A stretch of DNA of 64,000 nucleotides, taken from IMG/VR virus record IMGVR_UViG_3300033143_006101, positions 62,001-126,000 of that record; one strand, given 5' to 3'. The translations under genes were made by a program, and so were the position numbers. Of this stretch, positions 1 to 64,000 are shown piece after piece; position 1 is the first letter of the stretch, and each line of letters opens with the position of its first letter. The notes under the pieces are model-generated. The model did not search any database. It worked only from the letters and a program-made list of their open reading frames with translations, and was not told the DNA's origin.

Positions 1-3000
1 TTAACTTTAAATGACGCAGTAGAATTAGAATTCTATGGTTTTGTAGTCGGCAAATCAGATATGTATTATGGAATTACCGGTGTAGAGCTTGGCGTATTAA
101 AAACAAATAGATTAGATACCGCAGCTTTAAATACTCAATGGGAAGTTGGATATGAATATAAAATATCGGATCTTGTAATGGTAGGCCAAGGTATTTTTCG
201 TTGTGCAATAGAACATACTTCAAGTAGCAATTTTACAACAGATTTTGATGCAGCTTATTGGGAAGTTCCTTTTGAAGATGGAACTGTTACTACTGCTAAA
301 TTTGCAGAGGGTGCTATTCAAGAAATAATGGCATCAACAATTACTAACTTACGAAATAGGCTTGATGCATCAGAAAATCAACTCCTAGAAATCAGCTTAC
401 AAAATTTTTATCAATCACAACAAACAAATGTAAATGCTAATTTCTTTTTGGAAACCTTTTTAAATGAAGATAAAAATGATGCTACTTTAGAAAATTCAGC
501 TAATAATCTTGTACAAATCATGGATGATACTGACTGGAATAACAACTGGAAAGAACGAGAAGGTGTTCCTAATTTTAAAAATGGATTTATGCGTCCACCA
601 AAACAATCTTATATGTTAGAAATAATTGATGAATATAATCTTAAAGGGATTGGGCAAATTTCAAAGGGTGGAATAAGTCAATATGATACTACAAGTAATT
701 GTTATTGGTTAATGACTAATAATGGTTCTAATGGTATTGGAGAAATAGTTAAACTTTCTCATAATATGAAAGATGGGAGAGTGGAAGTATTAGATAGATG
801 GTATTTAAATGCAAAAGGAAGTAGTTATTACTGGTCAGGAATAGATTCGGATGAATCATATGTTTATGCTGTTGTACATGGAGATTCACTTTCTACATCA
901 GCTATATATTCATTTGCTATAAATTCTGATGGTACAATAGGGTATAGCCATGTTCCTAATGGAGGCACAATATATGTAGGATTAACAGGAAGTATAACTA
1001 CTGTTAATGGAAGTGATCAAATAACTGTATCTTCTACTAACCCGTATCGAGTTGGTTTAAGGATAGATGCTATTGGAATACCTGCAGGATCTTATATTAC
1101 AAAAATAATAAGTTCAACTGTATTTGAAATATCAGAAGATGCTACAGCAGATGGTTCACCTAGTGCAGAATTTAATGATTATTATAGGGCACATCCAATA
1201 GCTGCTAGTGGATCAGATGTTGGTTATTATACTGATTGTTGTATTTGGGATGAGAATGATATAATGGTGCTTGTTTGTAATGGTACAACAAATGTAAATT
1301 TAATTTCTTTAGCACAAGGTACTCTTACAACTGGGACAGCTAGTAATCAAACAGGTTTAGAAAAATATATAGGAGGATCACTATCTAAATGCAGGAGTAT
1401 AACAAAATACGGAAATGATTTATATACAAGAGTTAATGATAATACAGATACTTATAGATTTATATATAAATTTGATGTAACTACTGATATAGATACTAAT
1501 ATTTTTATAAAAGCAAGCGGAAGATGGCATACTTCAAGAAATTTTGAGCCTAGAACAGCATCCGGAGGAATAACAATAGGTTATCATGGAGATTTATTAG
1601 AAATAGAAAGTACAACTAATACTGGTGATTTTATATCTCATCGATCATTAAAGAACGCACTCTGGGCAGAGAATCAAGTAGTAGGAGAAATACAAACTAC
1701 TGCTGGGCCTACAACTGATGATAATAGAGCAATTTGTTTTGATGGCGATTATGTGTGGTATAGTGCTAATAATAATAATACAAATGCGGTAAGACTATAT
1801 AGAAGAAATGTATCTACTGGTGCAGAAACGTATACGACTGTTAATGCCGGGAATTGGGATCATATATCAGGCATGTGTTGGGATGATGTTGGAGGAACAG
1901 ATTATTTCTTCATACTCGGAGAGTCTTCGATCTCTACTGGTAGATCAATTACAAGAACAGTTTTAGAAAGTGCATTAGGAGGAACTTTAAATTTCACCTC
2001 TCCTAGTACAGAAGGTTCTCCTGTTGGGGATGGATATGATTTTGCAGCTTTCCAAACTGGAGAAACTCAATATGATATTTGTACTGACGGTACATACCTG
2101 TATATTATAAATGAAAGTATAAATACAATAGATAGATGGAATCTTTTAGTAACCCCTACTATAGAAACAGCTGGTTATATAACTATCCCTGCAGCAGGTG
2201 ATTTCTGGTCTGGGATAGCATGGAAAGATAATAAACTTTATCTTTATGAAGATCAATCAGCAAAACTAGGTAAAATCCATGTAATTGAAGATGAGCCGGA
2301 TGGTAGCGGTGACTGGTATAAAATACATTTATATCAAAGTCCAAATAGCGGAATAACAGATACATACTCAATGGATTTTGATTCTGATAATAATTTATGG
2401 CTAATGGATTATGCTAGTATGAAAATGTTTGGATTCAAAACTTTTGAAGATCCTGATGTAATGCAATTACATACTTTTATAGATTCTAATAATATACTTC
2501 TTACAGATAATGTAGCCTGCTCAACACCTATAGTAGAAAGACATTTTGATCCTGATGCATTTACTGAATGGTTGCCTGTTGATATTTATGGAAATTATGA
2601 TCCTAATAATCCTGATCATTATGGGAATATCCCTTCTCTACGAAATGTTCCTGATATGAATTATTGTGCAGTAGGATATGGAAATGAAGGATTTAGTATA
2701 CTTCATCTCGATGCATTTCTCTCTGATAAATCTACTACAGGTAAAGATAGATACGATGTTAGAAAAATTACAGTACAGCACTATGAGGAGGGTACTGCAA
2801 ATCTATTTGGGTATGATTCAGCAGGCCATGCTTATGTAAGTAGTTTATCTATTGAGCGAGATATAATTGTAGTAATAGCTAATAGTGATGATGGAATTAA
2901 TGGTGTGTATAATGTAGTGGTTGATTTAAAATCTGGAGTTGCTACATATCTTTATATATCCACTCATTCTGGTAAAATATATAATGGAACGCTTTCTGAA

Positions 3001-4059
3001 AGGAATGATGGTAAAGGTATTACTGGAGTTAGTAATTCCGAACTTAACACATCACATACCTACTATAATTATAAAAGTCATGCCCACACATTCACAAAAG
3101 AAGATGCTAGTGATTATCAGGGAGAAAATCCAATAACTTTTGTAGCTATAGGTAATGAGGGTGGTTGTGATCTTCTTAGAATAGATTGGGATGAAAATGG
3201 TAACAGAACTCCTGTTAAAGTGTGGAATAGTATATGCGAAAATGATGTATCTATGGGTCGGTATGCTTGTTGGATAGCCCCCTCGGGTTATATCTTTTTT
3301 GGGGATTACGAATCCACTGGTAATATTGCAACTCTGCAAACATCTGATACTTTAGGAGATAGCGGAGGAAGCCCATTACTTCCAGTATGGGAAGTAAATT
3401 CAAACACTCATAATAGAAAACTTATAGGTTCTAATATTCTCGGTGGTGATGCAGTAGATATAGCACCTAATAGTAGATGCTGGAAAGCTCCTTCTGGTGA
3501 ATGGAGGCATCAACTTATCTGCGGTACTTATGGTGCAGCTTCCTATAATTGGCAAACCTCTATTGTAGATGTTGAAAATGAGACTAGGGAATACATAGAA
3601 TTAAAAGGAAGTTCTGAATATTCCTCTTCAAATGTTGATATATTTGAAGACACTATTTATAGTATCGTTGAAGACAGGTATAGTACAAGTTATCCTTATT
3701 TTCTTGGAATAGCTAAAAAGTTACGATTTGATGATAACTATGCTTCTTATATGTTTAATAATTGGAGTGGAAGAAATCATTACGCCACTGGTAGTTATCC
3801 GGGAATTAGAGACGAGCATAGACCTCATTTTGTAGCATTTAGTAGTGGAGATACTGGGTATAATGCAAGAGTATGCAGATATAGTCCAGAAACTAATATA
3901 CTTACAATAGGAAGTAGCATTGCGGGACTACAACTATTTCACTTTCCTCAAATGAATAATTCGATTCAAAAAAGTATAGAAGTTACAATAGATAATCCGG
4001 AACAATTCCAATATATACAAAATTCAATATTAAATGGCAGTTTCAAGATTAATACATAG
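1..4059 (+). CDS. Large virion/tail-associated protein, 5'-truncated by the window edge; CBM5/12-like motif near N-terminus, beta-rich (propeller-like) body
   Basis: Frame is open from base 1 (no stop before ATG 61). Motif WEVGYEYKISDLV..G.IFRC..EHTS..F..D...YW resembles ChtBD3/CBM5-12. GIPAGSYITKI..TVFEIS is typical of phage tail proteins. G/S/T/D/N/Y/W-rich. Confidence 0.65.
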   Translation, partial: LTLNDAVELEFYGFVVGKSDMYYGITGVELGVLKTNRLDTAALNTQWEVGYEYKISDLVMVGQGIFRCAIEHTSSSNFTTDFDAAYWEVPFEDGTVTTAKFAEGAIQEIMASTITNLRNRLDASENQLLEISLQNFYQSQQTNVNANFFLETFLNEDKNDATLENSANNLVQIMDDTDWNNNWKEREGVPNFKNGFMRPPKQSYMLEIIDEYNLKGIGQISKGGISQYDTTSNCYWLMTNNGSNGIGEIVKLSHNMKDGRVEVLDRWYLNAKGSSYYWSGIDSDESYVYAVVHGDSLSTSAIYSFAINSDGTIGYSHVPNGGTIYVGLTGSITTVNGSDQITVSSTNPYRVGLRIDAIGIPAGSYITKIISSTVFEISEDATADGSPSAEFNDYYRAHPIAASGSDVGYYTDCCIWDENDIMVLVCNGTTNVNLISLAQGTLTTGTASNQTGLEKYIGGSLSKCRSITKYGNDLYTRVNDNTDTYRFIYKFDVTTDIDTNIFIKASGRWHTSRNFEPRTASGGITIGYHGDLLEIESTTNTGDFISHRSLKNALWAENQVVGEIQTTAGPTTDDNRAICFDGDYVWYSANNNNTNAVRLYRRNVSTGAETYTTVNAGNWDHISGMCWDDVGGTDYFFILGESSISTGRSITRTVLESALGGTLNFTSPSTEGSPVGDGYDFAAFQTGETQYDICTDGTYLYIINESINTIDRWNLLVTPTIETAGYITIPAAGDFWSGIAWKDNKLYLYEDQSAKLGKIHVIEDEPDGSGDWYKIHLYQSPNSGITDTYSMDFDSDNNLWLMDYASMKMFGFKTFEDPDVMQLHTFIDSNNILLTDNVACSTPIVERHFDPDAFTEWLPVDIYGNYDPNNPDHYGNIPSLRNVPDMNYCAVGYGNEGFSILHLDAFLSDKSTTGKDRYDVRKITVQHYEEGTANLFGYDSAGHAYVSSLSIERDIIVVIANSDDGINGVYNVVVDLKSGVATYLYISTHSGKIYNGTLSERNDGKGITGVSNSELNTSHTYYNYKSHAHTFTKEDASDYQGENPITFVAIGNEGGCDLLRIDWDENGNRTPVKVWNSICENDVSMGRYACWIAPSGYIFFGDYESTGNIATLQTSDTLGDSGGSPLLPVWEVNSNTHNRKLIGSNILGGDAVDIAPNSRCWKAPSGEWRHQLICGTYGAASYNWQTSIVDVENETREYIELKGSSEYSSSNVDIFEDTIYSIVEDRYSTSYPYFLGIAKKLRFDDNYASYMFNNWSGRNHYATGSYPGIRDEHRPHFVAFSSGDTGYNARVCRYSPETNILTIGSSIAGLQLFHFPQMNNSIQKSIEVTIDNPEQFQYIQNSILNGSFKINT

Positions 4060-4132
4060 GAATTAAATATGAGTAATCAAAAATACACAGATATTTTACA
4101 ATCTCAAGAGAAAATTAAGGAGATAATATAAA

Positions 4133-7100
4133 ATGGGTAAAACAACAATTATACCAAAACAAGATGCTGCCATAAGCTATACAGGTAATTGGACAGGACT
4201 GGCAGGTGGTAATGAAATTCAGATGGAAGATGCTGGTAATGATTCCAATGCATCAGGAACTTTTGGTGTTACTGCAAGACAATTAGCAGACGGAGACGGT
4301 GCTGGAGCAGTAGGTCTTATAGAAGGTATGGATTACAATTATGATGCAAGATTAGATGATCCCGCAGGTAATGGTGTAGATATATATGATACTTCTACGG
4401 GAGGTGCTCTCGCAGAAAATAAATATTTAAGAATAGTAGAAAATGGAGCTAATATCGCTGAAACTGCTGGTGGCGGTACAAAGAGAAGCCAAATCCTTGA
4501 AGTTTATGCTAAAGATTTAACTCAATTAATTTCTCCTCCTTATGATCAAGTATATGTAGATCCTGCAAAAGGAAAATTTGTTTTACCTAGACCAAACTAT
4601 TATACTAAATGCACTGATTGGACTAATATCACTTCTCCAGAAATAGGTCAAGCTATTAAAACTTCAAATGCAGGAGAATTTCTAGATCCAACCATAAAAT
4701 TTGGAAATGGTATATGGGGTAGTTTTTCAGATGTTACTAAATATATTGATTTAGATCTATCAGATAACTTTTCAAGTTTTGATACTGGTACTTTATCGTT
4801 ATGGTATCAGCATTATCAATCCAATGCTTCTGTAGATATTATGTTTAGTGATACTTCAGTAAATAATTATGCCAAAATTTATAATTATGGTGGAAATAGA
4901 TATAAATTATTAAATCTTAGTGCGGTTGGTGGTACGAATTCAGGTGCTGCAATGGATAATACTAACATTCCAGCTGCTGCAATTACCACCCATCTTTATG
5001 TTGTATGGGATACAGGAAATGGATTAGATAGTAGTAAATCTGTAAGAGTATTTGTAGATGGAGTTGAAGTAATAAGTACAACTGATGCTAGTTTAACTTT
5101 TTCAAAAGTTAGAATTAGAATATACACAGTATCTGCAGCTTCTTCTGCAGCATATTCTAATATAAAAACATGGGAGGAGGTCGTTTCTGAAGATCCTTCT
5201 TGGGAATACAATGGAGGATCAGGAAGAGAAGATGCAATGCATTATATTTATGGTTCAGACAATGATTATAAACCAAAATTAGATAGTAGTACTAATCCTG
5301 ATAGTGGAGTAGGATATTATTATATACAAGAAGGAGTAGACACAACCGTTTCGCTTCCTCAACCTACTGGAACTGCTATAACAGAAGAAAGACAACTTGA
5401 AGATATTTCTGATTACTCTGCTGGTGTAGGATACTTTGGCCCCAATCATAGGTTATTTAAAAATGATTATTCTGCTTTGGTGGAAAACATTGACTACTAT
5501 ATAGATGAAGCATTAGATGGTACAGGTGTTCATGCAATTCTTATATGGGATGTTGGGGATAGTGGAGCTCTTGCCGGAGGTAGTGGTAGGTATATGAGAG
5601 TAGTTCATGATGGAACTAATGTTTCTACTGGAATAGGATTAAAACCTGTTGCAAAAGACACGTCTATTTCAGGAAATTTTCCTCCGGCAGATGCGTTAAC
5701 TGGAACAAAAGAATGTTGGATAGATATATCCAGGGGTAAAATAGTATTACCAAGACCTAACTATTGGAATAAATGTGAAGTAGAAAATGCTTTAAGATTG
5801 AACACCGCTGAAATATACGATGAAACTCCAGAAACATCTATTACAGATAATACTACTTATCCTGTAGTTACAGGTAAATTTTATAATGGAATTAGATTGT
5901 CTATAAATGCTGGTGATACTGATTTTTTCTATCCCTTTGGTTCTTCTTATGCAGGTTGTGAAAAAGGGACTATGTCATTTTGGATGTACTTTAATAATAA
6001 AGCAGCTAATAGAAAACCGGCAATTAGAATATATTTAAAAGAATCTACTACTGATACTTTTATAATATATCAATGGACTGGTACAGCATGGAATAATAAA
6101 ATAGTAATAAATGGTGTAAACCAGGATATTAATACTACTAATTGGGAAACAGACTATCATCATTTTTATATTGTTTGGGATATTGCTGGTGGTTTATCTG
6201 GTGGGAAAACAATTAGAGTCTTTTTTGACGGGGTAGAAGATTTAAGTACTACAAATAATTTTACAGTCGAAGATTTATTCATGACTTTTGCCAATACATT
6301 AGGAACAGATGGTGCTTGTGTTTATTTTGATAACCTTAAAATATGGAAAGATCAAATAGTGTCTGAAGATCCATCTTGGGAATACAATAGTGGTACAGGA
6401 AGAGAAAATGCTCTTCATGAAATATACGGATCTGGAAGTGACTATGAACCAAAGTTAACTTCCGGAGACAGTGGTGGCGTGGGATATTATTTCCAACAAG
6501 GTGGTGATGAGGAAATCCAACTTGAAGATGCTTCTGATATAGAAAATGGAATAGTATATACTGGAGGAACACATAATCTTGCTAAAGATGATTATAATCC
6601 TTTAGTAGAAGATACGGATTTTTATTATGATGAAGAACTTGATGGATCAGGTACACATTCTATAGATATTATAGATACTAATATTGCTGGTACTTTAGAT
6701 AGTGGTAAATATTTAAGAATAGTTCATAACGGACAAAATGTAATTACTCCTACTGGATTAAATCTACTTCCTAGAGCTACACAAATGATTTCAAATTATG
6801 TTACTCCTCCAGAAGGTGAAGTATGGGTTGATCCTTTAAGAGGAAAAATTATATTACCAAGACCTAAATATTGGAGTAAATGTGAGAGTTTGCTTAATGT
6901 TACAACAGATGCAGAAATATATGATGAAGCTAATATACCAATACTTTCAGCTGGTGGTGGAGAAGCGTGGACTATCAGTTCCCCGGGAAAATGGAATAAT
7001 ATGCTATATAGACCAAGTTCTATACAAGCTTATTATTTACATCCTTTTGGAACAGGTTCTTCTCTTAAGGAACAAGGAACACTATCTTTTTGGATAAAAC

Positions 7101-7585
7101 ACGGTGGCTCACAACCACTCACATATTTTTCACCAACCGGAAATACTACTGGATTTGGGTTTTTATGTCATTATATTGGAGGGTTTGATTGGTCATCGGC
7201 TTGGGTGCATGTATATTGTGTTTGGGATAAAAATAAATCTTTGGATAGTGGAACTAAATGGTTAAGATGTTGGAGAAATGGTGTGGAATGGACTCCTACA
7301 ACCTCACAAACTTGGGCTGAAGGTAGCCCACCAGTACCAGAATTCTATGTATTGGCGGGTGGATTATATGGAACAAATAGACTCGATAATATTAAAATAT
7401 GGGATCATATAGTAGCTGAAGATCCTGCATGGGAATACAATGGAGGATCAGGAAGAGAAGACGCACTCCATTATATGTATGGAACTTCAAATGGATATAA
7501 ACCAGCATTAACTTCTGGATTTAATGGCGGTGTAGGATACTTTAAACCCGATACTGCAGGAAGTTATATAAAATGGACAATATAG
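4133..7585 (+). CDS. Tail fibre/receptor-binding-like protein with three ~370-aa repeats, each with a LamG/concanavalin-A-like domain
   Basis: Three copies each of KGKxxLPRPxY, GT(L/M)S(L/F)W, H(L/F/V)Y(V/I/C)VWD, (V/I/L)R(V/C)xx(D/N)GVE, N(I/L)K(T/I)W and EDPxWEYNxGxGRE. Confidence 0.7.
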   Translation: MGKTTIIPKQDAAISYTGNWTGLAGGNEIQMEDAGNDSNASGTFGVTARQLADGDGAGAVGLIEGMDYNYDARLDDPAGNGVDIYDTSTGGALAENKYLRIVENGANIAETAGGGTKRSQILEVYAKDLTQLISPPYDQVYVDPAKGKFVLPRPNYYTKCTDWTNITSPEIGQAIKTSNAGEFLDPTIKFGNGIWGSFSDVTKYIDLDLSDNFSSFDTGTLSLWYQHYQSNASVDIMFSDTSVNNYAKIYNYGGNRYKLLNLSAVGGTNSGAAMDNTNIPAAAITTHLYVVWDTGNGLDSSKSVRVFVDGVEVISTTDASLTFSKVRIRIYTVSAASSAAYSNIKTWEEVVSEDPSWEYNGGSGREDAMHYIYGSDNDYKPKLDSSTNPDSGVGYYYIQEGVDTTVSLPQPTGTAITEERQLEDISDYSAGVGYFGPNHRLFKNDYSALVENIDYYIDEALDGTGVHAILIWDVGDSGALAGGSGRYMRVVHDGTNVSTGIGLKPVAKDTSISGNFPPADALTGTKECWIDISRGKIVLPRPNYWNKCEVENALRLNTAEIYDETPETSITDNTTYPVVTGKFYNGIRLSINAGDTDFFYPFGSSYAGCEKGTMSFWMYFNNKAANRKPAIRIYLKESTTDTFIIYQWTGTAWNNKIVINGVNQDINTTNWETDYHHFYIVWDIAGGLSGGKTIRVFFDGVEDLSTTNNFTVEDLFMTFANTLGTDGACVYFDNLKIWKDQIVSEDPSWEYNSGTGRENALHEIYGSGSDYEPKLTSGDSGGVGYYFQQGGDEEIQLEDASDIENGIVYTGGTHNLAKDDYNPLVEDTDFYYDEELDGSGTHSIDIIDTNIAGTLDSGKYLRIVHNGQNVITPTGLNLLPRATQMISNYVTPPEGEVWVDPLRGKIILPRPKYWSKCESLLNVTTDAEIYDEANIPILSAGGGEAWTISSPGKWNNMLYRPSSIQAYYLHPFGTGSSLKEQGTLSFWIKHGGSQPLTYFSPTGNTTGFGFLCHYIGGFDWSSAWVHVYCVWDKNKSLDSGTKWLRCWRNGVEWTPTTSQTWAEGSPPVPEFYVLAGGLYGTNRLDNIKIWDHIVAEDPAWEYNGGSGREDALHYMYGTSNGYKPALTSGFNGGVGYFKPDTAGSYIKWTI

Positions 7586-7595
7586 GAGATAAATT

Positions 7596-8372
7596 ATGGC
7601 AAGAGGAATAAAATTTTCCGGAATACAATTTAGAAAAGATGATGAATCCGGAATAGCACAAATAAGCATATTTAACTCAACAAGAGGAACTTATGTTGTT
7701 CAAGACGATTTAGTGGATTTATATACAGCAGATAAAGTTGCTGGTAATGGAGAATATGAAAAATTTACCTATTGGACATTATTAGATCCGAGTACAGATA
7801 CTTATATTGTAACCGCACAACATTCTGGAGCACATAATCCTAATTCAGGTGGATCATCCTGGCCAATACAAGTTATACAATACTTTATGACAGAAGAATT
7901 AAATGACGGAGAAATAGAAGTAATAGCTACTACATGGCATACTGATCATTTAGGAGATACATATACTTATACTTTTACTCCAAATACTAGACACGAAACA
8001 TATAACATTCAATATTTTAATGGGGATTCGAGTACAGGTAAATTCACACTTAACGATCCACATCATGCATCACAACCATATTTGTTTAGTAAAGACAGTG
8101 GAACTACCTGGTTCTATCCAACATCATATCTTGTATCTTGGGGAACTAATGTTCCTTTTTATAATGATAAACGTATAGATGCTAATGGACAATTTAGTAT
8201 TGTTTTTGACGATCCTCCAGATGTTGGAATTGGAAATGTATTAATTAAATATGCTCCAAAAGCAAATAAAATGATAATAGAAAGAACTATAAAACAACCA
8301 AATGATGGTGTAGATTTTTATGATTATAAACAGAATGTTAGATTACTTGATGATGGAGTAGAACACGTATAG
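7596..8372 (+). CDS. Putative tail/structural protein
   Basis: 258-aa beta-rich ORF with SD (taggag), contiguous with the tail genes. Confidence 0.5.
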   Translation: MARGIKFSGIQFRKDDESGIAQISIFNSTRGTYVVQDDLVDLYTADKVAGNGEYEKFTYWTLLDPSTDTYIVTAQHSGAHNPNSGGSSWPIQVIQYFMTEELNDGEIEVIATTWHTDHLGDTYTYTFTPNTRHETYNIQYFNGDSSTGKFTLNDPHHASQPYLFSKDSGTTWFYPTSYLVSWGTNVPFYNDKRIDANGQFSIVFDDPPDVGIGNVLIKYAPKANKMIIERTIKQPNDGVDFYDYKQNVRLLDDGVEHV

Positions 8373-8383
8373 GAGATAATATT

Positions 8384-8575
8384 ATGTATGAAATAACATC
8401 TACCGGAACAATAGATGCCGAAGCTATTCTAGAAGCTACTAATGATCTTACAACACTAATTAAATTAGAATTTATTACTGATGAGGATACTATATTAAAA
8501 CAGGATAAAATAATAAAACTTCTTTATGAAAGAGTAACGGAATTAGAATCAAGAATAGCAAAAATAGGAGGATAA
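8384..8575 (+). CDS. Small coiled-coil protein
   Basis: SD aggag; C-terminal LYERVTELESRIAKI heptads. Confidence 0.5.
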   Translation: MYEITSTGTIDAEAILEATNDLTTLIKLEFITDEDTILKQDKIIKLLYERVTELESRIAKIGG

Positions 8576-8576
8576 T

Positions 8577-8891
8577 ATGAGTATTACATTAGAACAATTG
8601 GTAGAACATTCTAGAAAAAAAAGAATATTCGCCAAAAAATTTGGTGTTTCTATGAGAGTAGTACAAAAATGTATAGATGAGTTGGCTTCTTTTGGTTTAA
8701 CTACTAATGGAGAATTTGATGTAGAAGATGTAATAGAATATGCCAGTGATCCAGAAAATATATTATATAACTTAATTGATTGGACAGCTGACACAGACAC
8801 ACAAAAAGCACAGATAAATGTGATACTTCAAAATATTTCATTACTAATATCTTCTTCAGATAATAAAGCATTTAATATAAAACTAAAATAA
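8577..8891 (+). CDS. Hypothetical protein
   Basis: SD aggagg; tightly packed in the operon. Confidence 0.55.
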   Translation: MSITLEQLVEHSRKKRIFAKKFGVSMRVVQKCIDELASFGLTTNGEFDVEDVIEYASDPENILYNLIDWTADTDTQKAQINVILQNISLLISSSDNKAFNIKLK

Positions 8892-8903
8892 AAGGATGAT
8901 ACT

Positions 8904-9293
8904 ATGGTAGCAGAGATAGATAAATTTTTTGATAAAATTAGTGATATAAATATCACAGACATGACAACATCAGAAATATTAAATATAGCAACGAGTAACG
9001 GATCTCCCTCACTTGTTGTTGCTATCGATGAAGAAGCAATGTTTATAACAGGAGAGATTTCTGAGAAAGATAAAGAATCATTAGAAAATCATTTAAAAAC
9101 TAATAAATATCATAAGATTGATTTAAACATACATAAAATGTCTTTATCAAGCAGTATCTACTTATTCAAAAAGTTTGGAAAAAAAGACATTACAATTTTA
9201 ATGGGAGTACTAGCTAAAAAAAATGATCGTAACAGAATAAAATTAATGGATATGCAATCACAATTTCTACTACAACGACAATCAGGCTGGTAA
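8904..9293 (+). CDS. Hypothetical protein
   Basis: SD aagga; tightly packed in the operon. Confidence 0.55.
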   Translation: MVAEIDKFFDKISDINITDMTTSEILNIATSNGSPSLVVAIDEEAMFITGEISEKDKESLENHLKTNKYHKIDLNIHKMSLSSSIYLFKKFGKKDITILMGVLAKKNDRNRIKLMDMQSQFLLQRQSGW

Positions 9294-9295
9294 AT

Positions 9296-9694
9296 ATGGA
9301 TAATATTGATGTAACTAAATTACTTGATCTAACAGAAAGAAGTGTAGATGCATGGGCTAAATTTCAAAACAGACTAGAAGATCTTTTAAAATCTACTGAA
9401 TGGCAAGCTTCAGAACTTAAAGAACTTAATAAACTATTAACAACTAAACCATGTATTACTGAAACAATACCTTATGCTACACTGGAAGCTAATATAAAAC
9501 AAGAATGGGAAAAACGTATTAAAGAACATGCAGATATTGTTACAGCTATTAAAGCATTAACAGAAAGTAATAGTAAAGTAACAGAAACAAATACTAAAAG
9601 AATAGAGCAAGCTAAAGATCTAACCTTCTGGCTTAAAATATTAATAGCTGTACTTACTATAGGAGGATTATTACTTGGGATATTTGTGGTTTAA
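9296..9694 (+). CDS. Coiled-coil protein with C-terminal transmembrane helix (holin/antiholin-like)
   Basis: C-terminal FWLKILIAVLTIGGLLLGIFVV; directly upstream of the lysin. Confidence 0.5.
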   Translation: MDNIDVTKLLDLTERSVDAWAKFQNRLEDLLKSTEWQASELKELNKLLTTKPCITETIPYATLEANIKQEWEKRIKEHADIVTAIKALTESNSKVTETNTKRIEQAKDLTFWLKILIAVLTIGGLLLGIFVV

Positions 9695-9706
9695 AGGAGA
9701 ACTGAA

Positions 9707-10426
9707 ATGTTTGGGTCAATAAAAATAGCAAATAATTTTATTCAATCTATATTAGGTTATAAAAAAGAGGCATTTGCACCAATAGAAGCAATACCAGAAG
9801 CCCCTGCTATTAATATATTCAAATCAACTCTTTATTACTTCTTAGAAAATTACTATAAAAAAATGGGAGTACCCTGGGAAGAAATAAATATGTTTGGTAT
9901 TCAAAATGAAAATAAGATGAATGAAGATGTTATAAATGATTGGATCTGTATAGCAGATAATAAAACCAAAATCATTTACAAATTTAGAGGAAGTACGAAT
10001 CCCGGAATTTATTATACTAATCACTTGATTAATTCTAAACTTAAAGGTGTTGCTCATATAGCCAATGGCTACCATCCTAAAGTATATGTAGTAGGTTTTC
10101 ATAAAGGAAAATATGAAGCTATGGTACAACGCGGAGCTAAGATTAGAATATGGAGAGATGTAGATAAAGATTTCAAGAAATCTACGAAAGATATTGTTTG
10201 TAAGGGCTGGTTTGGGACAAATATACATAAGATGTCGGATTGGAAAGTACTTACCCGTATAGGAAGATACAGTGCTGGATGCCAAATAATTGCGGATCCA
10301 AAGGAATTCAGACAATTTATGAGTATAGTGAAAGCAAGTAATCATTATAAAAGATATAGGGGAGCAGCACGTTTCAGTTATATGATTGTCCCTGTTAATT
10401 CAATTCCGCAAGAATTTCTGATATAG
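9707..10426 (+). CDS. Putative endolysin, L,D-transpeptidase (YkuD)-like Cys peptidase
   Basis: NIH-x14-SAGCQ resembles the H..S-x-G-C catalytic motif; flanked by membrane-protein genes. Confidence 0.65.
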   Translation: MFGSIKIANNFIQSILGYKKEAFAPIEAIPEAPAINIFKSTLYYFLENYYKKMGVPWEEINMFGIQNENKMNEDVINDWICIADNKTKIIYKFRGSTNPGIYYTNHLINSKLKGVAHIANGYHPKVYVVGFHKGKYEAMVQRGAKIRIWRDVDKDFKKSTKDIVCKGWFGTNIHKMSDWKVLTRIGRYSAGCQIIADPKEFRQFMSIVKASNHYKRYRGAARFSYMIVPVNSIPQEFLI

Positions 10427-10436
10427 GAGAAATAAG

Positions 10437-10874
10437 ATGAATAATGTAGAAGGAATACTTTTAACTGATAAACAATTAAAGGGACTCGAAAAATTAGGGG
10501 AAGACACTAAAAGAAAACCATCGTGGATAGCCAGGCTATTTGACTGGATAGATTATAATATATTAAGTCGCACAACAAAAATATGGGTATACTGCTTAGA
10601 GATAGTAGGAATTATTGCCCTTTTTATGGTGTTAGATGAATTTAAAACAGGGTTAGAATTGATACGTACCGCTAAAGATGCATTAGAATTACAAAAAGCT
10701 AAAGTATATATGGATGCAGTAATTACCTCAGCCCCCTCTTTGGCTACTATGATAGCTGTTATTGGAGGAGCATTACCTGGTTTGATAGGAGCATTAAGGA
10801 CATTGAAAAAGAAATGGATCAATGGATATGCAAATGGCAATGGGCACGCAAATAAGGAAGAGGATACTGCATAA
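10437..10874 (+). CDS. Putative holin
   Basis: Two hydrophobic segments and a charged C-terminus, immediately after the lysin. Confidence 0.5.
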   Translation: MNNVEGILLTDKQLKGLEKLGEDTKRKPSWIARLFDWIDYNILSRTTKIWVYCLEIVGIIALFMVLDEFKTGLELIRTAKDALELQKAKVYMDAVITSAPSLATMIAVIGGALPGLIGALRTLKKKWINGYANGNGHANKEEDTA

Positions 10875-10920
10875 TTAAATTGTCCTTCCAAATTAATCTT
10901 CAATATAACTTCAAATTTAT

Positions 10921-10963
10921 TGTATCTCCCAGTATGGGAATACTGGGAGATACATATTTTTTT
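10921..10963 (+). terminator. Intrinsic terminator after the lysis cassette
   Basis: Perfect 15-bp stem tgtatctcccagtat/atactgggagataca with ggga loop, followed by a T-run. Confidence 0.75.
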
Positions 10964-10976
10964 AAAGGAGGGAAGG

Positions 10977-11297
10977 ATGAAATTTGATTTAAATAAAGAC
11001 ATGCAACCCTGGATAGTCCTGATTAATAATAACTTAAAATGGTCTATCGCTCTCATAATTAGAATCGGTATGATGGTTATATTACTTTTCGCTATTTTAA
11101 TATTACTAAGGTGGACCGGATTAGTAACAAACTTTAATAATAAGATAAAAGTAGAAGCTGACAAACCTGTAGTAAAATCAAAACCCTCTACCCCCACACA
11201 CGAAAACGATATACAACATATAAATAATCTTAAAAAGTTAATAAAAGAAAGGTTAAATGAATCAAAGGTTAAGGGGAAAGAAAATGAAGATAAATAA
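10977..11297 (+). CDS. Membrane protein
   Basis: SD aaggaggg, start at MKFDL; one long hydrophobic segment. Confidence 0.55.
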   Translation: MKFDLNKDMQPWIVLINNNLKWSIALIIRIGMMVILLFAILILLRWTGLVTNFNNKIKVEADKPVVKSKPSTPTHENDIQHINNLKKLIKERLNESKVKGKENEDK

Positions 11298-11865
11298 CGT
11301 CTTAATTCTTATCCTAATGCTATTTGTTGGAACCAGTATAGTAGGAGAGGTGATTCTTACTGAAAAAGAAGCAGAGGAGCTCTACGAGCGTCTGGATAAG
11401 GATGAGCACATCATTAAATGGCAAGCTAAACGTTGGAATGGTTTAGTGAATACAAACCCAAAAATTACCTATAAGATAGTAGATGGTAATGTCATCATTC
11501 AAACAGTGGAATTTCCCATAAAAAACGATAAACCCTTGATATACGAAGTAAAAATGAAAATAACACAAAAAGATGAACCGAGAATGCTCTTCCCATTCAC
11601 CTTGAGTTTATGTGGTATCTTAGAATCTGGGGTAATGAGCCGTGTAGATGCTAAATTAGGGGTCCAATTGTTCAATTTTCCCTCAGTTGGCCTAAGATAT
11701 TTTAAAAGCCTTGGGATACATTGCCTTATAGGAGCCCAATCCTCCGGTGTTTCTCTCTCCTGGAGGGTAACAGATTACCTTAAAAACACAAGAATTCACT
11801 TATATTCGGGAATGACGTATGAAATGAAGAAAAGCTTTGGAATAGGGGTTTCACTTAATTTTTAA
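11284..11865 (+). CDS. Secreted/outer-membrane-like protein
   Basis: Signal peptide MKINNVLILILMLFVG; C-terminal alternating beta strands ending in ...GVSLNF. Confidence 0.5.
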   Translation: MKINNVLILILMLFVGTSIVGEVILTEKEAEELYERLDKDEHIIKWQAKRWNGLVNTNPKITYKIVDGNVIIQTVEFPIKNDKPLIYEVKMKITQKDEPRMLFPFTLSLCGILESGVMSRVDAKLGVQLFNFPSVGLRYFKSLGIHCLIGAQSSGVSLSWRVTDYLKNTRIHLYSGMTYEMKKSFGIGVSLNF

Positions 11866-12508
11866 GAGGTGATTATGGAGAAAAAAATCAAAAAACTGGT
11901 CAAAAAGTACAACCCTTTTCACATAAAAAGGGGGGAAACTAAGATAAAATGGCTAATTACACCCAAAATAGGCAAAAATGGGCGAAAATCAAGGGATTTT
12001 GAGGTTTTAGGGCAAGATCTGGCAGAAAATTCGAAGTTACGCCTCGCAGTTAAAACTCCTATTTCAGAGGATGTTAATGTAAACTTCAACTTTAAAGGAG
12101 ACTCTAAAGATAACAATATAGAGGTAAAATTTACTAAAAACTTCTAATTTTTTTGTAAAAAATCGGACAACTCGCATAATATAGTATTTATGTCCCTTAG
12201 ATTATAGGAAGCTATGGAAACACCTTTAATACATATTTTAACAGATAGCTGGTTATTCGTATTTGGTATTTTACCAAATGTATTTAATGTAATATACCCG
12301 GAAATCTATTTTATAGCCACTAAAAGACAGTTTGAGCTAAAAAATAGAGTCCTAAAGTGGGTTGTTTGTTATTTTAGCGTGATAGTACCTTTCAGCTGGG
12401 TATTACTATATGCTATGTTAGTAGTATTGAATAAAATAGTAAAAACAGGAGAAGATGTCGCAAAGTTAGCGACATCTATAAATATAGAATTAGATAAAGA
12501 GGACATAC

Positions 12509-12709
12509 TTGATGGAAGTAGACTTTAAATGCAATGATTGTGGTAATGTGACTACTTATTGGAAATCATACAAAAAGAGGATGCCTAAAACTGTACAATG
12601 TGATCAGTGCAAAAGTCGAAACACCAGAAGGATCTATGGAATAGGCCATATTAGTGTTTCTGCAGGAAAATGTGGGAATGCCAGTAATGGTTACACATCC
12701 AAAAAGTAA
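12509..12709 (+). CDS. FmdB-family zinc-ribbon protein
   Basis: FKCNDCG...VQCDQCKSRNTRRI. Confidence 0.7.
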   Translation: MMEVDFKCNDCGNVTTYWKSYKKRMPKTVQCDQCKSRNTRRIYGIGHISVSAGKCGNASNGYTSKK

Positions 12710-12719
12710 GGAGAAGATT

Positions 12720-13319
12720 ATGTTTAAACATATCAAGTCATTTGTAATGAACAAAAGAGAAGGGGTATCAAATTACTTTAGAAAAAAACAAGATGCAGAG
12801 CTGGCAAGAGCAGAAGGTTTTGCATCCGGGACAACGGTAGCCTCTACAGAGTTCACATCAAAAATAAAAAACCTAACACATAGTATAGCAGAGTTAACAG
12901 AAGAAAATATAGTAATGGAGAAAAAATTAAGAACAGTTTATGATGAAAGAGTAGATGTATTGGATACTCGATATACGAAGAAATGTGATGATTGCATGCG
13001 AGCAACGGATAGAGAAAGGAAACGGTTAAGAAAAAATCAAAATGCTATTTTGGATTTAATCCAAAATTTTAATATTGTATATATGAAGCTTTTTAAGCAT
13101 GCGAGTTTTATTATGGATGAGCATGATAATATAATAAAATCTTCAGGAAGAGTGAAGGCATCTCGAGATACTCTAACAGTTATCAGAAAAGAAGCCAATT
13201 CATTAATACAGACTGCCCTCCCCCTGTTAGGAATAGACGTGACGGAAAAGATGGAGAATAAATTACTTCAACATGATGAAATTATCAATGTGGAAAAACA
13301 AACAGACAAGGTACAATAA
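12720..13319 (+). CDS. Hypothetical coiled-coil protein
   Basis: SD aaggag before ATG 12720; long helical K/E-rich stretches. Confidence 0.55.
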   Translation: MFKHIKSFVMNKREGVSNYFRKKQDAELARAEGFASGTTVASTEFTSKIKNLTHSIAELTEENIVMEKKLRTVYDERVDVLDTRYTKKCDDCMRATDRERKRLRKNQNAILDLIQNFNIVYMKLFKHASFIMDEHDNIIKSSGRVKASRDTLTVIRKEANSLIQTALPLLGIDVTEKMENKLLQHDEIINVEKQTDKVQ

Positions 13320-13370
13320 CTTAAAGTTTTTCTAGAAAATACTATCTTTTAGTCAGATGGTATTTTAACA

Positions 13371-14150
13371 ATGCTAGAAAAAATATATAGTTTAAAAAAG
13401 GCTGAGGCTCTGTTACGAAGGTATATACTGGCTAATTCTGATATCAATCAAGAAGTAGCCAGTATGCTTCGTCAACTTGCAAGGAATCAAACTCATACTT
13501 GGAAAGCCACAGCGTATAGTCGAGCAGCAGATAGTATATCAAAATGGGAAACTCCTCTTTCTGAAATGGAGAGTTTTAAAGAAATTCCTGGAGTAGGAGA
13601 GGATATAGATCAAGAGATCAGAGAGTATCTCGAGACAGGTAAAATTCAAAAGCTTGAGATATTAAAAAAGGAAGAAGTAAGCCGTAGACCATTCACTGCA
13701 ATGGAAGTCATAGACAAGACAAAAGCTCTGTTTGATATGGCTGATAAAGTTGGCTTGATCTATGAAATTACAGGTTCCATTAGACGAAAAGAAGAACGAG
13801 TCAGAGACTTAGATATTATTATCCTCATTAAGCAGATGAAGCAATGGAATACTATTGTAGATGCTATAGCAGAGGACATACATAGAAAAGGTGAACAAGA
13901 GATTGATTTTGAAATCAATGGGGTAGAAATAAACTTAAGAGCTGTCAATGAAGATGAGCTAAGTGCGGGAGTACTATATTTCACCGGTCCCAGCTCCTAT
14001 AGTATTTGGATGAGACAAATAGCCAAAGAAAAAGGATATAAATTAAATCGTAGAGGACTGTTCGACGCACAAGAAAATCAGATAGCTAAAACAGAAGAAG
14101 ACATCTTTAAGAAACTTGATATCCCTTGGACACCACCAGAGAAGAGGTAA
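13371..14150 (+). CDS. polX: X-family DNA polymerase-like protein, compact and with atypical catalytic residues
   Basis: 8-kDa/HhH domain (AYSRAA..IPGVGEDI..I.EYLETGK), GSIRR, RDLDII, YFTG, MRQIAKEKGYKLN, ..IF..L..PW.PPE.R. No PHP domain. Confidence 0.88.
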   Translation: MLEKIYSLKKAEALLRRYILANSDINQEVASMLRQLARNQTHTWKATAYSRAADSISKWETPLSEMESFKEIPGVGEDIDQEIREYLETGKIQKLEILKKEEVSRRPFTAMEVIDKTKALFDMADKVGLIYEITGSIRRKEERVRDLDIIILIKQMKQWNTIVDAIAEDIHRKGEQEIDFEINGVEINLRAVNEDELSAGVLYFTGPSSYSIWMRQIAKEKGYKLNRRGLFDAQENQIAKTEEDIFKKLDIPWTPPEKR

Positions 14151-14153
14151 TAT

Positions 14154-14657
14154 ATGCGATATCTATTTCTTATAATAATGTTATTGGTCCCATTAATATC
14201 TGTAGCAAAAGTAGACAAAGGATTTAAATATTCACAAAAGAAATCCCCACTTATTATTAAAAAACCATCCCTCAGTAGTCAGCGACAGCATGGTGAAATA
14301 GACATTTATATTAAAGGAAACTTTTGGAGAAGCATGACTCTTGCTGAACTAGATACTTTTTTTATTAATCTAGAATTATTTGATAGAATAAAAGAATCGA
14401 TGAGAAAAGGCAAAGTGAGATTATCTGTTTTAGATTCTGTAGCAGGCAAAAAACCTGGATCTAAATGTAGAACTAGAGCAATACTAACATGCGTATCAAA
14501 GGCAAATACAATACTCTGGCAACAAACTTTTATGTTAATAATGCACGTACCAAAAGATAATAAATCTCAATTAAAATTTTATTATGAAAAAGCATCCAAA
14601 TGGGGATTCCCAATAACAGGTTTAGGATGTTTAATTTTTTTCTTTCTATGGTTATAA
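14154..14657 (+). CDS. Protein with signal peptide and C-terminal TM helix
   Basis: Hydrophobic N- and C-termini. Confidence 0.55.
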   Translation: MRYLFLIIMLLVPLISVAKVDKGFKYSQKKSPLIIKKPSLSSQRQHGEIDIYIKGNFWRSMTLAELDTFFINLELFDRIKESMRKGKVRLSVLDSVAGKKPGSKCRTRAILTCVSKANTILWQQTFMLIMHVPKDNKSQLKFYYEKASKWGFPITGLGCLIFFFLWL

Positions 14658-14859
14658 TGATGGAAGCAAAATGTATTCAAGACATCGTCAAAGGATTATC
14701 TAAAGAAGAACAAATGATCCATAAACATCTCATTAAAGAATGCGTAGAGAGAGAGAAGGCATGCTTAATAAATGTGATAGTGTAAATGATTTTAAAAATT
14801 ACTTTTAGCATTTTATCTTAAAAAACTACCAAAAGATAGCTGTTTTAAGGTGTAATACA

Positions 14860-15387
14860 ATGAATTTAAAAGGAATAGCAACAATAAAAGAACTATTAAG
14901 GAAAGCTGATATGAATGGATATGTAATCTATTGTGATTTAGACGGAGTATTAAATGACTTTGACAAAGAGTTTAAAAAGCTAGGAAAAGGTACACCAGAA
15001 GAGTATGATGCAAAATATGGTACCAGTGCTATATGGAAACTCATAAATCAAAAAACTGACCATTTCTGGTTAGAGATGGAATGGATGCCAGATGGTAAAA
15101 AACTGTGGGATTTCATAAAAAACTTCGATCCTATTTTATTAACTACACCAGCACGCTCAGTAAAAAACTGTAAAGCTGACAAACAAGCCTGGGTAGAACG
15201 GGAAATATCAAAAGATATTATAGTGATTATGTCAGGTAAGAAATATGAATACGCAGACAAAAATACAATATTAATCGATGATATGCCAAAAAATATAATG
15301 CCATGGAGAGAAGCTGGTGGTATAGGTATCCTTCATGAATCTGCAGAAAAAACCATTGAAGAGTTACAAAAAATATTAAAAAAGTAA
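14860..15387 (+). CDS. HAD-superfamily 5'(3')-deoxyribonucleotidase-like
   Basis: YCDLDGVLNDF (motif I), ILTT, K, ILIDD...N...W..AGGIGILH. Confidence 0.85.
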   Translation: MNLKGIATIKELLRKADMNGYVIYCDLDGVLNDFDKEFKKLGKGTPEEYDAKYGTSAIWKLINQKTDHFWLEMEWMPDGKKLWDFIKNFDPILLTTPARSVKNCKADKQAWVEREISKDIIVIMSGKKYEYADKNTILIDDMPKNIMPWREAGGIGILHESAEKTIEELQKILKK

Positions 15388-15439
15388 CATTTTTACCACT
15401 TATAGTATACAAATTTATACAAAAAATTGTTAATTTTAC

Positions 15440-15468
15440 TTGACAACTTTTTAGTTATGCGATATATT
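15440..15468 (+). promoter_or_regulatory. Sigma70-type promoter preceded by an AAAATT-N3-AATTTT palindrome (15423-15437)
   Basis: TTGACA-17-TATATT. Confidence 0.65.
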
Positions 15469-15481
15469 GATTAATTATAAG

Positions 15482-15521
15482 CATAAAAACCTTGGGTGAG
15501 TTATCACCCAAGGTTTTTATG
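15482..15521. terminator. Bidirectional terminator-like hairpin
   Basis: Perfect 18-bp inverted repeat cataaaaaccttgggtga/tcacccaaggtttttatg with a 4-nt loop. Confidence 0.7.
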
Positions 15522-15659
15522 GTTTAGGGTATTGCTATTATGTAACATTAACTTTAATTTACTATTGGTTTTATGTTTTTTAGTTAGTTCCTACCGAATA
15601 TACTTACCTATATTCTACACAAGAACTAGCATCTCCAAAGTCTATAGCATAAAACATTT

Positions 15660-15692
15660 ACCCCTTGGCTCTCAGCCAAGGGGTTTTTGTTT
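15660..15692 (+). terminator. Terminator-like hairpin
   Basis: accccttggct-ctc-agccaaggggt followed by ttttgttt. Confidence 0.65.
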
Positions 15693-15790
15693 GTATATAG
15701 TACATTAAAGTTTTTTAATTTTTTAAGCAAACCCTCTATTAGTATATAGTATCATAAAAAGTTTATATTTATATGATAATTTATGAATGT

Positions 15791-15819
15791 AACATAGCCA
15801 TGGATTATTTTAAAGTCAA
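15791..15819 (-). promoter_or_regulatory. Possible leftward sigma70-type promoter
   Basis: Minus strand TTGACT-17-TATGTT. Confidence 0.4.
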
Positions 15820-15953
15820 GTTATTTTTTCAAAAATTTCTCATATTTCAGAATTTTTTACTATTTCGTGGTCATATTGTGATATGTAGAAGGATAAATAT
15901 GCTACCTTAAACTTTCTTAATGACTGTCTATCTTTTAAGAGAAAGAATTTATT

Positions 15954-17060
15954 ATGGCACTAGAAGAAAGAATAAAAGAATTAGTTGATTATCTTCATAT
16001 TCAACGAAAGAAGTATTATGAGGGGGAGATAGAAATTTCTGATGAAGAATTTAATGCTTTAGAAGAAGAATTGAGATCTCTAGATTCTGAGAACGAATAT
16101 TTCAAAGAAGTTGGATCTGAACCGGATACGGATAAAATAAAACATTCCTTTCCTATGCGAAGTATCCAAAAAAAGAAATCCCCAGAGAAAGTAACCAGCT
16201 GGCTTAGAAGTAGAATGGGAGATGCTATAGATGTTATAATTCAACCTAAAATAGATGGTGTATCTTTAACAAACCGATATGAGGAAAGAGAGCTTATATA
16301 TAGTGCTACCCGAGGAGATGGGGAATATGGAAAAGAAATTACAGAAGTAATCCAGCTGATAGAAGAAGTTCCTAAAGCAACATATACTATGGATCCAATA
16401 GAAATAAGGGGTGAAGTATATTTAGAAAAAGATGCTGAATATTCAAAGCAAAAGGCTCAAGAAGGTAAAGAATCACTTAGAAATATAGCGGCTGGAATAC
16501 TAAATAGAAAGCAAAATATTGAGGATGCGGTGCATCTTAACTTTGTAGCATATGATATAATAGGAGTGCCCTTTCCCAGTGAATTAGATAAATTAGAATA
16601 TTTACAAGCAATAGTACCTAATCCAATAATATATCAGAGAGCCCAGAGTGTAGAAGAAGTTGCTGCATTATGGGAACAATATAATGAAGAACGAGAGATT
16701 CTCGCTTATGAAATAGACGGGATTGTTATAAAGATAAATGATGGTAAACTAAGAGAGCAATATCAAGGAACTAATCCTCATCATTGGGGATATGAAATAT
16801 CCTGGAAATTTGAAGCAAGAAAAGAGGTTACAACACTAACAGATATCATATGGACAATTGGGGCAAAAGGCAACGAATCTCCTGTAGCCATATTCGAACC
16901 AGTTAGTATTAGTGGCAGAAATATAGAAAAAGCCACGTTACATAACCAAAAAAGAATAAATGAATTACAGCTGGAAATTGGCGATATTATAGAAGTAGGC
17001 TTGGCCGGGGATGTTATACCTAAAGTATATTCTAATCTCAGCAAAAACATAACTATTTAA
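15954..17060 (+). CDS. ligA: NAD+-dependent DNA ligase, truncated after the OB domain
   Basis: Ia domain (KYY...ISDEEF), MRSIQK, QPKIDG, EIRGEV, LRNIAAG, EIDGIVIK, WKF, ATLHN, AGDVIPKV. The stop follows directly, so there is no Zn finger, HhH or BRCT. Confidence 0.92.
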   Translation: MALEERIKELVDYLHIQRKKYYEGEIEISDEEFNALEEELRSLDSENEYFKEVGSEPDTDKIKHSFPMRSIQKKKSPEKVTSWLRSRMGDAIDVIIQPKIDGVSLTNRYEERELIYSATRGDGEYGKEITEVIQLIEEVPKATYTMDPIEIRGEVYLEKDAEYSKQKAQEGKESLRNIAAGILNRKQNIEDAVHLNFVAYDIIGVPFPSELDKLEYLQAIVPNPIIYQRAQSVEEVAALWEQYNEEREILAYEIDGIVIKINDGKLREQYQGTNPHHWGYEISWKFEARKEVTTLTDIIWTIGAKGNESPVAIFEPVSISGRNIEKATLHNQKRINELQLEIGDIIEVGLAGDVIPKVYSNLSKNITI

Positions 17061-17274
17061 TTTTTGAGGGTGTTAAAATGTATCCAGAATGTAAATATAT
17101 AAATCAATGTTATTTGGGCAGAGAGCATAAAGAAGGAGGTAAGCATAGAGTAATTTACACTCTTTATTGTGCCGGAAGAAAACAAGATGTATGTGAGCGA
17201 TTAGTAGTATATCATCAAGGAGGAACTCCTCTTGCTACACTATTACCAAATGGTATTATTAAACGAGATATACA

Positions 17275-17457
17275 ATGAATGATTATCTGAGATGTCCTTT
17301 TTGTAATAGTAATAAGCATCAATTTATCCAATTGCATACAGAAAAAAATATTACAATAAAAACATATAAATGCGATAATTGTAGTAAGACATTCTATATG
17401 AAGCAAATAATATCTAAGAGTAAGATATCTAAGGAGGTAATGAGGTATGGAATGTGA
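17275..17457 (+). CDS. Zinc-ribbon protein
   Basis: RCPFCNS...YKCDNCSKTF. Confidence 0.6.
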   Translation: MNDYLRCPFCNSNKHQFIQLHTEKNITIKTYKCDNCSKTFYMKQIISKSKISKEVMRYGM

Positions 17458-17611
17458 ACGTTGTAAAAGTATATTATATCTTCTTATAAAAAATCAATAC
17501 GGTCCCGGGGCAGGGGGAATAGATCTATATTTTTGTCCTTGCTGTGAGACTCGATATGAAGTAGCTAAAATAGAAGGAAAACATACAATTATAAAAAGAT
17601 TAGATGATTAG
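17447..17611 (+). CDS. Small zinc-ribbon protein (54 aa, not in the ORF track)
   Basis: Hand translation MECERCKS...FCPCCETRY...; SD aggagg upstream. Confidence 0.55.
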   Translation: MECERCKSILYLLIKNQYGPGAGGIDLYFCPCCETRYEVAKIEGKHTIIKRLDD

Positions 17612-17613
17612 TG

Positions 17614-17639
17614 GATAAGCCGACTTTAGTCGGCTTATC
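17614..17639. terminator. Bidirectional terminator at the convergent strand switch
   Basis: Perfect gataagccgac-ttta-gtcggcttatc between convergent stop codons. Confidence 0.75.
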
Positions 17640-18230
17640 TCAATGCATTTTATCACATTTATCTTCAGGCTTCTTTTCAACTGCACTATCAATTATACTA
17701 CAATTCAGTTTCTTTTCACACTCCTCACATATTTTATTGTTATGACCCATTATAAAATCTTGAAGCAAAGTATTAAACATAGTAGCTACATGCTTAGAAA
17801 ATATTCCAAATAAAAGTTGAAATTTTCCTAAGTTAATAATTCTCATTTTTTTCTCTAATACTTTATCAATTGTAAAACTTATAATAAGTCCTTTTTTATT
17901 TTTAAAATGAAGAGTTCTCATTAAATATAGATTATGATATATAAATCTATATACAACAAAACATATAACAAGAATACTACAGACCATATTTAATGAAAAA
18001 CCAGTTTCAATCATTATCTGTATTATTAGAACAATTATAATTACCATCATTACAATAATTGGTATATCTGGTAATAATAGAACAAATTTACCTATTATAC
18101 CGATTTGTGGTTTATCTTTTGTTACTTCGTTCGCATTCTTTTTCTTTGGATAACTAAAAGGAAAGCGTAATGATTTTAACTTAGTAAGCAGATTAAGTTT
18201 TTCCTTTGTATCTTTTTTTTCTTCTTTCAT
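17640..18230 (-). CDS. Membrane protein
   Basis: Start at MKEEKK with SD aggag; two TM segments; C-terminal CxxC..C. Confidence 0.55.
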   Translation of the reverse strand: MKEEKKDTKEKLNLLTKLKSLRFPFSYPKKKNANEVTKDKPQIGIIGKFVLLLPDIPIIVMMVIIIVLIIQIMIETGFSLNMVCSILVICFVVYRFIYHNLYLMRTLHFKNKKGLIISFTIDKVLEKKMRIINLGKFQLLFGIFSKHVATMFNTLLQDFIMGHNNKICEECEKKLNCSIIDSAVEKKPEDKCDKMH

Positions 18231-19039
18231 GGTGTCTCCTCTTCTTCTGAAGTTTGTGCTTGCTGTGACAAATAAGATTCTGCACACTCTAGATAAATCT
18301 TACTTAAATAAGCAGAAAGTATGTTAAGTGTAAGTATAACTATACCTGGTTGTTCTTTAACTAATTCATCATAAGGCTCAGGAAATAGTACTCCTTGCTC
18401 TGCTCCCTCCTTACATTCCTCTAAGAATCCAAGAAGCTGATCAAAAGGAATTACTGCTTTTCCACCTTCAAAAATAAAATCTAATGTGTATGGTTCTCTT
18501 CTCATTGTAACCTCTTCTTTTGTTCTTCTAAAAGATCTAATATTTTATGACTACCAGTAAATTCAGTTGTAATCTTCCAAAGCTTTTCATTATCGCGTTT
18601 TCCTTCTAATTTAGCTTGTACAACTTTGCTTATTACATGATCATTTCTCATCAGTAACAGGAGTGCCAATTATATCTTTCTTTCTGATCGATTTAGGATA
18701 GCTAACATAAGAATTTATTTTCATATTTATTCTCCTATATATGGCAATCCACAATAGTAAGTAAGGTATTACTTGATATATCATCCATAAGCTTAGCTAT
18801 ATCAGTCCCAAATGCAGATAAATCTACACCTTCACCATTCCCTTTATCTTTATCCATATTCTTATACCTCCTAAAATTATAATTACCTCTATATACTATA
18901 AAGTATAAATACTCAATATTTTACAAAAAAAAAGTTAAGGTATTGCTACCCTAACTCAATTACTAGTGGATAAGTCTTATTAGGTAGGAATTGGTTAGGA
19001 TGGCAGTAATTCCACCAGTAATTATCTATGGATCCATAG

Positions 19040-19756
19040 TTACCACGGTTCTTCAGGCATACAGGTCCAATGCGATATATCTCCTCTAAATATTTCATTA
19101 GTGTCAGACCAATACCATATTTTATCTGTATAATTATAATATACTTTAAAACACTCTTTCATAAAAGGATCATATACTAATACAGTTATAGAAACAACGT
19201 GTATAGCTACAAGATTTGGATTAGTATTTCTAGGAGGAAAAGACCACGCTTGATTAACTTCTAGTTTAACCCATTGACCAAATCTACCTCTTTTTGCGTC
19301 TCTTTCTGCTCTTCGTTTTGCATGAAATTTTTTACGAGCGTCGATAGGATTGTCTGCATCGAAAGGATTATCTGGTAATGGCTCTCTAAGTTTAAAAATA
19401 GGATTATCTCTTTCTTTTTCCACCGATGCTGATTTTGTAATCATTTCTTCTGTAATCGGTACTTTACCCATACCTATTAATCCTAGTTGCTTCTCTAACT
19501 CTAATTTACGTACTGTAGGGTGTTGATTTGCTGATTTAAATAAAAGAGGAGGAGGAATTTGTAAACTATGCCTAAGCACCGCCATAATACGGTCCATCTC
19601 TTTGACATAGCTATCTCCCTGCTTTTGTGTATTACAAAGTTCTAGTATCTCAATATCATTAGGGCAATTTTCTGGTGTATAGCACAAGATACTTCCTTGT
19701 ACAATAGATGACGAAGTACCCTTTATACGTCCACATGGGTTATCGCATATCCTCAT
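19040..19756 (-). CDS. Hypothetical protein
   Basis: 238-aa ORF with SD aggag. Confidence 0.55.
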   Translation of the reverse strand: MRICDNPCGRIKGTSSSIVQGSILCYTPENCPNDIEILELCNTQKQGDSYVKEMDRIMAVLRHSLQIPPPLLFKSANQHPTVRKLELEKQLGLIGMGKVPITEEMITKSASVEKERDNPIFKLREPLPDNPFDADNPIDARKKFHAKRRAERDAKRGRFGQWVKLEVNQAWSFPPRNTNPNLVAIHVVSITVLVYDPFMKECFKVYYNYTDKIWYWSDTNEIFRGDISHWTCMPEEPW

Positions 19757-19959
19757 TATTATTCTCCTTTCTAACTATTTAGTTTATTCATTTTTATTTC
19801 TATATCTTCTATTAACTCTTCTAATGATATCTTTGTATCCCTTGTAGATACTGTTGTATCATTATATACTTTATCAATAGCTTCTCTAGCATCATCTATT
19901 AATTGCAAATGCCTAACCATATTTTTTCCATTATTATCCATTTATCCTCCTTATTATAT

Positions 19960-20496
19960 TTATACTATTGTAAGCATTTTTTCTATTTTCTTTTGAAAAT
20001 CTTTTGGTAATTCATATTTCTTTCCCGGGAAATTTCTATAACTATATTCGTATCCTAAAAATTCTACTGCAGCATCGTACATTTTAGCAGCATCTTCTTC
20101 AGTCCTTTTTGATCCTAAAGATACAAATCTACCATTAACATATATATAAGAATTATAACTCTGAATTCTTTTAGTCTTAACTTTGTATACTCCTTTATAT
20201 TTTTTACCTAATTTAGGAGGGGAGGTTCTTCTTAACTGAGAAAGCGTTACTTTTCTTAAATTTTTCTTTTGATGATTTAATCTAATATCATCAAGATGGA
20301 TAACATACTCACTTTTTTTACATTTCATTATAATTCTTTTCATAATAATAAGTTCCTTAGTACTAGGTTCTATTCGAAACACAGTTTTACGATTACACCC
20401 AGCTTGTAAGTAAGACCAATTAAATTGACTTAGAAAGTCATAATCCTCATTATCTACTAAAATATCATCTCCAGAATATGCTTTAATTTTTTTCAT
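19960..20496 (-). CDS. HNH-AP2 family endonuclease-like protein with degenerate HNH motif
   Basis: ILVDNEDY..L..FNW; M.RIIM..; VIH....LNH.K.NLR; AP2-like KYKGV...Y.S.I.VNG...LG...TEEDAAKMYDAA......Y..RNFP. Confidence 0.8.
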   Translation of the reverse strand: MKKIKAYSGDDILVDNEDYDFLSQFNWSYLQAGCNRKTVFRIEPSTKELIIMKRIIMKCKKSEYVIHLDDIRLNHQKKNLRKVTLSQLRRTSPPKLGKKYKGVYKVKTKRIQSYNSYIYVNGRFVSLGSKRTEEDAAKMYDAAVEFLGYEYSYRNFPGKKYELPKDFQKKIEKMLTIV

Positions 20497-20773
20497 AATT
20501 ACTTCTCCATATTTTCCCAATGCTATATTATCATCATCGCCCAAAGAATATACTTGGGGGGTGTACTTGGATCCTTTTTAATCATTTTTAATTTTTTAAT
20601 AACATCTTCAGTAAATCCATGAAGGTTCTTAAAAGCATTTACATACTGTTCTTCAATTATTGTATTATGTTTAATTACTTTCCCTTTACTATTGATAACT
20701 TCAACCATCCTTCCGCGTTCATCTAAATTCCATTTTCTTCTTCCACTTTCTTCTCTTATTTCAACAGACATAA

Positions 20774-21301
20774 TTAACCCTCCTGTAATACTTTTCTTAA
20801 ATACTTCTCACCCCGGCACATAAGCTGTATCACTTCTTTTGTAGTTTTAATATTCTCTTTACCCTTTATCTTTCTAATAAGGCTCCTCTTTCTTCTTAAT
20901 CCCCAAATGGCCGGTATAGTACAATGAAATACAAAAGCTAGTTCCCAATCATGATATTTATATGTACCATCTTTATTTTTTATATCCATTTTAAAAAACT
21001 TTATTGTTTCTGCTTCTGTCCAACCTCCTCCAAACCTTTCCCTCCTATCACCATATACACTGGTATAATCATGTGCATCTACTCTAATTTCATGTCTTTC
21101 TCTAAAATTTGCGTTCTTCTGTTGCTTCCAATGAGGATGCCTATTTTTAGCATATAATATATCTGTCATAGAATAGTTTGTTTTAGCCATCCATTTTCTA
21201 GTTACTATTCCTTTCTGACCAATAGTTAAAATACTATTCAGACATCTATCAATATACTGCATAGGTGTTTTTGAATTTAATATTTGTCTTTCAGTATACA
21301 T
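20774..21301 (-). CDS. Hypothetical basic protein (possible HTH)
   Basis: SD aggagg; WTEAE...D.ELAFVFHCTIPAIW.LRRK. Confidence 0.45.
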   Translation of the reverse strand: MYTERQILNSKTPMQYIDRCLNSILTIGQKGIVTRKWMAKTNYSMTDILYAKNRHPHWKQQKNANFRERHEIRVDAHDYTSVYGDRRERFGGGWTEAETIKFFKMDIKNKDGTYKYHDWELAFVFHCTIPAIWGLRRKRSLIRKIKGKENIKTTKEVIQLMCRGEKYLRKVLQEG

Positions 21302-22020
21302 ATTATACTCCTAATGATCACTAGCCCAACAGGGTATTACTATGCACCACATTAGTAATGTAAATAATAAATCTTCCATCTTAACCTTTCCCACATATAA
21401 TCCAATCCATCTTATATTCAATATTGTCCGGGCATTCTTTACATGCCTGGGATCCAACTCTTATACCATCACTTCTATATTTACAATCTTCTAAAGCTAC
21501 AAAATGAAAACCATCAGAAGTATCTACTTCATAATAAATTTTAATTGGCATTAATTACCTCTTAGACTACATAAGATATATTTGTCTCATGACTTTACAA
21601 AATAATTAGGTTTTGAAAACCTATCAGAAAAAATTATTTTCTTTTCTAATGTAAATTCAATATCAAATGCATCATCCCAGTATTTTGATAATTTTTCATC
21701 TATTAGTAAATATGCTATAATTGTTGCATACTCGCCGATTTCATTCTCACCTTCACCGCTACACCACCAGGGGTATTTTGGATTAAATATTAAAGGTCTA
21801 CAATCCTTCACAGCATATGTTTTGAATCTATATCTTTTCCATTTCATTCTTTCGCCATCCCATAATCCACACCTTTTGCATTGATATACAGATTGACTAC
21901 AATTATCGTTTCCCTTCGGGCATGGTCGTCCTCCCATAAAAACCATTACATGATTAGACTTTTTACATATAAATTTTTTAAGTATTTTCACTAATTTCTG
22001 CATACAAATACTTTGTCTTA

Positions 22021-22500
22021 TTATTTTTCTCCGTTTTCACTAGCAATAAGATGATTTAATTCTTGTTCTAATGTTGGTAATATCATTCTAATTTGTTTAC
22101 AACCTGTTTCACAAAATTCGAGTTTTTTAATCCAAATATCCCAATTATCCGAAAGAAGCTTAATAAAATCTTTATCACTCCCCCTTTCAGTATATAATTT
22201 TAAAAATCTCTCTTTTTGATCACGATCTGGATAAACCAAATAAAAGAAAATACAATTTTCTTTTAAAACATCCCTCACTTCCTTGTGTGTAGATACAAAA
22301 ATAAATTCATATTTTCCAATGTTTTCCTTAATGTGTTTTATATAATTATTAGGGAAATCAGGATCTCTGACTTTTTTCCCATCTGGTTTTCTTATCCAAC
22401 TAAACCAACTTGAATCAGAATCAAGTGTTGTTTTTGGATATTTTTTATGATAATAACTTTTTCCTATTCCAGGAAAACCTGATATAATTCTTGTTTTCAT
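22021..22500 (-). CDS. P-loop NTPase/kinase-like protein
   Basis: IISGFPGIGKS Walker A; LDSDS. Confidence 0.7.
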   Translation of the reverse strand: MKTRIISGFPGIGKSYYHKKYPKTTLDSDSSWFSWIRKPDGKKVRDPDFPNNYIKHIKENIGKYEFIFVSTHKEVRDVLKENCIFFYLVYPDRDQKERFLKLYTERGSDKDFIKLLSDNWDIWIKKLEFCETGCKQIRMILPTLEQELNHLIASENGEK

Positions 22501-23684
22501 TCTTTTGCCATCCTATTTATTAAATTCTTTATCCCTTTTACTAGGTTTATATACCATTATATCTTGACAACATGGGCAAACGAACACGTCTTTTTCTATT
22601 ACTTCCATGTATTCCCATTCTTTATTCATTCGTTTTACTGAATACAAAACCGACTTACAACTTTTATGTACACATTCAAATCTCATTTCCTTCTCCGTAA
22701 AGCATAATGAATACTTTGTATCATGGTTTAAACAAGTCTGGATATTCTCTGTAATCATGTTCGTGTATTTCTGTTTTAAAATCACATCCATCAAAACATT
22801 CACATTTCCACGCCACATATTCTTGATTGAGATATTTACATGTAATTTCATATTCAATTTCAGCTGGTGTTTGCATTGGAGTATTAACCCAGCCACATTC
22901 ACCATCTTCAGCTAAATAAGCATAATCACCTACTTTTATTTTTTTATTACTGCTCATTCTTTACCATTCCTATTTGTGGCTTATATGTTAGACACAAATA
23001 CATTTGTGTCTCATATTTTTTGGAATATGAGCCTCTAAATCCATTCTTGCATCATCCTATATTAACTCCCAAAAATGCTCATTGATAATATCAATATATT
23101 CTTGTGGTATATCTTTTTGATTTTCTACAAATTCATCAAATCTATTTTTAATATAATCAGTCAATACCTCATCGGCTGCAACCACTAGATCTTTACCATC
23201 CTGGAACTCATCTGTTACCTTTCCCGTCAGTTCATATTCTTCTGCTATGCCTACTATTTCTTTTGCCATATCTACTATCTTATCCGCAAATTTTGTAGCA
23301 TTTGCTATCACATCTACAAATCCAAGATGAGTAAGATAACAACCACAAAGCAATTCACCATCTTCTTTAATATATTTCATAAAATTATAAACTTGCTTTG
23401 GATCCTTTACTTTTAATTGTATGCTAAACTTATGCCCTTCTGGATACGCTTCTTCAAAATTAAACTCCCCCATTACTATTCTCTTTTTAAAGTTCTTCAC
23501 TATCCTCTTTTTTAAGATCACCATCTGCATCACACCACTTTGGTGGATACCCATGCTTTCTAATATTCATGTGTCGCCAAAATCTATTCCAACATTTAAA
23601 AATAAAAGTTAATATTAAACTGAATATTAAAAAGACCAACAAATGACCAGAATCCATTAAAAGCTGTTTCAAAGATAAGTTTTA

Positions 23685-24392
23685 TCATAATTGTTTTCCT
23701 AATTCTTCTACTTTTTCTTTTATGTTATCAGCTTTATAAATAGCACTTCCCACTATAGCATGCCATCTATCACCAGCAGCTTTACCAGCTTCAGTTATAT
23801 CACCACCTTGAGTAATGAGACCTGGGGAATAATAAGTAACTGGTCCAATACTTTCACTATTAGGCTCTTCTACTTCTATTACATTTTCTCTGTAATGTTT
23901 TATCCTATCGGGTTTATTTCCAGGTAATACAAAATCTGTTACACCCATAAGCATTGCGGTTTTATACATCTCATCTGGAGCGGTTTCTTTAATGTAAGAA
24001 AAAAATCCATCATGTGTCATTTCTCCACCAACAATAACATGAAGTCCATTACTCACACAGGCCCTAATCCATGATGTTTGAGTTTGTATACCAGCAAAAG
24101 GAAATAGTATAACAGCATCTACACCAGCATCTTTACAAACTTTTGCAAACTTTTCTCCCATAGCTGGAATATCATTGCCCGCTTTCTGGTGGTCGTATAT
24201 AATAGGTTTATTTGTAACTTTTCTAATAAATTCAGTAATAATTGCTAATCCATAAAACAAAGCAAGATTTAAACCTATTTTATACCCCCCAATTACTTCT
24301 AAACCACAAGTTGCTTTTACTATGTTTTCTAATTCTCCTAAAGTTGGTACATCACAAGCTACAATAATACTTTTGTTTCTTTTAATTAACAT
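23685..24392 (-). CDS. pyrF: Orotidine-5'-phosphate decarboxylase
   Basis: IIVACDV, GYKIG, YDHQKAGNDIP, GVDAVI, SPGLITQGG, AIVGSAIY. Confidence 0.85.
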   Translation of the reverse strand: MLIKRNKSIIVACDVPTLGELENIVKATCGLEVIGGYKIGLNLALFYGLAIITEFIRKVTNKPIIYDHQKAGNDIPAMGEKFAKVCKDAGVDAVILFPFAGIQTQTSWIRACVSNGLHVIVGGEMTHDGFFSYIKETAPDEMYKTAMLMGVTDFVLPGNKPDRIKHYRENVIEVEEPNSESIGPVTYYSPGLITQGGDITEAGKAAGDRWHAIVGSAIYKADNIKEKVEELGKQL

Positions 24393-24393
24393 T

Positions 24394-25158
24394 TTAATTC
24401 TCCTTTAATAATTTTTTTACAAATAATGGTCTGGTAAATAAAATGGAACCTAAAGCTATTTCTGTTACCCCCATTTCTTCTAATCTATGAACATCATCTA
24501 AACAAGTTATAGAAGAACCGGCTACACTAATCCCTTCTTTTTTTAATTCTTCTATATGACTAGCTATAAAATGCCAATTATATTTTTTAGCCCATTTACC
24601 TGATATAGCACCTATATTTATAAATCCTGTAGCTATTGAAGCTGGTACTGAATTAAGTGTTATTCTTTTTACTGATGTATTCCATTCTAATGTACTATTA
24701 GCTGCAAATAGATATGGATCCATCATCCAACTTAACTTTAAAGATAAAGGGAAAGGTGAATCTGGAATCCTTTTATTCTCGTGAGATATGATATTAGGAC
24801 AAGATAAATTAAGTTCTACCATAGGAAAATTAAAACCATATTTGTGCATAGTTGATATCATTGTTCTAAGTTCACTGTCATTTCCAGCTAAAGATGGAAT
24901 GAGTCTTTGTTTAATTTCTCTATCAAGTCCTAAATATTTCTGACACCACCAATGGAATCCATTATTGTGTAATCCTATTTTATTCCACATAGATTTTGCA
25001 AAAGGTATAGGAAAAAAATTATATGGTTTACCTCTTTTTGGTTTATAAGTAATTGTCTTAGCAACAAAAGGAAGTTCAGGAAAACCACTTATTAATTTAT
25101 GCCACCAGTAACCCTCTCCATAAAAACCCATTGTTGCTGAACTGTAAAAATATTTCAT
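24394..25158 (-). CDS. pyrD: Dihydroorotate dehydrogenase (class 1-like, compact)
   Basis: AKTIT, NKIGLHNNG, ELNLSCPN, LKLS, TLNS, GAISGK, IALGS; lies between pyrE and pyrF. Confidence 0.8.
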   Translation of the reverse strand: MKYFYSSATMGFYGEGYWWHKLISGFPELPFVAKTITYKPKRGKPYNFFPIPFAKSMWNKIGLHNNGFHWWCQKYLGLDREIKQRLIPSLAGNDSELRTMISTMHKYGFNFPMVELNLSCPNIISHENKRIPDSPFPLSLKLSWMMDPYLFAANSTLEWNTSVKRITLNSVPASIATGFINIGAISGKWAKKYNWHFIASHIEELKKEGISVAGSSITCLDDVHRLEEMGVTEIALGSILFTRPLFVKKLLKEN

Positions 25159-25172
25159 TTATTTCTCCTTAT

Positions 25173-25790
25173 TTAACAATTATATGTTGTAAAATAATCA
25201 GCAGTAAAGATACTTGTAACCATAGATGGATATTCACCATCTGGTTTTCCTTTAAGTAATGCATTTTCGATATTTAATTTACCATCGAATTCTTGTCTAT
25301 CAATAAGCACTATACAATGTATAGGTTCAAGACCGGCTTCTATCATTTTCTCTATCGCTGTAACTGTAGAACCACCTGTAGTGATAACATCTTCTACAAC
25401 TATAACCTTATCACCTTTTTCATAATTACCTTCTATCCATGCCTGTGTCCCATGACCTTTAGGTTTCTTACGAACTATAATGGGATTGAACCCTGTTTCT
25501 TTTACTACAGATAAAGCTAACGGATAAGCACCTGTTTCAATACCACCAATAGAATAATAATTTCCACCTACTACTATATTACCAGCTACTCTTTCTATAT
25601 ATTCTTTTTCAATAAACAAATCAAACAATACATTTCCTATACAACCATATCCTACAGGATCAAGCATAGTAGGTTTACAGTTAAAATATAATGGACTTTC
25701 TTTACCTGACTTTAATTTAAACGGTTCGTCAGGTCGATACAAAAAACTTTTCTCATAAAGTATTTTAAGTAACATGTCTTTACTATTCAT
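25173..25790 (-). CDS. pyrE: Orotate phosphoribosyltransferase
   Basis: FKLKSGKESPLYFNCK, VRKKPKGHGT, VIVVEDVITTGGS (PRPP loop), LIDRQE. Confidence 0.93.
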   Translation of the reverse strand: MNSKDMLLKILYEKSFLYRPDEPFKLKSGKESPLYFNCKPTMLDPVGYGCIGNVLFDLFIEKEYIERVAGNIVVGGNYYSIGGIETGAYPLALSVVKETGFNPIIVRKKPKGHGTQAWIEGNYEKGDKVIVVEDVITTGGSTVTAIEKMIEAGLEPIHCIVLIDRQEFDGKLNIENALLKGKPDGEYPSMVTSIFTADYFTTYNC

Positions 25791-26288
25791 TTTTAATCTC
25801 CTTAAATTTATTTATTATTTCCCCACTTCCTCTATCTCAAGAATCTCTTCTTCTTCACTTTCTTCTATATTACAATCACGATGTTTTCTTTTCTTCGCCA
25901 TAAGCACAGCTCCTCTACACATCCCAGTTATGGCTGAAAATGTTGACGTGGCTACAAATACCATCTCTTGAAGATCTGTGCCCTTGCCCATTTCTTCAAT
26001 TGCTTGATGACATATTTTATTAATCTCTGCTAAAACATCTTTCTTCATTTTATACCTCCTTTTTATTTTTATGTGCCTCATTCATTTGTTTTAAAAAATC
26101 CTGGACATCAACTAAACATCCAGCATTAAAAATAGTAACTGGTGCAGGAAAAAAACAATATTGTCTCCAAGCCGGATACCATTGTATAACACCTAACCTA
26201 TCATCACTTTTATTATTCCTACATTCCCAAGCTGTTGTCTTTGGTTTATTCTCGATTAATTCAAAATAAATATATTTATATTCTGTTT

Positions 26289-26762
26289 TCATATACCCTT
26301 CTGTGTTGGAATAATATGTGCTGGACCCCATTGCTTGTCTTTTGGTTTTTTAACTACTTTCTTTTTAATTAAGACCAATGCCTCTTCATCGAATAACTGT
26401 GCCTTTTCAATCTTAGTTTCACCCTTTTTAACCTTCTGTTGTACTGCTACTCTATTACAACCATATAACCAAAGAGTCCTTCCCGTAGCTATTCCTTTAT
26501 ATCCTGTTACTCTATCTTGCACTTCATCTCCTAATTCAACTATTGAAGGAATCGGATCCTGCCCAACTACCACATTCTTTTTCATAACTGTAAGTCGTGT
26601 TTCATCAATCCATTCAATATCAGATATTTCCCCTTTTTCATTAACTTTAGTTTGCACACCTATAGAAGTTTCATTCCATATCCAATCCAATTTGCCTACT
26701 GCAATACCTTTTAAACCTGTAATGTTATCTTTTACTTGATCTCCTAAATTAATTTTTTCCAT
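26289..26762 (-). CDS. Protein with two tandem SH3-like repeats
   Basis: LGD(Q/E)V(K/Q)D.(I/V)TG(L/Y)KGIA...VQ...(W/L)(I/F)DE occurs twice. Confidence 0.55.
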   Translation of the reverse strand: MEKINLGDQVKDNITGLKGIAVGKLDWIWNETSIGVQTKVNEKGEISDIEWIDETRLTVMKKNVVVGQDPIPSIVELGDEVQDRVTGYKGIATGRTLWLYGCNRVAVQQKVKKGETKIEKAQLFDEEALVLIKKKVVKKPKDKQWGPAHIIPTQKGI

Positions 26763-26783
26763 TATACTCTCCTTTATTCTAAT

Positions 26784-27113
26784 TTATTTGTTTATTTCTT
26801 CCTCCTCATCGTCATCTAACAACATATCCGTATCGTCATCTATTATAATAATTTCATCATCTTCATTGACTCCATCATACATATCAGTTAGCTTTTCTAA
26901 TTTAGGAGCAGGTATATTTACAAACATCTTTTTTATCATAGCTTGGTAAAACTTATCATGACCATTCAACCCATCTTGTATTGAAACAGCCACACCACCT
27001 AAAGATCTCCACCCATCTGTCATTCGTTTATTAACTATAAGTACTAAACCTGATAAGCTATCAGCTGTTAATACATCATATTCTACACGTTTCATATTAT
27101 CCTCCTTATCCAT
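26784..27113 (-). CDS. DUF1737-like protein with acidic tail
   Basis: YDVL....LV..VNKRM.DGWR.LGGVAVS....FYQAMIK. Confidence 0.65.
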   Translation of the reverse strand: MDKEDNMKRVEYDVLTADSLSGLVLIVNKRMTDGWRSLGGVAVSIQDGLNGHDKFYQAMIKKMFVNIPAPKLEKLTDMYDGVNEDDEIIIIDDDTDMLLDDDEEEEINK

Positions 27114-28274
27114 GTTCCTTTATATATCTTACTATTCTCCAGGCATATATATATATATATACCAAGTTAACCAAAATTCTGTAAGAGACATTATATGCCA
27201 TAATCCATTACAACAATGAAGTGAATACTCTAAAGGACAACCATCACAATAAGCACTCATACCTTGTAATTCTGTCGAATATTTTAGTGAATATTTTTGA
27301 CAATATACACAATGATCACCACCCCAGTCTTCTTCTATTGCATTAACCATGGTAGATCTATTTACTTGTCCGAAAAACCATCGCTTTCTAACAAAAACCA
27401 TCATCCTCTTATAGTGTTTAATAGTCTCCGCTTTCACTTCTTCTTGGGTTATTCCTGTTCCCACTTCTTTACCTTAGTCTCAGTAATAAATGCACTCACA
27501 AATGTATTAATAGCTAACTCCCGGATATCCTCAGTCCAAGGTACATCCTCTAACTCTACCCAATTAGAAACAAATCGTCTAGCAGATAATCTATCATAAT
27601 ACTGGACCACGTTCCACTTATGCCTTTTAGTTTTCCTTTCCTCAATTACATATCTATCAAGCCACAATATATTCCTGCTATACCAAAAAATATATATTTC
27701 CCGGGAAAGATCTTTTTCATTATAATAAACTCGAATATGATCCATTTAATACTCCTTTATATCATCCCAAGCACTAAGAAGAAAAGTGAGTTCTACTGTA
27801 CCTTCTATCTGCATGAGTAACCATGGATCAGCTGTCTCTTGTTTATTAGCAATATCTGATACAAAATATTCCCGCTTAAGATTTTTTAAAGGAAATTTAC
27901 CATATGTTATTTTTTCCTCAAATTTCTGTAAATGTTTCAGTACTTTGGTGGGTATCTCCTTGGTCCAGTCTTTCAGTAGTAGTATTTTTTTTAATACAAA
28001 AGTTTTATTATTAAGGATAACTTCAGTATTAGTATAATCACAACTATACATAATTTTTTGCTTGAGCAGGACTTGCAGTCTTCAAAAATTGAATCAACTT
28101 CTCATCACAATAAGTCTTTACAAAAGCTTGGAGAATATCTGCCGTCCCTTCCTGTTGATTCGTGAACAACAATAACTCATTCATGGGTATAGCTACCTCA
28201 CCTCCGGATCCAACCTCAGCACCAGTCTCACTAACTGTTCGCATTGTATTATCATCATCTAGTATATGCATATC

Positions 28275-28499
28275 TTACCTCCTAATTTTTGGGACTTTTC
28301 TTGGATTTTTTGGAATACAATTAATCGGCCTACCCCTATATTCCCTGAGAGTTAAAGTCAGTAAATCATCCTTTAACGTATAGTTATACATCCTGTAATT
28401 TACACAAGTAGTACCAGTTTCTTCCTTATTAATAGCCGATGAAGGATTGCAAGACACTATACAAATAAATAATATCCATAAAAATGTGGGTTTACGCAT
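28275..28499 (-). CDS. Small putative lipoprotein
   Basis: MRKPTFLWILFICIVS-C lipobox-like signal. Confidence 0.5.
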   Translation of the reverse strand: MRKPTFLWILFICIVSCNPSSAINKEETGTTCVNYRMYNYTLKDDLLTLTLREYRGRPINCIPKNPRKVPKIRR

Positions 28500-28535
28500 G
28501 TTCGCATCTCCAATATTTTGTATATTTATGTCCCC

Positions 28536-28564
28536 AATATAATCATACGCCTATTAGATGTCAA
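28536..28564 (-). promoter_or_regulatory. Sigma70-type promoter
   Basis: Minus strand TTGACA-17-TATATT, upstream of the 28499 gene. Confidence 0.65.
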
Positions 28565-28653
28565 TAGTTTTTTCACGAGACATAAAAAAAGAGAGTTTTT
28601 CAACTCTCTTCTATATATAAGTATGGATCCAAAGTTATTCATCTTCCATGATT

Positions 28654-28950
28654 TCACCTCCTCTTAGCCTCCAAGCAGTCTAATACCCACTGTAACCGAT
28701 TAACACTAATCTCCCCCTTAAACCACTCATCCCGGGGATACCGATTACACTTATCATAACCAAGCTTTAAGAGCTCAGCACGCACACTCTTCTCTACTTC
28801 CTTAGATACTACCTTAAATATACCAACCATAGAAACATAACTACTATGCGTCTTGTAATGCTTAATCCTGGCATGCGGGTCCTTGGAATAACCTACCTTA
28901 AACCTATCTCTATCTACTACTAAATATATATACATTTCTCGCTCAATCAT
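28654..28950 (-). CDS. GIY-YIG-like (T5orf172/MUG113) protein
   Basis: YIYLV...FKVGYSKDP..RI...E...EWF. Confidence 0.7.
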   Translation of the reverse strand: MIEREMYIYLVVDRDRFKVGYSKDPHARIKHYKTHSSYVSMVGIFKVVSKEVEKSVRAELLKLGYDKCNRYPRDEWFKGEISVNRLQWVLDCLEAKRR

Positions 28951-29175
28951 TAAAAACAATCCTTCCCATTCGTAACCCACTCAATATATTAAATCGGTCA
29001 AACCTGGTTAAACTTTTAGTAACTTTTGCCGATAACACTCCTAACATCCGATTTAAATCAATAGTACCACTATCTAATTTCCAAAATATCTCATCTGAAG
29101 CTAACTCAATCTCACGACCTACTAAGTTATCTACAGTCACACCCTTCAAATTAGCAAACGGTATAATCTTAGGCA

Positions 29176-29454
29176 TTACTCCACCTTAATCTTTAAATTC
29201 CAGTTCTCCTTCATCACCGTATATAATGTACAGGATAATGTGGAAATCTGTGTCTCTGTAAATTTTAAACCACAATCAATATTAATCGCATGTATTACCT
29301 CATGCAATATAGTTTCTTCCTTGATCTCCCTGGTAGTATCCTTTTCTATCCGTATAATATTATACCTTGTAAGTAACTCCCCAATAGTATGATCATCATC
29401 ATATAAATCCTTAACAAACTTAACCTTATACTTCTTGCCAAGTATATCTATCAT
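29176..29454 (-). CDS. HEXXH metallopeptidase-like protein
   Basis: ETILHEVIHAI. Confidence 0.65.
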   Translation of the reverse strand: MIDILGKKYKVKFVKDLYDDDHTIGELLTRYNIIRIEKDTTREIKEETILHEVIHAINIDCGLKFTETQISTLSCTLYTVMKENWNLKIKVE

Positions 29455-30553
29455 ACTCCTACTCTATAAATCCATCTTCAGGATCAGGCTTCGCACCCTT
29501 AAATATAGGCTTCCACCACTCACATGAATGCATGGGCTTAACATAACCTATACCACTATTCTTATCTACACATCTACTCTTAGCACTATAATATGAAGCA
29601 CACGTCTTACATTCCTTATCCTTCATATACATCCTCTCCTTATTAAAATTCAGCACATTGTACTCTATGTACAAGACCACGTAAACATGGTACCCACTCA
29701 TCTAACCCCGTGTCTTCTGTCCTATACATTAACTTATTATCTATACACTTCAACCTCTCGCTAGATACCTCATCACACTTGTAATTCTCTTGTGTCAATG
29801 GACGCTTAGCAGGTCTCTCCACCATCAATATCTGCAATATAATAAAACATATCAATAGTTTCAGTCTAATATCATACCTCCAATGCTCGCCTATTCCATA
29901 TACTTATATGTCTCCTACAAAAGTATCTTCCTTCATATAAGTCTTAGCTATCAATACTTGCAAATCAGTAACTGGTTTTCCATGATATATTAATGTACTA
30001 TCCTCTGTCTCTAATGTATCAACAACTTCATTATAATATTTATAAAAACGTGCGTTAGGATCTTCTTTATTTATTATCTCTATCGCTGCATCATAAGCTT
30101 CCCTTAGAGTAAGATAAGGCATCCTATCAAATTCCTTATCACCTTGAAGATTCGATATAATTACTTCATACCTTTCTCTTGACCCTCCAGCACTCCTAAT
30201 CAAACCATCTAAATTCTTAATTTTCTTAATATCCATACCACTTCTTCCAGTTATCAATAGATAAATAATATGAATTTTTTTCCATTCTTTAAGATTTTTT
30301 TCCAATAATAACCCAAAAAGCTACTAAATGTGCACTATAAAAGATAGAGACCAGGAGGCGAAATTCACCCCCTGAAATATACCAAGGAGAAGAACTATGA
30401 CCTATATCAAACAAAATAACAAAGGTAACTGGGAAACATGGGTTAATAACTACACACAAGTGACGAGATACCTACCTATATCATACATGTCTCGTCACTC
30501 ATTACGACATAACAGTCCAGTAGTACTATCCGCTGCGGGTTATGTAATTTTAT

Positions 30554-30610
30554 AAAAAATTATTAATTTTTTATAAAATTATTAATTTTTTATAAAATTA
30601 ATAATTTTTT
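30554..30610. repeat. Three tandem 19-bp units, each containing AAAATT-N3-AATTTT (operator-like)
   Basis: Units at 30554-30572, 30573-30591 and 30592-30610, ending 2 bp before the -35 hexamer. Confidence 0.75.
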
Positions 30611-30612
30611 AC

Positions 30613-30641
30613 TTGACGATCAGAATAAATTTGTATATACT
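30613..30641 (+). promoter_or_regulatory. Sigma70-type promoter of the RHH/RAMP island
   Basis: TTGACG-17-TATACT. Confidence 0.7.
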
Positions 30642-30672
30642 TATACATACAGGATAAAAAGGAAAATTACAA

Positions 30673-30834
30673 ATGAAAAAAAGATTTTATTATAATGTAG
30701 CTTGCCCCACAAAAAAAGAACGAGATAATTTAAGACAATCAGTTAAAATTCTGGCAGCAAGATTAGGGGTCAATATATGGCAAGCAATAAAAATTGCTGT
30801 AGAAACTTTTAAATATAAAAAGGAAGATAAATGA
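30673..30834 (+). CDS. Small ribbon-helix-helix-like regulator (53 aa, not in the ORF track)
   Basis: MKKRFYYNVACPTKKERDNLRQSVKILAARLGVNIWQAIKIAVETFKYKKEDK shows a strand-helix-G-helix pattern; ATGA overlap with the next gene. Confidence 0.5.
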   Translation: MKKRFYYNVACPTKKERDNLRQSVKILAARLGVNIWQAIKIAVETFKYKKEDK

Positions 30835-31475
30835 AAAATTCAAGGCAACTTAGAAAAGATTTTAAAAACGTAGGTATCCATATAAAACGATGGGAATTTA
30901 AAGAAGAAAGTACTTTTAAAAAGAGAGCAAAATCTAAAAAAATAAGTGAAAATAAATGTATTATTGAATTTTATAATTTACAAGCAGAAATACACTCAGA
31001 AACACCACGAGATATAGCTAAAGCTCTCATTAATAAATATGATAATGGTGATATTAATACTCTTCATAAATTATTAACTATGGATAAAAATAAAGGCCAT
31101 CTTACTAATTTAACAAGAGAAATATCACAAATAAATAGTGATATTGTAATGATTCCTGTATATCATATTAAATCTCCAGCAAAAGAAATAACATCTCTTA
31201 AAGTTAAACATTTAACCGTGAAACATAATACTACAAATATACAAACACATATTCCAGAGGAAATACCAAGAAATCAAAGTTTAGCAGATCTGATAATGCA
31301 ACCAGATATATTAGCATTACATTATATAAAATTTGCCAAAGGAATTATATCAAGATGTCAAAAAGGTTTAGAATTTAAAGCTATAGAATATGATGTAGAG
31401 AAAATTATTGATATATTACAAAAGATTATAAATACATATATGCCCCAAGTAGAAGAACTTAAAAATAAGCATTAA
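30831..31475 (+). CDS. Accessory protein of the RAMP-like locus (function unknown)
   Basis: 214 aa, translationally coupled to the RHH-like gene. TPRDI...LH.L..D..KG pattern recalls proteins I associate with neighbours of this phage RAMP-like family (unverified). Confidence 0.5.
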   Translation: MKNSRQLRKDFKNVGIHIKRWEFKEESTFKKRAKSKKISENKCIIEFYNLQAEIHSETPRDIAKALINKYDNGDINTLHKLLTMDKNKGHLTNLTREISQINSDIVMIPVYHIKSPAKEITSLKVKHLTVKHNTTNIQTHIPEEIPRNQSLADLIMQPDILALHYIKFAKGIISRCQKGLEFKAIEYDVEKIIDILQKIINTYMPQVEELKNKH

Positions 31476-31512
31476 GTTTAATTTTAAAATATTAGATAAA
31501 AGAGAGGACACC

Positions 31513-32295
31513 ATGACAACAAAAAAAACCAAGAAAAAGAAAAAGAAAACAGTAGTAGAAGTAGGTAAAGAATTGATGGACCAAGGAGGTCCCATTCTAG
31601 AAAACCTTGAAGAAGTCCACATAGATCCATTGGAATCTTTTTCTCTTATAGAATTTGAGTTAGGAGCTATCGGTTCTAAAGAAGTATTACAAAATAAAAT
31701 GCACGATGTACTTCTTGAAAAAAGAAGAGAAGAGTTTGAAAAGGAGGAAGATGAATAAAAAAAGGGATATGATAAAAAAAATCCGGATGTAGATTGTTTT
31801 GTAACAGCTCATTGGATTGATCCTAAAAACAAAAAAGTAGGTTTTCCAGCAATAGCTTTTAAAAAATCTTTTGTAATAGCAGCCCGTAATATTTTCGGTC
31901 CTAAAAGTAAAATGAAAACAGCTTTAGATAATGCTATTTTTGTAGTACCAACAGCAAGCCGAGGTCTTATCCCTGTAGATTATAAAAAATACAGCAATAG
32001 TATAGAACTCGGTAATCTTGGTGGACAGAAAAATAAACTATGCCCTTTCTATAGAGCAAAGTTTTCTGATTGGAACTGTAAAGTATTAGTTGTATTCGAT
32101 GAAGATGTAATCTCGTCTCGTCAATTAGTAAAAGCCGTATTAAAAGCAGGAATCTTTGGTGGTATCGGTGCATGGAGAGCAGCAAAATCAGGAACTTACG
32201 GAACCTATACAATAACAAAAATAGGCAGTCAGAGAGTAAGAGAATTGGTTAAATATACCATATCAAAAATAGATTGGGCACAATATATAATTTAA
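31513..32295 (+). pseudogene. Cas7/RAMP-like phage protein; one reading frame interrupted by a single in-frame TAA at 31756-31758
   Basis: Track ORFs 31513..31758 and 31912..32295 share a frame, which stays open after the TAA (KKGYDKKNPDVDCFVTAHWIDPKNKKVGFPAIAFKKSFVIAA). RAMP-like elements: IEFELG...LQN (beta1), GFPAxAFK helix, RAKFSDW.CKV.VVFD, and G-rich loop AGIFGGIGAWRAAKSGTYG. Confidence 0.72.
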
Positions 32296-32303
32296 CATAT
32301 AAA

Positions 32304-32570
32304 TGGATTGAACCTTAAGCGGTTTTCTTGATTCACTATCAGGCAATCCGAATTAGATAAAAGATTAGATTAGCTTAGCCAAGAATAGACCAGAGCAGAA
32401 AAGACAAGACGAGTCGGGCAGAATCTACAGCGATTATTAAGGTTCATTACCTTACTGCCCAAATTAGATAAAAGACTAGAATAGATCAGACTAGAATAGC
32501 AAAGAGCAGACTAGATTAGAACAGGAGCAGAACCTATAAGAGGTTATTGAGATTCACTATCTCACTACTC
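32304..32570 (+). ncRNA. Structured non-coding array: three tRNA-like cloverleaf units alternating with two (AGA-NN)10 tracts
   Basis: Units at 32304-32350, 32416-32460 and 32525-32570 share the same geometry with compensatory base changes. Tracts at 32351-32415 and 32461-32524 have strict 5-nt periodicity. Confidence 0.8.
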
Positions 32571-32683
32571 AAATTAAATTCCTCCTTCCCAACCCCAGCT
32601 TGCTCTTAGCTCACATGTGGACCCATAGCTACTTTTATAAGAATGTACTTGACAATTAGTACATATATATATAATAGTCATTT

Positions 32684-32878
32684 ATGGATAAATTTGATTT
32701 CGATAGAAGAAACAATAACCTCAAGTTAGCAAACAAAATAATGGACTACCTGGAAGATTGCCACATATCTGAATGGGAAGAAGGATTCTTAGAAGATATA
32801 CAACAACAACTCTAGTTCCCCTTCTTTACACTATCCGACGCTCAGAAAGATAAACTAGACACTATCCTGGATAAATAA
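32684..32878 (+). pseudogene. Small ORF interrupted by an in-frame TAG (32813-32815)
   Basis: MDKF...HISEWEEGFLEDIQQQL*FPFFTLSDAQKDKLDTILDK. The two parts together fit the small phage helical pattern SEWExxF....LSxxQxxKLxxI. Confidence 0.5.
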
Positions 32879-33151
32879 CCTTCACTCACCTCGTATGGTA
32901 TTTACATATCCTCAAATAAACGCTCCCACATCTCCCACTCCTCATCATCTATCTCCGGAATACCTTCAAAGAACATGTCTATTAGTAACTCCTCACAATC
33001 ATCCCAATCCAATACCTCACGCCTCCTGAAAAACTTCCTCAACCTCTCAAACATATCACTACCTCCTATCAGTCTTACTCTATATAAACGTAAAACTACC
33101 CCAAACCATGAACCAAAATAAACCCTCAACCTACCCCCAACTTGCCCCTGG

Positions 33152-33208
33152 CTCACTCCTAACTCGCGTATTACCCCCTCTCACTCCTAATTCACTCCTA
33201 ACTCGCGT
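33152..33208. repeat. Short direct repeats tcactcctaa(ctcgcgt)
   Basis: Copies start at 33153, 33181 and 33192. Confidence 0.7.
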
Positions 33209-33368
33209 GTGAACCGGTGTAATTAACTATGGATCCATAGTTACTTTATAAAATTATTAATTCTATTTCCAGCAAAAAATTAGTCTCACAGACAAGAGAG
33301 GCTGGGTACCCACCCGTCACCACCGGTGGTCAGATGTTGAAAGGGGTACATTATAGACCACCCTCAAT

Positions 33369-33473
33369 AATTGACCATCATCAAAAGTTGACCGGACTAC
33401 AATTGACCATCATCAAAAGTTGACTAGGCAATGACTGACCACACGGGATTATGTCCCCTGTCAAAAGTTGACC
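33369..33473. repeat. Iteron-like 24-bp direct repeats
   Basis: aattgaccatcatcaaaagttgac at 33369-33392 and 33401-33424; partial tcaaaagttgacc at 33461-33473. Confidence 0.8.
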
Positions 33474-33507
33474 TACTCAAATTTTTATGGAATAAAAGCC
33501 CAAAACT

Positions 33508-33751
33508 GTCAGTTTTTCGGAATTCCCAATACTCGGTGCAAGCTCGTCACAGGGATGGATGTCCTAGAGTTTGAGTCTGGTAAAGCAGTAATACCAGCAT
33601 AGACAGATATAGCTAATCATTAGACATATCTGTCTATGCTGGTGTTGGACTGAACAGATTTCCGGCTTTTGTCGGTTTTTCGGAATTTCCAATACTTGCA
33701 TCCAGTCAGTCTGGTTTGATAGATTGACTGCCTTATTGAGGATGGATGTCC
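33508..33751. repeat. Imperfect duplication bracketing a 15-bp-stem hairpin
   Basis: gtc(a/g)gtttttcggaatt(c/t)ccaatact at 33508 and 33671; ggatggatgtcc at 33553 and 33740; hairpin at 33596-33640. Confidence 0.7.
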
Positions 33752-34059
33752 AACAGGTAAGGTATAATAGCCCGATCTTGAAAGAGATCATAGCTGTTCT
33801 ATATGCGGGGTGAAAAGGTGCGAGAATTATGAACCGCACTATAGACTAATGATAGAGACATAGTTCTCTGTGGATTAAGACTTTCACTAACTATATATAG
33901 ACGAAGGTATGCGTCCACAAAGCCAACCTCCGGCTGAGGACTATAAACTATAGGGGGTGGGGTGATTAAGTTCACTTAAACGCCCCTCCTTTTCCCTGCC
34001 CATCCACCATGCATGTATTATGGTAGGGTGGTCAGAGATTGACCCCTTTGGAGGTTGTA

Positions 34060-34425
34060 ATGAGAAACAATTATTACAAGGAGTTTTTACAGGCTAACGG
34101 TTTGCTTTCTAAGTTTAATACTTGGAAGACAGAGCAGGTAGCAAAGAATCGGTATGACAAGATCAAGGATCAGGTTAAGTTTTATCATCTTGATTTTGAT
34201 CTGGAGAACGCATCTGTTGTGATCACTTTTGATCGTGCAGATCAGTATCCGACCGGAGATCATATTTGTTATAAAGATAACAATTGGTCTTTTGGTAGCA
34301 AGTCAACTGCTCAATCTATGAGTAAGGTTAAGACTGCTCATGGTGATTGCTATCCTATGCAAGATGCACTCCGCAAGTTGAAGTTCTTGCCTGTAGATAC
34401 AACTCACAAAGAATACCGTAGATAG
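34060..34425 (+). CDS. Hypothetical protein, first gene of the early-type block
   Basis: SD ggagg before ATG 34060. Confidence 0.6.
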   Translation: MRNNYYKEFLQANGLLSKFNTWKTEQVAKNRYDKIKDQVKFYHLDFDLENASVVITFDRADQYPTGDHICYKDNNWSFGSKSTAQSMSKVKTAHGDCYPMQDALRKLKFLPVDTTHKEYRR

Positions 34426-34978
34426 TTTAAGTGCATGGTGACCAAGTGAACTTGGTCACTGGCGTACCTAAATTTATGGAGGTTTAACATGAGAAACACA
34501 TTAGTTATAGGACACGATGAGAAGCATCATAAGGCTAACAAGTTTGGTCGTTGTAAGTCTAAGTGTATACCTAGTACATGCTTAGAATATAACAAGTGCC
34601 AGACAGAATTAAACAAGCCTATGGTTCGCAAGATACTTGGACTTGCGTAGTTACAGGATAGACTAAGTTAACTTGGTCTATCCCGTAATTAAATTAACTA
34701 TGGATCCATAGTTAAACTTATGGGTTCTGGAGGAAAGTATGAAGCTAACATAGATAAACTCTTGGCGATCATTACATGAGATAATGTATCATGGTGCAAG
34801 TCGTCAAGAGCTTATACATTATGTCAGGAGGTATTATGAACGGTAGGATTAGTGATGAAAGACTCCATGCTTATGTTCTTAAAGCATGGAGTAAGATGAA
34901 GAGAGGTTATAAGAAGTCCCGTTAATGGGATTTCTTATGAGCTTTTAGCTCATAATCTAATTTAGGAGGTGTTAACAC

Positions 34979-35146
34979 ATGTTAACATTAGAGATATTGC
35001 AAAAGAATCTTTTCTCAAAGGCAAAGACATTTAAGACTGGTTCAAAGGGTCACTATGTACACGGCAAGGTCGTGGACAAAGACGGCACTGTGTTTCAGAT
35101 GAATGCCAATGTCGTACAGATTGGTTCTAAACCGCAACCTAAATAA
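34979..35146 (+). CDS. Small phage protein (55 aa, not in the ORF track)
   Basis: MLTLE...AKTFKTGSKGHYVHGKV...FQMNANVVQIGSKP; SD aggagg. Confidence 0.6.
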   Translation: MLTLEILQKNLFSKAKTFKTGSKGHYVHGKVVDKDGTVFQMNANVVQIGSKPQPK

Positions 35147-36146
35147 TTAACTGCTGTTGCTTAGGCAGCTTGACTTGTCCTAAGCAACCAGGAGTTAACT
35201 AACTCAGGAGGTTAGAGATGAAAGACCAGATACTAAATGAAGTAGCATATGGTGTCGCTAAGTATGTTAAAGACAGACGAGCAGCAAGAGATCATCGTCA
35301 TCCTCTTGCCGGTTCTATTGTAGAACCTAGCCTCATTCCTCGTCGTACATATGCTCCACTCAATTCCATTGGCAACATCATCAAAGCCAAAGGACAGACC
35401 ATTGGAGTAAAGGTAGACACAGAGTAATTCCTTTAGCTTAGCTATGGGTTTAACTATGGATCCATAGCTAAGTCTAAGCACTTATTTAATAGGAGGTAAC
35501 ATGAAAACAAGAGTGTATTGTCACAAAACTCATGGATGGAAATCTGTTGACCAACTTGGGAATATCACTGATGCTCTCAATAAAAACAGGATGACTATCT
35601 CATGTAAACGGACAACTCATGTTAAGTAAAGAAGAACGTAAGAGACTACAGAATGCCATGAGGTATATCGACATGGCCAACGAGATAACAGATAATCTCG
35701 TGAAATCTGCAAGTAAAACCTACAAAGATTATGTCACCCGCAAGTAATTTAACTATGGATCCATAGATAACTATGGATCCATAGTAAAAATTAAAGGAGG
35801 TTATATGGACGGTAATTATGTCAGCATCAATCGTAGTGTAGTAACATGTAAGAAGCAGAAAGGTGAGAGAACAGCTATAGTACACAGGGGAGCATGTAAA
35901 CAGTGTCCCTTTCATCAAGACATAAGATGTCCAAACTAAATGTTATTCGATAGGATTATGACAGAACAAAACAAAAACCACAAAACAGATTATGATAGGT
36001 TAGTACGACTGTTAGAATCTATGGGAATGAGTACAGAACAAGCAAAACTCACCTCAAAAGACAGACTCAAACAATAAGGCATTATGTTATAGTTAACTGA
36101 TATCCTATAGTCAGGATATCAGCTTACTTTAAACCAGGAGGTACTT

Positions 36147-36659
36147 ATGAGTAATGCAACAGTAGTAAACGATTCAGTTAAGGAAGCTATGGGCAAGCTC
36201 CTCAAAGAGTTAGCATCAGTTGAGGAGAAACTTATAGGTAAAACCAGTAAGTATGATGCAAAGATCAATGTTCTGAAGGCTAAGAAGGTGAAGGAAACTA
36301 AGTCTCTGGTTGAAGAACTTGTTGGTATGCAGAAACATTTACTGGAACTTGCTGAATCATATGAGTTCGATGGTGATACTAAGACAGTAAGGTATGAGAT
36401 TGGTGATGTGTTTGCCAAGAAACTACCTGATACCTTGTTGATTCCTGATGTGGATGATACTATTGAGAAACTGGAAGAGCATGACTTCGATGATTGTATT
36501 AAGAAGGTTAAGACAATCGTTCGTAAGGCAGTAGAGAATCTGTCTGATGAAGATCAAGAAGAGTGTGGTATCTCAATTAACCCAGGTAAAGACAGGTATT
36601 ATTACAAAATCAACAGACTCAAAACCTCAACTGGACTCGTATTCCCTAAATCTGAGTAA
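36147..36659 (+). CDS. gam: Mu Gam-like host-nuclease inhibitor (DNA end-binding)
   Basis: N-terminal coiled coil, then KTVRY..G.V..KK.P..L.I.DVD..IE.L......I..K.I.RK.......GI.I..G.D.YY. Confidence 0.7.
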   Translation: MSNATVVNDSVKEAMGKLLKELASVEEKLIGKTSKYDAKINVLKAKKVKETKSLVEELVGMQKHLLELAESYEFDGDTKTVRYEIGDVFAKKLPDTLLIPDVDDTIEKLEEHDFDDCIKKVKTIVRKAVENLSDEDQEECGISINPGKDRYYYKINRLKTSTGLVFPKSE

Positions 36660-37207
36660 CACTGGAAGACTCCTTAGCAATAAGCCTAGGGAGTCTGTCA
36701 GTACTACGCAGATAGCTAGTACTACTATAAACCTCCCGCTGCCATCCCACATGTCCTAAATGAGAATTAACTATGGATCCATACTTGGACCACAGGAATA
36801 GTTAATCATGTGGGATGCGGGTGAGATGTTTCTAGTTATACGCATAGATATTAGTAATTTCACACATCATTACCCAAGTGTCTACCCAGCGATAGCCAAC
36901 ACCTTGTCCTACGTCCCATTGACTATATATGGCAAGTTGGGGCGTGGCTTGGGTGTGATTGGTGAGGTTATTGTCTGCCTCAAATTCTATACAGGAGGTA
37001 TTGCATGTCAGTTATAACAATTAAGTTTGAGGATCTCACTGAGAAGAAACAACAGGAGATACTAGAGGCTTATGAAATCGTGGATTACAAAGAAGTATTC
37101 CCATACGTACTGACTGAAATCTATGTCGAAGAGAATATAGACCTTATTACATCCTGTGAGGTTAAGCTACCGCCTTGTACACTATGTTCCTGTACAAAAT
37201 AATTATG

Positions 37208-37302
37208 TGGGAGAAGGCTGAGCGTAGTTTCAGCCTTCTCCCATAACACCGGACTACACTTGAGTAACACCGGACTACACTTGAGTAACACCGGACTACA
37301 CT
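37208..37302. repeat. 14-bp-stem hairpin followed by 21-bp tandem repeats
   Basis: tgggagaaggctga/tcagccttctccca, then taacaccggactacacttgag at 37244 and 37265 and a partial copy at 37286. Confidence 0.85.
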
Positions 37303-37545
37303 GGAATGTGTATTTAAGGGCTAATTTGGGCATGATATGTGTTACGGTTTGTGTAATGTGGTGTAATACGTGTCACGAATTGGATAATCGTGTTAAAGAG
37401 AGGATGTGTAATACAAAAAGAACACAAAGGCATACAATTTATATAAAGGTGACATAATTTGTCCCTTACTACAGAAAGAACACAAAGGCATACAATTGTG
37501 TTCTTTTATTGTAGACATATGGGAGAGGTTATGATAGGAGGTAGT

Positions 37546-37785
37546 ATGAAGATACCATTTAGTAAGATACATATTACATTTATACATATTGAATTAGTTC
37601 CTGACAAGTATTACATCAAGCCTATCAAGAAGCAGTTGAAGAAGTTAATGGCTGCAGGTCACAAGATACAGGCTATTAAAGTGTTACGTGATTTCAGTAA
37701 AGAGAATGGTCATCAACTAACATTGAGGGAATGCAAAGATTTTGTTGAGGATACCTTTCCATATCCTGAGACTGTTTATGTGTAG
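37546..37785 (+). CDS. Protein with ribosomal L7/L12 C-terminal-like domain
   Basis: GHKIQAIKVLRD...LTLRECKDFVE; SD aggagg before ATG 37546. Confidence 0.55.
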   Translation: MKIPFSKIHITFIHIELVPDKYYIKPIKKQLKKLMAAGHKIQAIKVLRDFSKENGHQLTLRECKDFVEDTFPYPETVYV

Positions 37786-39357
37786 ATGAGTTTAAGTATT
37801 CTCGGGTAAGTTCCTTGTGGAACTTATCGGAGAGTAATTAAGGAGTCGCATGAAGTATAGAGTATATTTATCGGAGACTACACATCAAAGTGTTATCGTT
37901 GAGGCAGACAGTGGTAAGGAAGCTGAGACTAAGGCACATGAGTGTATGTTTGAAGATGGTTTTAATTGGGATGGTAGAATGGAAACCAAGATACATGGTA
38001 ATGATGTTGTAGGTGAGCATGAGAATCTTGAACACTGTTTTGATTATATTAGTGAAGAGTTATGTGATGGCTGAGATACTTATATTTGTGCTTGTTGTGA
38101 TAGCAATAGCCTGGACTATATTTGAGGTAAGGATAGAGCGTCATTGTACTGGGTGTATTCATTATTATAAATGGAGTAACCCTTGTATTACGTGCAGGCA
38201 TCATTATAATCCTAAGGATAGGTCTTAGGGCTTATCCTTAGATTTATAAGGAGGTAAGTATGACAAAAGCAGTAGCTGAAACATTTACAACTAAAGACCT
38301 AACAAAAGCAGTTAAGGCAGCTCTTGTTGAGTGCAAAAATCCTTATGCCCAGACATATCTCAGGGCTATTCCATTATCAGCATTGGAGTATGGGAAGGAA
38401 GGAATACAAGTACAACTTTTGTATTGCCTTTCCAACATGCAGACATGGAGAGGAGAAACTGCAAGACAGTGTAAGAAAGTAATGAAATACTTTAGTAAGT
38501 AATAATGTTATACCTTGTCTTATGTAGAGACAGGGTATAAATTATTAAAATTGGAGGTAAGTATGAGAGTAATTAAGTTTCATCCTGGTGCTAACAAGAA
38601 GTATCAAGAAGCAAAGGAGAAGATAGCTGAGGTGGAGAAAGAACATCCTGAAATAGCTGAGAAGATGCTACTATCTTTTTATCAGATATGGGACAGGATG
38701 CTTACCATGCTTTTTAACGGTAATATTCCAAAGGATAAGTATGGTGAAGAGGAGAAGGATTACGAGTTACATATTGCAAGTGATTTTGTAGTTGGATCCT
38801 TTTCATTTGTTTATATGTATGATGAGAAGAGGGATTTCAATGGAGGAATAATACTTCATGGATTTGGTGAGACCTTTTCTGTTGAGTTGACTGCTCCTAG
38901 TCATCCACACTGGAGTATTCATACGTAGGATTATTAGCTCCCTGATAAGGGAGCTAGTAACTTTATGTTAGGAGGTTTAGATGGCTAAGAAAACAAGCAG
39001 GCGTAAGACTAGAGTAACACATAAGCATATTGGTATGTGTCCTAGATGTAAGAAGACTAAGGAGTTACATACTTTACGTGCGATGAAGGTCACTGGTTGT
39101 GCTGAATGTCTTTCTATATTTTTAGATGTGCTTGAGGAGGATCCATTACGATGAAGAAATTGATTAAGAGTAAGAAGGATATAGATCGGTACATTCAATC
39201 TGAATACGTTGATGATCTAGAATGGTCTACAATGGGGATACTTTATGTGAGACTGAACCAACAGAGTATCCTTGTGTGCTGGTTGATGAGACGCAAGTAG
39301 ATTATGAAAATTATGAATTGAATGTTAAGTTTAATTTTGTATATCCATCAGATTTTG

Positions 39358-39445
39358 TAGATTGAAGCCTGCTAATTGGTAGGCTTGAGTTTATTGAGTA
39401 AGCTGAGAGGTGTCAAACCCTAAACAGTATTGGAGGTAGTTATGA
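39358..39445 (+). repeat. ~88-bp intergenic element duplicated at 53669-53757
   Basis: Three differences over 88-89 bp; spans stop, hairpin, second small hairpin, SD and ATG. Confidence 0.9.
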
Positions 39446-41625
39446 CAGAGGTAATGGAGAAGATTGACTTCCCTTCTAACTTTAATGCAAATAACTATAA
39501 GCTTATTGCTACTGTGAAAACAGAGAAGGATGGCGGATATAGTAATGGGCAATTAAGATACAGTAAGGACAGGAATAAGTATGATGTAAAAGATGTTCCT
39601 TTATCTAGTGGACTTTATACTAATGGGTCATACTTATACAGAGTGATTGGTGAGTATAGTGAATTTTCCATTTATGTTTTTGAAAAGCAAGTATAATATA
39701 TCACCAGTAAGTTATATGTTTTCTGACATACTGGTGATATTATTAAGGAGGTACTATGAAGATTGCGAGTATAATAAATAGTGTAAGTCAAGTAACATCT
39801 GATGCTGTTGATGTGTTATCACATCCAGCCAAGTGTGTAAAACATGAGGTTAAAAAGGCGTATGCTTTTTATAAGATAATAAGTTCATAGTATTACACCT
39901 GAGGTGACTCACCTCAGGTGTAATATTATTTAACTGGAGGTAACAATGAGTACACAAATCAATGTTATAGTATTTGATAGAGATCAAGATACTATTATCG
40001 AAAACATTCTTGTGTTAGCACAAGGGGCTGATGACGCTGAACAAATCTTTTTAGATAAGTGTAGTGTTTACTTTACTAATTGGGATGAGTACACCGATGC
40101 AGACAAGGAGGCTATTTTAGATAATGGGTTTGAACAAAATTCCCACAAAATAGTATTCATTGGTTGGCCTGATGTTATAGACAAACGTAACTAAAATTTA
40201 GTTACTTGGAGGTAACAATGAGTGACTTTTTAACCTTTAGATCAAGAGCATTACAAGCACTTACTTTACTCAATTCAAAAGATCGTCCACGCTTTTCAAG
40301 CATGGAGGATAAAGAGAACTGGGTAAAAAAAGAATACACAAGACATTTCAAAAATGGAGTGTACAATTGCAAATAGGAACATTACAGAGAGATGGAACAG
40401 TAACTAACACAAGGATTATAAACCAGAACAATTTGACAGCAGAGTGCTGGTCTATACAGTTTCACGGTATAGAATACTGTGACACTTGTGAGTTCAAAGA
40501 CACCAGCAATTGTGGTGGAAAGAATATCCGCAAGACCCTGGCAAATGAGAAGGGTAACAAGATACCTTTATAGAAGGAGGTAGTATGAAAGCTAAGAGTA
40601 AAGCTAAGAAACAGAGAAAGAAACTCAAGGTGCTTCGATACTTTGAGGATACTTTGTATTAGATTGATGTCTGCCTTCGGGCAGTCATGAATTTATTCCA
40701 GGAGGTAATATGAATTGTTTACATTGTGCATCATCCAATGTTACTGAAGTATGTAAGGAGACTCTTTTAGTTTATCGAGATCCTGATACTGATGAGGATC
40801 TTGGTGGCAGTGAACTTCTTGAGAAAGAAACTTTACATTACTATTGTTATGATTGTGAAAAGAAATTTGATCCGGAAGATTAATATTCAGGAGGTTGTAT
40901 GAGTAATATGGATCCTAGCTTTTATGAGTTTGAGTATGATAGAAAAGTAACTGTGTATCTAGTTAGAGGTACTCGCATTATACAAACTAGAGTACACGAG
41001 AGACAAGCTATATTTGATGAGGATAAAAAAGGTAACACTTCGCTAAGAAGATATTACTTTGTCAAACTTCCTCATCGTAATGGTCAACTTTCACGACAAA
41101 AGATATCTGAGGATAGATTATATCCCACAGAGAAAGACGCGAGACTAAGTACTAGCATCACAGTAGAAGTAGTAAAGTAATATCAGATGAGTCCTAAGTT
41201 AGGACTCTTCCGAGTTTATTCCAGGAGGTAGTTATGTATATATATAAACAGAGTGAGCCACAATTATATACTGTAGGATTTTATTCTCCGGATGATAATA
41301 AGTGGCATCCAGAGAGTGATCATTCATCAAGTGAGGAAGCTGCAAAGCGTGTTGCTTGGTTGAATGGATCCGGTAAGGCGTGATAAGTTTTCATTTGCAG
41401 TTGGCTACGATAATTGTAGTCAATCGCAAAGTAAACCTAAGGAGGTTAAGTATGCCAAACAGATATCACATAGGTAAAGGTGGAGTTACAAAGAACCAAT
41501 ATGGGATAGAGTATGAGCATAGTCCTAAAGAAGTGAAGCGATTAAGAAAACATCGTAAGACTAAATACGATGCGAGAAAACCACAGATAGTATGTGTAGA
41601 CATTAAGAAGTAGAAGGAGGTAAGT

Positions 41626-42081
41626 GTGAGTAAGTATACACAGTTACATGACTCAATTACCAAAAATATAGAAAAGCATGGTTGGAATATCATCTTTGTT
41701 TTCTCACCTGAAGGAGAAGAAGGTATTGCCTATGCTTATACTATAGGAATGAGACAGACTTGTGATCATCCTGATTTAATATTATCTGGGTTACCATATG
41801 AAACTGCAGGAATAATCTTAAATCATATTGGTAAAGATATTAAGGAAGGTTTACAACTAACACACGGTGAAGAGCTACCTGGATATCTTGGTGACAATTA
41901 CAAGATAAAGGTGGTTAAGGTAGATGTTTTAAAATATCAACAGGTTATCCTACAATGCATGAATTACTATGAGGACAGAGACGTTGATCCTAGAGACATA
42001 GAATTCTTTCAGATAGTATGGCCTGATAAAGATGGGGAGTATGATACAACCCATCCTAAATTGCAAGATTTATTTATGTAA
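41626..42081 (+). CDS. DUF4262-like protein
   Basis: IEKHGWNIIFV...YAYTIGM...HPDLI.SGL...QIVWPDKDG.Y. Confidence 0.8.
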   Translation: MSKYTQLHDSITKNIEKHGWNIIFVFSPEGEEGIAYAYTIGMRQTCDHPDLILSGLPYETAGIILNHIGKDIKEGLQLTHGEELPGYLGDNYKIKVVKVDVLKYQQVILQCMNYYEDRDVDPRDIEFFQIVWPDKDGEYDTTHPKLQDLFM

Positions 42082-43409
42082 TAAATTAAGCTTGTTCTCT
42101 GAAGAACAGGCTCAATTTATTATAGGAGGTAGTGGATGTTATTAATAGTAATCTTTATCAGTTTAATTATAATAGGCATAGTTCTTCGTGTGAATAATAA
42201 ACAGCTTGAACCTTTACACACATTAGGAGAGGTTATTTGGATGTTGTTTATAATATTGTTAGCAATCTTGTTGATTGCACTACCATTTATACGGTATGGT
42301 TTTAAGACAGATGTGATAGCACATCAGGAGATGTTGAATACTGTTGACGACTATCGTAAGAGTGGAGATAATATTGAAAGAGTTGCGGTTGCTACAACTA
42401 TTATAGAACAGAATAGTAAGATAGCATGGATACAATTCTTAGAAAAGGATTGGCCTTTCCTTTTTGATATATTTATACCTGATGAGTACATGGTAATAAC
42501 ACCTATACGTATAAACGAGTAAACTGATGCTTGCCTTCGGGTAAGCATGAATTTATTCAGGAGGTATCATGGGAGATAAAAGTACGACGACTAGAAAATT
42601 TACAGGCAAAGTCAGAGAGACTAAAGATTCTTATGTAGTAGAAGAAAAGACTGGTCCGAACTCTATACATATGCATGAACCAGGATATTCAATAGATGAA
42701 GAATTATCACACTTTGATGGTAAGAATATAAAGGTAAAACTTATCATAGAAATAGAAGAGATTGAATAAGGTTTAAGCTTGGGCTAACCCAAGCTTAAGT
42801 TTTATAGGAGGTAGTTATGTCTAACTATAACAAGTATTACAAAGAGATTAGTGAATGGAATTGGGACGATATTGTACATTCTGCAAGAGCTAATCCTCAT
42901 GAAGATGATGATGATAACATCAAAGGGTATGAGCTTCTAGGTACTGTTATGTGCCTAGCACCGAGTAGAAAATATTATACTCCTATTGCTTGTTCCAATG
43001 TAACAGAGGAAGAAGCCAACGAAGACGCGGAGTATATGAAAGCTCTTGAGAAAATTGCTGAAGAATATGGTGGCTGGATTGAAGAAGGCCAGGGAGATCC
43101 ATGTAATGTATTATTTGTCTTAATGATTGTAGATAGTAGCTGGAAGGATTTGGTATATGAACCAGATACTTTTACTGAGAGCTACAAAGTATGGTATAAA
43201 GATAGTGAATATTCTGTACTTATTACTAATGATCCTGAGAATAAACCAGAAACAATAACTGTTTTTAAAGACGGGAAACAGTTAGAGTGGCATGATCCTG
43301 AAGGGGATGAAGTCTACACAGCATTTATTAAGAACAGATATAACAAGGTGACAATATAACTTGATGCTTGTCCCGTTGGACAGGCATGAATTTATTTAAG
43401 GAGGCAACA

Positions 43410-43760
43410 ATGAAGAATTATGCGTCAGTAACTGTTGAAGGTTTTATTGTAAAGGACTTGGAACTTAATAAGACCAAGTCAGATAAGAGTGTGGTACACT
43501 TTACCATAGCAGTTAATCATTATTCTAGAGACAAGGATAATCCTAAGGTATCTTTTATAGATATCGATGCATGGAATAATCTTGCTAAGCAATGCCATGA
43601 ACATTGTGGCAAAGGTTCAAGAGTAATGGTGATTGGTGAGTTACGCCAGGATAGATGGGAAGGACAGGATGGCAAGATGAGATCAAAGGTTAAGGTTGTT
43701 GCATCTGATGTTCGTTTTCTGTCAGTCAAAGCACCTGCACACAAAGTTAAGTCTGCATGA
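43410..43760 (+). CDS. ssb: Single-stranded DNA-binding protein without acidic C-terminal tail
   Basis: VTVEGFIVKDLEL..T.S...V.HFTIAVN...FID.DAWNNLA.....GKGSRV.V.GELRQDRWE..DG..RSKVKVVA..V.FL. Confidence 0.92.
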   Translation: MKNYASVTVEGFIVKDLELNKTKSDKSVVHFTIAVNHYSRDKDNPKVSFIDIDAWNNLAKQCHEHCGKGSRVMVIGELRQDRWEGQDGKMRSKVKVVASDVRFLSVKAPAHKVKSA

Positions 43761-44488
43761 TGACTTACAGGAATCCTTAATAGGATTCCCGCATGTTATT
43801 ATAGGAGGTATTAATGTCTAGAGATAACAATAGAACTGTCCGTTATGGCACAGCTGTATCATCTATGTGTTTAACAATGGACATATTAAACAAAGAGAAT
43901 AAGGTATCAGCTTTTACTGCATCTTTAATCATAGGCAACATTTTTAATTATCCTAAAGAGGAAGTGTTTAATGATATTATTGATTGTAGAAAAGCAATGA
44001 TAGAATTAAAAAGATAACTGTTTGCCTAGCACTTACAGAGTGTTGGGTTAATTATTATAGGAGGTACTATGAAGTATTTTAAATGCTATGAAACATGTAT
44101 AGCGGATGACGATTTCTTACATTTCTATACACCGGATGAAGCATTACAATTCGTTAAAGATTTCTTCTTTCCGGAGGACACATCTTACCATAAAGACTAT
44201 GTTGATAAATACGATCAACAACCTCATGAAGCATATGAAGATAGTGTAATTGAATCTGAAAAGACAAAATCAGATTTACCTATCAATTGTTTTATAGATG
44301 CATGTCTACTTATTTATGGTTTTGATGTAACATTAGTAGACTTGGATAGAGAACCATACCACATGTATAGAAGAAATAAGAATACAGATATGTGGATGAT
44401 GGAGAATCCAGATGAGTAGAATACTTAAGCCAGTTCTATTATAGAATTGGCTTAAGTCTTTTAGCATATTTTATTAAGGAGGTATTTT

Positions 44489-45583
44489 ATGCAAAGTACA
44501 TACGGTACTTTAGCTGAGTTCGCACAGGACATCGAGCAATTAGATGCTAAGAAAAATGATGTGATAGCTTGCAACAACAGCTACCGCATGGTTGGTGATG
44601 ATTCAATAGAAATCGATGGAGAACATGGTGGTGTGTTTCCATTATCTAACAATGCCGCGTCACAAGTAGCAACGTATTTGGACATACCATACAAATATTG
44701 GAAGAAGATTTTAGACATACCTGATCTTCTAACTACCAATATCAATGCCTTGTTACAGGCTAAACCGGAAGAGAAGCGTTTCCTGAGAACATGGAAAGAT
44801 CCAGAAGGGAACGAAGAGAATAGGATGAGAGCATTGCTCAGTGATTCCTATCGTCCTTATGACCATGCTCTTTATCTCTCTGCTGCATTTCCAGTATTGA
44901 GAGAGTTCCCTAACATTGAGGTTAAGAGTTATGCTCTTACCGAAGCCCGCTTCTATCTTCAAGCAGTATTCCCAACACTTACTGCTGAGATTCGACCTGG
45001 CGAAACAGTAGCTAAAGGAGTAACTTTTCGTAACTCTGAAATAGGGAGAGGTTACTATGATATCTTGGACATGGTCTGGGAATATATATGTAGTAACGGT
45101 ATGATTGGTGAATCTATTCTTCGTAAGAGACACGTTGGATCCAAACTTGATATTGATGGTGAGGATGTAAGTGTCTATGCAGATGAGACTATTGAAGCCG
45201 ACATCACTGCTCTGTCTCTTAAGATAAGAGATACATTGACAGCCGCATTAAGTGAAGCTGCATTCGACCAACAGTTGAGTGTGCTTAAAGAAGCTGCAGA
45301 AGATGATTTCTCTAAGAGGAAGTCTAAGCAGATTGTTACTAATGTAACCAAGAAGTATTCTTTCCTGAGTGAAGATGATGGGGAGATGATTCGAGATAAT
45401 CTGGTAGGCAAAGGTGATTTCTCTCGCTATGGTTTGATGAGTGCCATTACTGCTCTTGCTCATGAGATAGATGATCGTGACAAGCAGTATGATCTGGAAC
45501 GAACAGGTCATAAGATAATAACTCTCAATCCTTCCGAATGGAAAGTTATTAAGGAGACTAAAATTAAGACTAAGGCTGCATAA
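44489..45583 (+). CDS. DUF932-family phage protein
   Basis: RALLSDSYRPYD, FRNSEIG.G, CSNGMI. Confidence 0.7.
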   Translation: MQSTYGTLAEFAQDIEQLDAKKNDVIACNNSYRMVGDDSIEIDGEHGGVFPLSNNAASQVATYLDIPYKYWKKILDIPDLLTTNINALLQAKPEEKRFLRTWKDPEGNEENRMRALLSDSYRPYDHALYLSAAFPVLREFPNIEVKSYALTEARFYLQAVFPTLTAEIRPGETVAKGVTFRNSEIGRGYYDILDMVWEYICSNGMIGESILRKRHVGSKLDIDGEDVSVYADETIEADITALSLKIRDTLTAALSEAAFDQQLSVLKEAAEDDFSKRKSKQIVTNVTKKYSFLSEDDGEMIRDNLVGKGDFSRYGLMSAITALAHEIDDRDKQYDLERTGHKIITLNPSEWKVIKETKIKTKAA

Positions 45584-45920
45584 GACCTTGGATAGCTGGC
45601 TACTTTGGTAGCCAGTGTTCCAATGTTTTAATAGGAGGTAAGTATGGGAACTAGAACTGCAAGAGTTGTCGTACTATTTAGATATCATTCTCATTTGAAA
45701 AAGCGAGTAGAAGTTCCAGCTGAATTAGATGATACAGCAGGCAAGAAGTACGCTGAGAAATCAGTACTCGATCTATTAAAGAAAGCTGATCCTAAACAGG
45801 TGGAACATATTGTTTCTATTGTAGCATATGATATAGATAAGAGAAAAGAAGAAGATGATACTGGTTTGCACTAAATTTAGAGAGTAAAGCAGAGGGAATC
45901 GAACCTTTTAAGGAGGGAGA

Positions 45921-46100
45921 ATGGGATTAGATGAACCAAATGCAGATTACACTTTGTGTAAAGATGACAGGAAAGAGATTCATTGGAATGTATGCAAGCA
46001 CTTTGTTAAGGATACATTATACTATTGTAATCTTAAGAAAGGGATGCTATGTCCTGCTCATAAAGAGGCCAATGATTTTATACAGAAGTCTGAGAAGTAG
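45921..46100 (+). CDS. Small Cys-containing protein (real frame differs from track ORF 45931)
   Basis: SD aaggaggg before ATG 45921: MGLDEPNADYTLCKDDRKEIHWNVCKHF...CPAHKEANDFIQKSEK. Confidence 0.55.
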   Translation: MGLDEPNADYTLCKDDRKEIHWNVCKHFVKDTLYYCNLKKGMLCPAHKEANDFIQKSEK

Positions 46101-49100
46101 GGCTTCTGTGTAAGTTTATTAAGGAGGGATCCATGATAGAAAGACAAGCAGTTGTCATATTCAATGATGGAAAGGATTTCTATTGCAGAGTAGTACGAGA
46201 TATTAAATGGAGAGACAGTCCTGTTGAAACAACAGGGGCTGTTCGTATAAAAAATAAACAAGTACCTGTTCGCTATGATCCCAAGAATAATATATGGAGA
46301 GAAATACATAAAATGTTTTGGGAACCAATAAAAGGATTTGGAACTGAATATGAATAAGTTTACTCCAGCTACATAGTTGGAGTAAGTTTATTAAGGAGGT
46401 AACATGAAGAATATATTAGTACAGTATAAAGGCGGGGGCTATGATGGATGCTTCTGGGAATGGAATTACTTTGCGATTGATAAGCAAGGTAAGTTTCATG
46501 ACGTAGCCTCAAGTGGGCATAATGGTATCACTGAAGAGGCAGATGCTTTAGCCTGTATAAAAGAACAAGCTAGAGGTACATATATCTATGACTTGAATAC
46601 AGATGCTGACATCAGAGAGTTCCAAGCTGCATGTAATGCCGGTCATGTGATTGGTGTTATAGATAAAGTGAATGAGCTTATTGGTGATGGCATAGACATC
46701 ACTCCATTGTATTGGTTCTGTGATCATTGTAATACAAAGATGGAAGGTGGTGGTCATGGCTGTGACCATTTAGGTTGTGGTGGAGTTGCAATACAAGATA
46801 ATACAAAAATATGTAACAACTGTTATCCTGATTATGATTGTTAATGATAGAAGCAAGTTCTAATAGGGCTTGCTTATGCTTTTAACAGGAGGTAACGTAT
46901 GGAAATTGAAAGAAAACAGACCATTACTTATCGTTGGTGGAATAGTGATGCAGTACAGCTTAACTCTGAACACCTTGAGTATTTAGACGAGGAAGCTTTA
47001 GATCACATTCACAAAATGTTACGTGATGGTTACACCAGCGGTGAGCTACACAAAGAGCTTGCAATCGATAGTAATTTGTATGACTTTCAAGGCTGGTGGG
47101 AAGTTGCTACGAAAACAACAAAGAATGAGGAGTAGTTTATGAACTTAATATTTAATGACAAAGATGTTCGTAAGAGAATATACAAGGACATTAAAGAACT
47201 GCATGAGTTTCTGGAAGATGATAAAACTTATCATCAATATCTGAAGAGCCTTGCAATGGCAGTAGAAATAATAAGGAGGTCTACACTTTAATGAAATCAA
47301 CAACATTAGTAGAAGTAAAGGATCCAGGTAAAGATTATACAATCTTTTATATAAAACCTAAAGCATCCTTTCAAATTAGCAAACTTCAAGCAAAGAATTA
47401 TCTTAAAGATGCTCGTCGTACATTAGATGAGATGTCTAAAGATTTTAATCCAGTAGGTATTAATTCTTTGCTTGGTGCTCTTGTCTATGAACATATAGGC
47501 AAAGGATATAATGGTAAAGAAAACAAGTAGTTAAAATACCTTATCCTATTATTAGGATGAGGTATTTTAATTGATTGGAGATACTATGATAGTTAAAAAA
47601 ATTACTACTGGTTTTGTTATACAAACCTATGATACTGAAACAGGATACTGCATAGAACAAAACTTTAGTGCAGGAGATATCGTAGAATATGAAGATGAAC
47701 AAGGTGAGCCTGTTGATTGGCATGAAGGTAAAGATGCTTATCAACCATTTGATATGGTACAACCAAAACTCCAAGTATCTGAAGAACCAGAAGTAAAAAT
47801 TAATGATTGGAATGTAGTAAGGGATGAAGAAACAAGAGATCGAGTTAGTAGAAGCAATTACTCACGAGAAGTAGAGATAGAAGGAACATTTGAATATGAT
47901 AATAGAGAAGAAAAATTTAAGTAGTCTTACTCTGTCACATGTGATAATGGTGGTGGAGGAATAGATGAAGTAGATGGAACATATTTTACTGAAGAAGAGT
48001 TAGATATGATCTATGATTGGTTTAGTAATAATACTGACCAATGGTATTTTGAAATTTAACTTTAAGCTGTACTGTTATAATGGTACAACTTAAATTTAAA
48101 CAGGAGGTAACTAATGAAAGCATATCTTGGAGACTATGTCGTAACTAAATCACACGAGCATAGAGGAAGAGTTACAGGAATTGATCATATATTTGGAGAA
48201 ACTGGTGAAAGCGAAGCATGGTTTCAAGGACAACAACCACCACGAGATGAATCTACCAAAGAAGAAAAATGGTATTCTATTCTATGTGCTAACGACAATG
48301 GTTCTGTTGTAGTTCCAGAGAGTGATCTTCTTAAACTGGAAGAACCGTATGCTTTAAATAATATTTGGGAAGTTGACTACTTTCGAGATGCGAAGTAATA
48401 TTATGCCTGTCTTCGGTCAGGCACAATATTATTTAGGAGGTAATATGAGTTATACAGTAAATCAAGCGAAGAATAAACTTAAACATATTCTTGATAATAC
48501 ACATGTTCATGATGATATGGCAGATGTTATGAATAGTCTTCAAGAAGTATATGACATGCTTGATGATCCTAACGAAGGATTTTTACAATGGAGTGCTGAC
48601 GATTTCATTGACTTAGCTAAACAACAGAGCAGATACATTTCTGAGGAGAAAGCCCAAGAAGCCCTCAGGCATATGATAAGAAAACATGATTGTACTCTAG
48701 GTATTACTTGGGATACATTAAGTTGTTATCTTGATGAGTATGCTGAAGGTGAACTCTGGGAATGTTATGATTGTAAAGAGTTTATACCTGAACCTGATTT
48801 AGATTTAGATAATGAAGATGAAACTTGTCCTCATTGTAAGTCAAGAAGAATCAGAAAGTATGAAGATGATGAAGATTGATGCTTGCCTCATGGCAGGCAT
48901 GAATTTTTATAGGAGGTAATTATGTGGAAATGTAAAATAGGTTTACATGATTATAGAACCATACATAGACTTAGATGTAAAGCTTTAATGGGAACAGGGT
49001 TATGCTCTTCTCCAATTAAAGTACCATCAACTACTATTATTAAAAGATGTACTCTTTGTGGTAAAGAGATAGCTATACTAACTAATGGTTTAACATCTAA

Positions 49101-49579
49101 TAAAGTAGATAGAGAATATGTAAGAGTACATTCTGGTATATAAATCTTACATTAGACCATAAGGTTCGGTATAAGATTTAATAGGAGGTAACACATGGCA
49201 GAGAAATATATAATAATGGATAACAACGGAATTATCTATGACGGAAATGAAGATGAGATGACAGCTACTTTTGAAGCAATGGCAAGCGGTAAAAATGATG
49301 AACATCTTTGTGGATGGGAAGGTGATCTTGTTTTAGTTAAAGAAATAAAAAGATGGAGGTAGTTAATGAATACATATGAAATACAAGTTTGTAGAACATA
49401 TTACGCTTTGGCAATTATAGAAGTTGAGGCACACACTGAAGAAGAAGCTAAAACAATAGCATTAGATCATGTTGAGGATTTTGGTGATATACAATGTGAA
49501 GATCCTGATGTAGTAATAAGCTGTAGTGAAATTCCAGATGAAGATTGATGCTTGCCAATGGCAAGCATGAGTTTTTATC

Positions 49580-49608
49580 TTGACATATCTATGTATCAAT
49601 TTTATGAT
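49580..49608 (+). promoter_or_regulatory. Sigma70-type promoter in front of an HNH gene
   Basis: TTGACA-17-TATGAT. Confidence 0.7.
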
Positions 49609-49635
49609 GTACAATAGATGTTCTTAGGAGGTTAT

Positions 49636-50097
49636 ATGAAACAAGGAAGCAAGGAAATTAAATATGAAGTAGATGAAAAAACTGGTTGTCATATATGCAC
49701 TTCTCATAAACCAAATAGTAATGGGTATCCTCTCATCCAAAGAAATGGAAAATCCCAACATCTACATAGATACATTTACGAACAAAAACACGGAAGTTTA
49801 TCAAAAAATCTAGTAGTTAGACACACTTGTGATACCTCAAAATGTATCAATATAAAACATTTAAAAGTTGGTACTCAATATGACAATATAAAAGACAGAT
49901 GCAAAAGAAAAAGAACAGCCAAAGGAGAAAAGAGTGGGAAATCAAAACTAACAAAACAACAAGTTATAGAAATAAAAAAAAGACTTCTCAACTATCAATG
50001 GGGAGATGATATTAGGATAGCAAAAGACTATAACGTTGACCGTAGTTGCATCAATAATATCAAGAATGGTCGCACATGGAAACATTTGAATTTGTAA
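49636..50097 (+). CDS. HNH homing endonuclease with C-terminal DNA-binding domain
   Basis: HRYIYE...VRHTCD...CINIKHL..GT..DN..D; GEK...SKLT. Confidence 0.88.
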   Translation: MKQGSKEIKYEVDEKTGCHICTSHKPNSNGYPLIQRNGKSQHLHRYIYEQKHGSLSKNLVVRHTCDTSKCINIKHLKVGTQYDNIKDRCKRKRTAKGEKSGKSKLTKQQVIEIKKRLLNYQWGDDIRIAKDYNVDRSCINNIKNGRTWKHLNL

Positions 50098-50591
50098 TAT
50101 TGTTAATAATTAACAGCCTTACAAGTTCAAAAATTTGGAGGTAACAATGAACATTACATTTGAAACTGAAGTTTACTTTACTGTCAAAGTTAAAGTAACA
50201 CACTATACTCCCTATCGTCCAGCTCCATTTTGTTCTAACCACGACAGCCCTAACTTTGCTGATTCTGGAGATGACTTGGAGATTGAATATGATGCAACAG
50301 TTATTATGTATAAACAAGAGACTGATCCTAAAACTATGAAGACTACACAAGTTAAGGTAAAAGAATTCCCTTTACCTGATGAAATGTATGAAGTTTTAGA
50401 AGCACAGTTAAGTGAAGAAGCTATTCATGAAGCTGAATTATACAATGATATGCAACATGAAACTGCAATGGATGATAAATTTGAATCCATGAAAGATAGA
50501 TAGTTTAACTTTGGATCCATAGTTCTTGAATAGAACTATGGCTCAAGGGCTAAACCTAATGGTCTTATAAATCTTTAAAGGAGGAAAGGTT

Positions 50592-50834
50592 ATGCCTAAC
50601 CCAACAATGTCTGAGCTGAAGGCTCTTCACTCTACTCTTGGTGAAATGTCCATTAAAACTGTCGATTCTATGTCGCCAGGGCTTAGTGGTACCTTCATGA
50701 AGTTTTACTCTGAATTGAGTAAGACTGTTAATGGAAAGAAAAGAGGTAGAACAAGAAGAGCTCAAAAACCTACTAGTAGGCGAACTACTAGAAGGAAGAC
50801 AAGCACAAGAACTAAGGCTAAAACAAAAGCTTAA
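50592..50834 (+). CDS. Small protein with highly basic R/K/T tail
   Basis: C-terminus KKRGRTRRAQKPTSRRTTRRKTSTRTKAKTKA. Confidence 0.6.
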   Translation: MPNPTMSELKALHSTLGEMSIKTVDSMSPGLSGTFMKFYSELSKTVNGKKRGRTRRAQKPTSRRTTRRKTSTRTKAKTKA

Positions 50835-52009
50835 GTAACCTCGCCCCTGTTCTTAACTGGACAGGGGCAAGTTTATTTTAGGAGGTAATTTATGTACTAT
50901 GATATTAATGTTTCTAAGAATGGTAAGCATTATTTTGCAACAGATGAAAGATCAGCAACTACTCTTGATGAAACAACAGAGTTAGTAAATAAATTCAGAG
51001 AATGTTTTCCTAAAGAAGATGATTATGAAATAAGTGTAACCTTCTGGAAGAAAATAGGAGAGACAGTAGAGATATGAAAATAATACATTTAATAATAAGA
51101 GCTAAGAATCATGCTATTAAAGTTCCGGTAAAGCTACTGGTCTCTGATTTTGAGACAGTAGAAAAAGTAGCACACGATTACATTCGAAGTCATCCTGTTT
51201 GGATAAAGAAGATGTTCTCGACTACTTAGTTAAAGTATCTATTCTTGAGAGAGTAGATACTGAAGAGAAAGAGTTAGTATTAGAATAGTTTTATGTCTGC
51301 TCTTAAGCAGACACAAGATTATTTTTTATGGGGGTAATGATGAGTAGATTTATTGAACTACACAATCAAGAATTTGAATCGAGCTCAGTAGCTACTGAGC
51401 AATGGAATGAGTTTTATAAAGTAGCCGTAAAATACTTTAAAAGAATATTCAAATCTATTACTACACACGTCAAAATGAGTAAAAGTCACTTCTACTTTAG
51501 TGGATTCTTCACTACTAACTCAGGGAATGTATATTATTTTAGCATACCTGATGTTCGCTGGAGTGATGGGCAACTTCTTATTAGAAGGGCCGAAGACTAT
51601 CATGATTATACTGGTGGAGTGAATATGTATATTACTATAAATGACAATCTTCAAGAAAGTATAGCAAATAAAGTAATGTAAAGATTTAAGCCTGTGGGTT
51701 GTTGGATCCAACAGGCTTAAGTTTTTAATTAAGGAGGTAATTATATAATGGAGATATCTATTGAATATGGTAAGGGTAGTTATCCAACACTTACTGTTAA
51801 TATGCCAAACAGAAGTATATTAAATGATATGAATGCAATGTGTAGAGAATTAAAAAATACATATGGATTAATTAAATGGAAAATATTGTATGATGCTTTG
51901 CGTTTATATTATATTAAAACAAATAAAGAAAATGATATATTAGTAATAGATTAAATAGTTTTGTGTCTGCTTTTAAGCAGGCACAAGATTATTTTAAGGA
52001 GGTACAGAT

Positions 52010-52933
52010 TTGGGATGGACACAAACAAATTGGACTAAAGGAACCAAGATAATAGATTGGTTTAAAGAAAGCTATACTCATGAGAATGAGAACATCAAGC
52101 AGACCGTCCTTGATGCAGCTTTAGTACATAGAAAACATGCTTATGCCGCAATAGAACAAGTAATCAAAGAGACTGGAGAGCGTAACGTAACTTGTGCTAC
52201 AGTTCTTATGAGCTGGACACGAGGTTACCACTACAACTTCTGGTACAAAGACATGGACGAAACATGTGGACCGATTATGCATGATTGTCCTGAACGTATC
52301 ATGAAGCTCCTCACTCCTATAGCTAAACCAGAGAATAAAGATTCTGGTAAGCAATGGGCAAGGAATTGGAGAGCAAAGAACTGGAAAGAGATACGTAAGC
52401 GAAAGCGTAACAGACGCAAAGGTGGACAGTTTAAAGTTGGTGACACTGTAGTATTCAGAAGACCAATGCAGTTTTCTAATGGTACTGAACGCAAAGAGCT
52501 GAAGGTAAAATCTACTAGGCCATTACGATTTACAGATGGTACTTGTAATGACTTTGGTTTTGAAGCAAGCTATAAGATCAAGAGAGCAACTATTGATTGT
52601 ATGCTTGAGAAGATTATACCAGCCAGTAAACCACACGAACCTGAAGTAATTGAGTATGACACAAAAGATTGTCCTATCTATATTGATGATTTTGATCATG
52701 AACATAAAATATTAGGATGGGCTAGTGGTATGCCTAGATCAAACTGGGAATGGTATGCTACTAAATGTGTTGATAAAAAAGAACAAATCTATTATGGTTT
52801 TGTGATGGGATTCGAATATGAGTGGGGTACTTTTTCAGTAAAAGAACTTACGGAATTAGGTATCCGTTTCATAACTAATCCAGAAGAATTAAATCAGATT
52901 ATGCCTCCCCCTAAATGGCGGAAGGTATCATGA
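52010..52933 (+). CDS. DUF6927-like plus DUF2958-like fusion
   Basis: YKDMDETCGP..HDCPERI.KLLT...WARNWR; WEWYAT...YYGFV.GFE.EWGTFS..EL. Confidence 0.6.
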   Translation: MGWTQTNWTKGTKIIDWFKESYTHENENIKQTVLDAALVHRKHAYAAIEQVIKETGERNVTCATVLMSWTRGYHYNFWYKDMDETCGPIMHDCPERIMKLLTPIAKPENKDSGKQWARNWRAKNWKEIRKRKRNRRKGGQFKVGDTVVFRRPMQFSNGTERKELKVKSTRPLRFTDGTCNDFGFEASYKIKRATIDCMLEKIIPASKPHEPEVIEYDTKDCPIYIDDFDHEHKILGWASGMPRSNWEWYATKCVDKKEQIYYGFVMGFEYEWGTFSVKELTELGIRFITNPEELNQIMPPPKWRKVS

Positions 52934-52977
52934 GGTTAGCCCACAAAGTGGGCTTTCCTGATGGTAAGGAGAATTAG

Positions 52978-53463
52978 ATGAAAGAATATATTCTATTTGA
53001 AAGGGTGAATGGTGGGAAAGCTGTTAAATATAGAATCAATAAAAATGGTTGTTGGGTTTGTACTTCTCATTCTTGTGGGACATCTACATACCCTAATTTC
53101 AAAAGAGAAAAAAAGTATATGTTAATACATAGATATGTATATTTAAAATTAAAAGGAGAGATTCCTAAAGGGCTGTTTGTTTGCCATCGTTGTGATAATA
53201 CTAAATGTCTCAATCCAAACCATTTATTTCTCGGAACGCATAACGATAACATGAAAGATAGAAATAAAAAAGGTAGACAAAATAGACCTGTGGGTGACAA
53301 AAATCCTTCTGCTAAACTTACAACCAAACAAGTTGTAAGTATTAAGAAAGATTTAGCAAAAGGTATTAGTTATAAACAGTTAGCTTTGCAACATAATGTT
53401 ACAGCAACTTGTATTCAATACATTAAGAAAGGAAAAAGTTGGGAACATATTAAAATTTATTAA
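52978..53463 (+). CDS. HNH homing endonuclease, same family as 49636
   Basis: IHRYVY...VCHRCDNTKCLNPNHLFLGTHNDNMKD; GDKNPSAKLT. Confidence 0.9.
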   Translation: MKEYILFERVNGGKAVKYRINKNGCWVCTSHSCGTSTYPNFKREKKYMLIHRYVYLKLKGEIPKGLFVCHRCDNTKCLNPNHLFLGTHNDNMKDRNKKGRQNRPVGDKNPSAKLTTKQVVSIKKDLAKGISYKQLALQHNVTATCIQYIKKGKSWEHIKIY

Positions 53464-53473
53464 GGAGGAGTAC

Positions 53474-53671
53474 ATGGCTAAAACAAAAAATAAAAGACCT
53501 AAGGCAGTAGAAGACGAGCATCTTAAATTTCTGAATGACCTTAGAGAATCCAATACAACCAACATGATGGCTGGACCGCAGTATTTACAAAGTGCGTTCG
53601 GCCTGAATAGGGCTGAAGCTAAGGAAGTATTCTTCTACTGGACAAGAACTTTTGGACAGAAAGACAGATAG
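53474..53671 (+). CDS. Small conserved phage protein
   Basis: FLNDLRES..TNMM...YLQ..FGL...EA..V..YW; SD aggagg before ATG 53474. Confidence 0.6.
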   Translation: MAKTKNKRPKAVEDEHLKFLNDLRESNTTNMMAGPQYLQSAFGLNRAEAKEVFFYWTRTFGQKDR

Positions 53672-54098
53672 ATTGAAGCCTGCTAATTGGTAGGCTTGAG
53701 TTTATTGAGTAAGCTGAGAGGGTGTCGAACCCTAAACAGCATTGGAGGTAGTTATGAAACCATTTAAACACAAGGCTGACTACAAAAATGTCATAGATAA
53801 CTATGTTGAATCAATGGATGAAGTATGTCCTAACCCTCAATGCAAGAGTAATGACATTGATGGGGGCTATCCTAAGCTAAGCGAGTCTGCCAATGAATTA
53901 TATTTGGACAGACAATGCTGTGTATGTGGTACATCATGGAGAGAATACTACAAAATGTATGACGTAGAACTCCGGGATGAAAAAGGTAACCTTATTGACC
54001 TCAATGATCTAACTTGAACCAACAGGAAAACAGATAGATTGAAACTTTACCCCGAGTAGCATTATGCTATTCAGGGTAAATTTTTATAGGAGGAACAC

Positions 54099-55319
54099 AT
54101 GCAAGAAATTTACATGGAAAAAACTAGCGAGACTGGTGCAAAACTATTCTATGAGTATAAGATAGAAGAAAGCACTGTAAAATTTCGCTGGGGGCAGATT
54201 GGCAGTGACAACATTCAGTCTGATGAACGAACCTTTACAGAAGGTAAGAACATTGGTAAGAAGAATGAGAAGAGTCCGGAACAATGTTGTATAGAAGATA
54301 CGGCGAGAAGGGCTCGGAAGAAACATGAGCAGGGTTATGAAATTATCAAGGGTGAAGGATTTGTTATAGCTAACACAGGTAAAACTGTAAAGGCTACAGA
54401 TCTGAGTGTACCTAAACCCATGAAAGCTCAGACTCTTAAAGACCATTGGAAGAAAATGGATGGAGTTGACGAAGTATACTTCCAACCTAAGCTCGATGGT
54501 AATCGTGGTCTAATCAATATACGAACTGGAAAGATGTATTCCAGTGGTAGAAAAGAGATGACACATTTGCCTGAGATAGTTGAACAAGTAGTAAAAGCTT
54601 GTGAGCCTATCAAAGATGAAGTTGAATGGGTAGACGGTGAATTGTATTCACCCAAGCTTGTATTCAATGACCTTCAGTCTGTACTCAGTACATGGAAGAA
54701 CACTGAGAAAGAAGGACTTGCAGAATTACGGAAAGAAGTAAAGTTCTATTTGTTTGATGTCATATCAGACAAGCCTTTTAGTGAAAGGTTAGAGTTTATT
54801 AAAAAGCTCGAGTCAAATGATAAACTACAAATAGTAAAGACTATTGTAGGTCATCCACACGAAGCAATAGGTAGTCAGGATGACTTCATAGAACTACCTG
54901 AAGGAGTTGTTAGTCTTCATGATGTATTCATTGAAGAAGGTTATGAAGGTATTATGATTCGTACTGTCAAAACTTTAGTACGGAAGGACTGGGTAGATAA
55001 ACCATACGAATCCAAACGCTCTATGCAAATCTTCAAACACAAACTGTTTGATGATGAAGAGTTTGAAGTTATTGGTTTTGAGCCCGAAGAACATGACCCT
55101 ACAAAATTAGGGGCAGGAGTATTGAGGATGAAGAATGATGACACATTCCCTGCCAGACCTGCAATGACTGACGATTATAAAGCAGAGATATGGGCTAATC
55201 AAGATAAGTTTATTGGTCGATTAGCTACTATAAAATTTCAAGGTAAGTTTGCAGACACAGGCAAACCGAGGTTCCCCAGGTTAACCAAGTTCAGATTACC
55301 TGAGGATATTACTGAATAG
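54099..55319 (+). CDS. lig: ATP-dependent DNA ligase with N-terminal WGR-like domain
   Basis: RWGQIG and KKxEQGY (WGR-like); QPKLDGNR, DGELY, FYLFDV, EGYEGIMIR, KRS..IFKHK, KPRFP. Confidence 0.92.
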   Translation: MQEIYMEKTSETGAKLFYEYKIEESTVKFRWGQIGSDNIQSDERTFTEGKNIGKKNEKSPEQCCIEDTARRARKKHEQGYEIIKGEGFVIANTGKTVKATDLSVPKPMKAQTLKDHWKKMDGVDEVYFQPKLDGNRGLINIRTGKMYSSGRKEMTHLPEIVEQVVKACEPIKDEVEWVDGELYSPKLVFNDLQSVLSTWKNTEKEGLAELRKEVKFYLFDVISDKPFSERLEFIKKLESNDKLQIVKTIVGHPHEAIGSQDDFIELPEGVVSLHDVFIEEGYEGIMIRTVKTLVRKDWVDKPYESKRSMQIFKHKLFDDEEFEVIGFEPEEHDPTKLGAGVLRMKNDDTFPARPAMTDDYKAEIWANQDKFIGRLATIKFQGKFADTGKPRFPRLTKFRLPEDITE

Positions 55320-56330
55320 ATTGAAGCTTGCCTCACGGCAGGCTTGAGTTTATTAAAGAGGAAATTATGCTTAAAGTATTAAGCTTACAAATAGTATGTA
55401 CTGAAGACGAGATAGATCATATCATAAAGAAGTTCTACAATACTGATCTCGCTCAAGAAGGTGTGTACTGTTTTGGTGGAGAGCAAAGAGACATCACCAA
55501 CAATGAGTTTGCAGAGATCGAGGGTGAAGTTGACACCGAGATGTTTAGACTGTATGTAAATGCGGAAGACTTTTATCAGTGCGGTAGCTATGAGTCTGTG
55601 TACACCCATCCAGACAACAACGGAGACTGCCTTTACTGTCACAGTGGTAATTGGGTTAAAGGATACATAGATGATCCAGAACCTGAATAATTGATTTACC
55701 CAGCCTTAGGGCTGTGGCAAATTTATTATAGGAGGTAACAATGCATAATTTACATTTAGCAGTAATTATTGCAACAACACCAGAAGATGCTTGTAATCTT
55801 GTAGAAGATGACATTGAAGATTGGGGTAATGAAAACAACTGGAGAACTATCTGCGGTTGTGTATCAGAAGATAATAAAGTATACATTCATGATGATGGTG
55901 GACGATTTCCACCAAAAGAAAATGCAACTATAGAAACAATTAACAAAATGACTAGAGCATGGATGGGAGTTGAACAGCCAGGTATATTTAATACAGAGGG
56001 CAGAACCGAAGCGGAAAAGCATATGCAACGCCATCTTAATGGTGAACAGTTAAAACATATAGAATGGTATGCAATTGAAAGGTATGCTGAACACATGGGT
56101 GCTGTAGTTACAACCAAATCCTTTTCTATGGAAAAAAATAAAGAGTTTAGCGTATTAAAACATACTTTTAAAGAGTGGAACTTGGATGAATGTAGTGTAA
56201 CTTCTTGCATTAGTACTGCAGAAGAAATAACTGAAGGTGAAAAACGATATGTAGTTTTTATCGATATGCATAGTTAAGATTTATGCCTGGACTAATCTAG
56301 GCACAAGTTTTAAACTAAGGAGGTAATACT

Positions 56331-57338
56331 ATGGGCCGTGCACTTCATTTTAGTGTAAAACCAGACAAACCGTTTACTGACACTCAGATAGATAAAATGT
56401 ATGAAATATCTATGAAATTTAATAGTGGAAAATTCAAGGATGTTTGGACTTGCGAGAACTTCTGGTGTGATCCTTGCAACTATTATCCTAATTGGGATGA
56501 CCCGAAAGGGATATACAAAGAAGTAAAGGACGGAGAGCATTGGGAGATAATCGACAAGAGGTACTCAGAATTATTCAATGTAAATCGTAGCCGTGCCAAA
56601 ACCAGCAGACAGTTGGAGAAGGAAGGTTACATACAATTTTATAATAGTAACCCAAGAAAAGAATCACATGGTTTCTGCAAAGTACAGGGTAATGAATACA
56701 ATAGTTTACTCGTACTTCTTGCACTTGTTGAAATATCTGAAGCGATACCTAAAGCTGACATCAGAGTTAATGATGAAGGTGAGTTTCTTCTTTGTGAAAT
56801 CAAACTAAGAAACGGTAAAGCTTGCCCAGACTTGAGAGAAATGAAGAGTGATGTACTTCGCTATGCTGGGTACACACTTCTCAGTAAGCCACACTTTCTA
56901 AAGAAATTGAAGGAAGTAAAAGGTCTGGACAAAACCATAGCAACTGATCTTGGCATTGGAAATAGTTATGGTGAAATGCAATTGGAATATATTGATGAGA
57001 CATTACGCAATCTTAAGCTAGTACTCTCAAGAATTGTTCCTGTATACGAAAAGAGAAAAGAAAACCAAGGTGGCCGATTCGGTTCTTCTCCTGCATGTAT
57101 TCATAACTTAATGAATCCACCAGGATATGATCCTTTCCTATTGACCCGAGCAGATCAACTTGACATTCAGAAGTTTGCTAATTACAAGATGACACCTGAT
57201 ACCATGATGGATGGTTTTCGTGGTGAAGGTTTTGGATTAGCTGACCCAGAGAATGCTGTTAAACTGGCTCAGAATATGACTGCTATGATTAAAAAAGCTG
57301 TAGGAGATGAAGGTAAACTTCAGGTCCTCGGTGAGTAA
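56331..57338 (+). CDS. Hypothetical protein
   Basis: 335-aa ORF with SD aaggagg. Confidence 0.65.
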   Translation: MGRALHFSVKPDKPFTDTQIDKMYEISMKFNSGKFKDVWTCENFWCDPCNYYPNWDDPKGIYKEVKDGEHWEIIDKRYSELFNVNRSRAKTSRQLEKEGYIQFYNSNPRKESHGFCKVQGNEYNSLLVLLALVEISEAIPKADIRVNDEGEFLLCEIKLRNGKACPDLREMKSDVLRYAGYTLLSKPHFLKKLKEVKGLDKTIATDLGIGNSYGEMQLEYIDETLRNLKLVLSRIVPVYEKRKENQGGRFGSSPACIHNLMNPPGYDPFLLTRADQLDIQKFANYKMTPDTMMDGFRGEGFGLADPENAVKLAQNMTAMIKKAVGDEGKLQVLGE

Positions 57339-57383
57339 AATTTCTGCCTGCCCTTCGGGGCAAGCACAAGTTTTAATAGGAGG
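57333..57383 (+). repeat. 51-bp element identical to 57937-57987; the two copies flank a single gene
   Basis: gagtaaaatttctgcctgcccttcggggcaagcacaagttttaataggagg occurs twice; related copies at ~58298 and ~58677. Confidence 0.92.
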
Positions 57384-57390
57384 AAAATTT

Positions 57391-57942
57391 ATGGGATATT
57401 ATACTTATTACAAAATAGATTATCAATTGGATAAGAGCACAAACAGTAATGAAATAGACAGAGTCATCGGAGAAGATGACAATCTGGAATACGCATTTAA
57501 CGGTGATGAAAGTATTAAATGGTATGATCATGTTGATGATATGAGAATACTCTCTCTCCGATTTCCTAAAGTACTCTTCACCTTACAAGGAGAAGGGGAA
57601 GAATATGGAGATGTCTGGAAAAAATATTTCTTAAATGGTCAAACGCAAGAAGCTCAAGGCGTAATAACCTATCCGGTTTTTGATAAATCTAAACTAGACG
57701 ATTGCCCAAAGGCAATTCATGATAAATTTAAATCCATGCGAGAAGTAGAAAGACAGGCACCCACTGTACTAAGTAAAGACGTAGGAGACATTATTTATAA
57801 AGTACAAGTGAGGGGTAAAGAATACACAGTAAAAGTAAACGATTCTGAAACAACAATATTCGCAACCTCGGGAGAAAAAATAACAAATGAAGATCTAAAA
57901 ACAGAACTACTAGACATCATTAAAAATAACCCCGACGAGTAA
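57391..57942 (+). CDS. Conserved phage hypothetical protein
   Basis: MGYYTYY...KWYDH..DM..LS.RFP.VLF.L.GEGEE.GD.WKKYF.NG. Confidence 0.65.
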   Translation: MGYYTYYKIDYQLDKSTNSNEIDRVIGEDDNLEYAFNGDESIKWYDHVDDMRILSLRFPKVLFTLQGEGEEYGDVWKKYFLNGQTQEAQGVITYPVFDKSKLDDCPKAIHDKFKSMREVERQAPTVLSKDVGDIIYKVQVRGKEYTVKVNDSETTIFATSGEKITNEDLKTELLDIIKNNPDE

Positions 57943-59452
57943 AATTTCTGCCTGCCCTTCGGGGCAAGCACAAGTTTTAATAGGAGGTAACAATATGAAA
58001 ACAGCAATATTTGATAATGGAGACGTGTCTTTTGATCGCTATACTTTTATAAATGAAGATGGTGATATCTTTGGAAGCTCTGAAGATCCCCATCAGCCAC
58101 AAGGCTTCGGTCAATTTTGTGGTAACATTAAAGACCCCAGCTATGGTAAATGGAAAACTGTTGGGGAATTTATAAAAGAAGCAATTGAAGACAAGCGTCT
58201 TGGAGAGCTTATTGACTTCAAAGACATACCTGAAAGAGTACAACAATTTATTGAAGAAAGGAGATAAGCTTCACGTCTTAGGAAAGTAAGATTTTTACCT
58301 GCCCTTCGGGGCAAGCACAAATTTTAAACAGGAGGTATATGACGAATAAATTAAAAGGAAAGCATGTGACAATCATGGGACGTAGATGGTTTGATACAGC
58401 CAATGGTAACACGTATCATGTAGTCAGAGTATTTATTAATCAAGACCTACTTGTTACAAGTGACTTCACATATGGTTATGAAAACCACTACAAACAAACA
58501 GCTTTCGAATTATTACAACAACATGGATTTGTCAAAAAGACTGGGGAAAGATCTAATGGTATGGATGCTGACTACCTTAGGTATACTCAGTATATTCGTG
58601 ACAACCGAAAGAACTTTCTATTCACAGTAACTGATCATGATAGAAAGAAAGACTTACTAGATTGGTAGTAAGATTTATGCATGTCCTTCGGGACAAGCAC
58701 AAGTTTTATTAAGGAGATAACAATATGAAAAGATATGAATTTTCAATTACGCTTGGTGGATATGGTGACAATGCTGATGAAGCGTGGGTTGATGCTGTAG
58801 AAGGTTTCCAACAGGACCTGGGAGCTACACCAGATGAAGATGATTATACTGTAGAAGAAGAGGAGAAAGACTAATGGGATACAAAAAAATGACACTTGAA
58901 CAGTCAGATGATGATAATGTTCAAGATGATAATGAGTATGTCCCGACACGAAGCGAGTCCTTTCTATTTGGATTACAAGATGGTTGGGGCACAGTACCTA
59001 AAACAATAATACAATTATTTTTAGGGATTATTATAACGATATTAGTTCTTGGTCTAGTATGCTGAGAGGGTATCGAACCTTTAAGGAGGAACATTATGAG
59101 TTTCTTAGAAGATTATGATAGGAATTGGAATAATCTTAAAGAGCAAGACAAACAAGCTAAAGAAAGTGGAGTGATAGTAGGTCGTTATATACAACACCAA
59201 TATGCAGATGGGCATGCTATCTATACCATCGTTAAAGAGAACAAGAATTCTGTACGAATAGAACATTGTGCTCTTGGTGGTGATGATTGGGTCCTGCCTG
59301 CATGGGGATATAAAGCTACTATTGATAAAAATTTAGCTCTAACCAACCTCAATCAAAGAGATAGGTTGGCCGAAATATTTAGCCGTAAGAGAGCATAAGA
59401 ATTATGTTTGGGCTATTGCCCAGACACAAATCTTATTAGGAGGTAATGATTA

Positions 59453-60082
59453 TTGGATAATTTACAATTTGAAATATCTAATGGAAATACTTATCAATTT
59501 TCATTTCATCAAAATCGACATAAGATGAATGGAATGTATTCATTAAGTACAAGCACCAAAGCTAATAAGTTTTGTCAGGTTATGCATCAAGAAGCTGATT
59601 GCGTATGTTCTAGTTGTTATGCTTATACTTTAGAAAGTATGAGAGATAATGTACGTAAACGCTATATATTAAATGGGAAAACATTATCTGACAGACTACT
59701 CAAAGATAGTGAAATTGCTATCATTGATTTTGATTTTGTTAGATTCAATGCATTCGGTGAGTTATTAAACTTGACTCATTACTTTAATCTTATGGCGATG
59801 GTGGAAGCAAATCCTGATACAACTTTTGCTCTGTGGACCAAACGACCTGTGTTAATAAAAGATCATATGGTTAAATGGGATAACCTTTTCTATATCTATT
59901 CTTCTCTTATGAAGAATGAAGAGGCCGAATTACCTAAATCTTTTGACAAGGTTTTTACTGTGTTCAATAAGCCTTATGCTAGAGAACATAATATATCAAT
60001 CAATTGCACACAGAGTTGCCGTACATGTTTGTTGTGTTACACCAAAAATGATGTAACACATATTCGTGAACTAATAAGATAA
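59453..60082 (+). CDS. GP88-like (radical-SAM-related Fe-S) protein
   Basis: C...C.CSSCYA, VRFNAFGE, FALWTK, C-terminal NC..SC.TC.LCY. Confidence 0.6.
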   Translation: MDNLQFEISNGNTYQFSFHQNRHKMNGMYSLSTSTKANKFCQVMHQEADCVCSSCYAYTLESMRDNVRKRYILNGKTLSDRLLKDSEIAIIDFDFVRFNAFGELLNLTHYFNLMAMVEANPDTTFALWTKRPVLIKDHMVKWDNLFYIYSSLMKNEEAELPKSFDKVFTVFNKPYAREHNISINCTQSCRTCLLCYTKNDVTHIRELIR

Positions 60083-60149
60083 TTGGTTTACCCCACATTG
60101 CTATGGATCCATAGTAGTGTGGTGCAAATTTTTTATAAGGAGGTATCAT

Positions 60150-60884
60150 ATGCCAAATCATGTACTTAACATAATGATTCTTAGTGGAGAAGAAAAAGAC
60201 ATTGCTAAACTGAGGGAGAGTATTAAAGGAGTTGATGATGACGGTGAAGAAATGCCCATCGACTTTGACAAAATAATGCCTATGCCCAAAGATTTACGTA
60301 TTGACAGTGTTCATAGTGGTATCATTTCAGCAGCTAAATGGGCTCTAAAAGAAATCAATTTGGAACCTAGATATCCTGGAGATATGAATGACATGTCTAC
60401 GGTTATTAACGCTATGGAAACACAAAATGCTTTTAAAGAAAAATCACCATTGGAATTTAGTGATGAAGATTGGGATGTGTTTATCCAAGTATTACAAAAC
60501 TACAAGAAGCATGGAGTAGGATATTGGTATGATTGGACTAGAGCTAACTGGGATACTAAATGGAATGCATATAGCCAGCGGGAAGAAGATGGAACAATAC
60601 GTTTTGACACTGCCTGGAGCACTCCATGTAAAGTTATTCAAAAGTTGAGCAAACAACATCCTGAAGTTAAGATAGAAATACATTATGCTGATGAAGACAC
60701 AGGATGTAATTGTGGAATGTATGTCTTTAAGAATGGTAAACAAACAATGCATTACGAACCAGATTATGATGATCGTAAAGCGTCTGTCAAGTACGCTCTT
60801 AGTGTACGTGGCATTACGGACCCTGATATAATCAGGGAACATGGATATGATCCAAAAACATTTGAATACATAGAAGAAGAATAA
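60150..60884 (+). CDS. YubB/DUF1281-like ferredoxin-fold protein
   Basis: MPNH..N, DFDKI.PMP, WYDW.R.NW.TKWNA, F.TAWS.P, ..YADED.G.NCG. Confidence 0.75.
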   Translation: MPNHVLNIMILSGEEKDIAKLRESIKGVDDDGEEMPIDFDKIMPMPKDLRIDSVHSGIISAAKWALKEINLEPRYPGDMNDMSTVINAMETQNAFKEKSPLEFSDEDWDVFIQVLQNYKKHGVGYWYDWTRANWDTKWNAYSQREEDGTIRFDTAWSTPCKVIQKLSKQHPEVKIEIHYADEDTGCNCGMYVFKNGKQTMHYEPDYDDRKASVKYALSVRGITDPDIIREHGYDPKTFEYIEEE

Positions 60885-61429
60885 TTAAAGCTGTTCCCTT
60901 CGGGGAACAACTGTAATTCTTTTAAGGAGGAACAAATGGGATATACAACAGAATTCCAAGGTGAATTCAAAATTGATAAACCAGTTGATGAGGATACGTA
61001 CAAACTTCTTGTAGGACTTAACACAACGAGAAGAATGAAGCGTGACCCTAAGAAGCTGGCTAAGAGACTTGGTAAAACTACTGAAGAAGTTATTGAACTT
61101 TACGGTAAAGAGTGTGACTTGTGGGTTGGTGATACAGACGACTTTGGCCAAGAGAAACCACAGGAAGATAATCCTTTCGGTGAAGAATCCAACGGAAAAT
61201 ATTATCCTGTAAAAGTTTTACAAAAGGTTCCGCTAAAAGAGGTAACCGATACCCAAATGCAGATAATATACTTGGAAGATCAAATCGAACAGTGCAAGAA
61301 AGATTGCCCTGACGATGTACCAGAGCTTGAAGAATCACTAAAAGAACTTAAAGCGAAAGAATAAAACCTTAACCCACACTTGATGAATTTAATACAAGTG
61401 TAGGTTAAATTTTTATAAGGAGGAACTTT

Positions 61430-61963
61430 ATGAAAATAGATACAGTGAATAAATTTCTTATGATTTTATTACTTATTGCAATAGGATCATTCTTCTTTTG
61501 TGAGAAGGGTGGTTCCAACGAATCCAGTACAGCACAAGCAGAAACCTGCCCCACATGTGACGTGTGTGAAGTATGCGAAGTGTGTGAGGTATGTGAAGTG
61601 TGTGAGGTATGTCCGGAAACGGATCCGCCAGGTATTATTGGATGGAAGTTCTGGAGTAATAACTTTCCTATTACTAGTGGAGACACAATTGATAGTAATA
61701 GAATATTCTACCTTGAAATAGATGAAAGTTTGGATTCTGTTAATTCCACTATTACAATATTTAAACTCGGGGTTAATAGTTATACAGAAGTTACCCCACC
61801 TGCTGGATATGGTTGGCAATCTGGTAATACAGTATTGCAGATCTTAGTATCCGGTGGTAATTGGTGGCCTGTAGGATCATATGTTATCGTAGGCACTCTA
61901 ATTGATAGTGCAGGTAATGCTTTTACTCTGCCACCTTTCTTATTTACTACAGTTGATCCGTAA
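61430..61963 (+). CDS. Membrane/lipoprotein-like protein with a (CxV)n Cys repeat
   Basis: Hydrophobic signal ending FFFC, polar linker, CPTCDV(CEV)5CP, then a beta-sandwich-like domain. Confidence 0.65.
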   Translation: MKIDTVNKFLMILLLIAIGSFFFCEKGGSNESSTAQAETCPTCDVCEVCEVCEVCEVCEVCPETDPPGIIGWKFWSNNFPITSGDTIDSNRIFYLEIDESLDSVNSTITIFKLGVNSYTEVTPPAGYGWQSGNTVLQILVSGGNWWPVGSYVIVGTLIDSAGNAFTLPPFLFTTVDP

Positions 61964-62023
61964 GAATTATAGGACTTCAAGTGTATCTTGGAGTCTTATA
62001 TTTTTTATTAAGGAGGAAGTATT

Positions 62024-62365
62024 ATGACAGAGATATTAGACAATGGTCTTGAGATAGAAAAGACTTTAGTTGTTAGTACAATTCATATAATGGAAGCTGA
62101 CGATGCTTTTTTTACTCAACTTCAAATTGAGCCTTTTAAATTAACACCCCCACTCATTATAGATGATTTAACATATGGTTGGTATATTTATATACCTTCT
62201 GATGAGAATGATTTTAATGAGACTTGTAAATCTATTCAAGAAGATACTAGCTTGAGTGATATCTTTTTGGACTTGTTTAAATTAACACGAGAACTTGACT
62301 GTCGCTATCTCAAACTAGATAGGGATGGGCCTATCGCACCTGATCTTCCCCAGGGTGATTGGTAA
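62024..62365 (+). CDS. DUF5983-like protein
   Basis: LVVST.HI...D; YGW.I; C.YL.LD.DGP....LP..DW. Confidence 0.55.
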   Translation: MTEILDNGLEIEKTLVVSTIHIMEADDAFFTQLQIEPFKLTPPLIIDDLTYGWYIYIPSDENDFNETCKSIQEDTSLSDIFLDLFKLTRELDCRYLKLDRDGPIAPDLPQGDW

Positions 62366-64000
62366 ACAACATGAAAACTTAACCTACAACTGTGGATCCA
62401 TAGCAGATGTAGGGTAATTTTTTATGAGGAGGTATTATATATTGACAGATGAGCAACAGAAAAAGTATCTAGAACAGGGTGGTATTCGTTGTCCTTATTG
62501 TAATAGTGTAGACATTACAACCACACAACCTGTACAAACTGATATAGGTATTGCTTGGCAGAATATTTGTTGTAACGATTGTACAGAAGAATGGACAGAT
62601 GAAAATACTCTTACTAATGTAAAACCAAGTTAGATTGATGCTTGCCCTGAGGCAAGCATGAGTTTAATATAGGAGGTAATATGAATCCATACGAAAAAGA
62701 AGGGTATCTTAAACCGGTAATTCCGTATGTTCAAAGAAGTCCCGAAACAGAAAAACTGCATAAAGCAGAAGAGAATATGATAGAAGCTATATTTAAAACA
62801 ACACAGGCATTTAGATCAATTTTTAAAACAAAAGGACTCTATCAACATATCTGGAAAGAAGCTTTACCAGAAGTATTAGTACAGGCTCTTGAAGGTTTTG
62901 ATAGACCAGCAGCAGAACTTGCAGCTATAGCTTTTCTGGAAAAACAGGGTTATACTATTACAAAATAGGAGGTGCTATGAAAGTACCCAATAAGAAAAAG
63001 TTAAAGAAGTTAGATGTTTTCAGAGCAACAGATCAACCAGAGGAGTGTAGTCAATGTAGTAGCCGTACTGACTTTGAGAATATAAATGAAATCCAAGAGT
63101 ACCACGAGTGTCTTAATTGCGGTTTTGAATTTATACTTGATCATACAGAGGACTACTATCATGAGTTCTCCGTCACCTTTGACATAGAAAGTACAATGGA
63201 TCCTGACGACATTCCTTATGCAGAATTGATAAGGCTCTGCGGGGATTGGCAGACTACCTGGAGAAAAATCCAGATAGAAATGCTTTCAAATATGAAGATG
63301 GAGACCCTGACAAATAGTATATTCAATATGCGGTAATTCTATTAATACTTGAATTACTGCACATTTATTATATTAAGGAGGTAACATGAAATATACAGTA
63401 AAAGCAGTAAAATTTTCACCTGGACATGATAGTTGCTGTATGAATTGTAACCTATATCACGGCAAGAAAAAAATTGCAAGTGTATGGGATGATTCTTATG
63501 GTGGTGGCTATCAGTATACATGGGTATCTGACGAAGAAGAAAAAGAATTTTTAAATCATGTAAAAAGCCAGCCTCAATGGGAATCAGAATTTACTAAAGG
63601 TAAAAAGTTTAATATGACTAATGATATCTATATTCATAGATTAATTAAGCAAGTTGAAAAAGAAAAAGAGGAAAAGAAAAGAATTAAACTGTATGAAAAA
63701 GCAATAGTTGTAATGACTAAAGATGACGACAGCGATTATTCTTATTTTCGCATGCCGAAAGGTAAGACAGTTGCCATGATACCCAAAGAAGTATTACGTA
63801 ATTGGGTATCCGATATTGAGAGAGATTTAAAACCCGATGAATATATTGCTAACACAAACATTTAACTAACACACCCAAGCTACATGCTTGGGTGTGTTAG
63901 TTAACAGGAGGTACTATGGTAAAAGGAACTAAAACACTTCTCGCCAGAAGAGAAGGTAAAGATTATTTCTTTACATATCTTGTAGAAGATCAAGATGAAA

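What the first reader, a model, noticed from the sequence alone, without database searches (positions are those of the whole stretch)
32351..32524. Two ~65-nt tracts of ten (AGA-NN) pentamers with variable dinucleotides: a possible gapped guide code
Seen: both tracts start with the leader AATTAGATAAA. Tract 1 (32362-32411) triplets are AGA,AGA,AGC,AGC,AGA x6 with NN = TT TT TT CA AT CC GC AA CA CG, then AGTC. Tract 2 (32473-32522) is AGA x5,AGC,AGA x4 with NN = CT AT TC CT AT AA GC CT TT AC, then AG. Equal unit number, an invariant triplet and freely varying NN do not fit slippage microsatellites, which homogenise whole units. Inference: each triplet is gripped by one protein subunit, and the 20 variable bases per tract specify a target, contiguous or gapped (e.g. 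NN-x-NN-x, which would skip codon wobble positions).
Basis: partly seen in the sequence, partly recalled or inferred. Interest (0 to 1): 0.92.

Follow-up and report, generated by a model that had tools for sequence, protein, structure and literature searches.

The report
VIPR guide-RNA array in jumbo phage
The two tracts are the guide parts of two VIPR RNAs, a recently described phage system in which a small CRISPR-like protein reads the variable bases of a five-base repeat to find rival DNA. The kind is already known, and this copy is a new member with an AGA repeat and a broken protein gene.

Summary
Window 32362-32415 and 32473-32524 each carry 11 in-register AG at period 5: ten AGA/AGC+NN units, then AG. 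Both follow AATTAGATAAA. No shuffle of the window exceeds 7 of 10, and no other site in the 64 kb resembles them.

The tracts sit directly downstream of a homologue of Vipr, the minimal RAMP protein of VIPR systems (bioRxiv 10.64898/2026.04.26.720920). A family profile that includes the window's protein hits the solved SUSP1 Vipr at E 1.6e-23. An intact relative models as a Cas7-like fold. Each tract is flanked by a conserved Y-shaped RNA element supported by compensatory base changes. A related jumbo phage has the same three-part module with four tracts whose NN strings are unrelated to these.

What is new is modest: an AGA/NN rather than GGY/NN repeat, a three-way-junction tail, a 253-kb phage, and a vipr gene interrupted by an in-frame TAA.

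I found no natural target above chance. Exact 10-NN patterns gave 0 hits in viral and genome collections and 2 chance-like hits in metagenomes.

The parts
30831..31475 (+). Candidate vipr-accessory gene (vap), 214 aa, function unknown
   Evidence: It lies directly upstream of vipr. It is 42% identical over 207 aa to the gene in the same position in the relative (L165:5348-5974, E 2e-58). This gene and vipr are the only two genes shared between the two loci. There is no Pfam or PHROG hit. The AF2 model is unusable at pLDDT 42.
31513..31755 (+). vipr, N-terminal piece (81 codons): Lys-rich extension plus the first strand of the RAMP core
   Evidence: It aligns to residues 3-71 of the intact relative P0002 (E 8e-12). 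It is in the same reading frame as the next piece.
31756..31758 (+). In-frame TAA that interrupts vipr
   Evidence: Read directly (GAA GAT GAA TAA AAA AAG). tblastn of P0002 runs through this position without a gap, residues 8-245 at 50% identity. The relative has sense codons here.
31759..32295 (+). vipr, C-terminal piece (178 codons plus stop). It contains the conserved R..W motif and the glycine-rich loop GIGAWR....YGTY. The first ATG is only at 31912.
   Evidence: It matches SUSP1 Vipr (PDB 36pp_D) at E 8.4e-4 on its own. Profile A1, which includes it, gives E 1.6e-23 over residues 4-188 of 202. It is 55% identical to P0002. It also hits phrog_4652.
32304..32350 (+). Y-shaped RNA element (copy 0) upstream of the first tract. 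It has a 6-bp closing stem GGATTG/CAATCC and two hairpins.
   Evidence: It folds to the same three-way junction as the other copies. It is a member of direct-repeat family D2, which has 111/110-nt spacing.
32351..32361 (+). Leader AATTAGATAAA of vrRNA 1
   Evidence: It is identical before both tracts. AATTAGTTAWA precedes all four tracts of the relative.
32362..32415 (+). vrRNA 1 guide tract: 10 AGM-NN units plus AGTC. NN = TT TT TT CA AT CC GC AA CA CG (TC).
32416..32461 (+). Y-shaped tail of vrRNA 1 (GGGCAG...CTGCCC closing stem, two hairpins)
   Evidence: MFE -16.6 kcal/mol, z -5.3, with the same fold as the relative's tails. Nine of 12 consensus pairs carry compensatory changes.
32462..32472 (+). 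Leader AATTAGATAAA of vrRNA 2
32473..32524 (+). vrRNA 2 guide tract: 10 AGM-NN units plus AG. NN = CT AT TC CT AT AA GC CT TT AC (GA).
32525..32583 (+). Y-shaped tail of vrRNA 2 (32525-32571), followed by a degenerate leader AATTAAATTCCT with no further tract

Best explanation
Window 30831-32583 is a VIPR (Viral Interference Programmable Repeat) module of a 253-kb jumbo phage. It consists of a candidate accessory gene, the vipr gene (a minimal Cas7-like RAMP), and an array of two about 111-nt vrRNAs.

Each vrRNA has three parts: a short leader, a guide tract of 10-11 pentamers, and a Y-shaped 3' tail. In each pentamer A-G-(A/C) is fixed and the last two bases are free.

The following steps are inferred by analogy with the experimentally studied SUSP1 system. 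Vipr subunits polymerise along the tract, one per pentamer. They hold the fixed triplet out of pairing and present the NN dinucleotides. The NN dinucleotides read double-stranded DNA in a gapped register, two paired and one skipped. The bound complex blocks transcription of a rival phage, prophage or satellite. The flanking Y-shaped elements most likely mark processing sites and cap the guide.

Shown here: homology of the protein, the architecture and hypervariability of the RNA, the RNA-level conservation of the tail, and conservation of the module in a relative. Inferred: binding stoichiometry, the skip rule for this AGA type, the targets and the processing sites.

The window's vipr has an in-frame TAA. 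As assembled, this copy either makes no full-length Vipr or depends on readthrough. Its vrRNAs may then be inert, or usable only by a Vipr supplied in trans.
For: Protein:
- L097 Vipr hits PDB 36pp_D 'SUSP1 Vipr protein' at E 4e-19.
- The window's C-terminal piece hits it at E 8.4e-4 across the G-loop.
- Profile A1 (the window piece plus three relatives) gives E 1.6e-23 over nearly the whole chain.
- The family is large, with 5,147 representatives at E<=1e-3, mostly about 190 aa.
- The AF2 model of the intact relative P0002 (pLDDT 77, pTM 0.70) matches Csm3/Cmr4/type VII Cas7 RAMPs at probability 1.00 and E down to 3e-6.

RNA:
- Unit statistics are and uniqueness within the window.
- All six tails fold to the same three-way junction.
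- Nine of 12 consensus pairs show compensatory changes.

Comparative:
- The relative (L165/L181) has the same gene pair followed by four tracts with the same tail. Its NN strings are unrelated to the window's, at 2-3 shared NN, which is chance level.
- All 19 viral loci with Vipr relatives show at least one run of 9 or more in-register G at period 5 within the about 2.5-kb flanks. Where the Vipr match sits near 2501-3250, most runs begin a few hundred bases to 2 kb from it. In the GC-rich loci such runs are less distinctive.
- Among 113 loci picked by the AG pattern alone, Vipr homologues occur only in five of the 29 non-coding loci.

No self-target was found in the window, as reported for known VIPRs. 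The mechanism and family definition come from 10.64898/2026.04.26.720920 and 10.64898/2026.10.15.759431.
Against: No natural target was found above chance.
- Exact 10-NN patterns with a one-base skip gave 0 hits in IMG/VR for both guides.
- They gave 0 hits in 596 Gb of species genomes for both guides.
- Guide 1 gave 2 metagenome hits, in unrelated genes and not wobble-aligned.
- 8-NN seeds gave 12 and 10 hits, with no extension beyond 9 of 11.

Other points against:
- The repeat is AGA, not the published GGY, so the decoding rule could differ.
- vipr is interrupted by a stop, and the downstream ATG has no Shine-Dalgarno sequence.
- The accessory gene has no recognisable DNA-binding or nuclease domain.
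- No expression data exist for this phage.
Confidence: 0.92

Rival explanations
1. Decayed or 'solo' array. The kind is VIPR, but this copy no longer has its own effector because vipr is a pseudogene. The two vrRNAs are either inert relics or are loaded by a Vipr made by a co-infecting relative. This resembles the published VIPR-null phages that keep orphan vrRNAs.
For: There is an in-frame TAA at 31756-31758 inside an otherwise conserved frame. The next ATG (31912) lacks the strong AGGAGG site that most genes here have. Orphan vrRNAs in vipr-less phages are documented. The array itself is intact.
Against: There is only one lesion, and both halves are otherwise open and conserved at 50-55% identity. 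The stop could therefore be very recent, a minority variant, or an assembly error. No read-level data are available. The published solo cases arose by deletion, not by a nonsense codon.
Confidence: 0.4
2. Binding site or sponge for an 11-subunit ring RNA-binding protein of the TRAP kind. TRAP binds 11 NAG triplets separated by 2-nt spacers, which matches 11 in-register AG per tract.
For: Each tract has exactly 11 AG at period 5. The strong AGGAGG ribosome sites suggest a Firmicutes-like host. The TRAP site geometry is from my own knowledge, not from a tool result.
Against: The relative's tracts have 16-20 units and include TG and GG units. The count of 11 is therefore not conserved. Only 5-6 of the 11 first bases are G or U. 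None of the ORFs scanned against Pfam or PHROGs gave a TRAP-like hit, but only part of the window's ORFs were scanned. The adjacent gene is a RAMP with a solved Vipr relative.
Confidence: 0.02
3. DNA-level iterons of a replication origin. Many phage genomes carry AG-period-5 tracts inside DnaD-like replisome-organizer genes, where origins are known to lie.
For: About 60 of 113 viral loci with (AGNNN)x10 have the tract inside DnaD-like genes. The literature places ori repeats in such genes. The window's tracts lie in a repeat-rich 1.7-kb non-coding region.
Against: Compensatory changes in the flanking stems show selection on RNA structure. The tracts are strand-specific. They are linked to vipr, not to a replication gene. 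None of the DnaD-type loci has a Vipr homologue in the fetched flank.
Confidence: 0.03
4. Chance or slippage microsatellite with no function.
For: Pentamer microsatellites are common in viral contigs.
Against: There are 10 different NN among 20 units with an invariant AG. Shuffles never exceed 7 of 10. The architecture is conserved in a relative with different NN.
Confidence: 0.01

Closest known systems
VIPR systems (Vipr protein plus vrRNA), type II as in Escherichia phage SUSP1 and a Pseudomonas fulva prophage (bioRxiv 10.64898/2026.04.26.720920; 10.64898/2026.10.15.759431; PDB 36pp)
   Same: The following features are shared:
- a small RAMP protein homologous to SUSP1 Vipr
- a phage-borne minimal module of two genes plus an array
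- about 100-nt RNAs made of 9-16 pentamers with a fixed triplet and two hypervariable bases
- a conserved structured tail
- no self-target
   Different: - The fixed triplet is AGA/AGC rather than GGY. The paper mentions NNNGG, YNNNG and NNNNG variants without giving their details in the text I could read.
- The tail is a Y-shaped three-way junction rather than a pseudoknotted tail.
- A copy of the tail element also precedes the first tract.
- Vipr has an about 45-aa Lys-rich N-terminal extension and about 25 extra C-terminal residues.
- The presumed accessory gene lies upstream and is unrelated to anything annotated.
- The host phage has a 253-kb genome with Firmicutes-type ribosome sites.
- vipr is interrupted by a stop.
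AG-type VIPR arrays of other low-GC phages found here (L097/L191/L192, L194-L196, L062)
   Same: A Vipr homologue sits next to non-coding tracts with AG every 5 nt and variable bases between.
   Different: Their fixed triplet is AGT (YNNAG), not AGA. Their tails differ. L097 has tRNA-minihelix-like tails. L062 has a short AGTTATATCCCAAC punctuation.
Class 1 CRISPR-Cas backbone (Cas7/Csm3/Cmr4 on crRNA)
   Same: The RAMP fold is shared. The AF2 model of the relative matches Csm3/Cmr4/type VII Cas7 at probability 1.00. Subunits repeat along a guide RNA, with periodically unpaired bases.
   Different: The period is 5 with 3 unpaired bases, against a period of 6 with 1 flipped base. There is no CRISPR repeat-spacer array, no Cas1/Cas2, and no other cas genes nearby. 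The guide information is non-contiguous.
TRAP (trp RNA-binding attenuation protein) sites: 11 (G/U)AG triplets with 2-3-nt spacers
   Same: AG recurs every 5 nt, with 11 copies per tract in the window.
   Different: The unit number is not conserved in the relative. The first base of the triplet is not G/U-biased. No TRAP-like hit appeared among the ORFs scanned. The associated protein is a RAMP.

Membership tests
VIPR system | A Vipr protein (minimal RAMP homologous to SUSP1 Vipr) is encoded next to the repeats | tested here: met
   Profile A1, which contains the window's C-terminal piece, matches PDB 36pp_D at E 1.6e-23 over residues 4-188 of 202. The piece alone gives E 8.4e-4. The gene ends 8 nt before the first RNA element. 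Caveat: the gene carries an in-frame TAA.
VIPR system | RAMP hallmarks: RRM-like core, glycine-rich loop and thumb | tested here: met
   The G-loop GIGAWR....YGTY aligns with SUSP1 GVGDWRPRFGRF. The family-invariant residues R, W, G and G are present. The AF2 model of the intact relative matches Cas7-family RAMPs at probability 1.00 and TM about 0.5. The thumb was not delineated residue by residue.
VIPR system | vrRNA guide: 9-16 tandem pentamers with a conserved motif alternating with hypervariable NN | tested here: met
   Each tract has 10 full units plus a partial eleventh. Positions 1-2 are invariant, position 3 is A 17 and C 3, and positions 4-5 have 1.7-1.9 bits of entropy. The motif is AGM rather than GGY. 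The paper allows 'a related consensus' and NNNNG-type repeats.
VIPR system | An invariable, structured 3' tail follows each tract | tested here: met
   All six tails from the two phages fold to the same three-way junction. Nine of 12 consensus pairs have compensatory changes. No pseudoknot was tested.
VIPR system | NN strings differ between guides and between related loci (programmability) | tested here: met
   The best in-register NN sharing between window and relative guides is 2-3 units. Only the relative's paralogous tracts A and C share 10 of 17. A and C differ mostly at position 4 (7 of 12 differences), then position 3 (3), with one each at positions 1 and 5.
VIPR system | An accessory vap gene is present in the module | tested here: inconclusive
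   A syntenic conserved 214-aa gene lies directly upstream. It has no domain hit and no usable model.
VIPR system | Guides match rival mobile elements by the one-base-skip rule, above chance | tested here: inconclusive
   Full 10-NN patterns gave 0 hits in viral and genome collections and 2 chance-like hits in metagenomes. The best partial match is 9 of 11 NN, wobble-aligned, in a tail-lysin-like gene of three related phage contigs (L207-L209). Seed hit numbers (10-12) are not above a rough chance estimate.
VIPR system | No self-targeting | tested here: met
   No match in the 64-kb window exceeds the shuffled guides at skip 0-3. Only a quarter of the 253-kb genome was available.
VIPR system | vrRNAs are expressed, processed to about 100 nt and bound by Vipr; the RNP binds dsDNA and represses transcription | not testable with these tools
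   This needs small-RNA sequencing, pull-down and binding or reporter assays.
VIPR type (I-VII) | Placement in the authors' Vipr phylogeny together with vap identity | not tested
   The reference tree and type representatives are not available here.
TRAP-binding RNA | About 9-11 (G/U)AG triplets, and a TRAP protein in the phage or host | tested here: not met
   Only 5-6 of the 11 first bases are G or U. The unit number is 16-20 in the relative. None of the window ORFs that were scanned gave a TRAP hit, but the scan covered only some ORFs.
CRISPR array | Identical direct repeats separated by unique contiguous spacers, with cas genes nearby | tested here: not met
   The repeated 41-nt elements are only 63-76% identical. 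The 'spacers' are themselves pentamer repeats. No cas genes other than the lone RAMP appeared among the neighbours scanned.

The most novel reading that the evidence does not exclude
AGA-type VIPRs may decode differently from the GGY type. Position 3 varies in the relative and between its paralogous guides, so three bases per unit may be read, or the skip length may differ. Separately, this phage may keep working vrRNAs while its own vipr is knocked out, using them as 'guns for hire' on a co-infecting relative's Vipr. Either would extend the published rule set.
Probability: 0.15. Interest if true: 0.6.

Novelty: new member of a known kind. Interest (0 to 1): 0.4.

Why it matters
VIPR was described only in 2026. 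It is proposed as the ancestor of CRISPR effector complexes and as a very small programmable DNA-binding platform.

This locus adds a divergent member, with an AGA/NN repeat, a three-way-junction tail, a Lys-rich Vipr and a jumbo phage of a Firmicutes-type host. It comes with an intact close relative, which gives a natural pair for testing whether the two-read-one-skip rule holds outside the GGY types.

The work also yields a practical caution. Pentamer periodicity alone does not identify a vrRNA. About half of the viral loci that matched the (AGNNN)x10 pattern lie inside DnaD-like replication genes and have no Vipr nearby.

The nonsense codon in vipr, with the array still intact, may be a snapshot of how VIPR-null phages carrying solo vrRNAs arise.

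Tried and rejected
- Rfam, gathering thresholds on the whole window and E-value mode on 32200-34100: nothing relevant.
- tRNA scan of the window: none.
- blastn and tblastn against deposited phages: no match.
- Stop-codon reassignment as the reason for sparse ORFs: not supported.
- TRAP-like sponge: this was my first idea from the 11 AG. I dropped it when the relative showed 16-20 units and the neighbouring gene proved to be a RAMP.
- Replication-origin iterons: suggested by the DnaD-gene tracts. I dropped it because of RNA-level covariation and the linkage to vipr.
- Leader-based DNA scan (TTAGATAAAAGANNAGANNAG): found only the source contig.
- Target searches. Local searches at skip 0-3 and width 2 or 3 against the window and the relative's module used shuffled controls. 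They showed no self-targets or cross-targets.
- Accessory gene: the homology search found only itself and the AF2 model was too poor to search.
- r1t replisome-organizer paper: not held in the library.
- Pfam on Vipr proteins: no family.

Full report
**Observation**

Tract 1 (32362-32411) is AGATT AGATT AGCTT AGCCA AGAAT AGACC AGAGC AGAAA AGACA AGACG, followed by AGTC. Tract 2 (32473-32522) is AGACT AGAAT AGATC AGACT AGAAT AGCAA AGAGC AGACT AGATT AGAAC, followed by AG. Each is preceded by AATTAGATAAA.

Counted as dinucleotides, each tract has 11 AG in perfect 5-nt register. Elsewhere in the 64 kb no position on either strand has more than 6 of 10. In 200 shuffles of the window the maximum is 7 of 10.

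Over the 20 full units, positions 1 and 2 are invariant and position 3 is A 17 and C 3. Positions 4 and 5 carry 1.88 and 1.68 bits of entropy. TAG codons fall in all three frames and no ORF crosses the region.

**Context**

The window comes from IMG/VR contig 3300033143_006101, a 252,876-bp phage. GC is about 33%. Most genes have strong AGGAGGT ribosome sites, which indicates a Firmicutes-type host. The genetic code is standard.

The tracts belong to a three-fold repeat with 111/110-nt spacing (family D2). They lie directly after an ORF on the same strand. Rfam has nothing here.

**How the identification was reached**

A scan of IMG/VR for (AGNNN)x10 returned more than 113 loci. These fell into three groups:
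- true microsatellites
- about 60 tracts with mixed units lying inside 230-310-aa ORFs
- 29 tracts outside any ORF of 100 aa or more, roughly half of them exact microsatellites and the rest with very diverse units, like ours

The second group are DnaD-like replisome-organizer genes (L012, phrog_5708, E 4e-72). Origins of replication are known to lie in such genes.

In the third group, the gene directly upstream of the tract in L087 and L097 is homologous to the window's upstream ORF. The L097 protein hits one PDB entry, 36pp, 'SUSP1 Vipr protein', at E 4e-19. That led to two 2026 preprints describing VIPR systems.

**What VIPR is, from the papers**

Vipr is a minimal RAMP of about 20 kDa encoded mostly in phages and prophages. 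Its vrRNAs are about 100 nt. They consist of 9-16 pentamer repeats in which a conserved GGY alternates with hypervariable NN, followed by a conserved structured tail. Variant repeats (NNNGG, YNNNG, NNNNG) exist.

The NN dinucleotides pair with double-stranded DNA with one target base skipped per unit. The skipped base usually falls on codon wobble positions. Binding silences transcription of rival phages or satellites. Loci usually hold vipr plus one accessory gene (vap). No self-targets were found. Some phages have lost vipr but keep solo vrRNAs.

**Membership tests here: protein**

The window's gene is one reading frame, 31513-32295, interrupted by TAA at 31756-31758. I searched its pieces separately.
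- The C-terminal piece matches SUSP1 Vipr at E 8.4e-4 across the glycine-rich loop.
- A four-sequence profile containing it gives E 1.6e-23 over residues 4-188 of 202.
- The N-terminal piece matches residues 3-71 of an intact 247-aa relative, P0002, at E 8e-12.
- tblastn of P0002 runs through the stop without a gap.

The family has 5,147 representatives at E<=1e-3, mostly about 190 aa. An AlphaFold model of P0002 (pLDDT 77, pTM 0.70) matches Csm3, Cmr4 and type VII Cas7 subunits at probability 1.00.

**Membership tests here: RNA**

Each tract is followed by an element of about 46 nt that folds into a three-way junction. The junction has a 6-bp closing stem and two hairpins.

The three copies in the window and three in the relative all give the same minimum-energy fold independently, with z-scores from -2.3 to -5.3. 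In the alignment, 9 of 12 consensus pairs keep pairing through changes on both sides. This shows selection on an RNA, not on DNA.

One copy also precedes the first tract. In L097 the first tract follows the vipr stop directly and each tract is followed by a tail. The arrangement tract plus 3' tail, as published, is therefore the likelier unit. That gives about 111 nt per vrRNA here.

**Comparative evidence**

The relative phage (L165/L166/L181; contigs up to 235 kb) has the same order: a 208-aa gene, vipr, then the array. The 208-aa gene is 42% identical to window 30831-31475. The array holds four tracts of 16-20 units of [A/T]G[A]NN, the same leader and tail, and then a terminator.

These two genes are the only ones shared between the two loci. 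NN strings are unrelated between the phages, whereas two paralogous tracts in the relative share 10 of 17 NN. Those paralogues differ mostly at position 4 (7 of 12 differences), then position 3 (3).

All 19 IMG/VR loci with Vipr relatives show at least one run of 9 or more in-register G at period 5 within the about 2.5-kb flanks. The high-GC loci are GGY/NN, several low-GC loci are AGT/NN, and ours and its relative are AGA/NN. In the GC-rich loci such runs are less distinctive. Conversely, among the 113 AG-pattern loci only five non-coding ones have a Vipr homologue.

**Targets**

With the one-base-skip rule, the full 10-NN patterns gave no hit in IMG/VR for either guide. They gave no hit in 596 Gb of species genomes for either guide, where about one chance hit is expected.

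Guide 1 gave two hits in the metagenome collection. These are in unrelated genes, a SusC-like receptor gene and a capsid-like gene. In both, the skipped base falls on codon position 1 or 2. I read them as chance.

Eight-unit seeds gave 12 and 10 hits. The best is a 9 of 11 NN match, wobble-aligned, in a 1,510-aa tail-lysin-like gene of three related low-GC phage contigs (L207-L209). It would pass the 80% threshold used in the paper. However, the seed hit counts are not above a rough chance estimate, and I could not run shuffled controls on the collections.

Local tests at skip 0-3, reading two or three bases per unit, showed no self-targets or cross-targets above shuffles. The target question stays open.

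**Rivals**

My first idea was a TRAP-type 11-mer binding site. It fails because the unit number is not conserved and the partner gene is a RAMP. A DNA-level origin is contradicted by the RNA covariation and the vipr linkage. A microsatellite is excluded by unit diversity.

The live alternative is about state, not kind. With vipr interrupted and the next ATG lacking a ribosome site, this copy may be a recent pseudogene whose vrRNAs are relics or act in trans. The stop could also be an assembly or minority variant.

**Verdict**

This is a real feature and a member of a known kind, the VIPR systems published in 2026. The new points are modest:
- an AGA/NN repeat
- a Y-shaped tail that also flanks the array upstream
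- a Lys-rich N-terminal extension on Vipr
- an unannotated upstream accessory gene
- a jumbo-phage setting
- a nonsense codon in vipr

Confidence that it is a VIPR vrRNA array is 0.92. Confidence that it is functional with its own protein is much lower.

Noticed in passing
window 31756-31758: vipr is a single conserved frame (31513-32295) broken by one in-frame TAA. The intact relative has sense codons there. The A-run after the stop cannot rescue it by slippage, because T followed by at least two A always remains.
   Followed up: partly
window 32684-32878: A small ORF (43 aa, promoter-like TTGACA at 32649) continues in the same frame after a TAG at 32813-32815 for 20 more codons (FPFFTLSDAQKDKLDTILDK). 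This is a second gene with an in-frame stop within 1.2 kb of the first.
   Followed up: no
window 32575-33215: A stretch of about 640 nt is C/T-rich and almost free of G on the + strand, with imperfect repeats such as CTCACTCCTAACTCGCGT. It contains only a doubtful 84-aa ORF on the - strand. Its function is unknown.
   Followed up: no
window 33352-33473: There are four copies of TCAAAAGTTGACC inside 17/32-nt tandem repeats. They look like iterons or clustered -35 boxes. Together with a 28-nt inverted repeat at 33590-33646, they lie in a 1.7-kb region (32296-34038) without convincing genes.
   Followed up: no
window about 33226-33241, 35750-35784, about 60100-60116: The palindrome CTATGGATCCATAG recurs, once as a tandem pair. 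It is possibly an operator for a phage regulator, or a terminator stem.
   Followed up: no
L012:3715-3781 and about 60 other loci (e.g. L018, L028, L042, L060, L074, L104): AG recurs every 5 nt for 10-15 units inside DnaD-like replisome-organizer genes. The AG is kept while the encoded residues change (Ser/Arg, Ile/Leu, Gly/Asp/Val, Lys). This indicates a constraint at the nucleic-acid level. No Vipr homologue lies in the fetched flanks. These are probably the in-gene origin repeats described for TP901-1, Tuc2009 and SPP1, but the 5-nt AG rule itself seems worth a look.
   Followed up: partly
L097:2540-2775 (also L191, L192): This is a VIPR array with AGT/NN units whose tails resemble tRNA minihelices, with an acceptor-like stem plus a T-arm carrying a GTTCGATTC loop. 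The first tract starts directly after the vipr stop codon. ARAGORN calls no tRNA. The resemblance suggests processing by tRNA-maturation enzymes. That differs from the hammerhead-interspersed arrays mentioned in the paper.
   Followed up: partly
L062 (- strand, about 3270-3800): A long array of at least 8 AG-period-5 tracts is punctuated by AGTTATATCCCAAC. It lies next to a Vipr homologue that is 66% identical to P0004.
   Followed up: no
window 30540-30611: A 19-nt AT-rich unit (TTATTAATTTTTTATAAAA) is repeated 3.7 times. It lies at the switch between the leftward (17.6-30.3 kb) and rightward gene blocks.
   Followed up: no
window 15954-17060 and 54099-55319: The same phage segment encodes both an NAD-dependent and an ATP-dependent DNA ligase. 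It also encodes a Mu Gam-like protein at 36147-36659.
   Followed up: no

What the first reader, a model, noticed from the sequence alone, without database searches (positions are those of the whole stretch)
34430..63910. Cassette-like early region: nearly every gene has its own stop-hairpin-AT tract-AGGAGG module
Seen: about 50 stem-loops of 8-19 bp, starting at or just after a stop codon and ending about 5-15 nt before a strong SD. They lack the long U-runs of intrinsic terminators and fall into sequence subfamilies (TTGATGCYTGCC..GGCARGCATGAR; TGCCTGCCC-TTCG-GGGCAAGCACAA; TGTCTGC..GCAGRCACAA). Known analogues: RNase III sites between T7 and SPO1/SP82 early genes, and PeSL elements that shuffle modules in T4-type phages. 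Inference: processing into stabilised monocistronic mRNAs and/or recombination joints for a variable accessory-gene array.
Basis: partly seen in the sequence, partly recalled or inferred. Interest (0 to 1): 0.7.

Follow-up and report, generated by a model that had tools for sequence, protein, structure and literature searches.

The report
Hairpin linkers between phage early genes
In an uncultured 253-kb jumbo phage, about 50 small genes in a row are each followed by a stable RNA hairpin that runs from the stop codon to just before the next gene's ribosome-binding site. This is a denser, promoter-less variant of the intercistronic hairpins known from SPO1/SP82, T7 and T4-type phages, and it most likely shapes mRNA processing or stability and serves as reusable linkers when genes are shuffled.

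Summary
Of 57 same-strand gene junctions of 30-160 nt in 34430-63910, 49 carry a hairpin of dG <= -8. The median helix is 17 bp with a 4-nt loop. It starts 2 nt inside the stop codon and ends 4 nt before an AGGAGG-type Shine-Dalgarno. Stable local folds are 4-14 times commoner than in shuffles. About 12 more modules lie beyond the window end.

The hairpins act in the sense RNA:
- more G.U pairs on the + strand (91 against 21);
- C(UUCG)G tetraloops;
- compensatory changes within two paralogous families.

They are not canonical terminators: T-runs are <=3 in 33 of 49. There is no room for promoters, and only one sigma70-like promoter lies in 30 kb.

Linkers of 43-89 nt recur at 81-98% identity, bounded by stop and start codons, between unrelated genes. 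A distant relative keeps the control region and two anchor genes but no other gene.

Best reading: intercistronic processing, stabilising or insulating hairpins in long early transcripts, which also provide homology for cassette exchange. RNase III cleavage and recombination at the hairpins remain untested: no RNA data and no close relative were available. Hairpin density equals that of SPO1's host-takeover module. I rate it a new variant of a known kind.

The parts
34430..63910 (+). Array of about 71 small + strand genes (about 2.4 per kb) with AGGAGG-type SDs and hairpin linkers. It continues past the window end to about genome position 134.4 kb.
34436..34461 (+). linker hairpin, 11 bp, loop 4, dG -15.2
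34936..34954 (+). linker hairpin, 8 bp, loop 3, dG -8.1
35147..35198 (+). linker hairpin, 21 bp, loop 6, dG -24.2
35436..35473 (+). linker hairpin, 17 bp, dG -22.1; built on the GGATCC-centred palindrome
35752..35785 (+). linker hairpin, 15 bp, dG -22.9; two tandem copies of the GGATCC palindrome
36097..36122 (+). linker hairpin, 10 bp, loop 6, dG -12.8
37797..37836 (+). linker hairpin, 17 bp, dG -23.6
38500..38547 (+). linker hairpin, 21 bp, dG -20.9; includes the stop codon
38923..38968 (+). linker hairpin, 20 bp, dG -25.1; includes the stop codon
39352..39445 (+). Family A linker (hairpin 39352-39399, 20 bp) plus a small TCRAACC hairpin. It is an 89-nt module 96.6% identical to 53669-53757.
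39698..39740 (+). linker hairpin, 16 bp, loop 9, dG -17.9
39887..39929 (+). linker hairpin, 20 bp, loop 3, dG -29.2
40660..40695 (+). family A linker hairpin, 14 bp, C(UUCG)G loop
41183..41213 (+). linker hairpin, 12 bp, dG -12.9
41394..41430 (+). linker hairpin, 16 bp, dG -16.4
42078..42123 (+). linker hairpin, 20 bp, dG -19.9; runs from the stop codon to the SD
42517..42558 (+). family A linker hairpin, 17 bp, UUCG loop; abuts the SD
42766..42805 (+). linker hairpin, 18 bp, dG -19.0; z -3.9
43356..43395 (+). family A linker hairpin, 16 bp
43768..43791 (+). linker hairpin, 9 bp, dG -11.8
44020..44052 (+). linker hairpin, 14 bp, dG -13.8
44417..44463 (+). linker hairpin, 21 bp, dG -22.8
45595..45616 (+). 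linker hairpin, 9 bp, dG -13.9
46353..46392 (+). linker hairpin, 18 bp, dG -17.8; z -5.5
46851..46875 (+). linker hairpin, 11 bp, dG -11.7
47531..47570 (+). 18-bp hairpin that starts right after the stop codon and ends at the next (TTG) start; that gene has only a weak SD
48393..48434 (+). family B-like linker hairpin, 16 bp; loop contains UUCG
48874..48905 (+). Family A linker hairpin, 13 bp (17 with the lower stem), z -5.2. The repeat includes the last three codons of the upstream gene.
49141..49180 (+). linker hairpin, 16 bp, dG -11.2
49546..49570 (+). family A hairpin followed by T5; the only one followed by a promoter
49580..49608 (+). The only near-consensus sigma70-type promoter in the array (TTGACA-17-TATGAT). 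It lies upstream of an HNH endonuclease gene (49636-50097).
50517..50541 (+). linker hairpin, 10 bp, dG -12.7
50833..50878 (+). linker hairpin, 18 bp, dG -23.5; terminator-like tail UUUAUUUU
51291..51316 (+). family C hairpin (partner of 51953-51994)
51679..51727 (+). linker hairpin, 22 bp, dG -26.1
51953..51994 (+). family C linker hairpin, 19 bp, z -6.7
52938..52954 (+). linker hairpin, 7 bp, dG -10.5
53667..53757 (+). family A linker (hairpin 53667-53706) plus a small TCGAACC hairpin; twin of 39358-39445
54040..54086 (+). linker hairpin, 20 bp, dG -20.5
55324..55345 (+). family A hairpin with compensatory A-U/U-A swap, before gene 55363-55690
55687..55729 (+). linker hairpin, 17 bp, dG -14.1
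56274..56313 (+). family B linker hairpin, 17 bp
57336..57375 (+). family B linker hairpin, 16 bp, C(UUCG)G; the 54-nt module is 98% identical to 57937-57990
57940..57979 (+). family B linker hairpin, 16 bp, C(UUCG)G
58298..58315 (+). family B hairpin core, C(UUCG)G
58667..58710 (+). family B linker hairpin, 18 bp, C(UUCG)G
59395..59436 (+). family B linker hairpin, 17 bp, with compensatory changes
60085..60130 (+). linker hairpin, 19 bp, built on the GGATCC palindrome; T6 tail
60883..60918 (+). linker hairpin, 14 bp, C(UUCG)G
61369..61408 (+). linker hairpin, 15 bp, T5 tail
61960..62008 (+). linker hairpin, 21 bp, T6 tail; the most terminator-like
62370..62426 (+). linker hairpin, 21 bp, loop 9
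62629..62668 (+). family A linker hairpin, 17 bp
63862..63904 (+). linker hairpin, perfect 19 bp, dG -31.5, z -8.0
33304..33416 (+). Non-coding control region upstream of the array. It is 72% identical to the corresponding region of the distant relative L013.

Best explanation
WHAT IT IS. The region is the early, host-takeover-like accessory-gene array of an uncultured jumbo myovirus. That timing is inferred, not shown.

TRANSCRIPTION. The array is read as a few very long polycistronic RNAs by host RNA polymerase.

THE LINKER. Between cistrons sits a standard linker of about 55 nt, in this order:
- the stop codon;
- a stable helix of about 17 bp, with an A/U-rich lower stem that contains the stop codon, a G+C-rich upper stem and a tetraloop;
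- 0-9 free A/U-rich nucleotides;
- a near-perfect Shine-Dalgarno (AGGAGGT);
- the start codon.

SHOWN. The helix forms in the sense RNA.

INFERRED FUNCTION
(a) Each hairpin acts as a barrier to 3'-to-5' exonucleases, or as an endonuclease (RNase III-type or RNase Y/E-type) processing site. The long transcript is thereby converted into stabilised cistron-sized pieces, or decays as such pieces.
(b) The strong SD immediately 3' of the hairpin acts as a ribosome-bound 5' stabiliser and as an independent ribosome entry site.
(c) Locking the intercistronic sequence into a local helix keeps each SD accessible whatever gene lies upstream.
(d) A minority with U5-U6 tails may also terminate partially.

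EVOLUTION. Because the linkers are similar to one another, they also offer short homologies by which promoter-less ORFs are inserted, lost or swapped by homologous recombination.
For: SHOWN
- Enrichment and geometry of the hairpins.
- RNA-level, sense-strand signal:
  - + strand peaks exceed - strand peaks, 43 against 22 and 47 against 22 per 10 kb;
  - isolated G.U against A.C mismatches, 62 against 18, where composition predicts about 1.2:1;
  - + strand folds are more stable than folds of the reverse complement in 35 against 12 cases, Wilcoxon p = 4e-5, with 91 against 21 G.U pairs;
  - 10 of the genome's 17 + strand CTTCGG copies lie in this 30 kb.
- Covariation in two paralogous families: 97.8% and 94.1% of cells paired, 4 and 8 pairs changed on both sides, 0 of 500 shuffles as good. 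The lower stem that contains the stop codon covaries too.
- No canonical U-tract in most.
- Sigma70-type promoters are not enriched: 68 against 82.7 and 74 against 75.9 expected. Only one good one lies in the array. With 15-25 nt from hairpin to start codon there is no room for a promoter. Downstream genes must therefore be reached by read-through of many hairpins in series.
- The SD is predicted more accessible in the native context than with the upstream sequence shuffled (0.58 against 0.46, p = 1e-4).
- Precedents:
  - SPO1's host-takeover module has the same hairpin density (20.5-23.8 against 22.4 per 10 kb) and conserved hairpins that begin at the stop codon;
  - mutating the RBS of SP82 phage mRNA shortens its half-life, and the title of Hue et al. 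1995, listed in that review, names a polypurine 5' mRNA stabiliser in B. subtilis (PMC7509114);
  - in the Herelleviridae phage CKA15 only 13 of 66 mapped transcript 3' ends look like intrinsic terminators (PMC12282133).
- Linker reuse:
  - direct repeats of 43-89 nt at 81-98% identity are confined to the stretch from stop codon to start codon;
  - they lie between genes that are not paralogues;
  - six consecutive junctions (56.3-59.4 kb) carry family B linkers.
- Hyperplasticity: L013 shares the control region and two collinear anchor genes, but none of the 10 (against about 24) genes between them. It uses the same stop-hairpin-SD architecture with unrelated hairpin sequences.
Against: - There are no RNA data for this phage or its relatives, so no cleavage site, 3' end or half-life is known.
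- The host and its RNases are unknown.
- The phage encodes no RNase III.
- Helices have a median of 17 bp, and only 14 of 49 reach 20 bp. That is short for classical RNase III substrates.
- About 19 of 49 pass a liberal terminator rule, and non-canonical hairpins can still end transcripts.
- 'Early' timing is inferred from position and gene content only.
- Gene calls are my own SD-based heuristic.
- The comparison of + and - strand folds is partly biased, because the hairpins were chosen on the + strand.
- The family alignments are small and hand-picked.
- The only natural variant found (L012) differs by a deletion inside a gene, not at a hairpin.
Confidence: 0.5

Rival explanations
1. Leaky intrinsic terminators or attenuators. 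Each hairpin stops a fraction of polymerases, which gives a graded, position-dependent dose along the array. Alternatively it provides timing control that a phage antiterminator relieves.
For: - Terminator-like sites by a liberal rule number 28 against 8.4 and 23 against 7.7 expected. About 19 of them coincide with linker hairpins.
- The tails are T-rich (typically 4-6 T in 9 nt), and six have T5-T6.
- In phage CKA15 many mapped 3' ends lack canonical terminator features.
Against: - 33 of 49 have no T-run longer than 3, and the run usually starts 4-5 nt after the G+C core.
- Compensatory changes keep the A/U lower stem paired, which termination does not need.
- With about 50-60 hairpins in series and one recognisable internal promoter, even 10% termination at each would silence the distal genes.
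Confidence: 0.2
2. The hairpins are chiefly translational devices. The helix brings the stop codon next to the following SD. It is melted by the terminating ribosome and re-forms behind it. It thereby insulates each ribosome-binding site, or hands ribosomes on from one cistron to the next (termination-reinitiation across the helix).
For: - The helix starts inside the stop codon in 26 of 49 and ends 0-3 nt before the SD in 23 of 49.
- The lower stem that holds the stop codon covaries.
- The SD is always outside the helix and is predicted more open than in shuffled contexts.
Against: - The accessibility gain is modest (0.58 against 0.46).
- Masking the 5' arm, to mimic a terminating ribosome, changes little (0.53, not significant).
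- The tight geometry may simply reflect minimal spacers.
- Very strong SDs need no hand-over.
Confidence: 0.12
3. The hairpins are primarily DNA-level elements. They would be mobile or recombinogenic palindromes of the REP, MITE or attC kind, or protein-binding sites, whose RNA structure is incidental.
For: - Linker modules are copied between unrelated genes, with boundaries at the stop and start codons.
- The sub-family built on the perfect GGATCC-centred palindrome looks like a protein-binding site.
Against: - The sense-strand-specific G.U pairs and UUCG loops.
- No Y1/RAYT transposase, tyrosine recombinase or serine recombinase in the genome.
- 29 of 64 hairpins have no sequence relative, yet they keep the same geometry.
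Confidence: 0.08
4. The hairpins are promoters, or combined terminator-promoters, for an unrecognised phage RNA polymerase, as with the hairpin promoters of N4 virion RNA polymerase. Every gene would then be its own transcription unit.
For: - Several very large proteins (1150-1951 aa) have no family assignment.
- The hairpin-AU tract-SD arrangement would give short leaders.
Against: - No T7/N4-type polymerase domain was found (the control did not ring, so this is weak evidence).
- No DFDGD-type catalytic motif in a long ORF.
- Three sigma-like ORFs imply that the host polymerase is used.
- The hairpin sequences are highly diverse and the stems much longer than in N4 promoters (the N4 comparison is from my own knowledge).
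Confidence: 0.03
5. Chance or a compositional artefact.
For: None beyond the A+T richness of the spacers.
Against: - 66 peaks against 4.7 in dinucleotide shuffles at dG <= -15.
- A fourfold excess over the rest of the same genome and over the T4 early region.
- Fixed position relative to stop codon and SD.
Confidence: 0.005

Closest known systems
Early region ('host-takeover module') of Bacillus phages SPO1/SP82, with its intercistronic Bs-RNase III hairpins and strong-SD 5' stabiliser
   Same: - Clusters of small early genes with very strong SDs.
- The same density of stable sense-strand hairpins (20.5-23.8 against 22.4 per 10 kb at dG <= -15).
- Conserved hairpin families that begin at the stop codon and precede the next SD.
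- Phage-encoded sigma-like factors.
- A DNA polymerase distantly nearest to SPO1-like Bacillus phages (27-28% identity).
   Different: - SPO1 spacers are 100-210 nt. They carry a canonical terminator and/or a sigma-A promoter for most genes.
- Here the spacers are about 55 nt, there are no promoters, the helices are nearly perfect with tetraloops, and the array is about three times longer (about 38 kb, about 85 genes).
- The array lies inside the genome, not in a long terminal redundancy. The terminal repeat is only 72 bp.
- RNase III cleavage is documented for SP82 (my own knowledge: Panganiban and Whiteley 1983) and is untested here.
PeSL (promoter-early stem-loop) cassettes of T4-type phages (PMC2839356; PMC4122927)
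   Same: - A stem-loop, then an A/T-rich stretch, then SD and start codon.
- They recur as conserved copies in hyperplastic regions between small ORFans.
- They are proposed to mediate cassette gain, loss and exchange by recombination.
   Different: - A PeSL is defined by a sigma70-like -35/-10 promoter between stem-loop and SD. That promoter is absent here, and there is no space for it.
- Only one junction (49546-49608) has the full stem-loop-plus-promoter layout.
- The link to indel breakpoints and to mini-circles could not be tested.
RNase III processing sites between T7 early genes
   Same: Hairpins sit between cistrons of a long early transcript. After cleavage the hairpin is left at the 3' end as a stabiliser (my own knowledge).
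   Different: - T7 has about 10 sites in 40 kb, with a characteristic internal loop and about 20 bp or more of helix.
- Here there are about 17 hairpins per 10 kb, mostly 14-19 bp and nearly perfect.
Intercistronic C(UUCG)G hairpins of phage T4 (Tuerk et al. 1988, my own knowledge)
   Same: Extra-stable UUCG tetraloop hairpins sit between phage genes. Six or more linkers here have C(UUCG)G.
   Different: In the T4 early region tested here (30-77 kb) the density of stable hairpins is only 5.1 per 10 kb, against 22.4 here. Most T4 junctions there are overlaps or short gaps.
REP (repetitive extragenic palindromic) elements in enterobacterial operons
   Same: Families of imperfect palindromes sit just after stop codons inside operons and protect the upstream mRNA from 3' exonucleases (my own knowledge).
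   Different: - REPs are chromosomal and are spread by RAYT transposases.
- No Y1 transposase is present here.
- Most of the hairpins here are unique in sequence.
Integron gene cassettes (promoter-less ORF plus attC hairpin)
   Same: An array of promoter-less ORFs, each followed by an imperfect palindrome that is conserved in structure rather than in sequence.
   Different: - No tyrosine recombinase is present.
- The strand asymmetry points to RNA, not to a folded bottom DNA strand.
- No R/L core sites were seen on inspection.
Mimivirus 'hairpin rule' (PMC4402537)
   Same: Nearly every gene is followed by a hairpin-forming palindrome that defines the mRNA 3' end through cleavage.
   Different: That is a eukaryotic-type giant virus with its own hairpin-cleaving enzyme and its own polyA polymerases. 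No RNase III was detected here. It is an analogy only.

Membership tests
PeSL | Stem-loop immediately upstream of the regulatory cassette | tested here: met
   49 hairpins lie between a stop codon and the next SD.
PeSL | Sigma70-like -35/-10 early promoter between stem-loop and SD | tested here: not met
   - Hairpin to start codon is about 15-25 nt.
- Promoter-like sites are not enriched (68 against 82.7, 74 against 75.9 expected).
- Only 49580-49608 qualifies.
PeSL | Conserved copies that flank variable ORFs in hyperplastic regions | tested here: met
   Linker repeats of 43-89 nt at 81-98% identity lie between genes that are not paralogues. The array is hyperplastic compared with L013.
PeSL | Indel or replacement breakpoints between close relatives fall at the elements; mini-circles form | not testable with these tools
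   No relative closer than 56% (single protein) was found, apart from an essentially identical contig.
Intrinsic (factor-independent) terminator | G+C-rich stem-loop | tested here: met
   Each hairpin has 3-8 G-C pairs.
Intrinsic (factor-independent) terminator | U-rich tract directly 3' of the stem | tested here: not met
   The longest T-run is <= 3 in 33 of 49 and >= 5 in 6 of 49, and it usually starts 4-5 nt after the core. About 19 pass the liberal rule of >= 5 T in 8.
Intrinsic (factor-independent) terminator | Transcripts end at the site | not testable with these tools
   No sequencing run could be listed.
RNase III processing site (T7 / SP82 type) | About two turns (about 20 bp or more) of double-stranded RNA | tested here: inconclusive
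   Median 17 bp, IQR 14-19; 14 of 49 have >= 20 bp.
RNase III processing site (T7 / SP82 type) | Cleavage by RNase III in vivo or in vitro | not testable with these tools
   There are no RNA data. The host is unknown. The phage has no RNase III gene.
SPO1-type host-takeover module | Cluster of small early genes with very strong ribosome-binding sites | tested here: met
   - 71 genes in 30 kb, with 6-7-nt matches to AAGGAGGT in nearly all.
- About 22 SD-plus-start motifs per 10 kb, against 3-8 elsewhere in the genome.
- Early timing itself was not tested.
SPO1-type host-takeover module | Individual strong sigma-A promoters for most genes or operons | tested here: not met
   Only one near-consensus promoter lies in the array. 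The SPO1 spacers do show them.
SPO1-type host-takeover module | Location in a long terminal redundancy | tested here: not met
   The array lies at 96-134 kb of 253 kb, and the terminal repeat is 72 bp.
REP / RAYT system | Associated Y1 (RAYT) transposase | tested here: not met
   PF01797 is absent and the controls rang.
Integron cassette array | IntI tyrosine recombinase next to the array | tested here: not met
   PF00589 is absent from the whole genome and the controls rang in 14 of 14. The serine recombinase family is also absent.
Rfam RNA families | Match to any curated covariance model | tested here: not met
   No match at gathering score anywhere in the window.

The most novel reading that the evidence does not exclude
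The stop-helix-SD linker would be a standardised, promoter-less 'cassette junction' with two roles in a lineage of jumbo phages.

1. In RNA, the helix places the stop codon of one gene against the SD of the next. This defines processing and ribosome hand-over, so that any ORF dropped between two linkers is expressed at once.
2. In DNA, the linkers are the preferred homologous-recombination joints through which ORFs are exchanged.

This would be functionally analogous to an integron without an integrase. It would account for a 38-kb array of about 85 mostly orphan genes served by very few promoters.
Probability: 0.12. Interest if true: 0.75.

Novelty: new variant of a known kind. Interest (0 to 1): 0.5.

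Why it matters
- It shows how a large phage may express some 85 unrelated small genes from very few promoters. The means is a uniform RNA linker that makes each cistron autonomous.
- The same linkers would make the region easy to remodel. That bears on how host-takeover and anti-defence gene sets turn over.
- The strict geometry is a ready-made natural 'insulated cistron' design that can be tested in Bacillus or E. coli. The helix runs from stop codon to SD, its lower stem covaries, and it carries UUCG loops.
- It extends the SPO1/SP82 and PeSL concepts to a deep-branching uncultured jumbo-phage lineage, in which a distant relative keeps the architecture but not the sequences.

Tried and rejected
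SEARCHES FOR RELATIVES
- Near and distant DNA searches and a protein search of the phage collection with window segments found nothing.
- The putative terminase and the DNA polymerase gave only matches of about 40% identity or less, or partial ones.
- The search for related loci with the ligase alone found nothing.
- With a DUF932 alignment it returned 77 loci, all <= 40% identical and from unrelated phages.
- Exact-pattern scans for family A and family B linkers found nothing in viral contigs. The family A pattern alone was also scanned in metagenome contigs and found nothing.
- Homologue look-ups gave one essentially identical contig, L012, which carries no information on covariation.
- They also gave L013 at 56%, which shares the architecture but only 2 genes.
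- The ligase relatives L096 and L097 are not syntenic, and L096 has no hairpin architecture.
- The test of whether breakpoints fall in the hairpins could therefore not be done.

RNA EVIDENCE
- Two run searches listed none, so read laying was never used.

OTHER NEGATIVE RESULTS
- Rfam: no match.
- The phage encodes no detectable RNase III, Y1 transposase, tyrosine recombinase or serine recombinase.
- The search for a T7-like RNA polymerase was uninformative because its control did not ring.
- A DFDGD-motif scan was negative.

METHOD NOTES
- BLAST clustering of whole linkers was dominated by the shared SD and had to be replaced by hand-chosen family alignments.
- Looking at convergent gene ends for 'true' terminators of this phage was uninformative, because my gene calls are incomplete outside the array.

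IDEAS CONSIDERED AND REJECTED
- tRNA-derived origin of the hairpins: no tRNA in the window.
- Chance.

Full report
CONTEXT

The window is positions 62001-126000 of a 252,876-bp IMG/VR virus record. The record has terminal repeats and is estimated to be complete. The repeat is 72 bp.

The genome has these features:
- a tail sheath, a baseplate wedge protein and a family-A DNA polymerase;
- 25 tRNAs;
- inteins;
- three sigma70-region-2-like ORFs;
- no detectable RNase III.

Nothing in the phage collection is close at the DNA level. The polymerase is distantly nearest (27-28% identity) to SPO1-like Bacillus phages. The host is unknown. The near-perfect AGGAGGT Shine-Dalgarno sequences suggest, but do not prove, a Firmicute-like host.

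THE OBSERVATION

I called genes with an SD-anchored heuristic. On the + strand of 34.0-64.5 kb there are 71 genes, about 2.4 per kb. Nearly all have a 6-7-nt match to AAGGAGGT.

Of the 71 genes, 57 follow the previous stop codon by 30-160 nt. Of these 57 gaps, 49 contain a hairpin of dG <= -8 kcal/mol. The other 14 genes are overlapped or nearly abutted (10) or follow long non-coding gaps (4).

The geometry is uniform:
- the gap has a median of 55 nt (IQR 51-67);
- the helix has a median of 17 bp (IQR 14-19);
- the loop has a median of 4 nt;
- the helix starts at a median of 2 nt inside the stop codon, and 26 of 49 include the stop;
- the helix ends at a median of 4 nt before the SD.

Ten junctions folded with the fold tool give z-scores from -1.8 to -8.0. 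The helix takes in the UAA and leaves the SD and AUG unpaired.

The hairpins are far commoner than chance allows:
- Peaks of 44-nt windows at dG <= -12 number 131, against 35 +/- 5 in dinucleotide shuffles. At <= -15 they number 66 against 4.7.
- Along the genome the excess is confined to about 90-135 kb.
- About 12 further modules lie beyond the window end, up to about 134.4 kb.

The longest T-run near the G+C core is <= 3 in 33 of 49 and >= 5 in only 6. A liberal terminator rule is nevertheless met by about 19.

RNA OR DNA?

Four observations point to function in the sense RNA:
- Stable folds are about twice as frequent on the + strand as on the - strand within 100-120 kb.
- With a strand-neutral stem definition, isolated G.U mismatches outnumber A.C by 62 to 18, where composition predicts about 1.2:1.
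- The 49 hairpins fold 3.6 kcal/mol better on average than their reverse complements: 35 against 12, p = 4e-5, with 91 against 21 G.U pairs. The caveat is that they were selected on the + strand.
- Ten of the genome's 17 + strand CTTCGG copies lie in this 30 kb, and at least six hairpins have a C(UUCG)G tetraloop.

Two paralogous families could be aligned. On the helix I named, 97.8% and 94.1% of cells pair. Four and eight pairs show changes on both sides. None of 500 shuffles matched the observed pairing or covariation score, and sliding the partner by 1-3 columns drops pairing to 28-49%.

The A/U-rich lower stem, which contains the stop codon, also shows UA-to-AU swaps and conserved G.U pairs. 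The whole helix of about 17 bp therefore appears to be selected, not only the G+C core.

NOT PROMOTERS AND NOT EFFICIENT TERMINATORS

Sigma70-type promoter matches are not enriched: 68 against 82.7 and 74 against 75.9 expected. The 15-25 nt between hairpin and start codon cannot hold a promoter.

Only one near-consensus promoter exists inside the array (TTGACA-17-TATGAT, 49580-49608). It sits in front of an HNH endonuclease gene. Distal genes must therefore be reached by reading through many hairpins in series. That is incompatible with efficient termination at each one. This is an inference, and it assumes that the genes are expressed and that the host promoters are sigma70-like.

LINKERS AS REPEATED MODULES

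A self-comparison of the genome shows that, within the array, the only repeats are direct repeats of the linkers themselves, 43-89 nt at 81-98% identity:
- 39358-39445 matches 53669-53757 at 96.6%;
- 57333-57386 matches 57937-57990 at 98%;
- family A has about 9-10 members scattered over 39-72 kb;
- family B occupies six consecutive junctions at 56.3-59.4 kb;
- family C occupies two adjacent junctions.

Similarity begins at the stop codon, or up to three codons before it, and ends at the start codon. The flanking genes are not paralogues. The only paralogous pair in the array is the two HNH genes.

The linkers have therefore been copied or exchanged independently of the genes. Alternatively, genes have been inserted next to copies of linkers. 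No Y1 transposase, tyrosine recombinase or serine recombinase is encoded. Ordinary homologous recombination is thus the likeliest agent. Still, 29 of 64 hairpins have no relative in the genome. Structure and position are conserved, not sequence.

RELATIVES

- L012, a metagenome contig, is identical to 42670-45960 apart from a 66-bp in-frame deletion inside the DUF932-like gene and one SNP.
- L013, a Logan contig, is the best distant relative. Its non-coding control region matches 33304-33416 at 72%. A 42-aa Cys-rich protein and the DUF932-like protein (56%) follow in the same order. None of the genes in between is shared: 10 there against about 24 here.
- L013 uses the same stop-hairpin-SD layout with unrelated hairpin sequences, at 30 stable hairpins per 10 kb.
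- This supports the view of a hyperplastic accessory array whose architecture is conserved. The divergence is too great to locate breakpoints.
- Two ligase relatives are not syntenic. One of them, L096, lacks the architecture at that locus.

GENE CONTENT

Of 55 array proteins of at least 60 aa, about 10 match Pfam and about 15 match PHROGs. The matches include Mu Gam-like, SSB, ATP-dependent DNA ligase, DUF932-like, two HNH endonucleases, DUF4262 and DUF6927. The rest are orphans.

COMPARISON WITH KNOWN SYSTEMS

SPO1's host-takeover module, folded in the same way, has the same density of stable sense-strand hairpins: 20.5-23.8 against 22.4 per 10 kb. The T4 early region 30-77 kb has 5.1, and other parts of this genome have 5.3. 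SPO1 has a conserved hairpin family that begins at the stop codon and precedes a strong SD. Its spacers, however, are 100-210 nt and also carry terminators and sigma-A promoters.

A review reports that mutating the RBS of SP82 phage mRNA shortens its half-life. It also reports that a strong SD alone can stabilise mRNA for ermC and ompA. Its reference list includes Hue et al. [quoted passage not shown]

In the Herelleviridae phage CKA15 only 13 of 66 mapped 3' ends look like intrinsic terminators (PMC12282133). PeSLs are defined as a stem-loop plus a sigma70-like promoter plus an SD, and they are linked to indels and mini-circles (PMC4122927). Here the promoter is missing, so this is not a PeSL, although the proposed recombination role is analogous.

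REP elements, integron attC arrays and the Mimivirus hairpin rule (PMC4402537) are analogies only.

MECHANISM PROPOSED

The following are shown:
- stable sense-RNA helices bridge stop codon and SD at 49 of 57 junctions;
- the helices covary;
- there are no promoters;
- U-tracts are weak or absent;
- linkers are duplicated between unrelated genes.

The following are inferred:
- the array is transcribed as long polycistronic early RNAs;
- each hairpin blocks 3' exonucleases or is cleaved by a double-strand-specific or adjacent single-strand-specific endonuclease;
- the ribosome-bound strong SD protects the new 5' end and drives independent initiation;
- the local helix insulates the SD, whose predicted accessibility is 0.58 against 0.46 with shuffled upstream sequence;
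- a few U-rich examples may attenuate transcription;
- linker similarity promotes exchange of cassettes.

I put about 0.5 on this composite. The main rivals are leaky termination (0.2) and a chiefly translational role (0.12).

LIMITS

- There are no RNA data.
- The host is unknown.
- No close relative was found.
- Gene calls are heuristic.
- The covariation alignments are small and hand-picked.
- Early timing is inferred from gene content and position only.

VERDICT

The feature is real and striking. It is best filed as a promoter-less, unusually dense and regular variant of the intercistronic hairpin systems already known from phage early regions. Interest is moderate (0.5).

Noticed in passing
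33221-33246, 34694-34715, 35450-35471, 35748-35789 (two copies), 36768-36785, 60098-60117; also genome 22227, 81026, 128696, 246202: A perfect palindrome (T)TAACTATGGATCCATAGTTA(A). The 14-mer CTATGGATCCATAG occurs 10 times in the genome, and 5 of those lie in the first 2.5 kb of the array. Being a perfect palindrome with no G.U asymmetry, it looks more like a binding site for a dimeric DNA-binding protein (an operator?) than like the other linkers. The relative L013 has CATGTGGATCCACATG.
   Followed up: partly
39407-39420, 45893-45906, 53719-53732, 59067-59080; genome 127293, 134160: A small hairpin motif, GAGAGGG(U/A)(A/G)UCGAACC(C/U)U, lies just 5' of an SD: 4 matches against 0.6 expected. 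It resembles the antisense of a tRNA T-arm. L013 has GGGAAUCGACCC / GAAGUCGAACCC at a comparable place. The one SNP between the window and contig L012 falls in its loop (45901).
   Followed up: partly
37203-37546: A 343-nt non-coding gap inside the array. It holds a 16-bp hairpin (37206-37245), three tandem copies of ACACCGGACTACACTTGAGTA (37246-37305) and two copies of AGAACACAAAGGCATACAATT (about 37416-37500). It may be an internal regulatory or promoter region.
   Followed up: no
33304-33480: A control region upstream of the array that is conserved with L013 (72% over 117 nt). It contains GGGTACCCACCCGT and repeated CATCATCAAAAGTTGAC / TTGACC motifs, which look like iterons or -35 boxes.
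   Followed up: partly
44771-44836: The metagenome contig L012 (JGI 3300033153) is otherwise identical to the window but lacks these 66 bp, in frame, within the DUF932-like gene. This is natural microheterogeneity, and it is not at a hairpin.
   Followed up: yes
49636-50097 and 52978-53463: Two HNH_3 homing-endonuclease paralogues (40% identity) sit inside the array. The first is preceded by the only near-consensus sigma70 promoter (49580-49608).
   Followed up: partly
47925-48060: An open frame of about 45 codons with no start codon and no SD lies directly after gene 47571-47924. It may be a frameshifted or decayed gene end.
   Followed up: no
30545-30600: A 26-bp all-A/T palindrome lies at the edge of the divergent region between the - strand and + strand gene blocks.
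   Followed up: no
32348-32579: Degenerate direct repeats (74% over about 120 nt) rich in AGATTAGA / AGACTAGAATAG motifs, in a non-coding stretch.
   Followed up: no
whole genome (outside the window): - 25 tRNA genes in three clusters.
- Inteins with LAGLIDADG domains in a class II ribonucleotide reductase and in a 1431-aa protein.
- Three sigma70_r2-like ORFs at 141.1, 143.6 and 231.8 kb.
- Several proteins of 1150-1951 aa with no family match, including the two at window 61-4059 and 4133-7585.
   Followed up: partly
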